The notes under the pieces: model-generated
What the model was told of the DNA's origin: nothing
Databases searched by the model: none
What the model saw: only the letters and a program-made list of their open reading frames with translations
DNA from: Malacoraja senta
Taxonomy: Eukaryota
NCBI GenBank assembly: GCA_038087875.1
Contig: CM075994.1
Coordinates: 2,234,001 to 2,298,000 of the forward strand
Direction of reading: 5' to 3'
DNA: 64,000 nt
Position numbers and translations under genes: made by a program
In this document: piece after piece, positions 1-64,000 of the stretch
Layout: every line of letters begins with the position of its first letter
Numbering within the stretch: the first letter of the stretch is position 1

Positions 1-1414
1 GTGCCATCATCGTAGACGAAATCCTGGTATATGGCAAAGACACAGCAGAGCATGACAACAACCTAAAGCTTATCATGGACCGGGCACGTCAAATCAACCT
101 GAAATTCAACCCTAACAAGTGCAAGTTCAGGGTTCCAGAGGTCACATATGTTGGACATGTTTTCACTCCTGACGGTCTTAAACTCGATCCGAAGAAAACT
201 GCTGCCATCACAGAGATGCCAGCCCCCACCGACGTGTTTAGCCTACAACGATTCCTGGGTATGGTGAACTATCTGGGAAAGTTCATACCGAACCTCAGTG
301 AACTGAGTTTGCCTCTGAGACAACTCACTCGGAAGGATGCTGCCTGGTCCTGGTTCCAGCAACACCAACAAGCATTTGACTCTTTAAAGTCGAGGCTGAC
401 CAGCTTTCCACCTTGACGTTCTTCGACCTGAGGCGTCCTGTCACGGTTACCTGCGATGCCTCGAACTTGATTTACTGCCCTCTATCACATCAGAAATGGT
501 AATTCAAAAGCTACAGAGACACTTCTCCACATTCGGCACACCTGTCCGCTTGCAAACCGACAACGGAAGACAATTTACCAGCCACGCCTTCAAACACTTT
601 GCTAACCGATGGAATGTCCACCATGTCACGAGCAGCACCGAATACCCACAAAGTAACGGGCTCGCTGAACGGGCCGTCAGAAGCGCAAAACAGCTAATGG
701 AACGCGCCCACCTAGCCAAGTCGGATGTGTACCTCGACCTTTTAAACCTCAGAAACATCGCTAGAGACGGGGTCCTGGGCTCACCAGCCCAACGCCTGAT
801 GTCCAGAACAACGAGACCACCGATACCGATTGCCCAGCAGAAGCTGGCACCACAGGTGCTGAAGCCAGCCACGATCCAGAAGCGCATCCAGGAGAAACAC
901 GACATCCAGAAACGATCACATGGCAAATCGAGCAAACCACTTCAACCACTACTGCCGGGTTGGCCAAGTCGTCCGCTTGCAAGATACTATGGGACATTCC
1001 CGTCTAGGTTGTGTTGTTGGCCCATCCAAAGAACCCCGATCCTACCTTGTTGACATCGATGGCGTCTTGTACCGTCGGAGCCGCCAACACTTGCTAGCTG
1101 TGAAGGAACCACATCCTCCACCAGCCGATCCTTTCGCTCCACCTCTACTGTTCCAGCCGTCTGCTGCCGTGGCCACCACTAGTTCCAGCATGTCCCTTAC
1201 TCCACCATGACCGGCGGCTATGACTAACAACAACACTATCCTCTCCCGCATGCTCCCCCTGTCGGTCACCACGAGTGTCCCCTGCTGCTTTCTCACTTCC
1301 GGGTTCACCGCCTCCCTCTAACTTTCTGGCGAAGAGGGAGAGGGGTTGGTCCGTACGCGTTTGGGCCGTATTAGTAGACCGCCTCACAGATATGGCGAGC
1401 ATGTTTGAATTCTA
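1..1414 (+). mobile_element. Ty3/Gypsy LTR retrotransposon pol remnant (RT end, start of RNase H, integrase core), internally deleted
   Basis: Frame 3 from nt 3 reads AIIVDEILVYG..HD.NL..I...LKFNPNKCKF..EVTYVGH..LQRFLGMVNYLGKFIPNLS (RT). FDLRRPVTVTCDAS near 420-461 is the RNase H start. ORF 496-1053 has FGTP..LQTDNGRQF..HVTSS.EYPQSNGLAERAV (integrase DDE core). Frameshifts are present. Confidence 0.9.
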
Positions 1415-2302
1415 AGTTGCATGTGTGTTTAACTATATTCGCTCTTTACGGGTTATTGCATGTGAACCAATCATAGTAGAATAGCATCACTATCCCCACC
1501 CTACTGTATGATTCATACTAACACCCACTTCCTTTACTGGTCAGTCTTGGAAGCGGTAACATAGAAACATAGGAAATAGGTGCAGGAGTAGGCCATTCGG
1601 CCCTTCGAGCCTGCACCGCCATTCGATATGATCATGGCTGATCATCCAACTCAGTATCCCATCCCTGCCTTCTCTCCATACCCCCTGATCCCTTTAGCCA
1701 CAAGGGCCACATCTAACTCCCTCTTAAATATAGCCAATGAACTGGCCTCAACTACCTTCTGTGGCAGAGAATTCCACAGATTCACCACTCTCTGTATAAA
1801 AAATGATTTTCTCATCTCGGTCCTAAAAGATTTCCCTCTTAACCTTAAACTGTGACCCTTAGTTCTGGACTTCCCCAACATCGGGAATAATCTTCCTGCA
1901 TCTAGCCTGTCCAACCCCTTAAGAATTTTGTACGTTTCTATAAGATCCCCCCTCAATCTTCTAAATTCTAGCGTGTACAAGCCGAGTCTATCCAGTCTTT
2001 CTTCATATGAAAGTCCTGCCATCCCAGGAATCTGGTGAACCTTCTCTGTACTCCCTCTATGGCAAGAATGTCTTTCCTCAGATTAGGAGACCAAAACTGT
2101 ACGCAATACTCCAGGTGTGGTCTCACCAAGACCCTGTACAACTGCAGTAGAACCTCCCTGCTCTTATACTCAAATCCTTTTGCTATGAAGTTGAACTAAC
2201 AACTAACGTTGAACTAACAACTAACAACCTGCTGTACCGCTATATATGAGTACCGATTAAAGATGATCTTGAACTCCAGATTGTACAGTTTGCTTATTTA
2301 CA
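1415..2302 (+). repeat. Possible 3' LTR of the Gypsy element, interrupted by a CR1 insertion
   Basis: Non-coding sequence follows the integrase and resumes after the CR1 at ~2190. It has ATTAAA at 2256-2261 and ends ...TTTACA at 2302. No clear polypurine tract was seen. Confidence 0.35.
1557..2189 (-). mobile_element. CR1-clade LINE 3' fragment
   Basis: ORF 1651-2022(-) GLSYEERLDRLGLYTLEFRRLRGDLIETYKI...RVVNLWNSLP is the typical CR1 ORF2 C-terminus. It has a (TTTCTATG)-like tail and is near-identical to 18932-19530. Confidence 0.92.
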
Positions 2303-2864
2303 ATCAGTATGGACACTGTTGTGCAACACTCCCCCAGGGCTCTACCATTTACTGTGCAAGTTGTTTCTTGGTTTGTCTTGCCAAAATGTAACAACTCTAA
2401 TGTTTCTGAATTAAGTTCCCGTTGCCATTCCATGGCCCATTGGTCCAGTTATTCAAGATCCCATTGTAACCTGAGATAACCATCTTCGCAGTACATAATA
2501 CCACCAATTTTTGTGTCATCTGCAAACTTACTACGTTCTTACTTCATTCATATCCAAATCGTTAATCTAAATAACAAAAAACAGTGGACCCAAAATCAAG
2601 AAGTTGTTCTTGAACCTGGTGGTCATGTTTCTGAGGCTCCTGTACCACCTTTAGGATGGTAGTAGTGAGATGAGAGCATGGCCAGGGGTAGTGTAGATCT
2701 TTAATATTAGCTGGGTTTTTGTGGCAGCGCCTCCTCAATCCCTTCGATGATGGGGAGGTCTGGGCAATGTCCACCACTTTCTGCATCCTCCTTTGTTCTT
2801 GGGTCTTCAGGTTCCCGAACTGGACCATGATGTAGTCAGTCTGTATGCTCTTCACCTGTCGTCT

Positions 2865-2934
2865 GCTAAAATAGCTCAGTTAGAGTATTAGGCTGAAGAT
2901 CTAAAGGTCTCTGGTTTCATCCCGGGTTTTGGCA
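2865..2934 (+). pseudogene. tRNA-Phe(GAA) pseudogene
   Basis: GCTAAAATAGCTCAGTTAGAGTATTAGGCTGAAGATCTAAAGGTCTCTGGTTTCATCCCGGGTTTTGGCA aligns with vertebrate tRNA-Phe (anticodon loop CTGAAGA). It has a D-loop deletion, a damaged B-box (GGTTTCATCC instead of GGTTCGATCC) and several CpG-type changes. Confidence 0.82.
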
Positions 2935-2954
2935 GTGGTGAGGGAACATTTATT

Positions 2955-3895
2955 TCGGGACTCGAGGTTCTGAGCAATAGGAAGAGATTGAGCAGGCGAG
3001 GACTTTATTCCTTGGAGTGCAGGAGGATGAAGGGTGAATTTATAAGATCATGAGAGGATTAAATCCACAGAGTCTCTTACGCAGAGTAGGAGAATCAAGA
3101 ACCAGAGGACACAGGGTTATGATGAGGGTAGAAAGATTTAATAGGAATTATTAAATCTTTCTGCCCTCATCTTAAACCTGTATCCTCTGGTTCTTGATTC
3201 TCCTACTCTGAGGGGCAACATTTTTACACAAAGGGTGGTGAGTGTATGGAATACATAGATACATACATAGACAATAGGTGCAGGAGTAGGCCATTCAACC
3301 CTTCGAGCCAGCACCACCATTCAATGTGATCATGGCTGATCATGCACAATCAGAACCCGGTTCCTGCCATCGCCCCATATTCCTTGATTCCGCTAGCCCT
3401 AAGAGATCTATCCAACTCTCTCTTGAATCCATCCAGTGAATCGGCCTCCACTGCTTTCTGAGGCAGAGCTGCCTGAACAGGTACTATCACAGTGTTTAAG
3501 AAACATTTGGACAGGTACACAGATAGGATAGGTTTAGAAGGATATGGGCCGAATGCAGGCTGATGGGACTAGTGTAGATGGGGCATGTTGGTCAGCACGG
3601 ACAAGTTGAGCTGAAGGGCCTTTCTCCACGTTCTATGGAGACAAGGAAACACTTTTTCTCACAAGTGGTGAGTCTGTGGAATTCTCTGCCTCAGAGGGTG
3701 GTGGAGGCAGGTTCTCTGGATGGATTCAAGAGAGAGCTAGATAGGGCTCTTAAAAATAGCGGAGTCAGGGGATATGTGGAGAAGGCAGGAACGGGATACT
3801 GATTGGGGATGATCAGCCATGATCACATTGATTGGCGGCGCTGGCTCGAAGGGCCGAATGGCCTACTCCTGCACCTATTGTCTATTGTCTATGAC
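2955..3895. mobile_element. Cluster of nested CR1-type LINE 3' ends in both orientations
   Basis: Repeated CR1 3' motifs (gaaccagaggacatagg, gtggaattctctgcctcagag, ggccgaatggcctactcctgcacctattgtctattgt). Confidence 0.8.
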
Positions 3896-4394
3896 TCTTA
3901 AGTGTGCTGGAGATCTGCAGCTTGTTGTGTGAGCTGCGGCCAGGAGGTGGCGCTCGTGCTCGAGTGGGAGAACCTGGGTGTGAATCTGCTCCACCAACCA
4001 TTACTTGGGGTCCGACGCATTCAGCTACCATCTCTACAGATAAAACCTCTGCCCTTCTTCAGTGGGTGAAAGTTCCCATCGCGAGGGGGGTGGGCGACTC
4101 CTTATTTATTCCTTGACTGACCTCAGATAAGGAGATGTTATATTGTCCTATCATGGTGACGTGACTTTAGTACACAGCCATCTAAAGTTATCCATCTACA
4201 GTTCAAACCAGCCCTGGCAAAATGCACACAGGTTCTGGAGTAACTCGGCGGGTCATGCCACAACTCTGGAGGACATGGATTAGCAATGTTAAGGGTCAGG
4301 ACCCTTCTTCACGCTGATTATGGTGGGGGTGGGGGGGAGAACATTTGTGGAAACAGAAATGTTAATATACAGAGTGCTGGAGCAACCCAGCAGT

Positions 4395-4700
4395 TTTGTT
4401 TTAGTTTAGAGGCAGTGTGGAAACAGGCCCTTCGGCCCACCATGTCCACGCTGACCAGCGATCCCCATGCACGAGTTCTATCCTACACACCAGGGACAAT
4501 TTACAATTTTACCGAAGCCATTTAAACTACAAACCTGTACGCCTTTGGAGTGTGGGAGGAAACTAGAGCACCCAGAGAAAACCCACGCAGTCACAGGGAG
4601 AACGTGCAAACTCCATCCAGACAGCACCAGTAGTTAGGATCGAACCCGGGTGTCTAGTGCTGTAAGGCAGCAATTCTACTGCTGCACCACATTGCCGCCA
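4395..4700 (-). mobile_element. HE1/V-SINE-type tRNA-derived SINE
   Basis: The reverse complement has an A-box/B-box head (ggtgcagcagtaga...gggttcgatcc), a V-domain (ttctccctgtgactgcgtgggtttt...ttcctcccaca) and a LINE-like tail (ggccgaagggcctgtttcc...ctaaactaaa). Confidence 0.85.
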
Positions 4701-5701
4701 GGTCAGGAAGACATACAGTAGATAGGTGACATTTCGGGTCAGGACCTTTCTTCAGACTGTCGGACTTGCCGAATTACTCCAGCACTTTGTGTTTGTTTTT
4801 TGTAAACAGCATCTGCAGTTCCTTGTTTCCTTACACCAGCAGTGTGCGACTGAGCTATTTAGCTGCTTTCCTGTTCCCTGCCATCAGGCAATCAGCTTTA
4901 CAAATGTTTAAACATCACCCCTTCAAAGGTTTCAAAGGTCTTTTATTGTCACATGTACCAATTAAGGTACAGTGATATGTGAATTACCATACAGCCATAT
5001 GAAAAAAAGCAACAAGACACACATACATACAATTTTACATGAACATTCACCACAGTTGATTCCTCACTGTAATGGAAGGCAAAAAAGTCCAAACTTCTTC
5101 CTCTTTATTCTGAAGACACAAGGAACTGCAGGTGCTGGTTGGCAAAAGAAAAGACACCAAGTGCAGGAGTAACTCAGTGGGTCAGACAACATCTCTGGAG
5201 AATATGGGTCCCTGTCCCTTTCCACCTATATCCATCCTCTGGCTTCACAATTCGAACCTCCTCTATCCTCATCTCACACTTTTTGTCTTTATATCTCTGG
5301 CCTTTGTATGAACATCTGCCTATCAAAGTCCCCTTCCTCACCTGTATCCACCTATTACTTGTGTAGGAAGGAACTGCAAATGCCGGTATATACTGAAAAT
5401 AGACACAAATTGTTGGGGTTACTCTGGGTCAGGCAGCAGCTCTGGAGTAAAAGGATGGGTGACATTTTGGATCGGGACCCTTCTTCAGACATCTATCCAC
5501 CTATTAGTTCAAGAAGTCAAGTCAAGAGAGTTTATTGTCATGTGTCCCAGATAGGACAATGAAATTCTTGTTTGCTGCAGCACAACAGAGTATTGTAGGC
5601 ATAAATACAGAACAGATCAGTGTGTCCATATACCATAGAAAATATATATACACACATAAATAAACAGATAAAGTGCAATAGGCTGTTATAGTTCAGAGTT
5701 T

Positions 5702-6200
5702 TAAAGAAGGAACTGCAGATGCTGGAAAATCGAAGGTACACAAAAATGCTGGAGAAACTCAGCGGGTGCAGCAGCATCTATGGAGCGAAGGAAATAGGTA
5801 ACGTTTCGGGCCGAAACCCTTCTTCAGACTGATAGGGGGTGGGGAGAAGAAAGGAAAAAAGGAAAAAGGCGGAGGAGGAGCCCGAGGGCTGGGGGAGGGG
5901 AGGAGACAACCAGATGGCTGATGAAGGGGAGGGGACAGCAAGGGCTAGCAGAATTGGGAGAATTCAATGTTCAGGCCACCAGGATGTAGACTGCCCAAGC
6001 GGAATATGAGGTGCATTTCCTCCAATTTACGGTGTTGCTCGCTGTGGCCATGGAGGAGACCCAGGACAGAGAGGTCAGATACGGAATGGGAGGGGGAGTT
6101 GAAGTGCTGAGCCACCGGGAGTTCAGGTTGGTTATTGCGGACCGACCGGAGGTGTTCGGCGAAACGATCGCCAAGCCTCCGCTTGGTCTCACTGCTTGAC
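5702..6200 (-). mobile_element. Penelope-like element 3' fragment: GIY-YIG endonuclease C-terminus plus terminal repeat with hammerhead motif
   Basis: The minus strand from ~6190 reads ETKRRLGDRFAEHLRSVRNNQPELPVAQHFNSPSHSVSDLSVLGL...RKLEEMHLIFRLGSLHPGGLN (PLE GIY-YIG). It is flanked by the direct repeat TAGTTCAGAGTTT (5689-5701, 6201-6213). Confidence 0.85.
5799..5827 (-). ncRNA. Minimal type I hammerhead ribozyme motif (PLE-associated)
   Basis: The minus strand reads CTGAAGA-A-GGG TTTCGG CCC-GAAA-CG-TT. The CUGANGA and GAAA core is intact, with a helix II and a palindromic ACGT helix III. Confidence 0.7.
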
Positions 6201-7120
6201 TAGTTCAGAGTTTGTTTGAAGTTGTGTTTAATAGCCTGATGGCTGTGGGGAAGGAGCTGTTCCTGAACCTGGATGTTGCAGATTTCAGGCTCCTGTACCT
6301 TCTACCTGATGGCAGCGGAGAGATGAGTGTGTGGCCAGGATGGTGTGGGTCCTTGATGATGTTGGCAGCCTTTTTGAGGCAGCGACTGCGATAGATCCCC
6401 TCGATGGTAGGGAGGCCAGAGTCGATGATGGACTGGGCAGTGTTACAACTTTTTGCAGCCTTTTCCGCTCCTGGATGCTCAAGTTGCTGAACCAAGCCAC
6501 GATGCAACCAGTCAGCATGCTCTCTACTGTGCACCTGTAGAAGTTCGAGAGAGTCCTCCTTGACATACCGACTCTCCGTAATCTTCTCAGGAAGTAGAGG
6601 CGCTGATATGCTTTCTTTATAATTGCATTAGTGTTCTGGGACCAGGAGAGATCTTCGGAAATATGCACGCCCAGGAATTTGAAGTTCTTCACCCTTTCCA
6701 CCATCGACCCGCTGATATAAACGGGACTGTGGGTCCCCATCCTACCCCTTCCAAAGTCCACAATCAGTTCCTTGGTTTTGCTGGTGTTGTGAGCCAGGTT
6801 ATTCACTCTGACTCATCCCCATCAGTGATACGTCCCACAACAGTGGTGTCGTCAGCGAACTTGATGATGGAGTTCGCACTATGTCCGGCTACACAGTCAT
6901 GAGTATAGAGTGAGTACAGCAGGGGACTGAGCACGCAGCCTTGAGGTGCTCCCGTGCTGACTGTTATCGAGGATGACACATTTCCACCAATACGGACAGA
7001 CTGTGGTCTGTGAATGAGGAAGTCGAGGATCCAATTGCAGAGGGATGCGCAGAGACCCAGATCTGAGAGATTGGTAACCAGCTTGGAGGGAATGATGGTA
7101 TTAAATGCTGAGCTGTAGTC

Positions 7121-10100
7121 TTTTTTTTAATTTTTATTTCAAAATAGACTTTATTCAAGTAATAAATATATACAATACGTGAACCGTGCGAAACATTCAT
7201 CTGACATTTTCGGAGGCTATACAAATTGTTCAATGCAGTTAATACATTTTTCCAATTCCACAGATCCGTCCCCCACCCGTGCCACTCATGTGGCCCCCTG
7301 GCGTGGGATACCTTCCCTTATTTTGAGGGGCGTCTCCACCATACTGTGCCCCCCATGTCCAGCAGCGGAAGGACCCTAGACTGTGGCCCTCCCCCACCGA
7401 GCCTTGGCGTTGGCTGCACCAAGCTTCAGTGCGTCCCTCAGCACGTACTCCTGCAGTCTACAGCGGGCCAGTCGGCAACATTCCCTGACGGACATCTCGC
7501 TCTGCTGGGTGGTGAACAACGCTCGGGCAGACCAAAGAGCATCTTTCACCGAGTTGATGACCCTCCAGCAGCACTCGATGTCAGTCTCTGAATGCGTCCC
7601 TGGGAACAGTCCGTAAATCACAGAGTCCTCTGTGACGGAGCTGTTCGGAATAAAGCGTTCCAGGGACCCTTGCATACTTCTCCAGACTCTTTTTGCAAAT
7701 CCACACTCTGCAAAGAGGTGGGCAACCGTCTCCTCTCCATAGCAGCCGTCCCGAGGGCAGCGTGCGCTGGCAGTGAGGTTCCGACGGTGCAGGAAGGATC
7801 TGACTGGGAGGGCTCCCCTCACCGCCAGCCAAGCCAGGTCTTGGTGCTTGTTGGTGAGTTCTGGCGATGAGGCATTTTGCCAGACAAGCTGGGCAGTCTG
7901 CTCTGGGAACCACGCCACCAGATCCATCGAGTCCTTTCCCTGCAGTGCCTGCAGGACATTCCGTGCTGACCACTGCCCAATGGACATGTGGTCAAAGGTG
8001 TTGGTCCGGAAGAACCTTTCCACAGACGACAGATGGGGCGGCAATGTCCAGCTGACTGGCACATTGCGTGGCATCTGCGCCAGGCCCATCCTTCGCAACA
8101 CCGGGGACAGGTAGAACCTCAGCAGGTAGTGACACTTGGTGCCCACGTGCCTTGGTTCTACACTCCGCCTGATGCAGCCACACACATAGGTGGCCATCAG
8201 GGTGAGGGCGACGTTGGGCACGCTTTTACCCCAGTTGTCTGCTGACTTGTACATTGTGGCCCGTCGCACCCGGTCTATCCTCGACCCCCAGATGAACTGG
8301 AAGACGGCCCGGGTGATCCCTGTGGCGTAGGAGGGAGGGACAGGCCACACTTGCGCCAAGTACAGCAGCCCCGAGAGCACCTCACACTTGATGACCAAAT
8401 TTTTTCCGGTTATGGAGAGGGAGCGTTGCCTCCACAGCTCCAGCTTCTTCCCCACCTTGACTATCCGCTCCAGCCAATTCTTTAACACGCCTCAGCCCCC
8501 CCCGAACCAGATCCCCTGCCCCTTCAAGAAGTCAGGCTTGATGGTGAAGGGGACAGAAGTTCGGTCGGGCCAGTTGCCAAAGAGCATGGCCTCGCTCTTC
8601 CTGCGGTTCACCCTGGCTCCCGTGGCCAACTCAAACTGGTCGCAGATACTAATCAGTCTGCGGACCGACCCTGGATCCGAGCAGAAGACAGCGACATCGT
8701 CCATGTACAGGGAGGTTTTGACTTGAATGCCCCCACTGCCTGGCAATGTCACTCCTCTTATGCTCGCATCCTTCCTGATGGACTCGGCAAAAGGTTCAAT
8801 ACAGCAGACAAACAAGACAGGAGAGAGAGGGCAACCCTGCCTGACTCCAGACCTTACAGGGAAACTGTCTGATTCCCACCCATTGATTTGGACTGCACTA
8901 CGGATATTGGTGTAGAGCAGTTTGATCCAATTTCGGATTCCCTCCCCAAAACCGATTTTGGAGAGCACGTCCCTCATGTACGTGTGCGATATCCTGTCGA
9001 AGGCCTTCTCCTGGTCCAAGCTGACTAGGCAGGCATCCACCCGTCAGTCCTGCACGTAGGCGATGGTGTCTCTCAACAGCGCTAGGCTGTTTGAGATTTT
9101 CCTGCCAGGTACAGCACAGGTTTGGTCCGGGTGGATCACCTGTCCCAGAGCAAACTTGACCCGGTTGGCAATGACCTTAGACAGGATCTTATAATCTACA
9201 TTCAGCAGTGTTATGGGTCTCCAATTCTTTATGTCCTGCATCTCCCCCTTCTGCTTGTAGATTAGGGTGATGCTGCCCTTCCTCATCGAGTCTGACATGC
9301 TGCCGGCTAGAAGCATGTCGTTGTACACTTCCAGCAGGTCCGGGCCCACCCAGTCCCACAGAGCCGAATACAACTCGGCCGGTAAGCCATCGCTTCCGGG
9401 AGTTTTACTCGAGTCAAAGGAACGGATGGAGCCAGTCAGCTCCTCTAGGGTCAGTGGTTGGTCCAGACTCTCCCGCTTGCTGTCCTCCAAGACCTCCTTG
9501 ATAGAGGACAGGAAGTTCTGGGAGGCGGTGCTGTCTGTGGCCTTTTTGTCATACAAATCCGTGTAAAAGGATTTGCAGATCCTCAGCATATCCGTCTGCA
9601 AGGATGTTACCGAGCCGTCCTCCTCCCTAAGGCTGTTCATCACAGAGCTCCTCCTGTGAACCTTATGGAAGAAGTAACGTGAGCACGTCTCATCCTGCTC
9701 CACATGGCGGACCCTGGATCGGAAGATGATCTTGGAGGATTCAGAGGTAAAGAGCCGAGCTTGCCGGTCCTTCACCTCTCTAAGTTCCTCCCTCACATCC
9801 ACCCCACTCGACTGCAGAAGGAGCAGTTGTTGCAAATCTGTCTGGAGTTGGCACAATTCCCTCTGACTCTGTCTTGCTCTCTGAACCCCTTTAACTATGA
9901 AGAACCTCTTAATGTTCTCCTTGGTTGCTTCCCACCAGAGTGTCGGGGAGTCAAAGAGGGGCCTCACCGTTCTCCAACATGCGTAGTCCCTCTTTAGCTC
10001 CTCAACGTTCTCTGGGGTCAACAGCTTCATATTTAACTTCCACGTCCCTCTGCCTGCTTTCTGGTCCTCCTGTAGGTGACAGGAAGCCTGAAGGAGGCAG

Positions 10101-10451
10101 TGGTCAGAGAAGAACACCGGCGTGAGGTCGGTGTGTCTCACCGTGACGGCCTTCGTCGTGAAGACAAAGTCTATCTGGGATCGGGCTAAACCATCTGATC
10201 TCGACCAGGTGAACTGCGGCTGGGACCCGCCTGCAGGGTTGCTGAAGGCGTCGTGCAGCTTTGCATCTTTTACCGTCTCCATCAGGGGCTTGGAGGTGCT
10301 GTCCAGTCTGTTGTCGGCACTGCCGGATCGTCCAGCCGCATCAATGATGCAGTTGAAGTCACCGGCCAGAACGAGCTGCCGGGACGTGGCCAGCAGCACT
10401 GGGAGCTGCTGGAGAACGGCCAGCCGCTCGCTCTGCACGGGTGAGGCATAC
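7121..10451 (-). mobile_element. Tx1-clade (L1 group) non-LTR retrotransposon, 5'-truncated ORF2
   Basis: Three ORFs in the same frame (10453-9044, 9040-8492, 8488-7376) are split by two stops. They carry APE motifs LAGDFN, FTWSR and FFSDH; RT motifs KTPGSDGLPAELY, WRPITLLNVDYKIL, LDQEKAFDR, GVRQGCPLSP and YMDD; and a C-terminal CPRDGC..ETVAHLFAEC. The A-rich tail starts at 7121. Confidence 0.9.
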
Positions 10452-12325
10452 ATGCCGAGTTGTAGTCAATGAATAACAGCCTGACATATGAGTTTTTGTT
10501 GTCCAAGTGGTCCCGAGTGGAGTGGAGAGCCAGCGAGATCGCATCCACCGTTGATCTGTTGTGGCGGTAAGCGAACTGCAGTGGGTCCAGGTTTTTGTCG
10601 AGGTATGAGGTGATTTGCGCAATGATCAGCCTCTCAAAGCACTTCATCACCACAGACGCTAGTGCCACTGGTCGATAGTCATTGAGGCACGTTACCTTGC
10701 ACTTCACTATAATTGATGCCCTTTTAAAGCAGGTGGGAACCTCAGACCTTAGAAGTGAGCGGTTGAAAATGTCCGTAAAAACTCCAGCCAGTTGGTCTGC
10801 ACAGGTTTTTAAAACACGTCCGGGTATACCATCAGGTCCAGACGCTTTCCGACGGTTCACCCCTCTGAAGGATCTACTGATGGCGGCCTCTGTGACTGTG
10901 ACCATCACAGGCGAATGGGGGCTCGGGAAGGCACATCAGTGTTCTCCCTATCGAACTGTGCGTAGAACACATTGAGCTCATCGGTGAGTGATGCATCGCT
11001 GTCGTTTGAGCTGCCTCCTGATTTCACCTTGTAGGAGGTGATGGCATTCAGGCCCCGCCACAGTTGCAAAAGGGACCTGCTCCAAGTTGCTCATCCTCCA
11101 GCTTGGAGCAGAAGTCCCTTTTGGCCTTTTTGATGGCCTTACCAAGGTCGTATCTGGACTTCTTGTAGACCTCTGTATATCCAGACCTGAATCGCCCGGG
11201 ATCTGGTCTTCAGAATGCGGATCTCATGGTTCATCTAAGGCTTCTGGTTAGGAAACACTCAGAAGGATTTTGGGGGGATGCACCCCCCTCCCCCCCCCCC
11301 CCCCCCCCACCACCACGACCAGCTCTGTACAGTGTTCACCTCTGGGGGTGCGCTCTTCAATTGCTGCCTGTAGGCAGGAACAAGCAGCATGGTCGGATTT
11401 CCCAAAGTGAGGTCGGATTTCCCAAAGTGAGGGCGAGGGATAGAGCGATAGGCATCCTTGATGGTGGTGTAGCAGTGGTCGAGGGTGTTTGATCCTCTGG
11501 TGCAGCAGGAGACATGTTGGTGGAAGTAAAGGGCCTGTCCCACTTGGGCATCATTTGCGCGGCACGCAGATGGCGCGCGAAGATTTTGTACATCCCAAAA
11601 TCCTGGGGCGCCGTGTGCGACCCTGCCTACGTCACCACGCACCAAGCGCGTGTAATGCACATCACGTCGCGTGCGTCGTGCGTCGTGACGCGTAAATGAT
11701 GTCGCGTGAATTACGCGCAAATAACGCCCAAGTGGGACAGGCCCTTTAGGGAGCGATTTCTTCAGCTTGGCTTTGTTCAAGTCCCCGGCTATGGTGGTAA
11801 ATGCCTCGGGGTAAGCTGTCTGGTGCTTGTTGACAACGGCGTGCAGCTCCCCCAGTGCCAGACGGACGTCTGCCTGGGGAGGGATGTAGACCGCGGTCAG
11901 GATGATGGAGGTGAATTCCCTCGGAAGGTAGAAGGGGTGGCACTTCACAGCCAGGTGTTCCAGGTGTGGAGAGCAGGAGTTGGATAGGACTGCCACGTCT
12001 GAGCACCACGCAGAGTTGACCATCAGGCAGACGCCCCCTCCTCTCCCTTTCCCAGATGCCAGTGTACAGTCCATACGGTGGATGGAGAACCCTTCAGGCT
12101 GGACCGCTGAGTCTGGGGAGCTGGGGGTGAGCCATGTCTCTGTGAAACAGAACACAGAGCATTCCCTCAGCTCCTTTTGGTAAAGCAGCCTTGCCCTTAA
12201 GTCCTCATTTTATTTTCAAGGGACTGTACATAGGCCAGTAGGATGGTAGGGAGAGGGGGTCAACGTCCCCTGCGCTTCAGTCTGACCTGAAGTCCTGCCT
12301 GCTGGCCACGTTTCTGGACACATGC
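10452..12325 (-). mobile_element. Rex1/Babar-like LINE, 5' half (APE endonuclease and RT N-terminal part)
   Basis: FCFTETWL, GRGGGVC, AVYIPP and AGDLN (ORF 11259-12155). RKASGPDGIPGRVLKTCADQLAGVFTDIFN..NDYRPVAL..CFERL..DPLQFAYR..VRLLFIDYNSA (ORF 10282-10908). This continues at DYSSAF in 7105-7120. Confidence 0.85.
11530..11745. mobile_element. PIF/Harbinger-like MITE
   Basis: Perfect 20-bp TIRs AGGGCCTGTCCCACTTGGGC / GCCCAAGTGGGACAGGCCCT, flanked by TAA and TTA, with a CpG-rich interior. It interrupts the Rex1 frame KSLP|NFHQHV. Confidence 0.78.
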
Positions 12326-12984
12326 TTTGTTGTCATGCTTTGTCCTGACTTCTCTCCTCCAGCTTTCTCCTCTTCCCCCCCCCCCCCCCACCCACAACAA
12401 TCAGTCTAACGAAGGGTCCAAACCAGAATCATCTCCAGAGATCCTGCCTGACCCACTTGTTTACTCCAGCACTTTGACCCCTTATCCTGATGTATCTACT
12501 CTTCAGACCTCCCCACTTCCATTTTGACCCCAGAGCTGCTGCTGCGAGCCAGGTGGATGGTTTCCTGTTGCACATTTTCACATACAGCAGGTGGGCTGAG
12601 GGAATGCAAGGATCTCCTTGCAGTCTGCTGTACTATTTTCCACCCGCACCCTACCCCAGTCTGACCCTTTCTTGTTATCTGTTATCACCCACACTATGTA
12701 TGTCAGATCAGTCAGTGGGCGATCTCTACAGGGGAATTTTTTACTCTTCAAATTTTCCCTTTGTGTCTGTAAGCAAAGTAGTATGCACGTAATGCCTGTG
12801 CAGAGGTCATGCCAAGAGTTAGAATGAATTCCCAAGCAGGCAAGCTGAACAAAGGGCAACCTACTGAGATGCCTATTGCAGAAAGGAGAGTTGTATTCCA
12901 AGTGCGAATATTGTTTGACAATATGAAATGAGTAAATTGCTTACAAATAACCCATATGCTGCATTAGTAATGAAAAGAATAGTT

Positions 12985-13375
12985 GATAGTTTTGTTTGTC
13001 ACGTACCGAGGTACAGTGAAATGCCTTGTTTGTTGCGTGCTATCCATTCAGCAGAAAGACTACACATGATTTACAATCGAGCCATCCACAGTGTACAGAT
13101 ACAGGATAAAGGGAATAATGTTTAGAGCACGATGAAGTCCAGTAAAGTTCAATTAAAGATAGTTCCGTCTCCATTGAGGTAGGTGGGAGGTCAGGACTGC
13201 TCACTCGTTGGTGATAGGACGGTTCAGTTGCCTGATTACAGCTTAGGAGGAAACTGTTCCTGAATCTGGAGGTGTGCGTTTTCACACTTCTGTACCTCCT
13301 ACCTGATGGGAGAGGGGAGAAGAGGGAGCGTCCGGAGTGAGACTCATCCTTGATTAAGCTGGTGGCCTTGCGGTA
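12985..13375 (-). mobile_element. Rex1-related LINE/SINE 3' fragment
   Basis: KTHTSRFRNSF-type end plus the 3' UTR (gtcacgtaccgaggtacagtgaa...gatacaggataaaggg), which recurs at 15455-15710, 46425-46640 and 51700-51915. Confidence 0.65.
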
Positions 13376-13964
13376 GACTTTTGTATTGAAACCTAGACCA
13401 CTCTGAACAGGGTAGAGGTGGGGATATCCCAGGCTGGGAAATCTAGATCACGAGGGTCTGAAGCTAAGGGCTTGATTGTTCACCAGTAGGGAAGTGAACT
13501 CTTGGTACATGCTGCCGATAGTGGTGTTGGAGATAGTGGCATTTAAGAGGCTTTTAAGGTAGACACATGGATATGCAGGGAATGGAGGGATATAGATTAC
13601 ATGCAGGCAGAGGAGAGTAGTTTCATCTGGCATCATGTTTAGCACAGACCTTGTAGACTGATGGGCCTGTTCCCGTTCCTGTGCTTGAAGATTGTGGACT
13701 TGCTGACGCTGAATATCTGCAAGGCAGAGAATGATAGATCTTTGGATATGAAGAGATAAAGGTTAGTGTAGTGAAGTGACACGTGAGGTGAAAGATCAAC
13801 CTCAGTTTGACAGAGTGGCAGAGCAGGTGTTGGATGTTCCTGTTGGACAGTGTTGAGAATCTACTTTAGACTGCTGGAACACCATGCTTCGTCCCGGGAT
13901 CCTGATCACAAGTTATGGACAGAGGGATGGGAGGCCAGGTCACACTCTTGCTAGTGAGAGGTTG

Positions 13965-14252
13965 CTTTAGTTTAGAAATACAGCGTGGAAACAAAGCCTT
14001 CGGCCCACCAAGTCCGCGCCGACCAGCGATCGCACCGTACACTAGCACAAGCACAATCCTACACACTAGGGACAATTATATTTATTTTACTGAAGCCAAT
14101 TAACCTACAAAACTGCACATCTTTGGAGTGTGGGAGGAAACGGGAGCTCCCGAAGAAAATCTGCATGGTCACAGAGAGAACGTACAAACTCTGTACGCAG
14201 TCAGAACGCAGGTCTCTGGCGCTGTAAGGAAGCAATTCTACCACTGCGCCAC
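13965..14252 (-). mobile_element. HE1/V-SINE-type SINE
   Basis: Same family as 4395-4700. Confidence 0.82.
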
Positions 14253-14864
14253 TTGCCTGATTACAGCTGGGAAGAAACTGTCCCTGAATCTGGAGATATG
14301 CATTTTCACACTTTTGTACCTCTTGCCAGATGGGAGAGGTGAGAAGAGGGAGTGACCGGGTGAGACTTGTCTTTGATTATGCTGGCGGCCTTGCCGAGGC
14401 AGCATTTAGTGTAGATGGAGTCAATGGAAGAGAGTCAATGGTTTGCTTGATAGCCTGGGCTGGTGAGAGGGACAAAGGAGATATGCAGGGCAAGGTTTTT
14501 TTGCACAGGATGGTGGGTGCCAGGAATGTGCTGCTGGGGGTGGTGGTGGAGGGAGCTACCATAGTGATATTTAAGGGACTTTTAGGTGGGCACATGGATA
14601 AGGAAGGATATGGATCTTGTGCAGTTGGAGATGATTAGTTTAATTTGGCATTGTGTTCAGTACAGACATTGTGACCTGAAGGGTCTGTTCCTGTGCTGTA
14701 TTGTTCTTTGCTATAAGTTCTAGGCTTGGACCCCTGGGCTGGCATGATTTAATCCGCCCCCATCCGTAGATTTAACGTACAGTGGCGTGACGAGGGTGGG
14801 CTTCTGTGGAGCAAGGGCGAGTTTCTCCCATCTACATCAGCGGGATATTGCCAACATGCAGGAG

Positions 14865-15155
14865 GGCGGCTCAGTGGAAGAGCTCCTGCCTTACAGCGCC
14901 AGAGACCTGGGTTTGATCCTGACTACGGGTGCTGTCTGTACAGAATTTGCACGTTCTCCTTGTGACCGTGTGGGTTTTCTCCAGGTGCTCCAGTTACCTC
15001 CCACATTGCAAAGATGTACAGATTTGTAGGTTCATTGGATTTGGTAAAAATTGTCCCTCGTGTGTGGGATAGTGCTTGTATATGGGGTGATCGTTGGACG
15101 GCATGGACTCGGTGGGCCGAAGGGCCTGTTTCCACGCTGTATCTCTAAGGTCTAA
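14865..15155 (+). mobile_element. HE1/V-SINE-type SINE
   Basis: ggctcagtggaagagc..cttacagcgccagagacctgggtttgatcc...V-domain...ggccgaagggcctgtttccacgctgtatctctaa. Confidence 0.85.
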
Positions 15156-15710
15156 AGGGGCAGGACTGCATTGCTGCTGACAAAAGAAGGGTCCCGACCC
15201 AAAAAGTCACCTATCCATGTTCTCTAGAGATGCTGCCCGACCCGCTGAGTTACTCCAGCAATTTGTGTCTATCTTTCAGCTACCGTGATGGTCACAGACA
15301 GGCAAATCGGTGGCTGTGGATGAGTCGAGAGCCATCACTAGAAGGGAAGGGCTGCTCAAAGTAACTTGGTGCTTGAGACGGGGCAGAGGTACAGCTTATT
15401 GGATGTTAGTTAGGCTGCATGTGGAATGTTGTGTATGTTTATGATCAGCCCATTGGTTTAGTTTACTATTGTCATGTGTACTGAGGTCAGTGAAAAGCTT
15501 TTTTGTTGCATGTTATCCAGTCAGCAAAGAGACAGTACATGATTACAAGCAAGCAGTCCAGTGTACAGACAGATAAAGGGAGTAACGTCTAGCGCAAAAT
15601 AAAGTCTAAAGTCCCATTAAATATAGTTCAAAGTGCTCCAATGAGGTCGGTGGGAGGTCAGGACCGCAGTCCAGTTGGTGAGAGGACTGTTCAGTTGCCT
15701 GTTAACAAAC

Positions 15711-16118
15711 TGAGGTCAGGTAAGGGGGGATGAAAGCTGGAGAGTTGGTATGTCCCATTTGCGTGATGCTTACAAAAAAAAGTGTTTGTTTTTCTCTTTT
15801 CCCTCTCCCTCTTTTTTCTTCTTTTTCAGGGTCTATTTCTTAACTCTTTCCTTTTGTTTTTAATTTCTTTCTTATAGGGTCTTTGTCTTTTGTTTTTGTT
15901 TTTTTTGTTGTCACGTTTTTTACACCCTCACTTTTTTCCTTCACTTTCTTCTTTCTCAATCTTATCCTTTCCCTTTATTAGTGTAGAAAATAAACAGAGT
16001 ACATTAATTGTAATAAGATATATGTGATGAGAACTAGTGTAATTGGTTGTAATGTAATGTACTTCTAATAAATAAAAAATAAAAAAAAATAATAATAATA
16101 AAAATAAAAATAAAAAAA
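15711..16118 (+). mobile_element. L1 3' UTR and A-rich tail fragment (same family as 57301-60103)
   Basis: tgaggtcaggtaaggggggatga...gagttggtatgtcc...aatgtacttctaataaataaaaa matches the reverse complement of 57310-57685. Confidence 0.8.
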
Positions 16119-16247
16119 CTGGTCTGAAGAAGGGTTTCGGCCCGAAACGTTGCCTATTTCCTTTGCTCCATAGATGCTGCTGCACCCGCTGAGTTTCTCC
16201 AGCATTTTTGTCTACCTTCGATTTTCCAGCATCTGCAGTTCCTTCTT
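16119..16247 (+). mobile_element. Short Penelope terminal-repeat element with intact hammerhead core (16124-16151)
   Basis: CTGAAGAAGGGTTTCGGCCCGAAACGTT followed by ~95 bp near-identical to the reverse complement of 5702-5800. Confidence 0.78.
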
Positions 16248-16409
16248 AGACAGGAAGGATATGGTGGCTTTCGAGAGGATGCAGAAGTGGTTTACCAGAA
16301 CACTGCCTGGATTAGCAGGAATACCTACAGGAAAGGTTGGACAAACTTGGATTATTTGCTCTGGAATGTCGGAGGTTGAATGGAGACTTGATGGAAGTAT
16401 ATAAAATTA

Positions 16410-17554
16410 TTAGACCAGGTGCGGACCCGTTGGGCCCCGTCCCCCAAGGCAATATTCCACCACTGACCCATAGCCCCCAACTGTGCAGGCGCGGCTGACG
16501 GGTTTCCGTTGTGACGCCAGAGATCCCCGTTGTGACGCGAGTCACGGCAGCCCTCCCCCAACTGCGCAGGCGCGGCCAGCAAGTGGGAGCGCGACTGCAA
16601 CTTTTTAAAGTTCAAAATGGGAATAACCTGTAAAATATAAGATCAATGTGAACGCATCTCACTCTCCCTCTTCAGTCCCATATTCCCCTCCTCCATTATC
16701 CTCCCTCTCCCCACCCTCCACCAACCCTCCTCTGCTTCCTCCCCTCACTCCCTCCCCTCCTCCCTCTTTCCCTCCCCTCCTCCATTACCTGGCCATCCCT
16801 CTTCCTACCCCTATCCTCCTCCATTGCCCCTCATCCCCCAGCACTCCCACCTCCTCTTCACCCTCCCTCTTCTTTCCCCTCTCCTCCTGCCCCACTCCTC
16901 CCTCATCTCTCCCTCCCTCTCCTTTCCCCTACCCTCAGTCACTCCCTCCCTCCCTCCCTCACCCCTCTCCCCTCCCTACCACCTTCTCTACCTCTATCCC
17001 CCTGCTCCCCACTCCTCACCTCCCCTTTATCCCACCCCCCACAATGATAATCACATTTTTTTAAAGAAACCCCCTTATCCCACTTTTCCCCCCCAATGAA
17101 AATCACAATATTAAATGAAATTCCCAATGAAAATCATGTTTTTTCTTTAAAATCACCTAAACACAATTAGCTGTTAATGAAAACGGAAGAATTTGATTTA
17201 AGGTTTTTTAAAAAATAAAATCAATGTCAATGAAAATCGCGATTTTTAAAATGTAAATGAAATTCAGGATCCCATTGTGACATAATTGTCATGTTGAACG
17301 CGGCTGACGGACAGCGCAAGTGGAAAAGTGGTTTTGTAAAGTGTTTTTTGTAAAGTTTAAAATGTTAATAACTTGTAAAATATAACATCAATCTGAACGA
17401 AACTTGGCTGATGCACACCCCCCCCGGGATAATGGTGAGTAAGGTGGGCCAAAAATTGTACCGCTATCGAGTACCCTTTTGGCGGAGTTACCAGAACTCA
17501 CACATATACAAACAAACAAACAAACAAACAAGATGAGAGTTTTAGTAATATAGA
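16410..17554 (-). mobile_element. Non-autonomous Helitron A
   Basis: The minus strand starts A|TCTATATTACTAAAACTCTCATCTTG(TTTG)n and ends with a GC hairpin (GGGCCC-AAC-GGGTCC) followed by CTAA|T. It has an internal purine/pyrimidine low-complexity tract at 16660-17040. Confidence 0.72.
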
Positions 17555-17577
17555 TACAGATATAGATTATAGATATA

Positions 17578-18413
17578 GTAAAAGTAAAAGTAAAAGTAAA
17601 AGTAAACTTTTATTGTCAATTCAAATAATGCAACAAGTAGTTACACAGAGGATTGAAATTGCGTTTCCCCATACTCCAATGAGCAAGTAATATTTATAAC
17701 ACAGACAGACAATATACCAATAAAGAAAGACAATGGACATATACATTATATAAAATATTCACAGTGTGCCAGAGTGTAGTAAAATTTTGAGGTATGTTAT
17801 TAAGGTGCAATAATAAAAGGTGCAATATAGAAAAGTGCAAATAGCATACTGCAGACATTGAGTTAAAGTTAATTTGACAGTCAGTTGGTCTTTGTTTGTG
17901 TAATGTTCATGGAATTTTCTTGAGTGTGTTGAGTAGTCTGATGGCCTGAGGGAAAAAGCTGTTTTTGAATCTGGTGGTTTTGCTCCGCATGCTGCGGTAG
18001 CGCTTGCCGGATGGTAGGAGGGTGAACAGTTTATGTGCTGGGTGGGTGGTGTCTTTGATGATATTGGTTGCTCTCTTACGACAGCGAGATGGGTATAAGT
18101 CCTGGATTGCTGGTTGGGGTGATCTAGTGATCTTCTCCGCTGTCCTCACCACTCTCTGTAGGGCCTTCTGGTCAGCAGCAGAGCAACTGCCATACCAGAC
18201 TGAGAGACTGCTGGTAAGAATGCTCTCAATGGCACCCCTGTAAAAAGTGGTGAGGGCAGAAGGGGGGAGGTCGGCTCTCCTCATCCGTCGAAGGAAGTGG
18301 AGGCGTTGCTGTGCTTTCTTGACTAGGGAGATGGTGTTGGTGGACCATGTCTGATCATCTGTGATGTGCACTCCCAGGAACTTGGTGCTTTTCACAGACT
18401 CCACTGCACTGCC
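17578..18413 (-). mobile_element. Rex1/Babar-like LINE 3' fragment (second family)
   Basis: ORF 17907-18404(-) VESVKSTKFLGVHITDD.TWS.NT..LVKKAQQRLHFLRR...LPSGKRYRS, with a (TTTTAC)n tail and the 9-bp direct repeat ATAGATATA at 17569-17577 and 18414-18422. Confidence 0.85.
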
Positions 18414-18424
18414 ATAGATATATA

Positions 18425-21400
18425 CTAGCCCAACTACAGACCCGTTGGCTCCCCCAATGCACCCGTTCCCTACCCGTAGCCCCCATGGGAGGCGTGGTCC
18501 TCCAACTCAAGCCATTCCCGAACGTAAGATTCCAGCACCCTCCTTGCCTTCCTCAGCAGTGATCTTCAAAAAAAAATTCCAATTCCACTTGCCCTGTGTG
18601 TTGCAATAGCAAATCACCCTCCCCCTTCTCGTCAAGTCATTATGATGTCATCATTTGAAGCTGGTCGTTTTAAAATTCAAGGTAATTAACTAGTAATAAG
18701 TCGAGAAATAAAGCATAAAATGTTCAGTGAAAGTGATCTCTGCCTCGAGGGGAATAGTGTGAATCAGAATATGTAAAAATCTAGTGAGAGTTGGCATTTA
18801 AAAAGCTTTAATTGCGAATAACGTATCAAATATAGGATGAAATCTTCATTTAGGCTTGTCTCTGCTAGCTGAGCCATTGTGACCATCATTTGAAGCTGTT
18901 GTTTTTAATTTCAAAGTCTTTTGATGTTTTTAGAAACATAGAAACATAGAAAATAGGTGCAGGAGTAGGCCATAGGTGCAGGAGTAGATCATCCAACTCA
19001 GTATCCTGTACCTGCCTTCTCTCCATACCCTCTGATACCTTTAGCCACAAGGGCCACATCTAACTCCATCTTAAATATAGCCAATGAACTGGCCTCAACT
19101 ACCTTCTGTGGCAGAGAATTCCAGAGATTCACCACTCTCTGATTGAAAAATGTTTTTCTCATCTCAGTCCTAAAAGACATCCTTAAGCTCTGACCCCTTG
19201 TTCTGGACTTCCCAAACATCGGGAACAATCTTCCTGCATCTAGCCTGTCCAACCCCTTAAGAATTTTGTAAGTTTCTATAAGATCCCCCCTCAATCTTCT
19301 AAATTCTAGCGAGTACAAGCCGATTCTATCAAATCTTTCTTCATATGAAAGTCCTGCCATCCCAGGAATCAGTCTGGTGAACCTTCTCTGTACTACCTCT
19401 ATGGCAAGAATGTCTTCCCTCAGATTAGGAGACCAAAACTGTACGCAGTACTCCAGGTGTGGTCTCTCCAAGACCCTGTACAACTGCAGTAGAACCTCCC
19501 TGCTCCTATACTCAAATCCTTTTGCTATGAATGCTAACATACCATTCGCTTTCTTCACTGCCTGCTGCACCTGCATGCCTACTTTCAATGACTGGTGTAC
19601 AATGACACCCAGGTCTCATTGCATCTCCCCTTTTCCTAATCGACCACCATTCAGATAATCGTCTACTTTCCTGTTTTTGCCACCAAAGTGGATAACATCA
19701 CATTTATCCACATTATACTGCATCTGCCATGCATTTGCCCACTCACCCAGCCTATTCAAGTCACCTTGCAGCCTCCTAGCATCCTCCTCACAGCTAACAC
19801 TGCCCCCCAGCTTTGTGTCATCCGCAAACTTGGAGATGTTGCATTCAATTCCCTCATCCAAATCATTAATATATATTGTAAATAGCTGGGGTCCCAGCAC
19901 TGAGCCTTGCGGTACCCCACTAGTCACTGCCTGCCATTGTGAAAAGGACCCATTTACTCCTACTCTTTGCTTCCTGTCTGCCAGCCAGTTCTCTATCCAC
20001 ATCAATACTGAACCCCCAATACCGTGTGCTTTAAGTTTGTATACTAATCTCTTATGTGGGACCTTGTCGAAAGCCTTCTGAAAGTCCAGATATAACACAT
20101 CCACTGGTTCTCCCTTATCTACTCTACTAGTTAAATCCTCAAAAAATTCTATAAGATTCATCAGACATGATTTACCTTTCATAAATCCATGCTGACTTTG
20201 TCCAATGATTTCACCACTTTCCAAATGTGCTGCTATCCCATCTTTAATAACTGACTCTAGCAATTTCCCCACTACCGATGTTAGACTAACTGGTCTGTAA
20301 TTCCCCATTTTCTCTCTCCCTTTTTAAAAAGTGGGGTTACATTAGCTACTCTCCAATCCTCAGGATCTACTCCAGAATCTAAAGAGTTTTGAAAAATTAT
20401 CATTAATGCATCAACTATTTCTGGGGCTACTTCCTTAAGTACTCTGGGATGCAGCCTATCTGGCCCTGGGGATATATCGGCCTTTAATCCATTCAATTTA
20501 CCTAACACCACTTCCCGGCTAACCTGGATTTCACTCAGTTCCTCCATCTCATTTGACCCCCGGTCCCCTGCTATTTCCGGCAGATTATTTATGTCTTCCT
20601 TAGTGAAGACAGAACCAAAGTAGTTATTCAATTGGTCTGCCATATCCTTGTTCTCCATGATCAATTCACCTGTTTCTGACTGCAAGGGACCTACATTTGT
20701 TTTAACTAATCTTTTTCTCTTCACATATCTATAAAAACTTTTGCAGTCAGTTTTTATGTTCCCTGCCAGTTTTCTTTCATAATCTATTTTCCCTTTCCTA
20801 ATTAAGCCATTTGTCCTCCTCTGCTGGACTCTGAATTTCTCCCAGTCCTCTGGTAGGCTGCTTTTTCTGGCTAATTTGTATGCTTCATCTTTTGTTTTGA
20901 TACTATCCCTGATTTCCCTTGTTATCCATGGATGCACTACCTTCCCTGATTTATTCTTTTGCCAAACTGGAATGAACAATTGTTGTAGTTCATCCATGCA
21001 GTCTTTAAATGCCTTCCATTGCATATCCACCGTCAACCCTTTAAGAATCAATTGCCAGTCTATCTTGGCCAATTCACGTCTCATACCCTCAAATTTACCT
21101 TTCTTTAAGTTCAGAACCCTTGTTTCTGAATTAATTATGTCACTCTCCATCCTAATGAAGAACTCAACCATATTATGGTCACTCTTGCCCAAGGGGCCAC
21201 GCACGACAAGACTGCTAACTAACCCTTCCTCATTACTCAATACCCAGTCTAGAATAGCCTGCTCTCTCGTTGGTTCCTCTACATGTTGGTTTAGAAAACT
21301 ATCCCACATACATTCCAAGAAATCCTCTTCCTCAGCACCCCTGCCAATTTGATTCACCCAATCTATATGTAGATTGAAGTCACCCATTATAACTGTTTTA

Positions 21401-22264
21401 CCTTTATTGCACGCATTTCTAATTTCCTGTTTGATCCCATCCCCAACTCCAGCTCTACCCATATCGATTCCACATCCTCCAAGCTAATGTCCTTCCTTTC
21501 TATTGCGTTAATCTCCTCTCTAACCAGCAACGCCACCCCACCTCCTTTTCCTTTCTGTCTATCCCTCCTGAATATTGAATATCCCTGGATGTTCAGCTCC
21601 CAGCCTTGGTCACCCTGGAGCCATGTCTCCGTGATCCCAACTATATCATAGTCATTAATAGCTATCTGCACATTCAACTCATCCACCTTATTACGAATGC
21701 TCCTTGCATTGAGACACTAAGCCTTCAGGCTTGTTTTTACAACACTCTTACCCCTTATACAATTATGTTGAAAAGTGGCCCTTTTTGATTTTTGCCCTGG
21801 ATTTGTCTGCCTGCCACTTTTACTTTTCACCTTGCTACCTATTGCTTCTACCCTCATTTTACACCCCTCTGTCTCTCTGCTCACACATTTAAGAAACCCT
21901 TTCCCTTTAACTCCATCCTCGACTATCCCATTTGACACCCCAACCCCCTTATTCAGTTTAAAACCACCCGTGTAGCAGTGGCAAACCTGCCTGCCAGAAT
22001 GCTGGTTCCCCAACTGTTAAGATGCAATCCGTCCCTTTTGTACCGTTCCCCCTTACTCAAACTTTAATCAGTAATAAGTTGAGAAATAAAGCATGAAATG
22101 TTCAGGTAAGGTGTTCCCGGCCTCGACGGGAAAAATGTCAACCGGAATATGTAAAAATGTTATCGTTACCACGTAGTTTTTTTGCGAAGATGTAAAGACA
22201 ACTACATATACACACACATATACACACTAACAAGATCAGAGTTTTAATAAGTCTAGGATATAGA
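18425..22264 (-). mobile_element. Non-autonomous Helitron B (carries a CR1 insertion)
   Basis: The minus strand starts A|TCTATATCCTAGACTTATTAAAACTCTGATCTTG and ends GAGCCAACGGGTCTGTAGTTGGGCTAG|T, with termini related to Helitron A. An internal repeat (agtaataagt.gagaaataaagcat.aaatgttcag) occurs at ~18692 and ~22070. Confidence 0.72.
18932..22055 (-). mobile_element. Long CR1 LINE: end of ORF1 (SGNH esterase) plus nearly complete, frameshifted ORF2 (APE-RT)
   Basis: ORF1 end ERYKRDGLHLNSWGTSILAGRF (~22050-21960). ORF2 has [83 protein letters not shown] and RPHLEYCVQFWSP. The tail is (TTTCTATG)n. Confidence 0.93.
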
Positions 22265-22809
22265 TGAAAGAAAGGATGGGTAGACAAAACCTTTTTCCCA
22301 GTATGAAAATGTCAAAGATTAGAAGGCATAGCTTTAATGGGAGCAAGTATTTTTACACAGAGGGTGGTGGGTGCCTGAAACGCACTGCCAGAGTGGTGGT
22401 GGACGGTGGTGTTTAGAGATACAGCATGGAAACAGGCCTTTCGGCTCACCGAGTCCATGCCAACCATCGATCAACGGTACACGAGTTCTATCCTACACAC
22501 TAGGAACAATTTGCAGAAGCCAATTAACTTGCAAACCTGCACATCTTTGGCATGTGGGAGGAAACCCATGATAGCAGTGTTTAAGGAGCTTTTAGATAGA
22601 CCCATGGATATGGAGGGATAAGGATCATGTACAGGCTGAGGAGATTAGTTTAACTTAGCATCATGTTCGGCATGGACATTGTGGGTTGAAGAGCCTGTTC
22701 CTGTGCTGTTCAATGAGTTGGGCTGTCACTAAAAGGGGCAGGCTGCACAAAGCCGTGCACTATGTGTGTAACGTTAGGCTGGGTGAAGCTCAGGAACTGA
22801 TGGGGAAAG

Positions 22810-23098
22810 GTCCCACCAGCATGCGATTGCATGCGTCTAGCGCGACCAAACGTGGTCGCTTGAGCCGTACGGCCTCGCGGGGCCGGTCCCACTTCGATCG
22901 CCGGAGGCGTATGGAGTTGTGCGGGGCTGGTCCCAACATCGTGCGGGGCTAAAAAAATCTTGCACTGTCCGAAAATCCCGCGCGACAACGGCCTGTCGGG
23001 CCGCAGCCGCATTGAGACCGTACGCAGTGTTTCGACGGCCGTACGCAGCGTCTCAATGCCGTACGCAGCGTGTTGCATGCTGGTGGGACAGGCCCTTT
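22810..23098. mobile_element. Harbinger-like MITE relative (left end truncated)
   Basis: gtcccaccagcatgc ... gcatgctggtgggacaggcccttta, the same terminal motif as 11530-11745, with a CpG-rich interior. Confidence 0.65.
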
Positions 23099-23477
23099 AT
23101 GAACTTATCTGTTGCTTCTGCTGGTGCTGTCAAATAAGTGAAACCACGCACTCTCGACCCAGACTGTGGCTGTTCGCAGTCAGATGTAATCAGACTGATA
23201 ACACTCTGCGATCTCGATCCTAGTCTGGAGCAGTAAGAAGTCATAGCTGTACTGTGATGCTTTTGTCTTTGCCTGTGGCTGGTTTCCTTTTGGTTTTGGA
23301 AATCTCCAAGCATCACTTGATCAATGTTACATAACACATCGACTAGCACACCACAGTCAGGTGGAAGAAATTACTGCGGTAAACAAGTGAACCATCACAG
23401 GAAATACCTGCGCATTATACAGCAGTTGCTCTTCTTTCTGACCTGCCTACAGCTCACGGCACCGGGTTTTATCCTGA

Positions 23478-23925
23478 GGGGTGACGTTAACATATGATGA
23501 GCGTCTGAAGGCACTGGGCCTGTACTCTCTGGTGTTTAGAAGGATGAGTGGAACTTACCGAATAGTGACAGGCCTGGATAGAGTGAATGTGGAGAGGATG
23601 TTTCCACCAATGGGAGAGTCTAAGATCAAAGGCCACAGCCTCAGAATAAAAAGACGTTCCTTTAGGAAGGAGATGAGGAGTCATTTCTTTAGTCAGAGGG
23701 CGGTGAATCTGTGGAATTCATTGCTACAGACGGCTGTGGAGGGTGTCAATGGATATTTTTAAGGTGGAGATTAATAGATTATTGATTAGTATGGGTGTCA
23801 AGGTTTATGGGGAGAAGGCAGTTGGGGAGAAGAAAGGGGTTGAGAGGGAAGGATAGATTAGCCACGATTGAATAGAGGAGTAGACTTGATGGGACCAACG
23901 GCCTAATTCTGCTCCTAGACTTGTG
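23478..23925 (+). mobile_element. CR1 LINE 3' fragment
   Basis: ORF 23481-23762 LTYDERLKALGLYSL.FRRM...GHSLRIK.RSFRKEMR..FFSQRAVNLWNSL. Confidence 0.85.
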
Positions 23926-25043
23926 AGCATGTTGAAGTGTCTAGGATCATGAGGGAAATGGATAAAGTGACCGCTCAGTCATCTTCCCCAGGGTAGAGGG
24001 CCTGAGTGGAAGAAGTTGCCCCTGACGTCCCCCTTAAATCTCTCCCCTCTTGCCTTAAGCCTAGATTTAGAATCCTGGATGAAAGACTGAGTGTATTCAC
24101 ATTATCCACGTCAACCTTGTGACTTACTGCACCATTATTTATGTCACGTGTACCAAGGTACAGTGAATAGCTTTTTTTTGTTGCGTGCTAACCCGTCAGC
24201 AGAAAGGCTGTCGTTTGCCTGCACAGTGGGACAGCTGGTAGGGCCATTGTCTCACAGCGCCAGAGGTTTGATCCTGACCTCGGGTGCTGTCTGGGTGTGG
24301 AGTTTGCACTTTCTCCATGTGGCCTCGTCGGTTTCCTCCGGGTGCTCCGTTTTCCTTCCACATCCCGAGGATGAGTGGGTTTGTTGGTTAATTGGCCCTC
24401 TGTAAATTGCAATTACGACTTTCAAAATACATTTAGACAGATATATGGATAGGAGGGGTTTGGAGGGTTGTGGGCTAAATGTGAGCATACGGGACTAGCC
24501 CAACATGCTGACTTGGTTGTAAAGGACAAGGTGGGCTGCAGGTAGTGGGTACAGCTCTCCATCTCTAAAACACTCCAGGAGTTCTTGTTGAGCAATACGT
24601 TATCTGCACCTGCCATCTCTCAGCTCAATACCAAGTGTTGCAGCTCAAAGCTGCAACAGTGGAACAGTGGTTGTTGAAAAAGCCGAGATAAAGCGTTTCC
24701 TGAATAATTCTCAGTAATTCCTCACTCACAACAAACTTCAAATATGATCCAAATAAAGAACTGCGTTTAAAAATAATGAGATGGCTAAAGAAAGGGAGGC
24801 AAAAGCTTACGCTGTGCTGATATCCGCTTATTTTAAATTAGTATAAAATAATACTTAAAGGACACAAAGTGTTGGAGTAACTCGACAGGTCAGGCAGCAT
24901 CTCTGGAGATCACAGTCATAAAGCACGGAAACAGGCCCTTGGGCCCAACTTGCCTATGCCGACCGACATGCCTCATCTATACTAGTCCCACCTGCCTGCG
25001 TTTGGCCCATATCCCTCTAAACCTTTCCTATCGATGTACCCTG

Positions 25044-25335
25044 TAAAGCCCCTGTCCCACTTAGGCGATTTTTTTCGGCGACTGGGCTGTTTTCACATGG
25101 TCGCGTGGTGACGCCTGTATGGTCGTGAGTAGTCTCCTCAAGTCGCCTAAAGGGCCTGTCCCACTTAGGAGACCTCCACCGTGACCTCTGGCGACCTTAA
25201 GCGACTTTTAAAGAAAATCAAGGTCGTGGTGACCTACGACCTCCTACGACCTTCCATGACTATGTATATGACCTCCTACGACTATTGAAGACCTCCCTCG
25301 ACTATGAAGAAGACCTCCTTCGACCTCCTTCGACA
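25044..25335. mobile_element. Two nested left ends of Harbinger-like MITEs with (GACCT/GACTA)-rich internal repeats
   Basis: taaagcccctgtcccacttagg at ~25044 and taaagggcctgtcccacttagg at ~25148. No matching right ends were seen. Confidence 0.55.
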
Positions 25336-27048
25336 GTGAATGCGTACGTGCGTGCTTGCAAGGTCCCTCAGGTTCCTATTAAAACTTTCCACCCTCACCT
25401 TAAACCTATCCTCTGGTTCTTGATTTCCCCTAATCTCAATAAAAGGCACCTGATTTACTCCTCTTCAGACCTTTGTGACCTTTTGTGTATTAGCCACATC
25501 TGCAGTTCTTTCTTTCTACATAAAACAATGCATTGAATGCAAATGTTGAGCTAGAGCTAGCCACTAACTATCATCACCCAGTAGAAATGGCACCATTAGC
25601 AGTCTGACCTTACACTCACACATTTTGCTGGTGCTATCACAACGTTTAAAATGCATTTGGACAGGCACGCGGATGGGACAGGTCTTGAGGGATATGGGCC
25701 AAACACAGGCAGGTGGGACGTGTAAATGGGGCATGTTGATCGGCGTGGGCAAGTTGGTCCGCAGGGACTGTTTCCACGCTAATGACTCTGGGATTCTATC
25801 CTCCTTCATTTTAAAGGGGCATGAAAATATTTCTGATAATAAACAAATATTAATCTGAATGAGGTGCACTGGCGAGAGACTGAGATAATTACCTGTAAGA
25901 CATATGCCCACCCTCTTAGTTCAACCAACTCCTCAATCCTACCACCACCCGCCTTGTTGTGCTGTTCACCCCCACAGTGCTGCTTGGAGGTTATTTAATT
26001 CTGTGCATAATGAAGGATAAATGATGATGATCTCTCAGCTACATTTTCGGCAATAATTCATGTTTACGCTGGGCGAGGTGAGGCATGAGAGGTGGCACGA
26101 AGGCGGAGCAGTGGCTGTGTGAGGCGAAAGGATCGAGAGTTGAGGTGTCGGCAGAGTGGGCCACTGGAGGCCTTGCAGCAGCCTGAGGCTCCATTAGATC
26201 GGGCATCGCTCCAAGAGGCAGAGCGCGTGGATCGGATGCGGCCTGCAGCGGCACACAGCGGTGGAGGACACCAACAACATGACTGGCCAGGCCGATCCTG
26301 CAACTCCAACCCAGTGCTGCCACCAGGACAATGGGCCTTTACAGCCAAGTTAAGACTCTAAAAATGTTAACAACATTGAACTTGAAAGGTACAATATAAC
26401 ACGCTACTCTTGTGTGCTTCGGTGGGCAGTTAGAACCTTATTCCCAGAGTGGAAATGTGAAAGCCTAGTCATAGCTTTAAGGTCAGAGGGAAAAAGTTTA
26501 AAGGATATTTGCAGATATGGTGATCTGTATTTCTAAACTAAACAATCCCTGCCACACATCACTAGCATGAAAAGGCAGATGAGTAAGAGTAGTGCGTAGA
26601 GGCAGCAGACTCGCTGCCCTGTATCTGATGCCCGAGATTTTGGTCGTGTCAGTGATAAGAAAATATATGAAAACCTGGATGTTTCCTGCTGCAGCCTGCA
26701 AGCGGTACCTGTCTCCCACTTACACTGCATGCTCCAGGGTAATTCCCCTCTCCACACCACCACGAGTCCTCCACCCACTCCCATCAGCAGCTTCCTCAGC
26801 CCACTTCCTTCTGACATTTGCAAGCATCTGTTTGGGTGCTGCGCACCGTGTTAATGCAAGGGCCTGTTTCCAAGCTATAAGACTCTATGCTGGTTTACAA
26901 AACAAGACCAGCTTGGAAACAGGCCCTTTGGCCCAACTTGTCCACACTGGCCACTTGTCTACACTAGTCCCACCTGCCTGCATTTGGCGCATATTCCTCT
27001 AAACCTGTCCTATCCATGTACCTGTCTAAAACATTGCAATAGTACCTG

Positions 27049-29329
27049 CAGGGCTCTCGCTTAACTTCTTTTCCCTGTTGCCAGCCGGGCAACCTTGGCA
27101 GCTTTTTAGGTTGCCAAATGACAGTTTAGGTGGTCATTTAAGATGGCTTACATGACGCGTGCGATAATGTGCTTGGACGAAGTGCATAGTTACCAGTCGG
27201 AATTATGCTCAATGAAGCATTCACATATTATTTCTGCTTCAAATAAAGTCACAAACTAAACATATTCACCAATCAAGACATGATGTATCCCACAATGACA
27301 TAGCAAAATTATGACAGTATCTCAACTCTTTTTACACATTGCAATGAATGCAATTTCTATTAGTTCTTTCCACTTCCAAACAAAAATGTGGTTGGATTAT
27401 TCAGCGTATGATCAACCTGTGTCAATAAAACCTGGACCGTGGTAAAATATATGCGTACGTATAGTTGTGAATGTTGCTCATTAAATAACTACAGTACTGA
27501 TACTCCATATTAAGAGCATTGATTTGCCGTTAAAATGAATTCTGTAATAACGTGTCAACAGCAGCAGTGACAATCGAACACTGCGGTTTTAATGTTTCAC
27601 GTGTTCACAATTTAATTAATCCAACTTTATGGATTAAAACAAATAATAACATTGGGAATTAAAACACATTTGATTGCATTCCGTTATCAAACATAGTAAA
27701 TGTTCGCTCTGAAGACATTTCCAGCACAATAGGGTCAGGGAGGGGGGTGTGTGTGAATCAGTGCGGGGTGGATAGATGGCGGGGGTTGGTGGGGGGGGGG
27801 GGGTTAGAAGGCAGTCGGTGCAGAATGGATGGATTGAGGCAGGTGAATTAGTATGTGTTGGTTGGAGTAGGTAAAATTGTGAGGGGAGAGCATGGGGGAT
27901 GTCAGTGGTGTTGAATGGGGGGGTTCAGTACGGGATGGATGGGGGTAGACAAAAGTGCTGGAGAAACTCAGCGGGTGAGGCAGCATCTATGGAGCGAAGG
28001 AAATCGGCAAGGTTTCGGGTCAAGACCCTTCTCAGACTGTTCCCCCCATTCTTCTTGAATGGGAGGATCAGTACAGGATGGATGGGGGGGGGGAGATCAG
28101 CGCAGGATGAATGGGTGGGGGGGTCAGTACAGTGTGGATCGGAGGGTCTGTGCAGGATGAATGGGGACCACTACAGGATGAATGAGGGGAAGGGGGGAAG
28201 GTGCAGGGTAAATGGAGGGTGGGTCAGTACGGGATGAATGCGTGGATTAGTACAGGATGGATGGGGGATCAGTACAGGATGGATGGAGGAGAAGTGCAGG
28301 ATGGATGGGAAAGGGGTAAGTACAGGGTGAATTGGGGAACCAGTGTAGGATGGATGGGGGGGGGGGGTGGTTGGCAGGAGAATCAATGCGAGGTGGATAG
28401 GGTGATCAGCGCAGGATGAATAGATGGGGGGAGGGTAGATGGGGAGGGGAGCACAGGGGATGTCAGTGAGGACTGAATAGACGCGGGAATGGGGATCAGT
28501 GCGGGATGGAGTGGAGGGGTCCCAGGATAAGGGGGTGGAGGGGGCGTACAAGAGAGAGAGAGAGAGAGAGGGAGGGGGGGGAGCGAGGTGGGGAGGAAGG
28601 AAGATCAGCGCTCCTTGGATAACATCGCCCTGCTGCCTTGGCCGTTGGGAACTCCTCGCCACCGCCTCCCTCTTCCGCCAGCCAACAGCAAGGTGCAGGG
28701 CCGGGCGGTGCAGCTCAGAGATCCTATAGCCATAGGATCTTTGGTGCAGCTGCTTCAGACGAGTCGGAGTGAATGACGGGCCCCGAACAGCAGCAGCAGC
28801 GGTGGCTCCATCTCCTCCTCCTCCCGCACCCCGCCCGCCCGCCCTGATAAGGGCCGCTGCTTGCAAACCCGCTAACGGTGCAAAACAAACCCTCCAGCAC
28901 GCCGAGGCCTCCCCCTCCCTCCCTCCTCCCAGCCTCGGCGTGCGGAAGGATTTGTTTCGAAAGCGGTTATCGCCGTTAGCGGGTTTGCAAGCAGCGGCCC
29001 TTCTCAGGGCAGGCGGGGGTCGGGAGGAGGAGATGGAGCCGCTGCCGCTGTAGCCACTGTGCGGGGCCCGTCATTCGCTCCGACCCTTCGTCACCCCGCA
29101 CCTAGTATCTTTGCCCCGCACGACAGCCGTCACCGCCGACACAAAACGTCACGTTCCTTTTCTCCAGAGATGCTGCCTGACCCGCGGAGTTACTCCAGTT
29201 TTTTGTGTCTATCTTCGGTACAAACCAGTTTCTGGTTGCCAAGCCGAGCAAAATGACTCTGTGTTTAGGTTGCCCGGCGGCGCTTTGAGTGGTCAGTGGC
29301 ACCCGGGCAACCGCTAATTTCGAGCCCTG
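27049..29329. mobile_element. 2.3-kb non-autonomous DNA-transposon-like element with CAGGGCTC...GAGCCCTG termini
   Basis: 8-bp terminal inverted repeat and multiple subterminal GGTTGCC/GGCAACC motifs at both ends. It splits a CR1-type tail (agtacctg|cctccgctacc). Confidence 0.65.
27735..28600 (+). repeat. Degenerate G-rich minisatellite (~22-25-bp units such as GGGTCAGTACAGGATGGATGGGG) and (GA)n
   Basis: Many imperfect copies of cagtacaggatggatggggg are directly visible. Confidence 0.8.
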
Positions 29330-29498
29330 CCTCCGCTACCTCCTCCGGCAGCTCATTCCATACACATACCGCCCTTTGCGTGGCAAAATTACTCCTCAGG
29401 TTCGTATTAAATCTTTCCCCCTCAACTTAAACCTATGTCCTCTGGTTCTCGATCTCCCTACACTGGATAAGAGACTCGGTGAGCCTACCCAATCTATT

Positions 29499-30270
29499 GA
29501 ACAGGAAGGCAGATTATTATCTGAATGGTGTCAAGTTAAGAAAAGGGGAAGTACAATGAGATCTGGGTGTCCTTGTTCATCAGTCACTGAAAGTAAGCAT
29601 GCAGGTACAGCAGGCAGTGAAGAAAGCTAATGGCATGTTGGCCTTCATAACAAGAGGAGTTGAGTATGAGAGCAAAGAGGTCCTTCTGCAGTTGTAGAGG
29701 GCCCTAGTGAGTCCACACCTGGAGTATTGTGTGCAGTTTTGTTCTCCAAATTTGAGGAAGGACATTCTTGTTATTGAGGGAGTGCAGTGTAGGTTCACGA
29801 TGTTAATTCCCAGGATGACGGGACTGTCATATTTGGAAAGAATGGAGTGACTGGGCTTGTATACACTGGAATTTAGAAGGATGAGAGGAGATCTTATTGA
29901 AACGTTTAAGATTATTAAGGGATTGGACACGCTAGATGCAGGAAACATGTTCCTGATGTTGGGGGAGTCCAGAACCAGGGGCCACAGTTTAAGAATAAGG
30001 AGTACACCATTTAGAACAGAGATGAGGGAAAACTTTTCCACCCAGAGAGTTGTGAATCTGTGGAATGCTCTGCGTCAGAAGGCCATGGAGGCCAATTCTC
30101 AGGATACTTTCAAGAGAGAGTCAGATAGAGCTTTTAAAGATAGTGGAGTCAAGAGATATGGGGAGAAGGCAGGAATGGGGTACTGAATGTGGATGATCAG
30201 CCATGATCACATTGAATGGCGGTGCTGGCTCGAAGGGCCAAATGGCCTACTCCTGCACCTATTGTCTATT
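29499..30270 (+). mobile_element. CR1 LINE 3' fragment nested in an opposite-strand CR1-type fragment
   Basis: ORF 29857-30186 (YTLEFRRMRGDLIETFKI...RVVNLWNAL) with a ctattgtctatt tail. The short repeat TCTATT occurs at both junctions. Confidence 0.88.
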
Positions 30271-33200
30271 CCTCTCATGATTTTGTACCCCTCTATAAGA
30301 CCAACCTTCATCCTCCTGTATCCAAGGATTATAGTCCAGCATGCTCAATGTTTTACTATATCTCAGGCCCTCGAGCCCCGGCAACTTCGTAAATCTTCTC
30401 TGCACTCTTTCCAGCTTGACAACATCTCTCCTATAACACAATGCTCAAAACTGAACAAGAGTATTGCCTCACCAACATCTTATACAACTGCAACATGACC
30501 TCCCAACTTCTATACTCAATGCTCTGACTGATGAAGGCTTGCTTCCACTCCCATCTTCTATCCACAGCTACTGATGAAGGCCAATGTGCCAAAAGCCTTT
30601 TTGACCACTCTATCTATCTGACATGCCCCTTTCAAAAAACGATCTACCTCTAGTTTTTCCTTGTTTTTGTGTCTTTGTGTGTGTTTCTGTCTATGTGGGC
30701 ATGTTGTGTGTGGGCTTATGTGTCTGTTTGAGTATGTCTGTGGTGGGCATGTATGAGTGTGTGTGTGTGGAGCCTGTGCAGTGGTATGTGGTGGTCCTGG
30801 ACTCTGCCACTGGGCTGAGACCTCATTGCCCTGCTCAGTCTGCAGGCTGGTCTACAACAATACTGCCACCTCACTAGTGGAGGAGAAGATGGGAGTGGAC
30901 GCAAGTCATCGGGCTTGAGGGACCGGCTTGGAAGTAAAAGGGTATGCAAGTACCAGCTTCCTGTGTTTCTGCCTTATGAGATTGGTATTTGTTTATTATT
31001 GGCGTGTTACCAAGATACAGTGAAACGTTTAGTTTTTGTGCTATCCAGTCAAATCATACTATACATGTAAGAACAAGGAACTGCAGATGGTGGTTTACAC
31101 CAAAGATAGACACAAAGTGCTGGAGTAACTCAGCAGGTCAGGCAGTATCTCTGGAGAACATGGATAGGTGATTTTTTGGGGGTCAGGCCACTTCTACAGA
31201 CTATCTCAAGAATATTTATCTGAAGTAATCAAGATGTATGTCTGAAGAAGGGTCCCAACCCAAAACATCATATATCCTAATTTCTCCACTGTACACAAGT
31301 ACAACAGGTAGTGCAAAGAGAAAAATACCAGTGCAGAAGATAACGTTACAGCGTTATAGTGTTACAGTAACAGAGAAAGTGCAGATTTTTTGTTTGAAGT
31401 GATTCTTGATTAGTAAGGGTGTCAGGGTCATGGGGTGAAGGCAGGAGAATGGGGTTGAGAGGGAAAGATAGATCAGCCATGATTGAATGGTGGAGGAGAC
31501 TTCATGGGACAAATTGCCTAATTCTGCTGCTAGAACATGAACTTATGAGTGCAAGGGCATCAATATTTAGATTCTGTTTAGTTTTTAATTTCTGAGGTGC
31601 TTATTTGCCTAAACAGTACTGTAATTTTAAACTTTATTTATGCCCTATAAACTGTGGTGAGACAGGCAGAGGGGTGGGAGTGTGTTGGTTTAGTTTGTCA
31701 CACCCCCGTTCTTCTACAAAGCGGTGTCGAATTGGGTTTATTCCGCTGTTGCACCTTCACTCGACCACTGAAGCAGTGCTGATGTCAAACACTCGCGTCA
31801 GGGCTCTGGGGGACACTGTGACTCACACGGCCCACCTCGCTACTGGGCAGTAAGTCACCACGCACCAGAACTGATGGAAAAACCCTGCCCACACACTGAT
31901 CCCATGTAACATTTTCAAGGGGTAACAATCGATCCGTTGAGGTCACCACAAATGAAACTGATTCAAAGATACAGTGTGGAAACAGGCACTTCGGCCCACC
32001 GAGAACATGCCGATCATCTGTCACCCGTTCACACTAGTTCTATGTTATTCCACTCCCGACAGACTCAGGGAAACTTATAAAACTAAATCAGGGTTAATTT
32101 ACAATTGGAAAGGCAGGGAATTGAATGTTTTTTTTGGAAGGGACAACTAAATATATAGATGAGGGCAGGGCAGTTCACGTGACTTACATGGAAAGACACA
32201 AAATGCTGGAGTAATTCAGCAGGTCAGGCAGCATCATTAGAGAAAATGAGTGAGGAGGAATTTATTTTGTCACAGGGTGGTGAATCTGTGGAATTCATTG
32301 CCAAGATGCTGTGAAGGCAGTCAATGGATATTTTTAAGGTGGAGATTAACAGTTTCTTGATTAGGAAGGGTGTCCTGGGTTGTGGGGAGAAGGTAAGAGA
32401 ATGGGGTTGAGAGGGAAAGATAGAGCAGCCATGATTGAATGGTGGAGTAAACTAGATGGGCCGAACGGCCTAATTCTGCTCCTAGAACTTATGAAGGTTC
32501 TATCCATTTTCTCCAGAGATGCTGCCTGGCCCGCCAAGTTACTCCAGTATTTTCTCAACCTAACCATGTTCTTCAGAGATGCTACTTGACCCGCTGAGTT
32601 ACTCCAGCCTTTTGTGTCTATCTATGGTATAAACCAGCATCTGCAGTTCCTTTCAATTATATGTGGTTTACATGGACTTTAGTAAGGCCTTTCACAAGGT
32701 TCCACATGGAAAACTGTCCATAATTTTCAACCAGAAGAAGATTGGACCAAATCCAAAAAAATGTACATGTGATTATTTTTTTAAAAGCCATGCAGTCCAT
32801 ACAAAGTATTTGAGACTCATTCAATTAATGGTATTTTTTACTCAAGAGTTTTGTAAGATATTCATACAGTTCCATTCTTTTGCAGGTTCTATCAATAACA
32901 AGTGGAAAAATAAAGGCAAATATAAAGTGGGTACTGAACAACATATAAAGAAATATACAGAGGACAGATGCAAAGTAAAGCCTTTCCAGGTACGTAAAGC
33001 TAAATTTAGTAACAAAACTGAAAAAGAGCCATTTTCAACAATAATATTGTGTTACTTTCTCTGGGATTTTTTAAAATATAGCTGATTGCCTACTTTCTAT
33101 ATTTGAGATGTACGTTTTCACAAAATACCACAGCCCACCAAGTTGCTCTGGATTTTCACTTTCCACCTACTCTGATTGTCAAATGTGGGTTGTCTACTTA

Positions 33201-33756
33201 TGCACGTAGAAAACAAGCGATTAGTCACAGACCAGTCAGTTAGTGCTGCTGTGTATGGGTGTTTGTTGGGCCTTTAAAGTCCTATGAATTCCCTGAATGT
33301 CTTGTTGATACTTTAGATTCAATTCCAGTACATCCATCAAACCGTTCACTTATAATTAGCACAGACGAATTATGATCGGGGAGCAACAGAACCAGGAGCC
33401 AAGTCAAACTTGCACTGAAACTAAAGAAATGAGTAATTATTACTAAACTCATAGCTTGCAAATAAGCAGCACAGTTACAGTAATCACAGGGCCTGCAACT
33501 GAACAGAATATAGCAAGCCTCTTCACTTCAACTGTTTCAGCTTTACAATGTATTGCACTGTGAACAGTTCTGGGAAGAGAGTTTAGGGCGGCACAGCACC
33601 AAAGTCCCGGGTTCGATCATGATCTCGGATACTGTCCGTGAGCAGTTTGTACCTTCTCCCTGTGATCGTGTGCGTTTTCACCGGGCGCTCCAGTTTCCTT
33701 CTACATCAGAATCAGAATCAGAATCACACCTTATTCGCCAAGTATGTTTTGCTTTG

Positions 33757-35233
33757 TGGATTGGAGGGTAGCTAATGTTATTCCACTTTTTAAGAAAGGC
33801 GAGAGAGAGAAAACAGGGAATTATAGACCAGTTAGCCTGACATCGGTGGTGGGAAAGATGCTGGAGTCAATTATAAAAGATGAGATAGCCGCACATTTGG
33901 ATAGCAGTAACAGGATCGGTCCGAGTCAGCATGGATTTACGAAGGGGAAATCATACTTGACTAATCTTCTGGAATTTTTTGAAGATGTAACTAGGAAAAT
34001 GGACAAGGGAGAGCCAGTGGATGTAGCGTACCCGGACTTTCAGAAAGCATTTGATAAGGTCCCACATAGGAGATTAGTGGGCACAATTAGGGCACATGGT
34101 ATTGGGGGTACAGTGCTGACATGAATAGAGAAGTGGTTGGCAGACAGGAAACAAAGAGTAGGGATTAATGGGTCCCTTTCAGAATGGCAGGCAGTGACTA
34201 GTGGGGTACTGCAAGGCTTGGTGCTGGGACTGCAGCTATTTACAATATACATCAATGATTTGGATGAAGGGATTCAAAGTAACATTAGCAAATTTGCAGA
34301 TGACACAAAGCTGGGTGGCAGTGTGAACTGTGAGGAGGATGCTAGGAGAATGCAGGGTGACTTGGACAGGTTGGGGGAGTGGGCAGATGCATGGCAGATG
34401 AAGTTTAATGCGGATAAATGTGAGGTTATCCACTTTGGTATCAAAAACATGAAGGCAGATTACTATCTAAATGGCGTCAAGTTGGGAAAAGGGGAAGTAC
34501 AACGGGATCTGGGAGTCCTTGTACATTAGTCTGTGAAAGTAAGCATGCATGTACAGCAGGCAGTGAAGAAAGCGAATGGCATGTTGGCCTTTATAACAAG
34601 AGGAATCGAATATAGGAGCAAAGAGGTCCTTCTGCAGTTGTACAGAGCCCTAGTGAGACCACACCTGGAGTATTGTGTGCAGTTTTGGTCCCCTAATTTG
34701 AGGAAGGACATTCTTGCTATTGAGGGAGTGCAACGTAGGTTTACAAGGTTAATTCCCGGGATGGCGGGACTGTCATATGCTGAGAGAATGGAGGGGCTGG
34801 GCTTGTACACTCTGGAGCTTATAAGGATGAGTGGGAATCTTATTGAAACATATAAGATTGTTAAGGGTTTGGACATGCTAGGGGCAGGAAACATGTTCCC
34901 GATGTTGGGAGAGTCCAGAACCAGGGGCCACAGTTTAAGAATAAGGGGTAAGCCATTTAGAACGGAAACGAGGAAACACTTTTTCTCATAGAGAGTTGTG
35001 AGTCTGTAGAATTCTCTGCCTCAGAGGGCGGTGGAGGCAGGTTCTCTGGATGCTTTCAAGAGAGAGCTAGATAGGGCTCTTAAAAATAGCGGAGTCAGGG
35101 GATATGGGGAGAAGGCAGGAACGGAGTACTGATTGGGGATGATCAGCCATGATCACATTGAATGGCGGTGCTGGCTCGAAGGGTCGAATGGACTACTCCT
35201 GCACCTATTGTCTATTGTCTATTGTCTATTGTC
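33757..35233 (+). mobile_element. CR1 LINE, RT domain to 3' end
   Basis: [65 protein letters not shown], with a (CTATTGT)n tail. Confidence 0.93.
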
Positions 35234-37994
35234 ATATTGTGTCTACCTTCGATTTAAACCAGCATTTACAGTTCTTTCCTACACATATTTATTTAAGGTA
35301 CTGATGCATTAAATACCTAAAGAACTACAAATCTAATTATTAGCAAACTTCTTACATTCTCCAACAAGTTTGGTGGAGTCTGAAGAAGGGTCCCGACCCA
35401 AAGCGTCACCTATCCATGTTCATCAGGGACGCTGCCTGACCCACTGAGTTACTCTAATATTTTGCGCTTATCCTTGGTAAACCAGCATCTGCAGTTCCTT
35501 GGTTCTACAAGGCTGGTCAGAAATCTGCATTAGTCAAATACCTGCGCCTCTGTATTCTCAATTACAGAGCAATGTCTGCTGGAGTAGAGTGGAAAACAAT
35601 GAGCATTTATACAGTTAATGACAAAACCCTGCATAGAGGGATCTTGGGGTCCAAATCCATAGCTCCATGAAAGTAGTAGCATTAGTAAGAGTGGTAAAGA
35701 AGGTAAATGGTATGTGTGCTTTCATCAGTCAGGGCATTGAGTGTAATAGTATAACCCCCCATCTACCTCACAGGAGACCTTCAAACTCTCTTTCATCTGA
35801 CTTTACTGGGCCTTTATTTTAAACGTTATATCCGTTGTACACTGTGGACAACTTGATTGTCATCATGTCTAGTCTTTTCGCTGACTGGAGAGCACACAAC
35901 AAAAATCCTTTTCACTGTACCTCAGTACGCGCGACAATAATAAACTAAACTAAACAAAGGAAGTCATGTTGCAGCTTTATATGACTTTGCTTAGGCTGCG
36001 TTTGGAGGGTTGCCTCATTACAGAAAGGGTGTGGAGGGTTTGGAGAGGGTGCAGAAGAGGTTTGGCAGAACGCTGCCTGCATTAGAGGTCCTTCTAAAAA
36101 TGTGCCTATGGTGTTTAAGGGGCTGATGCATTTAATTCTTGAATAACTACAAATTATTAGCAGATGTCTTCAATTCTCCAACGTGGCTGGTGATTGGCAA
36201 AGCTGAATTAGTCAGTAAACCTGCACGTCTGTCTTCTCGATAAAGGAGCAACATCTCGTGGAGTAAAGTGGAAAAGGGCATGAAAATAGTACATCGGAAA
36301 ACTGAACATCAAATTAAAACCTCGGGGCCTGCTGTTGGTTTGGATTGCTAAGATTACAAATGAGGCAAGTTTCAGTATGTGTAAACGTGGACAGTCACAT
36401 GCACTGTTAAACATGTTCGTCAATCCACTATTTATCTCGAAAGCTCATGCCTGCTAAGATGACTAGTGACTAACTCATCAGTTAAATGAGTGGCTGAACT
36501 TTCACAAAGTGAGTAAGAATAGGGGGAAGGCCAGCAAAAGTTGACCAATCAAGCAGTTTCCTCTTATAATTCTTGTAACCATTCTATTTCCCATTAGTCG
36601 ATTTGGAGTTTACATATCTTGTTTGTTGAGACCTTTCATCTTCTCTTCTTCATATCTCTGGATCATTCGTTGATTTGTCATCATGGGTGTTGCAATGAAT
36701 AAACAGAAACCATGTACAGTGTTGTCTTTAACAAATCTCTCTGCCCTGTGCCCCGTGATTGTAATCATGTATATACACAAAAAACTGGAGTAACTCATCT
36801 TACAGCCCAGTGGGATGTATATTGATTTCTCTCACTTCAGGGAGCCCCGGCATTCCCTCTCTCTCTATCCCTCCCCCACCCAAGTCGCACTAGCTTCCCA
36901 TTTTCACCCTACAAACAGCTAACAATGGCCTGTTTCCTTTATCACCGTCTATATCACTTGTTTCCCTTTTCCCTAAATACTGAAGAAGGGTCTCGACCAG
37001 AAATGTCACCCATTTCTTCTCTCCAGGAATGCTGTCTGTCCTGCTGAGTTACTCCAGCACATTGTGTCTTATCTTCGGTTCAAACCAGCATCTGCAGTTC
37101 CTTCTTACACGTTGTAATCATGTATAGTCTTTCCACTGGCTGGATAGCACACAACAAAAAAGCTTTTCAATGTACCTCAGTACACATGACGATAATAAAA
37201 TAAAATAAACACCCAGACTCGCACCTATTTCTCAACTTCCACCTACATTCCTTCCTCTGGCTTCACAATATGTAACTCTTCTTGTCTTATCTCACACCTT
37301 TTTGTCTTTTCATGTCTGGCCTTTGTCCAACCATCTGCCTATAAAATTCCCCCTCATGAGTATCCACGTATCACTTGCTAGGCTTTGTCCTGCCCCTCCT
37401 CTCCTCAGCCCCCCCACCACAATCAATCTAAAGTAGGGACCCGACTTGAAATGTCATCTCAAGTCAAGTCAAGTCACATTTATTTATATAGCACATTTAA
37501 AAACAACTCTCGTTGGCCAAAGTGCTTGTTCTCCAGAGATGCTGCCTAATGCACTGAGTTACTCCAGCGCTTTGTGTCCTTTCTTCCCTGCACATTCAAT
37601 TCATTTCAAATAGAATCACCTGCAAGTTATGGAAAATGCAAAGGCATCAATAAATACATCTTCGACAACAAAGATTACATTAAAAAACTTTAGCTCTGCA
37701 ATACATCGTCGCATTTTATTCCTTGGTTAAATATTTGTAGGTCTCTGTGGAGTTTCACTAACAACAGAATTTGGAGTGGCTGTTTCTACTTTGGTCTTGG
37801 TGATGACACAATGTCAATTTAAGTGACTTTTGGACAGTTGCATAAATATGCAGGGAATGGGGCGGGGGGTGGATTTTGTCCAGGCAGAGAAGAGTTGGTC
37901 TTGGCATCATGCTTGGCACAGATATTGTGGTCCAAAGAGTATTCTTGTAGTGTACGGTTCTATGTTCTTTTATTTTAAATGTTTTAGTTAAACT

Positions 37995-39105
37995 ACAAGT
38001 AAGATAAGTTAGTAGGACTCTGGGGCGTGTTGTAGAGCAGAGGGATCTAGGAGTGCAGATGCATGGTTCCTTGAAGATAGAGTCACAGGTAGATAGGTTG
38101 GTCAAAAAGGCTTATGGCATATTGGCAATCAGTCAGACTATTGAATACAGAAGTTGGGAAGTCATATTGCAGTTTTACAAGATGTTGGTGAGGCCACATT
38201 TAGAGTATTGTGTTCAGTTCTGGGTACCACGTTATAGGAAAAATGTTGTTAAGCTGGAAAGGGTACCAAGAAGATTTATGAGGATGTTGGCAAGACTAAA
38301 CCATGAGCTATATGGAGGTTGAGTAGGCTGGGACTCTATTCCTTGGAGCACAGGAGGATAAGGGGTGATCTTATAGAGGTGGATAAAATCGCGAGAGGAA
38401 TAAATCGGATAGATGCCCAGACTCTCTTGCCCAGAGTAAGGGAATCAGAAGACATAGGTTTAAGTTGAAGGGGATTTAATGGGGATCTGAGGGGTACCTT
38501 TTTCGCACAAAGGGTGGTGGGTGTATGGAATGAGCTGCCAGAGGAGATAGTTGAGGCATAGATACAAAGACAATAGGTGCAGAAGTAGGCCATTCGGCCC
38601 TTCAAGCCAGCACCGGCCTTCAATGTGATCATGGCTGATCATCCACAATCAGTACCTCGTTCCTGCCTTCTCCCCATATCCCTTGATTCCGCTGGCCCAA
38701 GAGCTCTATCTAACTCTCTTTTGAATGCATCCAGTGAATCGGCCCCCATTGCCTTCTGAGGCAGAGAATTCCACAAATTCACAACTCTCTGTGTGAAAAC
38801 GTTTTTCCTCATCTCATTTCTACCCCTTATTCTTAAACTGTGGCCCCTGGTTCTGGACTCCTCCAACATTGGGAACAGGTTTCCTGCATCTAGCATGTCC
38901 AATCCCTTAATAATTTTATATGTTTCTATAAGGCAGCGACTATTCCAACGTTTAAGAAACAGTTGGACAGGTACATGGATAGGGCAGGTTTGGAGGGATA
39001 TGGGCCAAACGCAGGCAGGTGGGACTATAGTAGACGGGACGTATTAGTCGGTGTGGGCAAGTTGTGCCAAACGGCCCGTTTCCATGTAGTATGATTCTAT
39101 GACTC
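37995..39105. mobile_element. CR1-type LINE (+) with a nested CR1 3' end (-, ~38559-38929)
   Basis: ORF 38053-38322 (VRPHLEYCVQFW) on + and ORF 38639-38902 on -. The short repeat AGGCA occurs at both junctions. Confidence 0.8.
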
Positions 39106-40519
39106 TACATAAAATGAACCTAAACATTATCCCGTGAAAGGCAATGTAAAAACAAATATCCTCCTTTACAAAAATAATTAACCTCATGTTGTTGTAGGCG
39201 TCATTGTGAACATTTAATAACTAAGGTAATAAATTAAACTATCAGAGGAAAAATAAAGGAATTTTCTGCACACCGCTGAAATTCAGTTAAGTTGCATTTA
39301 AGAGACTTTGGACAGGCACATGGATATGCAGAGGATGGGGATATGCATTATGTGTAGGCAGATAATAGTTGGTCTTTGCATAATGTTCGCATAGACATTG
39401 TGGGCCAAAGGGCCTGTTCTTGTGCTGTACTATTCAATGTTCTCTATGTTCTGTGTTCAAGTGGTGACTAGGAGAAAACTAGTCTAAACACCAAAGTCCT
39501 TAGTGGAACCAAAGACAGATCATAGATGTACATCGCTGCTGAAGTTTGTGTTGTGTAGTGTTCTAGAGCCTTGCGATTGCTGGGAAGAAGCTATTCTTGA
39601 ACTTGGTGATCAATAACATTGATAGAACATTGAACCTAAAGAAAGGCTAATACTAATTATCCTATATTTCATAGTCACAGAGCTGTACACTGGAAACGGG
39701 CCCTTTGGCCCATCATCCATGCCAACCAAAGTGCCCTATCAGAGCTAGACCATTTACCTACGTTTGACCCATATCCCTCTGAATCTTTCCTGCCTGTAGC
39801 TGTCTAGATGTCTTATAACAGAGGCAATAGAGTAGAATTTCCTGTACCTTTATGAATAAAGTATATATTAGAAATTAAAGAAGTGTTTCTGTGGTCGTGA
39901 AATAACTTGAGGTGAAAGCTGTTCCGCAAATGCATGTTCTTCCTTTTTAACAAGGAATAGATGGACGCTGATCATTACAGAGTGGCTGAGTTTCTTTGGA
40001 CTGTTAAGAGCGTTTCATTCCCATATGCACTAGGATCAGTGCAATACAATTCTTGCCGGAGCTTTAATGGCACATTAAATGCAACATATATATATGAGGT
40101 AAACCGACCATAATAGTGCAACTTTATACAGTAGTTCTGTGCTGGGGGAATGTTGTGGTTAGTGTTGTACCGTGTTCAACAGTTTGATAGTTGTTGGAAA
40201 GGAGCTGTTGTTGAACCTGCAGGTAACAATTCTCAGGCTCCTGTACCACCTTCCTGGTGGCAGCAGTGAGGTGAGAGCGTATACAGGGTGCTGTGGGACT
40301 TAGATAAGATTAGCTGCCTTCTTGAGATCCTGTAGATGCCTTGGATGGAGGGGAGGTCAGTACCCATGATGGACCAGGCAATTTCCATCTGTCTCTGCAG
40401 CCTCCTTTGTTCTTGGGCATTTGAGTTTCCGAACCAGACCATGATGAAATAGTCAGTATGTTGGCATATAGCTGGCAGTGTTACCACCTGTACTGCTCAG
40501 ATAACTCTGTAAGATAGGG

Positions 40520-41095
40520 TCAGACAGCGTGGAAACTGGCCCTCCGGTCCAAATTGCCCACACCGACCAACATGTCCCATCTACACTCGTCCCACCTGCC
40601 TGCTTTTGGCCCATTTCCCTCTAGACCTGTCCTATCCATGTACCTGTCGAAATGTTTCTTAAATGTTGTGATAGTACCTGCCTCAACTACCTCATCTGGC
40701 AGCTTGTTCTATACACCCACCACCCTTTGTGTTAAAAAAAGTTACCCCTCAAGCTCCTAATAAATTATTCCCCCCTCACCTTAAACCTATGTTGTCTGGT
40801 TCTTAATTCTCCTATTCTGAGCAAAAGACTCTGTGCATTTACCCGATCTATTCCCCTCATGGTTTTATACACCGCTATAAGATCATCCCACATCCTCCTA
40901 CGCCTCTATGTGATCACCCCTCAACCTTCTGTGCTCCAAGAAATATCCTAGTCTGCTCAACTTCTCCCAATAGCTCAGGCCCTTGAGTCCTGTCAACATC
41001 CTCATAAACAGCTTGACTGTACCATTTACAGCTTGACATCTTTCCTATAACATGGTGACCAAAACGGAGCATAATACTCTAAATGTGGCCTCTAC
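40520..41095 (-). mobile_element. CR1-type LINE 3' fragment (HER1-like tail shared with SINEs)
   Basis: Reverse complement of the gaaccagaggacataggtttaagg...ggccgaagggcctgtttcc tail family. Similar copies lie at 43280-43875(-) and 54920-55270(+). Confidence 0.75.
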
Positions 41096-41129
41096 TATGG
41101 AACATGGAGGATGAGTAGACCTTGCATCA

Positions 41130-41427
41130 AATTTAGAATTTAGGGATACAGCGTGGAATCAGGCCCTTTGGTTCACTGAGTCCGCACCGACCAGCGATCA
41201 CTGTACACTAGCACTATCCTACACTCTAGGGACAATTTACAATTTTACCGAAGCCAATTAACCTACAAACCTGTACGTCTTTGGAGTGTGGAAGGAAACT
41301 AGAGCACCGGGAGAAAACCCACGCGGTCACGGGGACAATGTGCAAATTCCGTATAGACAGCACCCGTAGTCAGGATCGAACCCAGGTCTCTGGCGCAGTA
41401 AGGCAGCAACTCTACTGTTGAGCCACC
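41130..41427 (-). mobile_element. HE1/V-SINE-type SINE
   Basis: Near full-length copy of the family at 4395-4700. Confidence 0.87.
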
Positions 41428-42008
41428 TTCATTCCCAAGTGCAGAATTGAAAAGTAAATAGTTTACAGTTCAGATAAAAGCGGCAAATCAAATCTTTCGC
41501 GTAACATGAAGGGTCCTCTCTGTGTAGCCATATAATGTGACATTTAAAATCCCTCTTTGTTCTCAGCGGTCCCCCCCAGGCTGCAGCGGTCCCCCCCAGG
41601 CTGCAGCGGTCACTCCCAGGCTGCAGCGGTCCCTCGACTGACCGTCGGGACTCATGCGGGCCCATTTACATTTTTTTCCTAATTTAAATTCAGATTATAA
41701 TAATAATCTGATTATATGTAGAAAACTAAACTGGGGATCTCTGGGAATTACCAACTCATCATAAGACAGGCATGAGTTCAATGGGGAAGGAACTGTTGCA
41801 GCAAACCGTCTGTCTATATCAGAAATCGGAAGACTCGTGGCTGAATGTTAAATCCAAGTATATGACGGAGCAGAAATTTTAGTTGAGGGTAATTTCATAG
41901 ATGGGAAACTGAAAGTTAACAGTGATAATAATTGAAATATCACTTCCCAGAAATCCACTGAGTGAATGTAACCGTTAGTTATGTAAAAGTTATTCAAGTC
42001 AGGGCAAA

Positions 42009-42044
42009 AGGTCTGAAGAAAGGTCCCGACCCGAAATGTCACCT
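42009..42044 (+). ncRNA. Minimal hammerhead ribozyme motif in a short Penelope-derived element
   Basis: AGGT-CTGAAGA-A-AGGTC CC GACCC-GAAA-TG-TC-ACCT. Helix I is AGGT/ACCT with a GUC cleavage triplet. There is one mismatch at the base of helix II. Confidence 0.6.
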
Positions 42045-42744
42045 ATCTAAATTCTTCAGAGATGCTACCTGACCCGCTAGTTACTCCAGCACTTTGTGCC
42101 TTTTTGTAAATCAGATTCTGCGGATCCTTGTGTTTCCAGCTAATTTTGTGTTTGATTAATTGATACTTTAGTCACATGTATTTGGCACAGCGAAATTCGC
42201 TATTTTACGCAAATATGCAGAGTCGTCACGTAAAGGATGGCGACTAAGTTACAAGAGTATTACTTATAGCCCCGATTGTCCCTCTTCCTTCTCTCCATCA
42301 CGAGTCCCTTTTTGTACTCAGTGGCTCCTCCTCCCTCCCCCCCCCTCCCCCCCTCCCCCCCCCACGCCGGATCCCCCTTTGTTTTCAGCAGCTCTCCCAC
42401 GCCGGGTCCCTTGTTGCTGGCAGCGTGTCCTCGACCGACTGCCGGGACTCCTAATGCCCCCTAATGTGTAGGGAGTGGATGTGAAAGTGGGATAACAGAA
42501 CTGGTGTGAATGTGGGCCCGTCCTCGGCACTCACACTCCGACCCTCTTCCCTCTCCGGCCCCCCTCGCTCTCCGGCCCTCCACTCATCTCCTCCCTCCTC
42601 TCTGACTGCCCTCCTCGCTTTCCGGCCCTCCACTCACCGACGCTCAGCCGGCCCCAGTCCTGGTGGGCTCCATGCCAGCGGCCTGCCCCGGTACCGTACG
42701 GGTGCACATCGCTCGCTGGGAGCTGCCTTGATTGATTCAAAGAT

Positions 42745-43050
42745 AAGGCATGGAAACAGGCTCGTCGGTCCACCGAGTGCACGCCAACTATCGATCACCC
42801 ACTCACACCAGTTCTGTTATCCCACTTTCGCATCCATTCCCTACACATTATGGGTCAATTTGCAGAGACAAATTAACATACATACACTCACATCTTTGGG
42901 ATGTGGGAGGAAACCGGAGCACCCGGAGGAATCCCATGTGGTCACAGGAAGAACGTGCGAACTCGGTACAGACAGCAGCTGAGATTAGGATCGAACCCAG
43001 GTCTCTGGCACAGTGAGGCAGCAACTCTGTCAGCTGTTCCAAAGTGCCGC
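42745..43050 (-). mobile_element. HE1/V-SINE-type SINE
   Basis: V-domain and tRNA-like head (aggatcgaaccc on +). Confidence 0.8.
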
Positions 43051-45057
43051 CTTTGATTCCAATAGTAGTTAAAAAACAAATGAAAACATTCACAATCTAT
43101 ACTGAACTAAATTCATGCTGCACAGTGATTTTAAAGCGATAATCACATTTTGAGGCTGAGATGAAAACTTATCTGGGAACATGTTATCTGACTATTACTA
43201 AATTTTTCATGTGTTACTTTTACCAATTGCAAATTCTGGCGATGAGCTTGATGCAAATTGAGAAAATCTGTGCCTTGTAGTAGAGTCATACAGTGTGGAA
43301 ACAGGCCCTTCGGCCCAACGCCCACACAGACCAACATGCCCCATCTACACTAGTCCCACCTACCCACCTTTGGCCCATAACCCTCTTAACCTGTCCTATC
43401 CATGTACATGACTAAATGTTTCAAGCATTGCAATAGTACCTGCCTCAACTACCTCCTTTGGCAGCTCATTCCATACACCCACCACCCCTTTAAAAAAAAA
43501 AATAACCCCTAAGATTCCTATTATATCTTTCCCCCTTCACCTTAAACCTATGTCCTCTGGTTCTCGATTCCCCAATTCTGGGCAAGAGACTCTATGCATC
43601 TACCCGATCTATTCCTCATGATCTTGTACACCTCTATAAGATCAACCCTCATCCTCCTGCGCTCCAAGGAATAGAGTCCCAGCCTGCTCAACCTCTCCCT
43701 GTAGCTCAGTCCCTCGAGTCCTGTCAACAGTCTCGTAAATCTTCTCTGCACCCTTTCCAACTTGACAACATTTTTCCTATAACATGGTGCTTAAAACTGA
43801 ACATAATATTCCAAATGCGGCCTCACCATCATCTTACATAACGGCAACATGACCTCCCAACTTCGATACTCGGAAGGGGGGAAAGATACACGGGGGAAGG
43901 GCAGAAAATGGAAATAATTGCTTTGCTCGTACACCCCTCTCTCCCCCCCTCTCCCCTCCCCCTCCCCCTCCCCCTTCCCCTCCTCCTCTCTCTCTCTCGT
44001 CACTCTACTATGCTGCTAACTAACAATGACGTCTGTCAGTCACACTCATACCTCCAACGTTCAGATACCTCTGCTACACACACTGTTGCAAGCTTCACAC
44101 CCACACTGCGTGCACACTGCCAGCAACACGTCACTCAACACACAAGCCGATGGAGGCAGCACAAACACCTCAGCCCACCCCCACTGCGGGGGTGCTGGGA
44201 CCGTCCATTGCTGCTGAGGCTACGCCTGGTCCAACAGTGAGGATGAAACCATTCATGGCATTATCAGGTATCTGATCTTCCTCCTCATATCACTCAGCTC
44301 CTCCTCCCACGCATGTTTCTGGTGTATGAGCTGCAGATGGTGTAAAGCACGCACCTCCTACTTTCCCCTCCAAGTCTCGACCACTCCATCTGCCTTTCAT
44401 AGTCATACAGCGAGGAAACAGGCTCTTCAGCACAGCTTGCCCACGTCGACCAACATGCCCATCTACACTAGTCCCACCTGCCTGAGCTTGGCTTATCCCT
44501 TTAAACCTGTCCAGCCCATGTACCTGTCCAAATGTCTCTTAAAAGTTATGATAGTACTTGCCTCAACTTCCTCCTTCAGCAGCTTGTTCCATATACCCAG
44601 CACCCTTTGTGTAAAAATAAAAGTTACCCTTCAGGTTCCTATTAAATCTTTCCACCCTCACCTTAAACTTATGTTGTCTAGCTATGTCAGATTAGGTTGC
44701 TCCAAGTGTGCTCTCTCATTCCTGCTGTATTCTGACATCTGAGGCATCTTTGTTGCAGCAATAGGGCATTGCTGTGGCTTTTAAGTCAACACAAACTCCA
44801 AGAATGCTACTCCCTGTAGAATCTCATTACCTCTTAAAGTCTGCATACACATAGGTAAAAGATCAGCAACTTCCTTGGAAGGGTCAAACTATCCATTTAG
44901 TTTGGGGCAAAGATGCTTTCAGTGGCTTAACACTTGACTCTCCTTGTATGCCTTGCAAATGGCGTTAGCTCCATCACTCAGGTCCAATTTGGCAGGGCTG
45001 TCCTAAAACCAGATGTTGTCAACATCTGGCAGTTGACATAATTCACTACATCTGTCG

Positions 45058-45191
45058 GGGTGGGAGATTGCAACCTTCAAGTGGTCCACCCTGTTTCGAC
45101 TAATGCAATCAACCTGACGTGCACAAACAAATAGATCAAATAGAATAGGTTGACACAACTTTAGTCTGTGCATGCCATACGCAAGAAGAAG
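45058..45191 (+). mobile_element. 134-bp retroposon insertion with (AAG)n tail
   Basis: Perfect 13-bp TSD ACTACATCTGTCG at 45045-45057 and 45192-45204. The insert ends ...gccatacgcAAGAAGAAG. Confidence 0.75.
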
Positions 45192-46714
45192 ACTACATCT
45201 GTCGAGCTGCTACCTCACTCTCTTTCTGCAGGATGGTCATAGGCACGGAAGCAGGCCTTTTGGCCAATATGCCCATGCAGACCAAGATGTCCCATATAAA
45301 CACTAATGCCACCTACCATATCCCTCTAAACCTCTCTATCCATGTATCTGTCCACATGTCTTTTAAATGTTGTTACCTGCCTCACATACCTCCTCCTTTG
45401 GCAGCTCGTTCCAACTGCATTTCGGACATTGGCCTTTGTCTTTGGAACTAATAATTACAATGCTGAGAACTATACTATACTCACCAACTAGAAAGTGGTT
45501 CCGACATCCCATCTACCTCGTTGGAGACCTCGGACTATCTTTAATCGGACTTTACTGAACTTTATCGTGCACTAAGTGCGAGAGTACCCATGCACCTTAT
45601 CCCCCCTCCCCCCCTTTTGTTTTGTTTTTTTGTTTTTTGAACTAATTACATGTCTGCACTGAGTACGAGCTGCTTTTAATCTCATTGTACACGTGTATAG
45701 TGACAATAAAATGGCATTCTAATTCTAAACATTATTTCCTTTATTCTGTATCTGTACTCTGTGGACAACTTGATTGTAATCATGTATGGTATTTTCGCTG
45801 ACTGGATAGCACACAACAAAAAGCTTTTCACTGTACCTCGGTACAGGTGACAATAGTAAATGAAACCATATGCCCACCACCATCTGTATGAAAAAGTTGC
45901 CCCTCGGGTTCCTATTAATTTTTTCCCCCACATCTTAAAACTCTGTCCTCTGGTTCTCGAATCCCCGACTCTATTCATTCACCCTATCTATTCCCCTCAT
46001 GATCTTTTACACTTCTTAAGATCACCTCTCATCTACCTGCTCTCCAAAGAATGTAGAATTAGGCCCTGTAAGCCTACTTCTTTTAACCATCTGTACTACT
46101 AAACCTCTATGTCTGGTGATGTCATTGATTAAACACCCCACGGCACTTAATCATGGTGAATATTTAGCGCCCTTCCTCATTTCGTGCCCAGCTGCACAAT
46201 AACATGGCACATGTACCACGCCCATGCTGGCTGCTTACTGGTTTCCATGACACCCAAACAACCAGCAACCCATGTGTGGCTTAATTTGGCGGAGAGAGGA
46301 GCCCTCCTTGTCACAATGTATAGTGGAAAGCTTTGCTTGCGTGCTATCCAATCAAAAATACAATCAAGTCAAACTCCAGTACAATGGATAGAGCAAAGAG
46401 GAAGATACAGAGTGCAGAATATAGTTTAGTTTATTATTGTCACGTGTACCAAGGTACAGTGCAAAGTTTTTTTGTTCCGTGCTACCCAGTCAGCAGAAAT
46501 ACTATACATGATTACAATCAAGCCGTCAACAGTGTACATACAGATAGAGGATAAAGGATATAATGCTTAGTGCAAGGTAAAGTCCGATTAACGATTGTTC
46601 AAAGGTTTCCAAAGATGGGTGGTAAGGACTGCTCTCTAATTAGTGAGTACAGTATAGTTCTCTGCATTGTAGCGCACCAGTTCCATAGACACAGTCCAAT
46701 TTGCGCAATGAGGT

Positions 46715-47372
46715 AGAAGTCAAGAGAGTTTTTATTCTCATGTGTCCCAGATAGGACAATGACATTCTTGTTTGCTGCAGAACAACAGAATATGTAAACA
46801 TAATACGGAACAGGAGATAAAAGTTCAGTGTGTCTATATACCATAGACCATATATATATACACAATAAATAAACAGATAAAGTGCAATAGGCTGTTATTG
46901 TTCGGAGTTTGTTTGATGGCGAGTTTAACAGCCTGATGGCTGTGGGGAAGAAGCTGTTCCTGAACCTGGATGTTCCAGATTTCAAGCTTCTGTACCTTCT
47001 TCCCGATGGTAATGGAGAGATGAGTGTGTGGCCAGGATGGTGTGGGTCTTTGATGATGTTGGCAGCCTTTTTGAGGCAGCAACTGCGATAGATCCCTTCG
47101 ATGGTGGGGAGGTCAGAGCCAATGATGGACTGGGCAGTGGTCACAACTTTCTGCAATCTTTTCCGCTCCTGGACATTCAAGTTACCGAACCAAGCCACGA
47201 TGCAACCGGTCAGTGTGCTCTCTACTGTGCACCTGTAGAAGTTCGAGAGAGTCCTCCTTGACATACCGACTCTCTGTAATCTTCTTAGGAAGTAGAGGCG
47301 CTGATGTGCCTTCTTTATGATTGCATCAGTGTGCTGGGACCAGGAAAGATCTTCGGAAATATGCACGCCCAG
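46715..47372 (-). mobile_element. Rex1/Babar-like LINE 3' fragment
   Basis: ORF 46599-47366(-) VHISEDLSWSQHTDAIIKKAHQRLYFLRRL...LPSGRRYRSL, highly similar to 5510-6672. Confidence 0.88.
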
Positions 47373-47929
47373 GTGAATTGGACAGTACCGTAGCTTATGG
47401 AAGGATTATTCAGAGGCCTGATAAAGAGGGGAAGAATCTGATGGTGCATGGTTTCAACCTCGGGGAATATCCCATGGCTCTTTATTGTGTAGATGACTGA
47501 GTTATTAGGTCCCAGCCTAGAGTATTTGTGGTCATTTTTCACAAATGACCGAAATGGCAACTGATTTTCACAGCTTTCCTTAATAGAGTTTGGACTTGCA
47601 AATAACAAGGTTATGACACCCGTGTTAAAACTACAGCCGTGTTATTCTATTAACTATAACTTTTTAATGCAACGGGGCCAGGACATTTCTGGGAACTACT
47701 CCCATGTTTTTGCAAGGACTCCTCTCGAAGTCACTAGAGTGGGACAGCAGCAGCCTTGGAGAAACTCCCAGCCACCGTGGCAGTGAATCGACAGGCAGTA
47801 CAAAGTATCAATGTAGTTTCTCAGGGGTATTTTTTTCATCTTTGCTGGTTAATAACTGGCTTAAATATACAGTGCCATTACATCTCACTTTTTCCAGTCA
47901 TCGTGGGAGAGAATGTCACAGGGTGCTGG

Positions 47930-48168
47930 CCTTATTTGGAAAGAGGAAGTTCTTTTCTCGCCAAAACTGTGCAGAAAATGCCGTGATGCAATTTCCGTTC
48001 CCTGAGTGTTTCCACCTGCCTACAGCCTCTTTATATAGTGTGTGTGGAGTAGATGTGCTGATAAAATAGCTCTGCTCATCGGAGTTGTATATGTGTGGTT
48101 GGTAATGGCGCTCATTTTACATGCAATTCACCTGGAGTATTGATACTGAGGCACAGTAACCTTCACAG
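47930..48168 (+). promoter_or_regulatory. Putative TAGAP promoter and non-coding first exon
   Basis: Unique (non-repeat) sequence with an ETS/PU.1-type AAAGAGGAAGT (47940-47950), TATATAG (48032-48038), GATAA (~48060), a RUNX-type TGTGGTT (~48094) and a strong donor CAG|GTAAGC after 48168. Confidence 0.5.
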
Positions 48169-48261
48169 GTAAGCACCTTTACATTCATTAAGTCCACAGT
48201 CATAGAATTATCATTTGATTAATATTGGAGTTTGGGGTATTAACTACAAGGAGAGTAATGA

Positions 48262-48443
48262 AAAGGAACTGCAGATGCTGGTTTATACCAAAGACAGACA
48301 CAAATCGCTGGAGTAGCTCTGCAGATCAGGCAGCATCTCTGGAGAACATGGATAGGTGACGTTTCAGATCGGGGCCCTTCTTCAGACAAATAGTCTGAAG
48401 AAGAGTCCCAACCCAAAACGTCACCTATCCACGTTCTCCAGAG
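48262..48443. mobile_element. Fold-back Penelope-derived short element (hammerhead-like motif on each strand)
   Basis: tctctggagaacatggataggtgacgtttc..cccttcttcagac AAATA gtctgaagaagag..aaaacgtcacctatccacgttctccagaga. The imperfect flanking repeat is AACTACAAGGAGAG (48242-48255) / AACTATAAGAAGAG (48444-48457). Confidence 0.7.
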
Positions 48444-49998
48444 AACTATAAGAAGAGGTTGGACAATCGGATTGTTTTCTCTTGAACATCGGAAGTTGAA
48501 GGAAGACCTGGTAGAAGTGTATCAAATTATGAGAGGCGTAGACAGTCTGAACCTTGCTCACAGGGTGGAAATGTCAAAGACTAGAGCACATAGGTTGAAG
48601 GTGAGAGGGGCAAAATGTAAAGGAGATGTGCAGGCCCAAGTCTTTTTAAACAGAGAGTGGTGGGTGCCTGGAATACCCTGCGGGGTGGTGGTGGAGACAG
48701 ATACGATAGCTGTGTTTGAGAGGCTTTTAGGTGGGCACATGGATATGGAGGGATATGGATGAGATGAGGCAGATGAGATTAGTTTATCTTGGCATCATGT
48801 TGGGCATAGATATTGTGAACTGAAGGACCTGTCCTTGTGCTGTACTGTCCTGTGTTCTAAAACTAGAGGTCATAGGTTTAAGGTGAGAGGAGAAAAATGT
48901 AAAAGGCATCTGAGGGGCAATTTTATCACCCAGAGTGGTGGGTATAAGAAATGAGCTGCCAGAGGAAGCTGTACAATTTCAACATTTAAACAGTTACATG
49001 TATAGAAAATATTTAGAGCGGTGTGGGCCAAACACAGACGAATGGGACTAGCTCAGGTAGACAACATGTTCAGCATAGATTAGTTGGGACAGAAGGACTG
49101 CTTTCATGCTGCATGACTTTAATTCTGTAAAATAATTGTGGTACACATCTAGTTACTGCTGGCAGTCCTGCCCATTTGCAGATTAGTTACTTAACTATGT
49201 AATCTTCTACGGGTTGGAAAACAATCCAAGATCCTGGGCCTTTCACTCTTTCCTCCCCAAACCTGCCTGCCTCTTCTACTTGCCCCTTTAAGTCCCTTCT
49301 TAATGCCTGCATCTTTGGTCAAGTTTTGGCCATCTGTCCTGATATTTCTTTGGAAGATAGACTCAAAATGCTGAAGAAACTCAGCGGGTCAGGCAGCATC
49401 TCTGGAGAAAAAGTATACGTGACATTTCGGGTCAGAAACAAGTCAGAAACCTTCTTCAGACACAAAATGTTACCTATTCTTTTTCTCCAGAGATGTTGCC
49501 TGACCTGCTGAGTTACTCAAGCATTTTGTGTCTACCTTTGGTATAAACTAGCATCTGTAGTTCCTTCCTACCAAATTTTTTTTGCGTGGCTTGTTTGTCA
49601 AATTTTATAATCTGTCCTGTAAAGTGCCCAAGGACGTTTAAAAGTGCCAACTAAATATTGTTTTTGCCGTTGTTGCTGAAATACCTTGATCATGTCCAAA
49701 TGGTAAAGAAAACTTGACCAAGAGCTCCCTTATCCTTGAACCCACGAGTCCTCTATATTAATAGTCTCTACGTGGTGCATTTTAGCTGCCGTGGCGAGGA
49801 GCTTGTATTTAGATAATAAAAAGCATGGGACCATGGACGTCAGCTTGTGTTTTATTCTTATGTGCCATCATTTGGATTGAAAGCAAATTGGTGTATGAAG
49901 CCTGAGGGTGACAGCTTTTGATTTCTTGTATTTAGGCGACCCAGCAATAACAAAAAAAAGAAAACAAAGACCTTAACTTTGCACTGCTGATTGGATTA

Positions 49999-50025
49999 AT
50001 GAAGGTTTTAAGTAACTCTGTTCTG
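49999..50025 (+). CDS. TAGAP: TAGAP coding exon 1 (MKVLSNSVL); exon starts at 49936
   Basis: Acceptor tttag|G at 49935/6, ATG at 49999, donor CTG|GTGAGT. Confidence 0.75.
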
Positions 50026-53000
50026 GTGAGTTGTAAATGTTTAAATAAATATAATCAGACTGTTAAATTGAATCAACTGATTTTCAGCCTTAGCTGCAGA
50101 GTTATCCTGCTGCAAATGTACTATATTTTCTTGGTAACTGAAGTAAAAGTGATTTTAGTGTATGCTTATGAAAGGGTCACACTGAACCAATGTAACCGGA
50201 AGAAGTAAATCTGAGTGGCTCATTCGGAAGATATGCCTTTGGCTCTAAAATAACAAACTAGTAGTTTTCTTACGGGTTAAGAAATCAATAGATGTCAGCT
50301 AGCTGCAATTTTCTGAAATGTAATTTTATCTGAAAAGTCAAACAAATATGGTCAACAATATAAATTCATAGTGTACGCTGTGGGATTAAGATTGTATTGC
50401 TCCAATGTCATTACCGAGCTGAAAGACAGACATTTAATGTGTGTGTGTGTCCGTGTACACGTGGATTGTAGGTTTCTAACTGGGTGTGTAAATCTGCTTT
50501 TAGTATGTATTGGACATAGCAGTGTGAACATGCATGTCATTTATGTGGGTATAATAGTGCCCGAGTGTAATGATTTTAGTGTATGAGAGCGTAGCATTGT
50601 ATTAGCCGTGTAATGGTGTGAATCCAGTAAAGTATAATGGTGTAAATGGGAGTCATTATATCATGCATTGTATGTGAAAGCCAGAAATATGGAAGATTCT
50701 AGGGATAATCAGCAGATCAGGCAGCATCTGTGGAGAGAGAAATAGAGGTTGATAGTCTTTCACAGATATGTGGGACCTATATTGGTTTGTAATTTGGACA
50801 TTTAATGGTGTATTATGTGAGAAGTAAGATTATGTGTGTTTGCGTGTAGATGTAGTGTGGATGTATAACAAGGGTTTTAGACGTATAATAATAATGTATT
50901 ATAGTATAGATGAATGTGTATTATACATAATGTAGATGTATCAAAAAGGTTTATACATAGTGTAGATGTATTATAGTGTATTATCATGGTGTAGATGTGT
51001 GATAATATGTTATAGTGTAGATGTATGACGGTGTATTACACACAGTGTATATGTATGAGTGTAATACACAATGTGCAGATGTATGATCGTGTATTACACA
51101 ATGTGCAGATGTATGATAATGTATTACACATAGTGGAGGTAGATGTATGATTAAAAATATTTTAAAGGCCAATTGTAGAAAACCTTATCAGTCTAAGGAG
51201 GATGATATAGTACATTTCTGTTATTCCATGTGTTAATGTATGCAGGTATGATGGTGCATGTATGTGTGTTGCTGCGATTATAGATGGATCTTTAAGGATT
51301 GATCCCAACAAGTAGAGAAACATTGGGTTTCCCACTTTTGTGCTACTTATAGGCTTGACACACCAGCAGTGGGCCATGTGGGGCAGCCAGCAATGAGGCA
51401 AAGCCAGCTGCGTAGTGGGGAGATATGAGGGGGTAGAAACAAAATTGAAAGTTAGCACCTGCCGTGTTCTAGTTTCTGGGTTTTCAGAGGTGTTTGAATG
51501 CATGCTTATTCGTGACAAAAATACTTTTATCTTCACAGTCTAAAACACTAACCGTAAGCAACATGGAACCACCTGGTGAGGTGGTAAAGACACTACTAAC
51601 GGAACCAGCAGAGCCGGTGAGTGATCAGTGGAATAAATACCTCTTGCAGGGCCTAGAATGGACAGGCATTTATCCATGATGAAAATAATTTAGATATTTT
51701 TAGTTTAGTTTATTATATTATTGTAACGTGTACTGAGGTATAGTGGAAAACTTTTTTGTTGCGTGCTGTCCAGTCAGTAGAAAAACTGTACATGGTCACA
51801 ATCAAGCCGTGTACAGATACAGGATAAAAGGAATAACATTTAGTGCCAGGTAAAGTCCAATTAAAGATAGTCTGAGGGTATCCAATGAGATAGATGGTAG
51901 CTCAAGACCACTCTCTTATTATTTTGCAGTGGGAATGGAAATATTTCCGGCAATATACCTGGCTTGTAATTAGATCATTTTAGATTTTGTTTGATACATT
52001 TATGTTTTAGGTATGTTTATTAAACTTTGATGAATGAAACTGAGGTGTAAATTTAACTACATGTGAAAACAAGAGATTGGCGTTACTATTAAATGACTAG
52101 TTGTACTTGTGATGTGTCAGGTCAGTATCTCACTGCATCTTGTTTGTATTTTTAGGGAGATACTGAGAACCTCCAACTGGTGCTGTCAAACAGCAAGAAC
52201 TTGGTTTCTTCCCTGATTGGTGAGTTTGAAAGTAAACCAGCGTATTCTCCCGCCAGATGTACGAGCCTGTGGTTTAGCCAGTTACAAACAGACAGTCAAG
52301 AGCCTCCTCAACCTCTCCTTTAAGCTAACGCATCATTTAAATAGATTGATTGAAAGTTACAGCATGTAAACATGCCCTTCGGCCCACTGAGTCCACGCCA
52401 ACTATCGATCACCCATTAACATTATTTCCATGTTATCCCACTTGTGCATCCACTCCCTACACACTAGGGGCAATTTTCTTTATAGATGTGATTAATCTAC
52501 AAACCCCGCACATCTTTGGGATGTGGGAGGAAACTGGAGAACCTCGAGGAAACCCACGTGGTCACAGGGAAAACTGTGAGACAACACCCGAGGTCAGGAT
52601 CGAACCTGGGTCTCTGGTGCTGTGAAGCAGCAGAGGTGCCAGAATGCCGCCTCTTTTTTCATTTTTTTTTTAAATCTATCAGTGAGAGTGGGTACTTGGT
52701 TACTGGCTTGAAAACAACTAACAAAGATAGACACTGAGTGCTGGAGTAACTCAATGGGTCAGGCAGCATCCCTGAAAAACATGGATAGGTGATGTTTCGG
52801 GTCGGGACCCTTCTTCATTCCCGACCCGAAACGTCGCCTATCCATGTTCTGCAGAGATGCTGCTTGACCCATTGATTTACTCCAGTACTTAGCGGCATTG
52901 TTTTGTAAACCAGCATCTGCAGTTCCTTGTTTCGCTAAGAAAGAGTAAAATTTTAAAGACACCATTGTACGTCTTTAGAGATTGGTATCTTTATCCTATA

Positions 53001-56000
53001 GTATGTTTTTGTTATTCCATTTGTTAATAGAAATTAACAAAGGTGAACTATGGAAATATTTAATACGTTTTTTATATATGGGGGTCGTACTTTCCCGAAT
53101 CACTTCCCCATGTACTTTCCCTGTCTAATTTCTGTCTGTGCTTTCGCATGTATTTGTATGATGAATAGATACTTTCACATCTATTTTTTCATTTTACTTT
53201 CACATATTCAGATGCTTAGGCTTGTGGTCGAAATCCCCCTTCACGTGCAAATGCTATCAATTACATTAAGATCAGCTTCCTGGTTCTAATGCACAAGTTC
53301 CCATTTCAAACAGAAGCTGATTGGGCATGCATTTTTTTAAATGAAGAGTCTTTTATTTGAATTTTTATTGCTATTATTCATTTCCTATCTAATGTGGTGA
53401 GAATTACACATAATTAGCTTATCTGCAGATTTCTTTTCTAGGAAATGCTACTTCGAGCTAAGGCTGGCATGTGCACAGCTATGTAGATTGTACCACAGAT
53501 TGTTCCAAAATGCAGATGTGGGCAGAAGGAAAGAATAAAAAAAGAAACTTGTTCTTTTAGATTGTGGCATTGTATTCTAATCATACTTTTTATTGCCCTT
53601 GTAGATCATCGGTGTACATTCAGCACCAAGACAAACCAATTGCGCAAAGAACAGGCAAAGTGTGATTTGTCATCAGGCAACATGGAAAGAAAGCCTTTCA
53701 AGTCATCAGAGAAATCCTGCTGCCAAGTCCAACACTCTCAAGGTACCATCAGAGATGTAGAAACAAGGAATTGCAGATGCTGGTTTACAAAAGAAGACAC
53801 AGTGCTGGAGTAGCTCGGCGGGTCAGGCAGCATCGTAGGAGAAAATTGACATGTGAAGTTTCAGGTCCGGGCCCTTCTTCAGACTGGTAAAGTCTGAAGA
53901 AGGATCCGACCCGAAACATCACTTATTCATATTCTTCTGAGATGCTGCGTGACCTGCTGAGCGACTCCAGCACTGTGTCACTCTCCAGGTACGTTGGGTG
54001 AAGCTGCTTTTGAAAAGTAGAAGCGATTTTGAGAGAGGTTCTACCATTGCAAACATGTGGAAGTTTGATAAACACATGCATTGCAGAATTCTGTAGGATT
54101 GGTGGTTCAGAACAATTCTGTTTCAAGCTTCTTATGTAAGAAAGTACCCGGATTGAGCTTGATCTCCGGTTTTGAAATGGTAAACATTTACTGAGAGGCA
54201 CAGCATCACTATGAGCTCCCCATAATCCATCCTGCCCTGTACCTATCCTCAGGTTAGTTTGTATGTTGTCGTGCAGGTTGAAATAAAATTAATGGAGTGG
54301 CACAGAGGTAGTTGCTACCTTAAAGCGCCAGAGACCTGGGTTCGATCCTGACTATGAGTGGTGTCTGTATGGAGTTTGCACATTCTCCCTGTGACCATGT
54401 GGGATTCCTCTGGGTGCTCCCGTTTCCTCCCACATTCCAAAGACGCACAGGTTTGCAGGTTTGCAGGTTAATTGACTTCAGTAAAAATCGTTTTAAAAAT
54501 TGTCCCAGTGTATAGGATAGTGCCAGTGTACTGGGATCGCTGGTTGGCATGGATTCGGTGGGCTGAAGGGCCTGTTTCCGCACTGTATCTCACTGTATAA
54601 ACGAAACTAAAATTGCTTTTGAACTCAGTTGTTAAAATTACACCCTCCCTGTTATATTTCATTCACGACTATGATGACATTTCCTTTTCTTTCATTTGAA
54701 TCAGATGCCAGATTGAAGCACTGCAAGAAAAACAAACTAAAAGGACAGTGGCCTTTCCGTAAAAACTCAGCAAGCAGTGAATCCCATTCTTCCAGGAATG
54801 ACGGCCTTTTTGATCGGCCTCTTAAAGACGTTTGTGATCACAAAGATGTTCTCAGCAAGCCAATCCTGGTAAGTTGACAGTAACCCTCCCTCCCAAATTC
54901 TCATGCCAAGAACTGGGGCCCAGCATACATGAGGGGAAAAGATTGGGTAAATGCACAGTCTTTTGCCCAGAGTAGGGGAATCGAGAACCAGAGGACATAG
55001 GTTTACGGTGAGAGGGGAAAGATTTAATAGGAACCTGTGGGGTAGCTTGTTTACACAAGTGATGGTGGGTATATGGAATGAGCTGCCAGAAGAGATAGTT
55101 GAGGCAGGGACTATCATAATGTTTAAGAGAAGTCTGGCCAGGTACATGGATAAGATAGGTTCAAAGGGCTATGGACCAATTACGGGCAGGTGGGACTAAT
55201 GTAGATGAGGCATGTTGGTCAGCGTGGGCAAGTTGGGCTGAATGGTTTGTTACCATGTGGTATGACTACTAAAGATTGACACCAGCTACATATTCATAGA
55301 ACAGTACAGTGTAGACGCAAGAGATTGTAGATGCTGCAATCTTGCGTAGAACACAGTGCTGGAGTAACTCAGCATGTCAGGCAACATCTCTAGAGTTCAC
55401 GGATAAGGTTCAGGCCGGGATCTTTTCTTCTAACTCGGTGGAACAATACGGCAAAAGAACCATAGGTCCCATAGCCCACAATGTCCGTGCCAAACATGAT
55501 GCCAAGATAATCTAATCTGATCTTGCCCACACATGATTCAAATCTCTCCATTCTATGCAATTTTCAGGTTGGACTTTGTGTATCTGAACTGGTTCCACAG
55601 AGAAACAAAATGAATATGTTTAAAGTAATAGTGATAGTGGAACTGTTGCAAAGAATCACTTTTCCCCTGTATGGCTTGGTTGCAAACATGTTTTTAGAGA
55701 GTCATGAGATTGAGAAATAGCCTATCGAAAGCTGCCTTTCTGAGCAAATAATTTCTTGTAATAATAGTTTCCTTTTCGTGTTGTGTTTTGCTCTAGGATA
55801 TCCTGACCGTCCTGCTCCAGAAAGGACCCTCATCAGTTGGAATATTTCGAAAGTCAGCAAACGTAAAGACCTGCAAGGAACTAATTGAAAAACTAAACAC
55901 GGGAAAGGAAGTGTTCTTGGAGGAGGAACCCGTCAACCAGTTGGCTGCTGTCTTCAAGGTAGAATAAATTGAAACTCGAAACAGGGGTTGCAGAGCTGGG

Positions 56001-59000
56001 AAGCGTTTGACGATTTAATATCAGTTACTTGCGGCCTCATTGACTAATTCTGAATGTGTCTAATGCAGAATTTCCTACGGAGAATCCCAAACAGCGTCCT
56101 GGCGACCGAACTATACGATAGCTGGATGGTGGCTATGGAGAAAGTGCCCTCTGAAGAAAGAATTGCAGAGATCAAACAGTGAGTATCATCCTGATGTATG
56201 CTGCACCTCTCAGTGAATGTTTACAGTTACAAAGGTCAGAAGTTAAAAGTTAGAAGGATGAGGGGGCTCCTCATTGAAACTTACCAAACAGTGAAAGGCC
56301 CAGATAGAGTGGATGAGGAGAGGATGTTTCCACTAATGGGAGAGTCAAGGACCAGAGGCCATAGCCTCAGAATAAAAGGATGTACTTTTAGAAAGGAGAT
56401 GAGGATGAATTTCTTGAGTCAGAGGGTGGTGAATCTGTGGAATACATTGCAACAGATGGCTGTGGAGGCCGTAAATGGATATTTTTAAGGCGGAGATTGA
56501 CAGATTCTTGATTGGTATTGGTGTCAGGGGTTATGGGGGGAAGGCATGAGAATGGGGTTGAGAGGGTAAGATTGATCAGCCTGATTGAATGGAGGAGTAG
56601 ACTTGATGGGCCGAATGACCTAATTCTGCTCCTAGAACTTATGAACATGAACAAAACAGGAGCACAAACTCAATCCTCAGGTACTTTGTGTTCCAATAGT
56701 GAAATCATCTAGGGTCTACTAATTTGCTTCCCTTTTATCATTTGTTCATGTGTCTGTGATACCAAAATATATTTCAAGTCAATCTTGACTGTCCATGAAT
56801 ATAACTGTAATGTTTCATGTTGTAATCATTATATTTTGTTGATTGGCATCAAATAAAACAGCAGCATGATATGCAATACAACTTAAAGAGACACTTAAAA
56901 AAAAGACCTTTGTAGTACAACCAAATGTTGTAAACCGGCCTATTATCTGAATTGCAACAACCAACACCAAAGACATATGCCAGATTTTAAAATATTTCCA
57001 AAAATAAGCAACTTAATGCAATAGCATTATAGATAACGGCTCATTATTTTCTTGAAGAAATCACACAATCACTAAAGCCGTTGTGTGTGTTGACCATGTT
57101 AAAAAAGTAGATGTCATTCTGCACATTCTTTCTCCTGATACCAAATGTTCTACCTAACTCATCATTAAGAAGACTTTGTTCAGAGCAGCTGAAGGTCCAT
57201 TGCTGGGGGATTTCCTGCCCCCAAATAAAGTTTAGAAAACTCCAGTGTCTTGGAGGAAGTACTGAATTGAGTAATGAAGAATTTGTAACTAACTAATATA
57301 TATATATTTTTTTTAAATTTTTATTTATTAGAAGTACATTACATCACAGCCACATACATTAATACTCGTCATTTATATCTTCTTACAATTAATGTACTCC
57401 CTTTATTTATTTTTTTTTACACTAAAGAAAGAAAAGATTGAAAGAGAGAAGAAAGTGAAGGAAAAAGTGCAAGTGTAGAAAAGTGTAGAAAATGTAACAA
57501 CAAAAAAAAAGGACGAGGACCCTATGAGAGCGAAATTAAAAACAAAAAGAAAAAGAGTTAAGAAATAGGCCCTAAGAAAAGAAAAGAGAGAGAGAAAAAA
57601 AGAAAAACAAATGTTTTTTTTTGAGCATCACGTAAATAGGACATACCAACTCTTCAACTATCATCCCCCCTTACCCGACCTCAATTTTTTATTTTTTTAA
57701 AGTACTTTTGCACCCTATGTTTGTAATAATTCTATAAATGCAGACCACGTCAGGTGGAAGTGATCTGGTTTACCTGCTAGGAGGAGTCTTATCTCTTCAA
57801 GGTGTAGTGTTTCAAACATATTTGAAATCCACATATTTATAGTTGGTATTGGAGCCTTCTTCCAAAATTTTAGAATTAGCTTTTTTCCAGTTATTAACCC
57901 ATAATCCATTAATTTCTTTTGAAACACATTTAGTTCTGGATCATCTTCCGTTATTCCGAAGATAATCCATTCTGCTTTGGGTATCAGTCTTGTTTTAAAT
58001 AACTTTGTAAAGATTTCAAAAATTTCATTCCAAAATTTTTGAATTTTTGTACAGAAGACAAATGAGTGCGCTATAGTTGCTTCTTGGGATTGACATTTAT
58101 CACAAATAGATGATACGTTTGGGAAAATTTTATGAATTTTAGTTTTCGAATAATATAATCTATGTAAAATTTTAAATTGTATTAAAGTGTGTCTTACATT
58201 AATCGAGCATTTATGTACTTTTAATAAGTATTCATTCCAACTTTCCTTTGAAATTTTAATAGCTAACTCTTGTTCCCAGTCTCTTCTGATACCCTCCGTA
58301 GATGGTATTTGTACATTTAAGATAATATTGTACAAATATGATATTAAGTTTGTTGATTCCGCTTTTGTCTGCATTGCCTCGTCCAGTACATCTGCTGGGT
58401 TATTATGATGATCTTTTATATATTTTTTCAAATAGTCGCATATTTGAAAGTATTTAAAATATTGATTATTTCCGAGTTTATATTTTATTTGTAATTGTTG
58501 AAATGAAAGTAATTTTCCAGTTTCATACAAGTCACCAAGCGTTTTAATTCCTAGTCTATCCCATTGTGTATAAGCTTTATCTATAATAGAAGGACTAAAC
58601 AAAGGGTTATTGACTATAGGTAATAAAAGTGATAAGTTTCTTAATTTTAAATTTTGTTTTATTTGTTTCCAAATACGGATTGTACTATGAATAATTGGGT
58701 TCTTATTATAGTTTATGTTATTCAATTTCATTGGAGAGGAGGATCGCTCCAATGTTTCTAGAGGAGCAATCCTCTTTCTCCATTACAATCCAGTCTACTT
58801 GCTGGGCGGAGTTATCCATCAGTTGAATCATGTTTTTAATATTTACTGACCAATAATAATACATAAAATTGGGTAGTGCTAGACCCCCCAATACTTTAGA
58901 TTTATTCAGATGGGTTTTTTGTATTCTATGTGATTTATAGTCCCATATAAAATTAGTGATATCTGAGTCGAGTTTTTTAAAAAACTTCTTAGGTAAGTAT

Positions 59001-62000
59001 ATAGGAATTGATTGAAATAGGTATAAAATTTGTGGTAAAAAGATCATTTTTATTGCGTTTATTCGGCCTATTAAAGACATCGGAAGCGTTTTCCAGAATT
59101 TAATTAATGTATTCAGTTTATTAAGTAGGGGGTCAAAATTTGCCCTGAGCATACCTTGATATGCTCTGGTAATTTCGATTCCCAAATATTTAAATTTTTC
59201 TGTAGCTATTTTAAAAGGGAATTTTAAAAGATGTGTTGAATCTTTCGGTTTTATTGACATAATTTCACTTTTATTCCAATTTATTCTATATCCAGAAAAA
59301 GATCCGAAGTCTTCAATTAAATTTAATATATTTGGTATAGTGATTTGAGGTTTTGTAATATACAATAATATATCATCCGCGTATAAAGATATTTTATTAT
59401 ATGAGTCTTTAGTATTATATCCATGAATATCAGGGTGTATTCTAATTTTTTCTGCTAGCGGTTCAATAATGAGAGCAAACAGCTGTGGTGATAATGAGCA
59501 TCCTTGTCTATTTCCCCTTGATAGTTGAAATTTCAAGGATAATATGTTATTAGTAAGTATTCTAGCTGTAGGTTTGTTATATAGTAACTTAATCCATAAA
59601 ATAAAATTCTCTCCCAGTTGAAATTTTTGTAATACTTTATCCATATAATTCCATTCTACTTGATCAAATGCTTTTTCAGCATCCAGCGAAATAATTGATA
59701 ATTCTTGATCTTCAGATTTGTGTGAGTGCATTATGTTGAGTAGACGTCTCATATTATTAGAAGAGTATCTCTTAGGGATAAACCCTGTCTGATCTGGGTT
59801 TATTAATTTACTAATGTATTTACTTAATCTTCTGGCTAATGTTTTCGCTAATATTTTTTGATCTGTGTTTAACAATGCTATAGCTCTATATGAGCCAGGT
59901 TCTTCTAAATCCTTATTTTTCTTAGGTATTAATGTAATCGTTGATTCCGCTAATGTATCAGGTAGTATTCGTTTTTTAAAAGCGTATTGGTACATTTTTT
60001 GTAATCTTGGTATTATTTTATCATAAAAGTTTTTATAAAATTCATTAGTAAATCCATCAGGGCCTGGTGTTTTTCCATTTTTTAGTGAGTTTATTGTATC
60101 TTCGTAACTAACTAATATAACAGGAACTTTTTACTTTTGCTTTAGGCTTCTGGCAAAACTTCCAAACCACAACTGCCTCTTACTTCGCTATGTGTTTTGT
60201 CTGCTCTACTACATTAATAAGCACTCGGAGGTGAACAGGATGGATGCCTACAATCTTGCTATTTGCATTGGCCCAAATATGCTCTGGCCCAACAAACCTC
60301 CACTGGATGCACTGCAGAAAGAAGTAACTGCAAAGGTAAATAAATACACCTTGCATGCTGTTAACCTCTCTGGATAGAACATAGAACAGTACAGCACAGT
60401 AACAGGCCCATTGGCCCACAATGATCATGCTGAATATGATCCAAGTTCAACTGATCTCATCTGCCTGTACATATCCCTATATTCCCTGCATTTCCATGTG
60501 TCTACCTAAAAGTCTCTTAAATGACACTATTGTATCTGCCTCCACCACCACCCATAACAATGCATTCCAAGCTCCCACCACTGTGTAAAAAAACTTGATC
60601 CGCACATCTCCATTACACTTCCCCACTCTCAACTTATAGCTATGTCTTTTGGTGTTGGAAATTTCCACCCTGGGAGGAATGGTTCTGATTGTCTACCCTA
60701 TCTATGCCTCTCATGATTTTATACACTTCTATCAAGTCTCCCCTCAACATCAGACGTTCCAGAGAAAACCTCTGATGTTCCAGAGAAAGGTGGAGAAAAT
60801 TTTGAGATTAGCAAATAGTGAAAGGCATGGATAGAGTGAATGTGGAGAAGTTGGTTCCACTAGTGGGAGAGTCTAGGACCAGAGGCCATAGCCTCAGAAT
60901 AAAAGGATGTACCTTTAGAAAGGAGATGAGGAGGAATTTCTTTAGTCAGAGGGTGGTGAGTCTGTGGAATTCTTTGCCACAGACGGCTGTGGAGGCGAAG
61001 TCAATGGATATTTTTAAGGCAGAGATTGACAGATTCTTGATTAGTTAGGGTATCGGGGTTATGGGGAGAAAGCAGGAGAATGGGGTTGAGAGGGAAAGAT
61101 AGATCGGCCACGATTGAATGGCGGATTAGACGTGATGGGCCAAATGGCCTAATTCTGTTCCTGTAACATATGATCTTATGAACAGAAAAAATACAATTTG
61201 ATCGTTTGTAACATTTATTCTGAATATTGATTCTATGCAACTATCACGCAGTGATCAAATCCATTTTCACTACAGGTTGTGGCTCTGACGCAGTTTCTGA
61301 TCGAGAACTGTTGCCCGATATTTGGTAATGAGACAACTACACTTCTGGGTGAACCAGCACAAGGGCTATCAGAAAACACTGACAACCTGGGTAAGTAGAA
61401 CATGCATATGCGTCACATTTTAAATTAACTTGCATTTATATACTTCAAGACATTACAATGTAGTTTACAACCAATGAGTTACATCAAGGGCAGCTATTAA
61501 CATGCATTGGGCAAACCTCACAGCCAGACTTTACAGAGAAAACAATGATTTTGCTTCCGAATGCAGAAATGTTGGCTAGTTATTTGGACTACTCCTCCCA
61601 TCTTGCCTCTTGCAAGGACTCCTCTTTCAAAGAAATGCTCTTATTTTTCTTTGATCAATGCTTATATATTGTTTAAATTCTCTCAGACACACTGGTTCAA
61701 TATCTCACTGGTTCAATATCTCACTCCTTATTCACATTGTAACATGGATTCATTATCCCCACTCAATTGTCAACCTAGACTGTATGCTCAAGGCCTGAAG
61801 AACGATTTTTTTTCATGGCCATATGACTCACGATCAGATATAGGAAGATAACATTCAAGAGAGATAGAAGGCAAAAAGTTCTGGATTAACTCAGCGTGTC
61901 AGGCAGCTTCTCAGCGAGAACATGGATAGGCGATGTTTTGAGTCTGGACCCTTCTTCAGACTGATTGTTTTGGGGCGGAACTGGAAGAGAGGAGGGATTG

Positions 62001-63892
62001 GACAAAGCCAAGAGATAATGAGGTAGATAGTCAATCTTCTGTACCAACAACAAGAGGTTTAAGGCGAAAGGAAGAAGTTCAGAGGATTTGAGGGGAAAGT
62101 TATTTTACATGGAGTGGCTGATATCTGGAATTTACCAGTGGAGGTGGTGAAAGCAGATTTAATGATCAGGTGATGGGATTAATACAGATGGGCAAAGGTG
62201 GACAGTGTGGACGTGATTTCAGTGCTGTAGATTCTGCCTCAGAATAGTTAACCCTGCAAACAAGTTTACGTCACTGACCTTACATTTATGCTATCAAAAG
62301 TGATATAAAAATGTTGCACGCTTTGAGTCTGGAGAACAGTCTCTTGCTTGACTGTTCTCCTTGTCTGACAAGTTATTGCGAATAATAAAGAAGTGAGCTG
62401 TCACTCGCGTCTCGCATAAATTATTCTGACACCTTCCTGATCAAGGATGTGTTGTCTCTACTCCGGTTATGTGGGTTTTGAGGTGACGGGTGAGTCCAAT
62501 GTGGGAACCGTGACTGAAGTGATTGTCACTTTCTTTACAGACATGTCCCCATCTCACCAAAACGACTCTGCCTACGACAGCACTGATCAGGATGACTGGA
62601 AAGAGGGAGAGAATGAAAAATGGCAAAGAGCAAACTCTAGCTCTTACCGACTGTCGATGAGCCAGGAAATGCTGAGGATGGCGAGAAGGCAGGACTATCA
62701 AACAGACGTAATCACTAGGGTCACAGCTTCTTGTAGCAATGAATCAATTGATGGCAGAGCAACTTTTAGACCAAACGTAACAGCCTATCCATCCGGACTT
62801 GCAACTGGACAGCAAAACATGAGGGTTAATAGACGCAGCTCTGAACCGACATTAGCTGTTGCCTTCAACCCGAGAAAGATCAACGGGCAGGAATTACTTG
62901 CAAGAAGCCATGATGATTGTTCAGTAGCGTTTGACGTGGATTTCAATCAGCATCAAATGAACAAACAGGTATCTGAGGAAAGCTTTACAAGACATGTCAT
63001 TAACAACAGGTCGGGCAACTTTAATGTCAGTTCACACTCTGAGCTTTCTACTGCCTCCTCTTCAAAGGCTTCTTCAGTTTCTTCTCTGGCTAGCTCATGT
63101 TCAAACATGTCAGAGAACTCTGTTTTTATTTGCTCCCCGCTTGTTTCCCCTACTTGTTGTCAGGAGAATTATGTCTTTCCAGACCATTCAACTAAACTTC
63201 AAACTAATGCTATGCCAGACTCAAATAGTTATGTTAAAAGCACTAAAGAAAAAGCCAAGAAACCTCTAACAAAGACTTACAGCTGGGGTCCATCGAGGAC
63301 ACTTAATACAAACCAAGAATCTTTCAAGGATAACACGCTGAGAGAGAAGGTGCCGACCTGTCAGACGGTCCCTGAGGCCCAAGTTGAAGACAGTGACACT
63401 GCCAGATTCAGGACTCGCTGCATGTCTGTAGATGAAGTGTTTCAACGGGTTGACAGTAAAAAACGCCGCAGCCCCCCTTCTTATACTCAAGCTATTGAAG
63501 AAAGTTATCCATCTATTCCTTCAACGAAGCAAATGACAGTGAGAAACATGAAAAGTCAGTTGCAGCGGAAAGAACACATGAGATTTGGTGGCAAGTTAGT
63601 CGCCGGACAGAGAGACAGACCTTGTTCGTTAACAGACGAACTGCTCTATCCTTCACATGAACATCAGCTCGATCTTGATTCCTGTGATGAACAAAACACA
63701 GTTTTTTATCAGTCTGAAGCTCTGCACAATTGTTCTGAGCATGTTGTGCCTCTCACAAGACCTGAAAAAGCACAATGTTACAGAGGGAGAGCTATGTCAG
63801 AGTCTGCAGGCAGAAGCACGCATCAAATGTGGTCCACTCAAGCCTTTGTGGGCTACAAAGACTTTCAGCATGCTAAAGAGTCTTATGTGTAA
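49999..63892 (+). CDS. TAGAP: T-cell activation Rho GTPase-activating protein (TAGAP-like); join(49999-50025,51539-51616,52156-52219,53605-53742,54705-54868,55797-55958,56069-56178,60146-60335,61276-61390,62541-63892), 799 aa
   Basis: All introns are GT-AG with consistent phases. The protein matches TAGAP as I recall it: SKTL..NME, WPF, LFD.PL..C, DILT.L..KGPS..GIFR (arginine finger 55848-55850), FK.FLR.IP, SEVNRMD..NLAICIGPNML, FLI.NC..IFG, QNDSAYDS.D, RR.SEP, SVD.VFQ, SPPSY and the C-terminal FQHAKESYV. Confidence 0.92.
50840..51150. repeat. Degenerate ~30-bp minisatellite (gtgtagatgtatgataatgtattacacata)
   Basis: About 8-10 imperfect tandem copies in a TAGAP intron. Confidence 0.7.
51539..51616 (+). 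CDS. TAGAP: TAGAP coding exon 2 (SKTLTVSNMEPPGEVVKTLLTEPAEP)
   Basis: cttcacag|TCT ... CCG|GTGAGT, with the SKTL..NME motif. Confidence 0.78.
52156..52219 (+). CDS. TAGAP: TAGAP coding exon 3 (GDTENLQLVLSNSKNLVSSLI)
   Basis: ttttag|GGA ... ATT G|GTGAGT, phase 0 to 1. Confidence 0.78.
52355..52630 (-). mobile_element. HE1/V-SINE-type SINE
   Basis: V-domain and tRNA-like head. Confidence 0.78.
52725..52931. mobile_element. Fold-back Penelope-derived short element
   Basis: gctggagtaactcaatgggtcaggcagcatc..aacatggataggtgatgtttcgggtcggga / tcccgacccgaaacgtcgcctatccatgtt..gatgctgcttgacccattgatttactccag: long inverted arms. Confidence 0.72.
53605..53742 (+). CDS. TAGAP: Putative extra TAGAP exon (138 nt, phase 1-1)
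   Basis: Pyrimidine tract and cttgtag|AT ... CAA G|GTACC. It is open in the required frame (DHRCTFSTK...SCCQVQHSQ). Confidence 0.55.
53757..53979. mobile_element. Fold-back Penelope-derived short element
   Basis: Inverted arms around cttcttcagact GGTAA agtctgaagaag (~53875-53902). Confidence 0.7.
54297..54612 (+). mobile_element. HE1/V-SINE-type SINE
   Basis: gtggcacagaggtag..gcgccagagacctgggttcgatcc..V-domain..gggctgaagggcctgtttcc. Confidence 0.85.
54705..54868 (+). CDS. TAGAP: TAGAP exon (DARLKHCKKNKLKGQWPF...LFDRPLKDVCDHKDVLSKPIL)
   Basis: tcag|AT ... CTG|GTAAGT, start of the RhoGAP domain. Confidence 0.9.
55797..55958 (+). CDS. TAGAP: TAGAP exon, RhoGAP arginine finger (DILTVLLQKGPSSVGIFRKSAN...LAAVFK)
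   Basis: ctctag|GAT ... AAG|GTAGA. Confidence 0.93.
56069..56178 (+). CDS. TAGAP: TAGAP exon (NFLRRIPNSVLATELYDSWM...ERIAEIK)
   Basis: tgcag|AAT ... CA|GTGAGT. Confidence 0.92.
56250..56650 (+). mobile_element. CR1 LINE 3' fragment (intronic); similar copy at ~60815-61165
   Basis: RRMRG.LIETY...GESRTRGHSLRIKG.TFRKEMR.NF.SQRVVNLWN. Confidence 0.83.
57301..60103 (-). mobile_element. L1-clade LINE, 5'-truncated, antisense in a TAGAP intron
   Basis: KTPGPDGF, SYRAIALLNTDQKILAK, DQTGFI, SLDAEKAFDQVEW, RGNRQGCSLSP, ISLYADD and FKYLGI (ORF 58718-59995). One frameshift near 58730 leads to ORF 57715-58752 with CDKC..HSFVFC. Perfect 16-bp TSD GTAACTAACTAATATA at 57285-57300 and 60104-60119. Confidence 0.93.
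60146..60335 (+). CDS. TAGAP: TAGAP exon (LLAKLPNHNCLLLRYV...SEVNRMDAYNLAICIGPNML...VTAK)
   Basis: ctttag|G ... AAG|GTAAAT. Confidence 0.93.
61276..61390 (+). CDS. TAGAP: TAGAP exon (VVALTQFLIENCCPIFG...TDNL)
   Basis: tacag|GTT ... CTG G|GTAAGT, end of the RhoGAP domain. Confidence 0.92.
62541..63892 (+). CDS. TAGAP: TAGAP last coding exon (Ser-rich C-terminal tail ending KESYV*)
   Basis: ttctttacag|AC, open to TAA at 63890-63892. Confidence 0.93.
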
Positions 63893-64000
63893 CATTTGCA
63901 CAAACTATAATCTATGTTGTTAATATTCTGTTAATGCACTAGGACAACATAAAAGCTGTTATGTTCCATGATGTCTTCCGTTATAGTTGTATGTAGTCTA

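Follow-up and report, generated by a model that had tools for sequence, protein, structure and literature searches.

Hammerhead-bearing repeats in a skate genome window as probable 3′ ends of Penelope-like elements

Introduction

Are the short hammerhead-bearing repeats that crowd one part of the genome of the skate Malacoraja senta an element of their own, or the ends of a larger one? The locus is a stretch of 64,000 nucleotides of contig CM075994.1, here called the window. A first-pass annotation, made from the letters alone, had described a non-coding unit of about 100-200 bp and had proposed a very high-copy non-autonomous ribozyme element, mobilised by Penelope and possibly spread through self-cleaved or circular RNA. 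Minimal hammerheads are known from the pseudo-LTRs (pLTRs) of metazoan Penelope-like elements (PLEs) (Cervera and de la Pena 2014, PMC4209133), and the main text of that paper, as distinct from its supplementary figures, does not mention cartilaginous fish. Our literature search, Repbase, Dfam and supplements aside, found no paper on this skate and ray PLE family, which may already be catalogued in one of those places.

Results

Extent of the family

A search profile made from the window's own copies (cut-off E ≤ 0.05) found 37 pieces in about 25 insertions, covering 3281 of the 64,000 bases (5%), and the same profile found no pieces in the reversed window. The two-box pattern matched six times against 0.04 expected, and at least six matches were reached in none of 100 shuffles. 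All 18 positions listed by the first-pass annotation bear the unit on the strand given there, and the family is real. Hammerhead-bearing copies number 22, including 31203-, 37426+, 49462- and 55435-, which go beyond that listing. The unit, which the annotation had put at about 100-200 bp, is about 130 nt long (about 100 nt without its tail) and extends about 95 nt beyond the predicted cut site. At least two subfamilies of differing age are present, a young subfamily A and an older subfamily B. The exact skate-type motif was not found in the metagenome and viral contigs searched, and the 31 candidates from a protein-pattern scan of viral contigs included no relative. The ORF at 62441-63889 had no Atlas match at ≥0.9.

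The copies in the window are as follows (strand in brackets; a dot where no single strand applies).

4220..4827 (.): complex insertion; inverted arm with tail, pLTR divided in two by a SINE-like repeat (~4396-4712), second head-to-tail unit
5117..5361 (.): inverted tailed arm and 3′UTR fragment, 79% to the 3′UTR upstream of 37426+
5364..5493 (-): tailed solo pLTR nested within the 5117..5361 copy; exact 13-bp target duplication, ending 3 nt upstream of the hammerhead
5702..6221 (-): 5′-truncated PLE; end of GIY-YIG ORF, 3′UTR, hammerhead, tail; 13-bp target duplication
5945..6190 (-): PLE GIY-YIG endonuclease, last 81 codons and stop, by protein similarity
5797..5831 (-): pristine minimal hammerhead of the young subfamily A; cut predicted at 5800/5799
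12340..12479 (+): decayed pLTR and 3′UTR remnant
15178..15279 (+): solo pLTR, decayed core, without tail
16119..16248 (+): solo pLTR, pristine hammerhead, tail, subfamily A; 97.6% to the ORF-linked copy
24858..24912 (-): 3′ fragment without hammerhead, fused to the end of another repeat
25451..25514 (+): tail fragment
27944..28041 (-): solo pLTR, subfamily A, one core base deleted, without tail
29136..29234 (+): pLTR fragment, starting within helix II
31072..31285 (.): head-to-head pair, only minus arm tailed
32184..32676 (.): inverted tail-less arm, LINE 3′ end (32251-32499), two head-to-tail pLTR pieces; flanked by 9-bp direct repeats
35234..35280 (+): tail fragment
35376..35504 (+): solo pLTR with tail, G12 mutated
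36759..37126 (.): PLE; short inverted arm, last endonuclease codons, 3′UTR, hammerhead, tail; exact 15-bp target duplication
37237..37594 (+): 3′UTR and pLTR, broken up by other sequence
42008..42132 (+): tailed solo pLTR
48260..48444 (.): head-to-head pair, minus arm tailed; possible decayed 14-bp target duplication
49352..49569 (.): head-to-head pair, asymmetric junction, plus arm tailed
50693..50737 (-): decayed 3′ fragment
52719..52932 (.): head-to-head pair, asymmetric junction, plus arm tailed
53733..53992 (.): head-to-head pair, minus arm tailed; 14-bp target duplication, one mismatch
55317..55435 (-): old divergent pLTR with tail
61864..62012 (-): pLTR and 3′UTR remnant, G12 mutated, without tail

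Link to a PLE coding sequence

Upstream, the copy at 6221-5702 (-) continues into a GIY-YIG endonuclease, of which it keeps the final 81 codons, and the hammerhead of this copy, 5827-, sits about 118 nt past the endonuclease stop codon. A second copy (36759-37126) retains the final codons of the endonuclease ORF. The 81-aa fragment matches P0002, a little-skate model, at 86% and is 66% identical to P0004, a whale-shark protein with reverse transcriptase (RT) and GIY-YIG regions. Pfam found RVT_1 and GIY-YIG in P0004 and no match for the 81-aa fragment by itself. In sequencing run X15, a loose end at 6192 extends into the preceding YIG motif. The solo copy 16119+ and the ORF-linked copy, both of subfamily A, are 97.6% identical over 126 nt. 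A pyrimidine-rich 3′UTR lies upstream in 6 of the 22 hammerhead-bearing copies. Two of these reach coding sequence, and the earlier description of the unit as non-coding therefore does not hold throughout.

Neither an RT nor a full-length element lies within the 64-kb window. A PLE-type RT is present in the close homologues P0004, P0014 and P0016, and P0003 and P0004 have a CX2-5CXXC linker between RT and endonuclease; the truncated window copies lack both regions. Judging from these homologues, the parent PLE would be autonomous and is likely a member of the Neptune clade. Upstream of the subfamily B copies the window holds only 3′UTR and no coding sequence, so the parent of subfamily B could be non-autonomous.

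Arms, tails and target duplications

Inverted arms occur in 9 of the roughly 25 insertions, and a tail of about 30 nt is found on exactly one arm in 8/8 two-arm insertions. The 3′ ends are bimodal, with 17/37 at model positions 129-132 and 14/37 at 91-107, about 30 nt apart. Partial head-to-tail duplications occur at 4759-/4315- and 32500+/32558+, and palindrome junctions vary from pair to pair. Target duplications are clear in five insertions (exact at 13, 13, 15 and 9 bp, and 14 bp with one mismatch), weak in two and not found in most old copies. In one flank test, 9 of 15 insertions gave no target duplication, two further matches scored only 6 and the 52719 insertion scored 7; random flank pairs reached a score of at least 10 in 0/150 and at least 8 in 6/150.

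The hammerhead

The annotation had recognised the minimal type I hammerhead of PLEs with its palindromic helix III, and this motif is complete in 5827- and 16124+, the copies it had named as best preserved and the only two pristine ones. They have the core boxes, an extra base after A9, G10.1-C11.1, palindromic helix III and a UH cut site; helix I has 2-3 bp, helix II has 4 bp and there is no loop III. From hammerhead numbering, the cut in the 5827- copy is predicted between 5800 and 5799. Most copies are dead, many having already been noted as decayed, and the core is intact in 9/22. The catalytic G12 is mutated in 8/19 older copies, a loss expected from CpG decay. The extra A before helix II had been presented as a local feature, but it is conserved in PLE minimal hammerheads as described in PMC4209133 and occurs in all 10 motifs from distant relatives. 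The strict motif was found 63-170 nt past the endonuclease in 10/37 related loci, was not found in the other 27, and appeared in 0/37 in each of two controls.

Between subfamilies A and B, 0/11 core positions are changed, and the five differences elsewhere in the motif all preserve the fold. In the distant relatives the core is invariant as both helices are altered on both sides, a test that is partly circular because those loci were selected for pairing. Excess conservation of the core, the test that the annotation had named, was rejected as evidence. The core has fewer changes than the whole flank (14/189 vs 129/896, P=0.009), but P becomes 0.13 without the subfamily-variable columns and 0.12 against base-matched flank (14 changes vs 19.7 expected in the window copies), and the copies had also been preselected for carrying both boxes. 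We predict that the hammerhead cleaves only as a dimer, a mode of action reviewed in PMC6765202, or with protein help, as reported for a PLE hammerhead (PMC11167929), and that it does so in the RNA of the parent element. The scattered copies carry it only as a passenger.

Position of the 5′ starts

The 5′ start lies at the upstream edge of the hammerhead (within ~5 nt), and not at the cut site, in 16 of the 22 hammerhead-bearing copies. Ordinary random truncation fails to explain these starts. The most likely reading, which we hold tentatively, is that the edge marks a defined RNA 5′ end, for example a transcription start. A splice acceptor at the edge (pyrimidine tract and CAG before helix I), which has a parallel in an intron end in D. 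virilis (PMC4209133), is not favoured because the 16 edge-starting copies share no upstream exon. Four of 13 internal starts lie near the predicted cut site (32558+ exactly, 32500+ at +2 and two more within 5 nt), giving a post hoc P=0.011 with three of the four from one insertion. Stalling of the RT at helix I would give the same start positions as cleavage at the cut site.

In DNA contigs, depth rises 4-8 fold at ~5830, a step inflated because 3′UTRs of other subfamilies fail the 85% cut-off (loose ends at 5831-5833). DNA and RNA runs alike have heterogeneous loose ends at 5829. Three RNA runs of related organisms contain abundant reads of the unit. These runs showed no pile-up of read ends at the cut site or elsewhere, poly(A)/oligo-dT libraries being a weak test here. 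Among the 15 joints listed for RNA runs (poly(A), oligo-dT and single-cell), ahead of 209 unlisted ones, none was the back-joint of a circular monomer.

Discussion

Our data indicate that these repeats are very probably the 3′ ends (pLTRs) of endonuclease-bearing PLEs, likely of the Neptune clade, which were likely inserted by the elements' own RT and endonuclease and have mostly decayed since. The copies show the features of such PLEs: GIY-YIG sequence upstream, a pLTR hammerhead, a tail at one end, an inverted arm or partial tandem, and target duplication. By analogy with the Anolis PLE (PMC11167929), the PLE protein would nick DNA and prime reverse transcription within the RNA, at either of two positions that would give tailed and tail-less ends. 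Copying would proceed toward the RNA 5′ end, with most products reaching 100-130 nt and stopping at the hammerhead's upstream edge. The mirror arm likely arises from the same template in the same insertion event.

The hammerhead shares with the minimal type of PLE pLTRs the CUGANGA/GAAA boxes, the unpaired base before helix II, G10.1-C11.1, a palindromic 15.2-16.2 and the absence of loop III; there too, mostly single dispersed motifs are tied to truncated PLEs, with some close opposite-strand pairs (PMC4209133). In the Schistosoma families of that study, helix II has 7-8 bp and helix I 4-5 bp, compared with 4 and 2-3 bp here. Endonuclease-bearing PLEs (Arkhipova 2013, PMC3846280; Craig 2021, PMC8557442) are described with the same 5′ truncation, inverted adjacent copy, target duplications, 30-40-bp tail at one end, head-to-head junctions and C-terminal GIY-YIG. 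The window differs in that most insertions are the pLTR alone with 5′ ends at the hammerhead edge, and in its density, some 25 insertions within 64 kb. In Anolis carolinensis, the Poseidon element (Frangieh 2024, PMC11167929) likewise has two 3′ ends a tail length apart and a pLTR hammerhead, and its cut site, too, shows no RNA read ends. However, it belongs to a different clade; the closest homologues here have the Neptune-type cysteine linker, and the family in the window is known from sequence alone. The role of the PLE hammerhead in vivo is called unclear in PMC8557442, and its cleavage was unnecessary in vitro in PMC11167929.

Most older subfamily B copies could instead stem, though improbably, from a short SINE-like master that is non-autonomous, a solo pLTR of ~130 nt or a palindrome of ~200 nt, transcribed independently and moved in trans by PLE protein. 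Such a master would account for the common edge start without upstream 3′UTR in 16/22 copies, the depth step and loose ends near 5830, and a subfamily B found without coding sequence, and an origin of such derivatives from PLE ends is argued for in bioRxiv 2026.07.22.740005. However, subfamily A yields nearly identical solo and ORF-linked copies, B-type units carry 3′UTR at 4315-, 12401+, 37426+ and 61964-, the differing palindrome junctions do not fit a single palindromic master, and the depth step is inflated. The annotation was right about the high copy number and in that nearly all copies cannot encode their own enzyme, but the 97.6% identity speaks against a separate element.

It is very improbable that the repeats are non-LTR retrozymes, whose tandem transcripts would self-cleave, circularise and be reverse-transcribed by Penelope. 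Such retrozymes (PMC7229834; bioRxiv 2026.07.22.740005) share the type I hammerhead, a short unit, dependence on PLE enzymes and a pLTR origin, and the dimer-type palindromic helix III, the abundant unit reads and the two head-to-tail duplications would suit them. However, PMC7229834 requires canonical hammerheads (helix I ~6 bp, looped helix III) in 150-450-bp head-to-tail tandems and separates the minimal PLE type. Here the hammerhead is minimal, the arrangement is inverted and not direct, all 28 tandem-repeat rows have periods of 45 nt or less, and the unit is continuous with a PLE ORF, two copies entering the endonuclease. A tail wrapping back round to the hammerhead is not the dominant form among the copies, and the RNA runs, though weak as a test, show no site rich in molecule starts or ends. 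The proposed spread through self-cleaved or circular RNA is not supported: there is no tandem array, the 5′ ends lie mostly at the upstream edge and not at the cut site, and the evidence does not need a retrozyme step.

That the likeness to a hammerhead is incidental or non-functional, the unit being merely a repeat end, is hardly credible. In favour of this view, the 22 Rfam matches at E≤10 include no hammerhead family, helix I is very short, the two pristine copies reach only -6.5 and -7.1 kcal/mol in the dimeric hammerhead fold, a long way from the minimum computed for the dimer (-28.8), and base-matched core conservation is not significant. Against it, the core is constant between subfamilies and, in the partly circular test, among distant relatives, and protein-assisted cutting is on record for a PLE hammerhead (PMC11167929).

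It is rather unlikely, though conceivable, that the stumps map, as fossils, where PLE RNAs ended in vivo. The main class, starting at the edge, would then mark a ~130-nt pLTR transcript acting as its own SINE-like template. The minor class of starts at or just past the cut site, with one set fused to a LINE 3′ end within a single target duplication, would come from cleaved RNA followed by template switching to the RNA of another element. If true, this minor class would give the first genomic trace of a PLE hammerhead cleaving RNA that is later reverse-transcribed.

The repeats are one more abundant PLE family with the known minimal hammerhead on truncated ends, an ordinary result that would not surprise specialists. 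Their value is as material: in a genome of such copy density, 5′ breakpoints could be counted against the cut site over thousands of insertions.

Results

The repeats are stumps of Penelope-like elements (PLEs), namely pseudo-LTRs (pLTRs, the hammerhead-bearing PLE 3' end with or without a tail of ~30 nt), which carry a known minimal hammerhead. A recurrent unit had been noted in the first-pass annotation, and our profiles bear this out. A 132-nt profile from window copies found 37 pieces (3281/64000 bases) and a 100-nt profile found 34, with none in the reversed window in either case. All 18 positions listed earlier were recovered, together with additional hammerhead-bearing pieces at 31203 (-), 37426 (+), 49462 (-) and 55435 (-), and a two-box pattern occurred 6 times in the window against 0.04 expected. 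By inspection, the 37 pieces were grouped into ~25 insertions. The window is animal DNA dense in repeats, with LINE reverse transcriptase (RT) and endonuclease remnants, an integrase remnant and many SINE-like repeats.

400-1053 (+): remnant of an integrase core (rve), whose source is probably an LTR retrotransposon
2864-2935 (+): tRNA-Phe(GAA)-like gene or pseudogene (ARAGORN; Rfam 47.9 bits)
3096-3196: long near-perfect hairpin, matching several miRNA models below gathering scores
4396-4712, 14886-15139, 41149-41429, 54297-54585: members of an abundant SINE-like family of ~300 nt; a pLTR is interrupted by one of them
32184-32676: a 9-bp direct repeat around three components, namely an inverted arm of the pLTR, 249 nt of a LINE 3' end, and a further two pLTR pieces
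36759-37126: PLE insertion, with an exact 15-bp duplication around a short inverted arm, last ORF codons, 3'UTR, hammerhead and tail
62441-63892 (+): serine-rich open frame of 483 codons, probably a host exon; no Pfam match, best Atlas score 0.85

Both core boxes were covered in 22 pieces. All 11 core bases were intact in 9 of these and every check was passed by 4, one of which has an 11-nt duplication masked by the model and another a weaker helix II. A strict descriptor matched 3 times in the window and never when it was reversed, and the only pristine hammerheads are 5827- (5797-5831, minus strand) and 16124+, the hammerhead of a solo pLTR. Rfam returned 22 matches at E<=10 in the window, none of them a hammerhead. 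Helix III is a four-base palindrome without a loop and can therefore close only between two molecules. A9 is followed by one unpaired base, and the first helix II pair is G-C. The motif thus matches the features that PMC4209133 lists for PLE minimal hammerheads (loopless palindromic helix III, unpaired base after A9, G-C-opened helix II), so the extra A before helix II is standard there. The dimeric hammerhead fold of the pristine copies was computed at -6.5 and -7.1 kcal/mol, far less stable than the computed dimer minimum of -28.8; motifs of this type are reported to have low activity or to need protein help, which these modelled energies would fit, and they are not proof of function.

The 5827- copy is preceded by ~118 nt of pyrimidine-rich 3'UTR and, before that, by an open frame (81 codons and a stop). 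Its product shares 66% identity with the C-terminal end of the whale-shark protein P0004 (RVT_1 and GIY-YIG domains; alignable with full-length RT-endonuclease proteins of 830-950 aa). At the protein level the element best matches a Leucoraja erinacea model (86%), so the DNA likely comes from a skate or ray. The 520-nt ORF-linked insert is bounded by exact 13-bp repeats, and the DNA contigs of run X15 have a loose end at 6192 that runs on into YIG-motif codons. ORF codons of the same kind are present in 36759-37126. P0004 and another homologue, P0003, contain a CX4CXXC linker, a type named as a Neptune feature in PMC8557442; judged by this linker, the family may belong to that clade. Of 80 related metagenome loci, 41 reached the end of the endonuclease, and in 37 the sequence went on for 200 nt or more beyond it. 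The strict motif lay 63-170 nt 3' of the endonuclease in 10/37 and was absent in 27/37, with 0/37 on the antisense strand and 0/37 inside the ORF. An alignment of related loci and five copies from the window showed an unchanged core and all three helix I pairs altered on both sides, a pattern that is partly circular because the loci were picked for pairing. The zebra-shark gene model P0005 reads through the 3'UTR, and its C-terminal residues resemble a translated hammerhead region, hinting that sharks may have an equal ORF-3'UTR-hammerhead layout.

The interpretation in the first-pass annotation is thus partly right: the PLE minimal hammerhead stands, and the retrozyme does not. The pieces are PLE ends, two of which run on from the ORF, and no tandem array of the unit was found among the 28 tandem-repeat rows in the window (longest period 45 nt). 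The single head-to-tail case is a partial tandem with two hammerheads at 4220-4827. A search of main-text literature listed no published description of this skate/ray PLE family.

Discussion

The 3' ends of the pieces are bimodal by model position (n=37; 129-132 in 17, 91-107 in 14, 117-119 in 2 and 38-57 in 4). An inverted arm is present in 9 of ~25 insertions, and the tail sits on just one arm in every one of the 8 insertions that have a pair of pLTR arms. Several pairs share non-consensus bases, suggesting that both arms may derive from one template. Exact target duplications flank four insertions (13, 13, 15 and 9 bp), with a near-exact one of 14 bp in another and weak ones in two more. 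None was found in most old copies by flank-pair comparison, for which random pairs reached score 8 in 6/150 and score 10 in 0/150. This layout is that of PLEs in PMC3846280 and PMC8557442, and the tail has been linked to two internal RT start sites (PMC11167929). A stretch of 1.1 kb contains three PLE insertions: at 5117-5493 one PLE end is nested in another's 3'UTR, and the ORF-linked copy 5702-6221 is located in a LINE tail.

Of the 22 hammerhead-bearing copies, 16 start no more than ~5 nt from the upstream edge of the motif and lack a preceding pyrimidine tract (upstream pyrimidine share <=0.61), versus 6 with 3'UTR upstream (>=0.71). In the solo pLTR 5493-, the target duplication stops 3 nt short of the motif. 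At the 5829 edge, DNA and RNA runs show heterogeneous loose ends and a depth step that comes partly from divergent 3'UTRs. Our preferred reading of the edge is a fixed 5' end of the RNA, in its simplest form the point in the pLTR where transcription begins. PLE promoters are located in the pLTR, and the edge may resemble an initiator consensus. A splice acceptor at the edge is a possible alternative: at 5829-5870 (-) a pyrimidine tract is followed by a CAG that abuts helix I, an arrangement resembling a 3' splice site, and PMC4209133 places an intron end at the corresponding position in D. virilis Penelope. A short master element could possibly also account for the common start.

In a few pieces the start falls at the predicted cut site or just beyond it. 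Three of these belong to the insertion 32184-32676, among them the two pLTR pieces listed with its LINE 3' end. Template cleavage followed by template switching may have left such starts, and 32184-32676 is possibly a PLE-LINE chimeric cDNA. RT stalling may also give cut-site starts, and a later LINE insertion with deletion may give the 32184-32676 arrangement.

Three RNA runs, which come from two related organisms and were sampled at 1-6% each, and one contig set were compared with the window at 85% likeness, and the unit was heavily covered in all of them. Both directions were about equal in the two paired runs, so strand and origin are not readable, and passenger transcription of many copies would give an equal pattern. 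No pile-up of molecule starts or ends was found in the RNA runs, whose poly(A)-selected libraries would miss circles and 5' cut products. The Anolis PLE likewise has no such pile-up (PMC11167929).

The 14 long older copies share 74% mutual identity and are 84% identical to their majority line. In 19 older copies, motif CpG sites were altered in 40/112 cells, G12 in 8/19 being among these. Non-CpG changes in the core came to 14/189, where flank matched for base composition predicts 19.7 (P=0.12), and the copies thus look to be decaying neutrally. Three copies belong to the young subfamily A; a solo and an ORF-linked copy among them are 97.6% identical over 126 nt. Between subfamily A and the older subfamily B there are 0 differences at the 11 core positions, and the 5 differences within the motif all preserve the fold, a pattern that, in small numbers, would fit selection on the parent elements.
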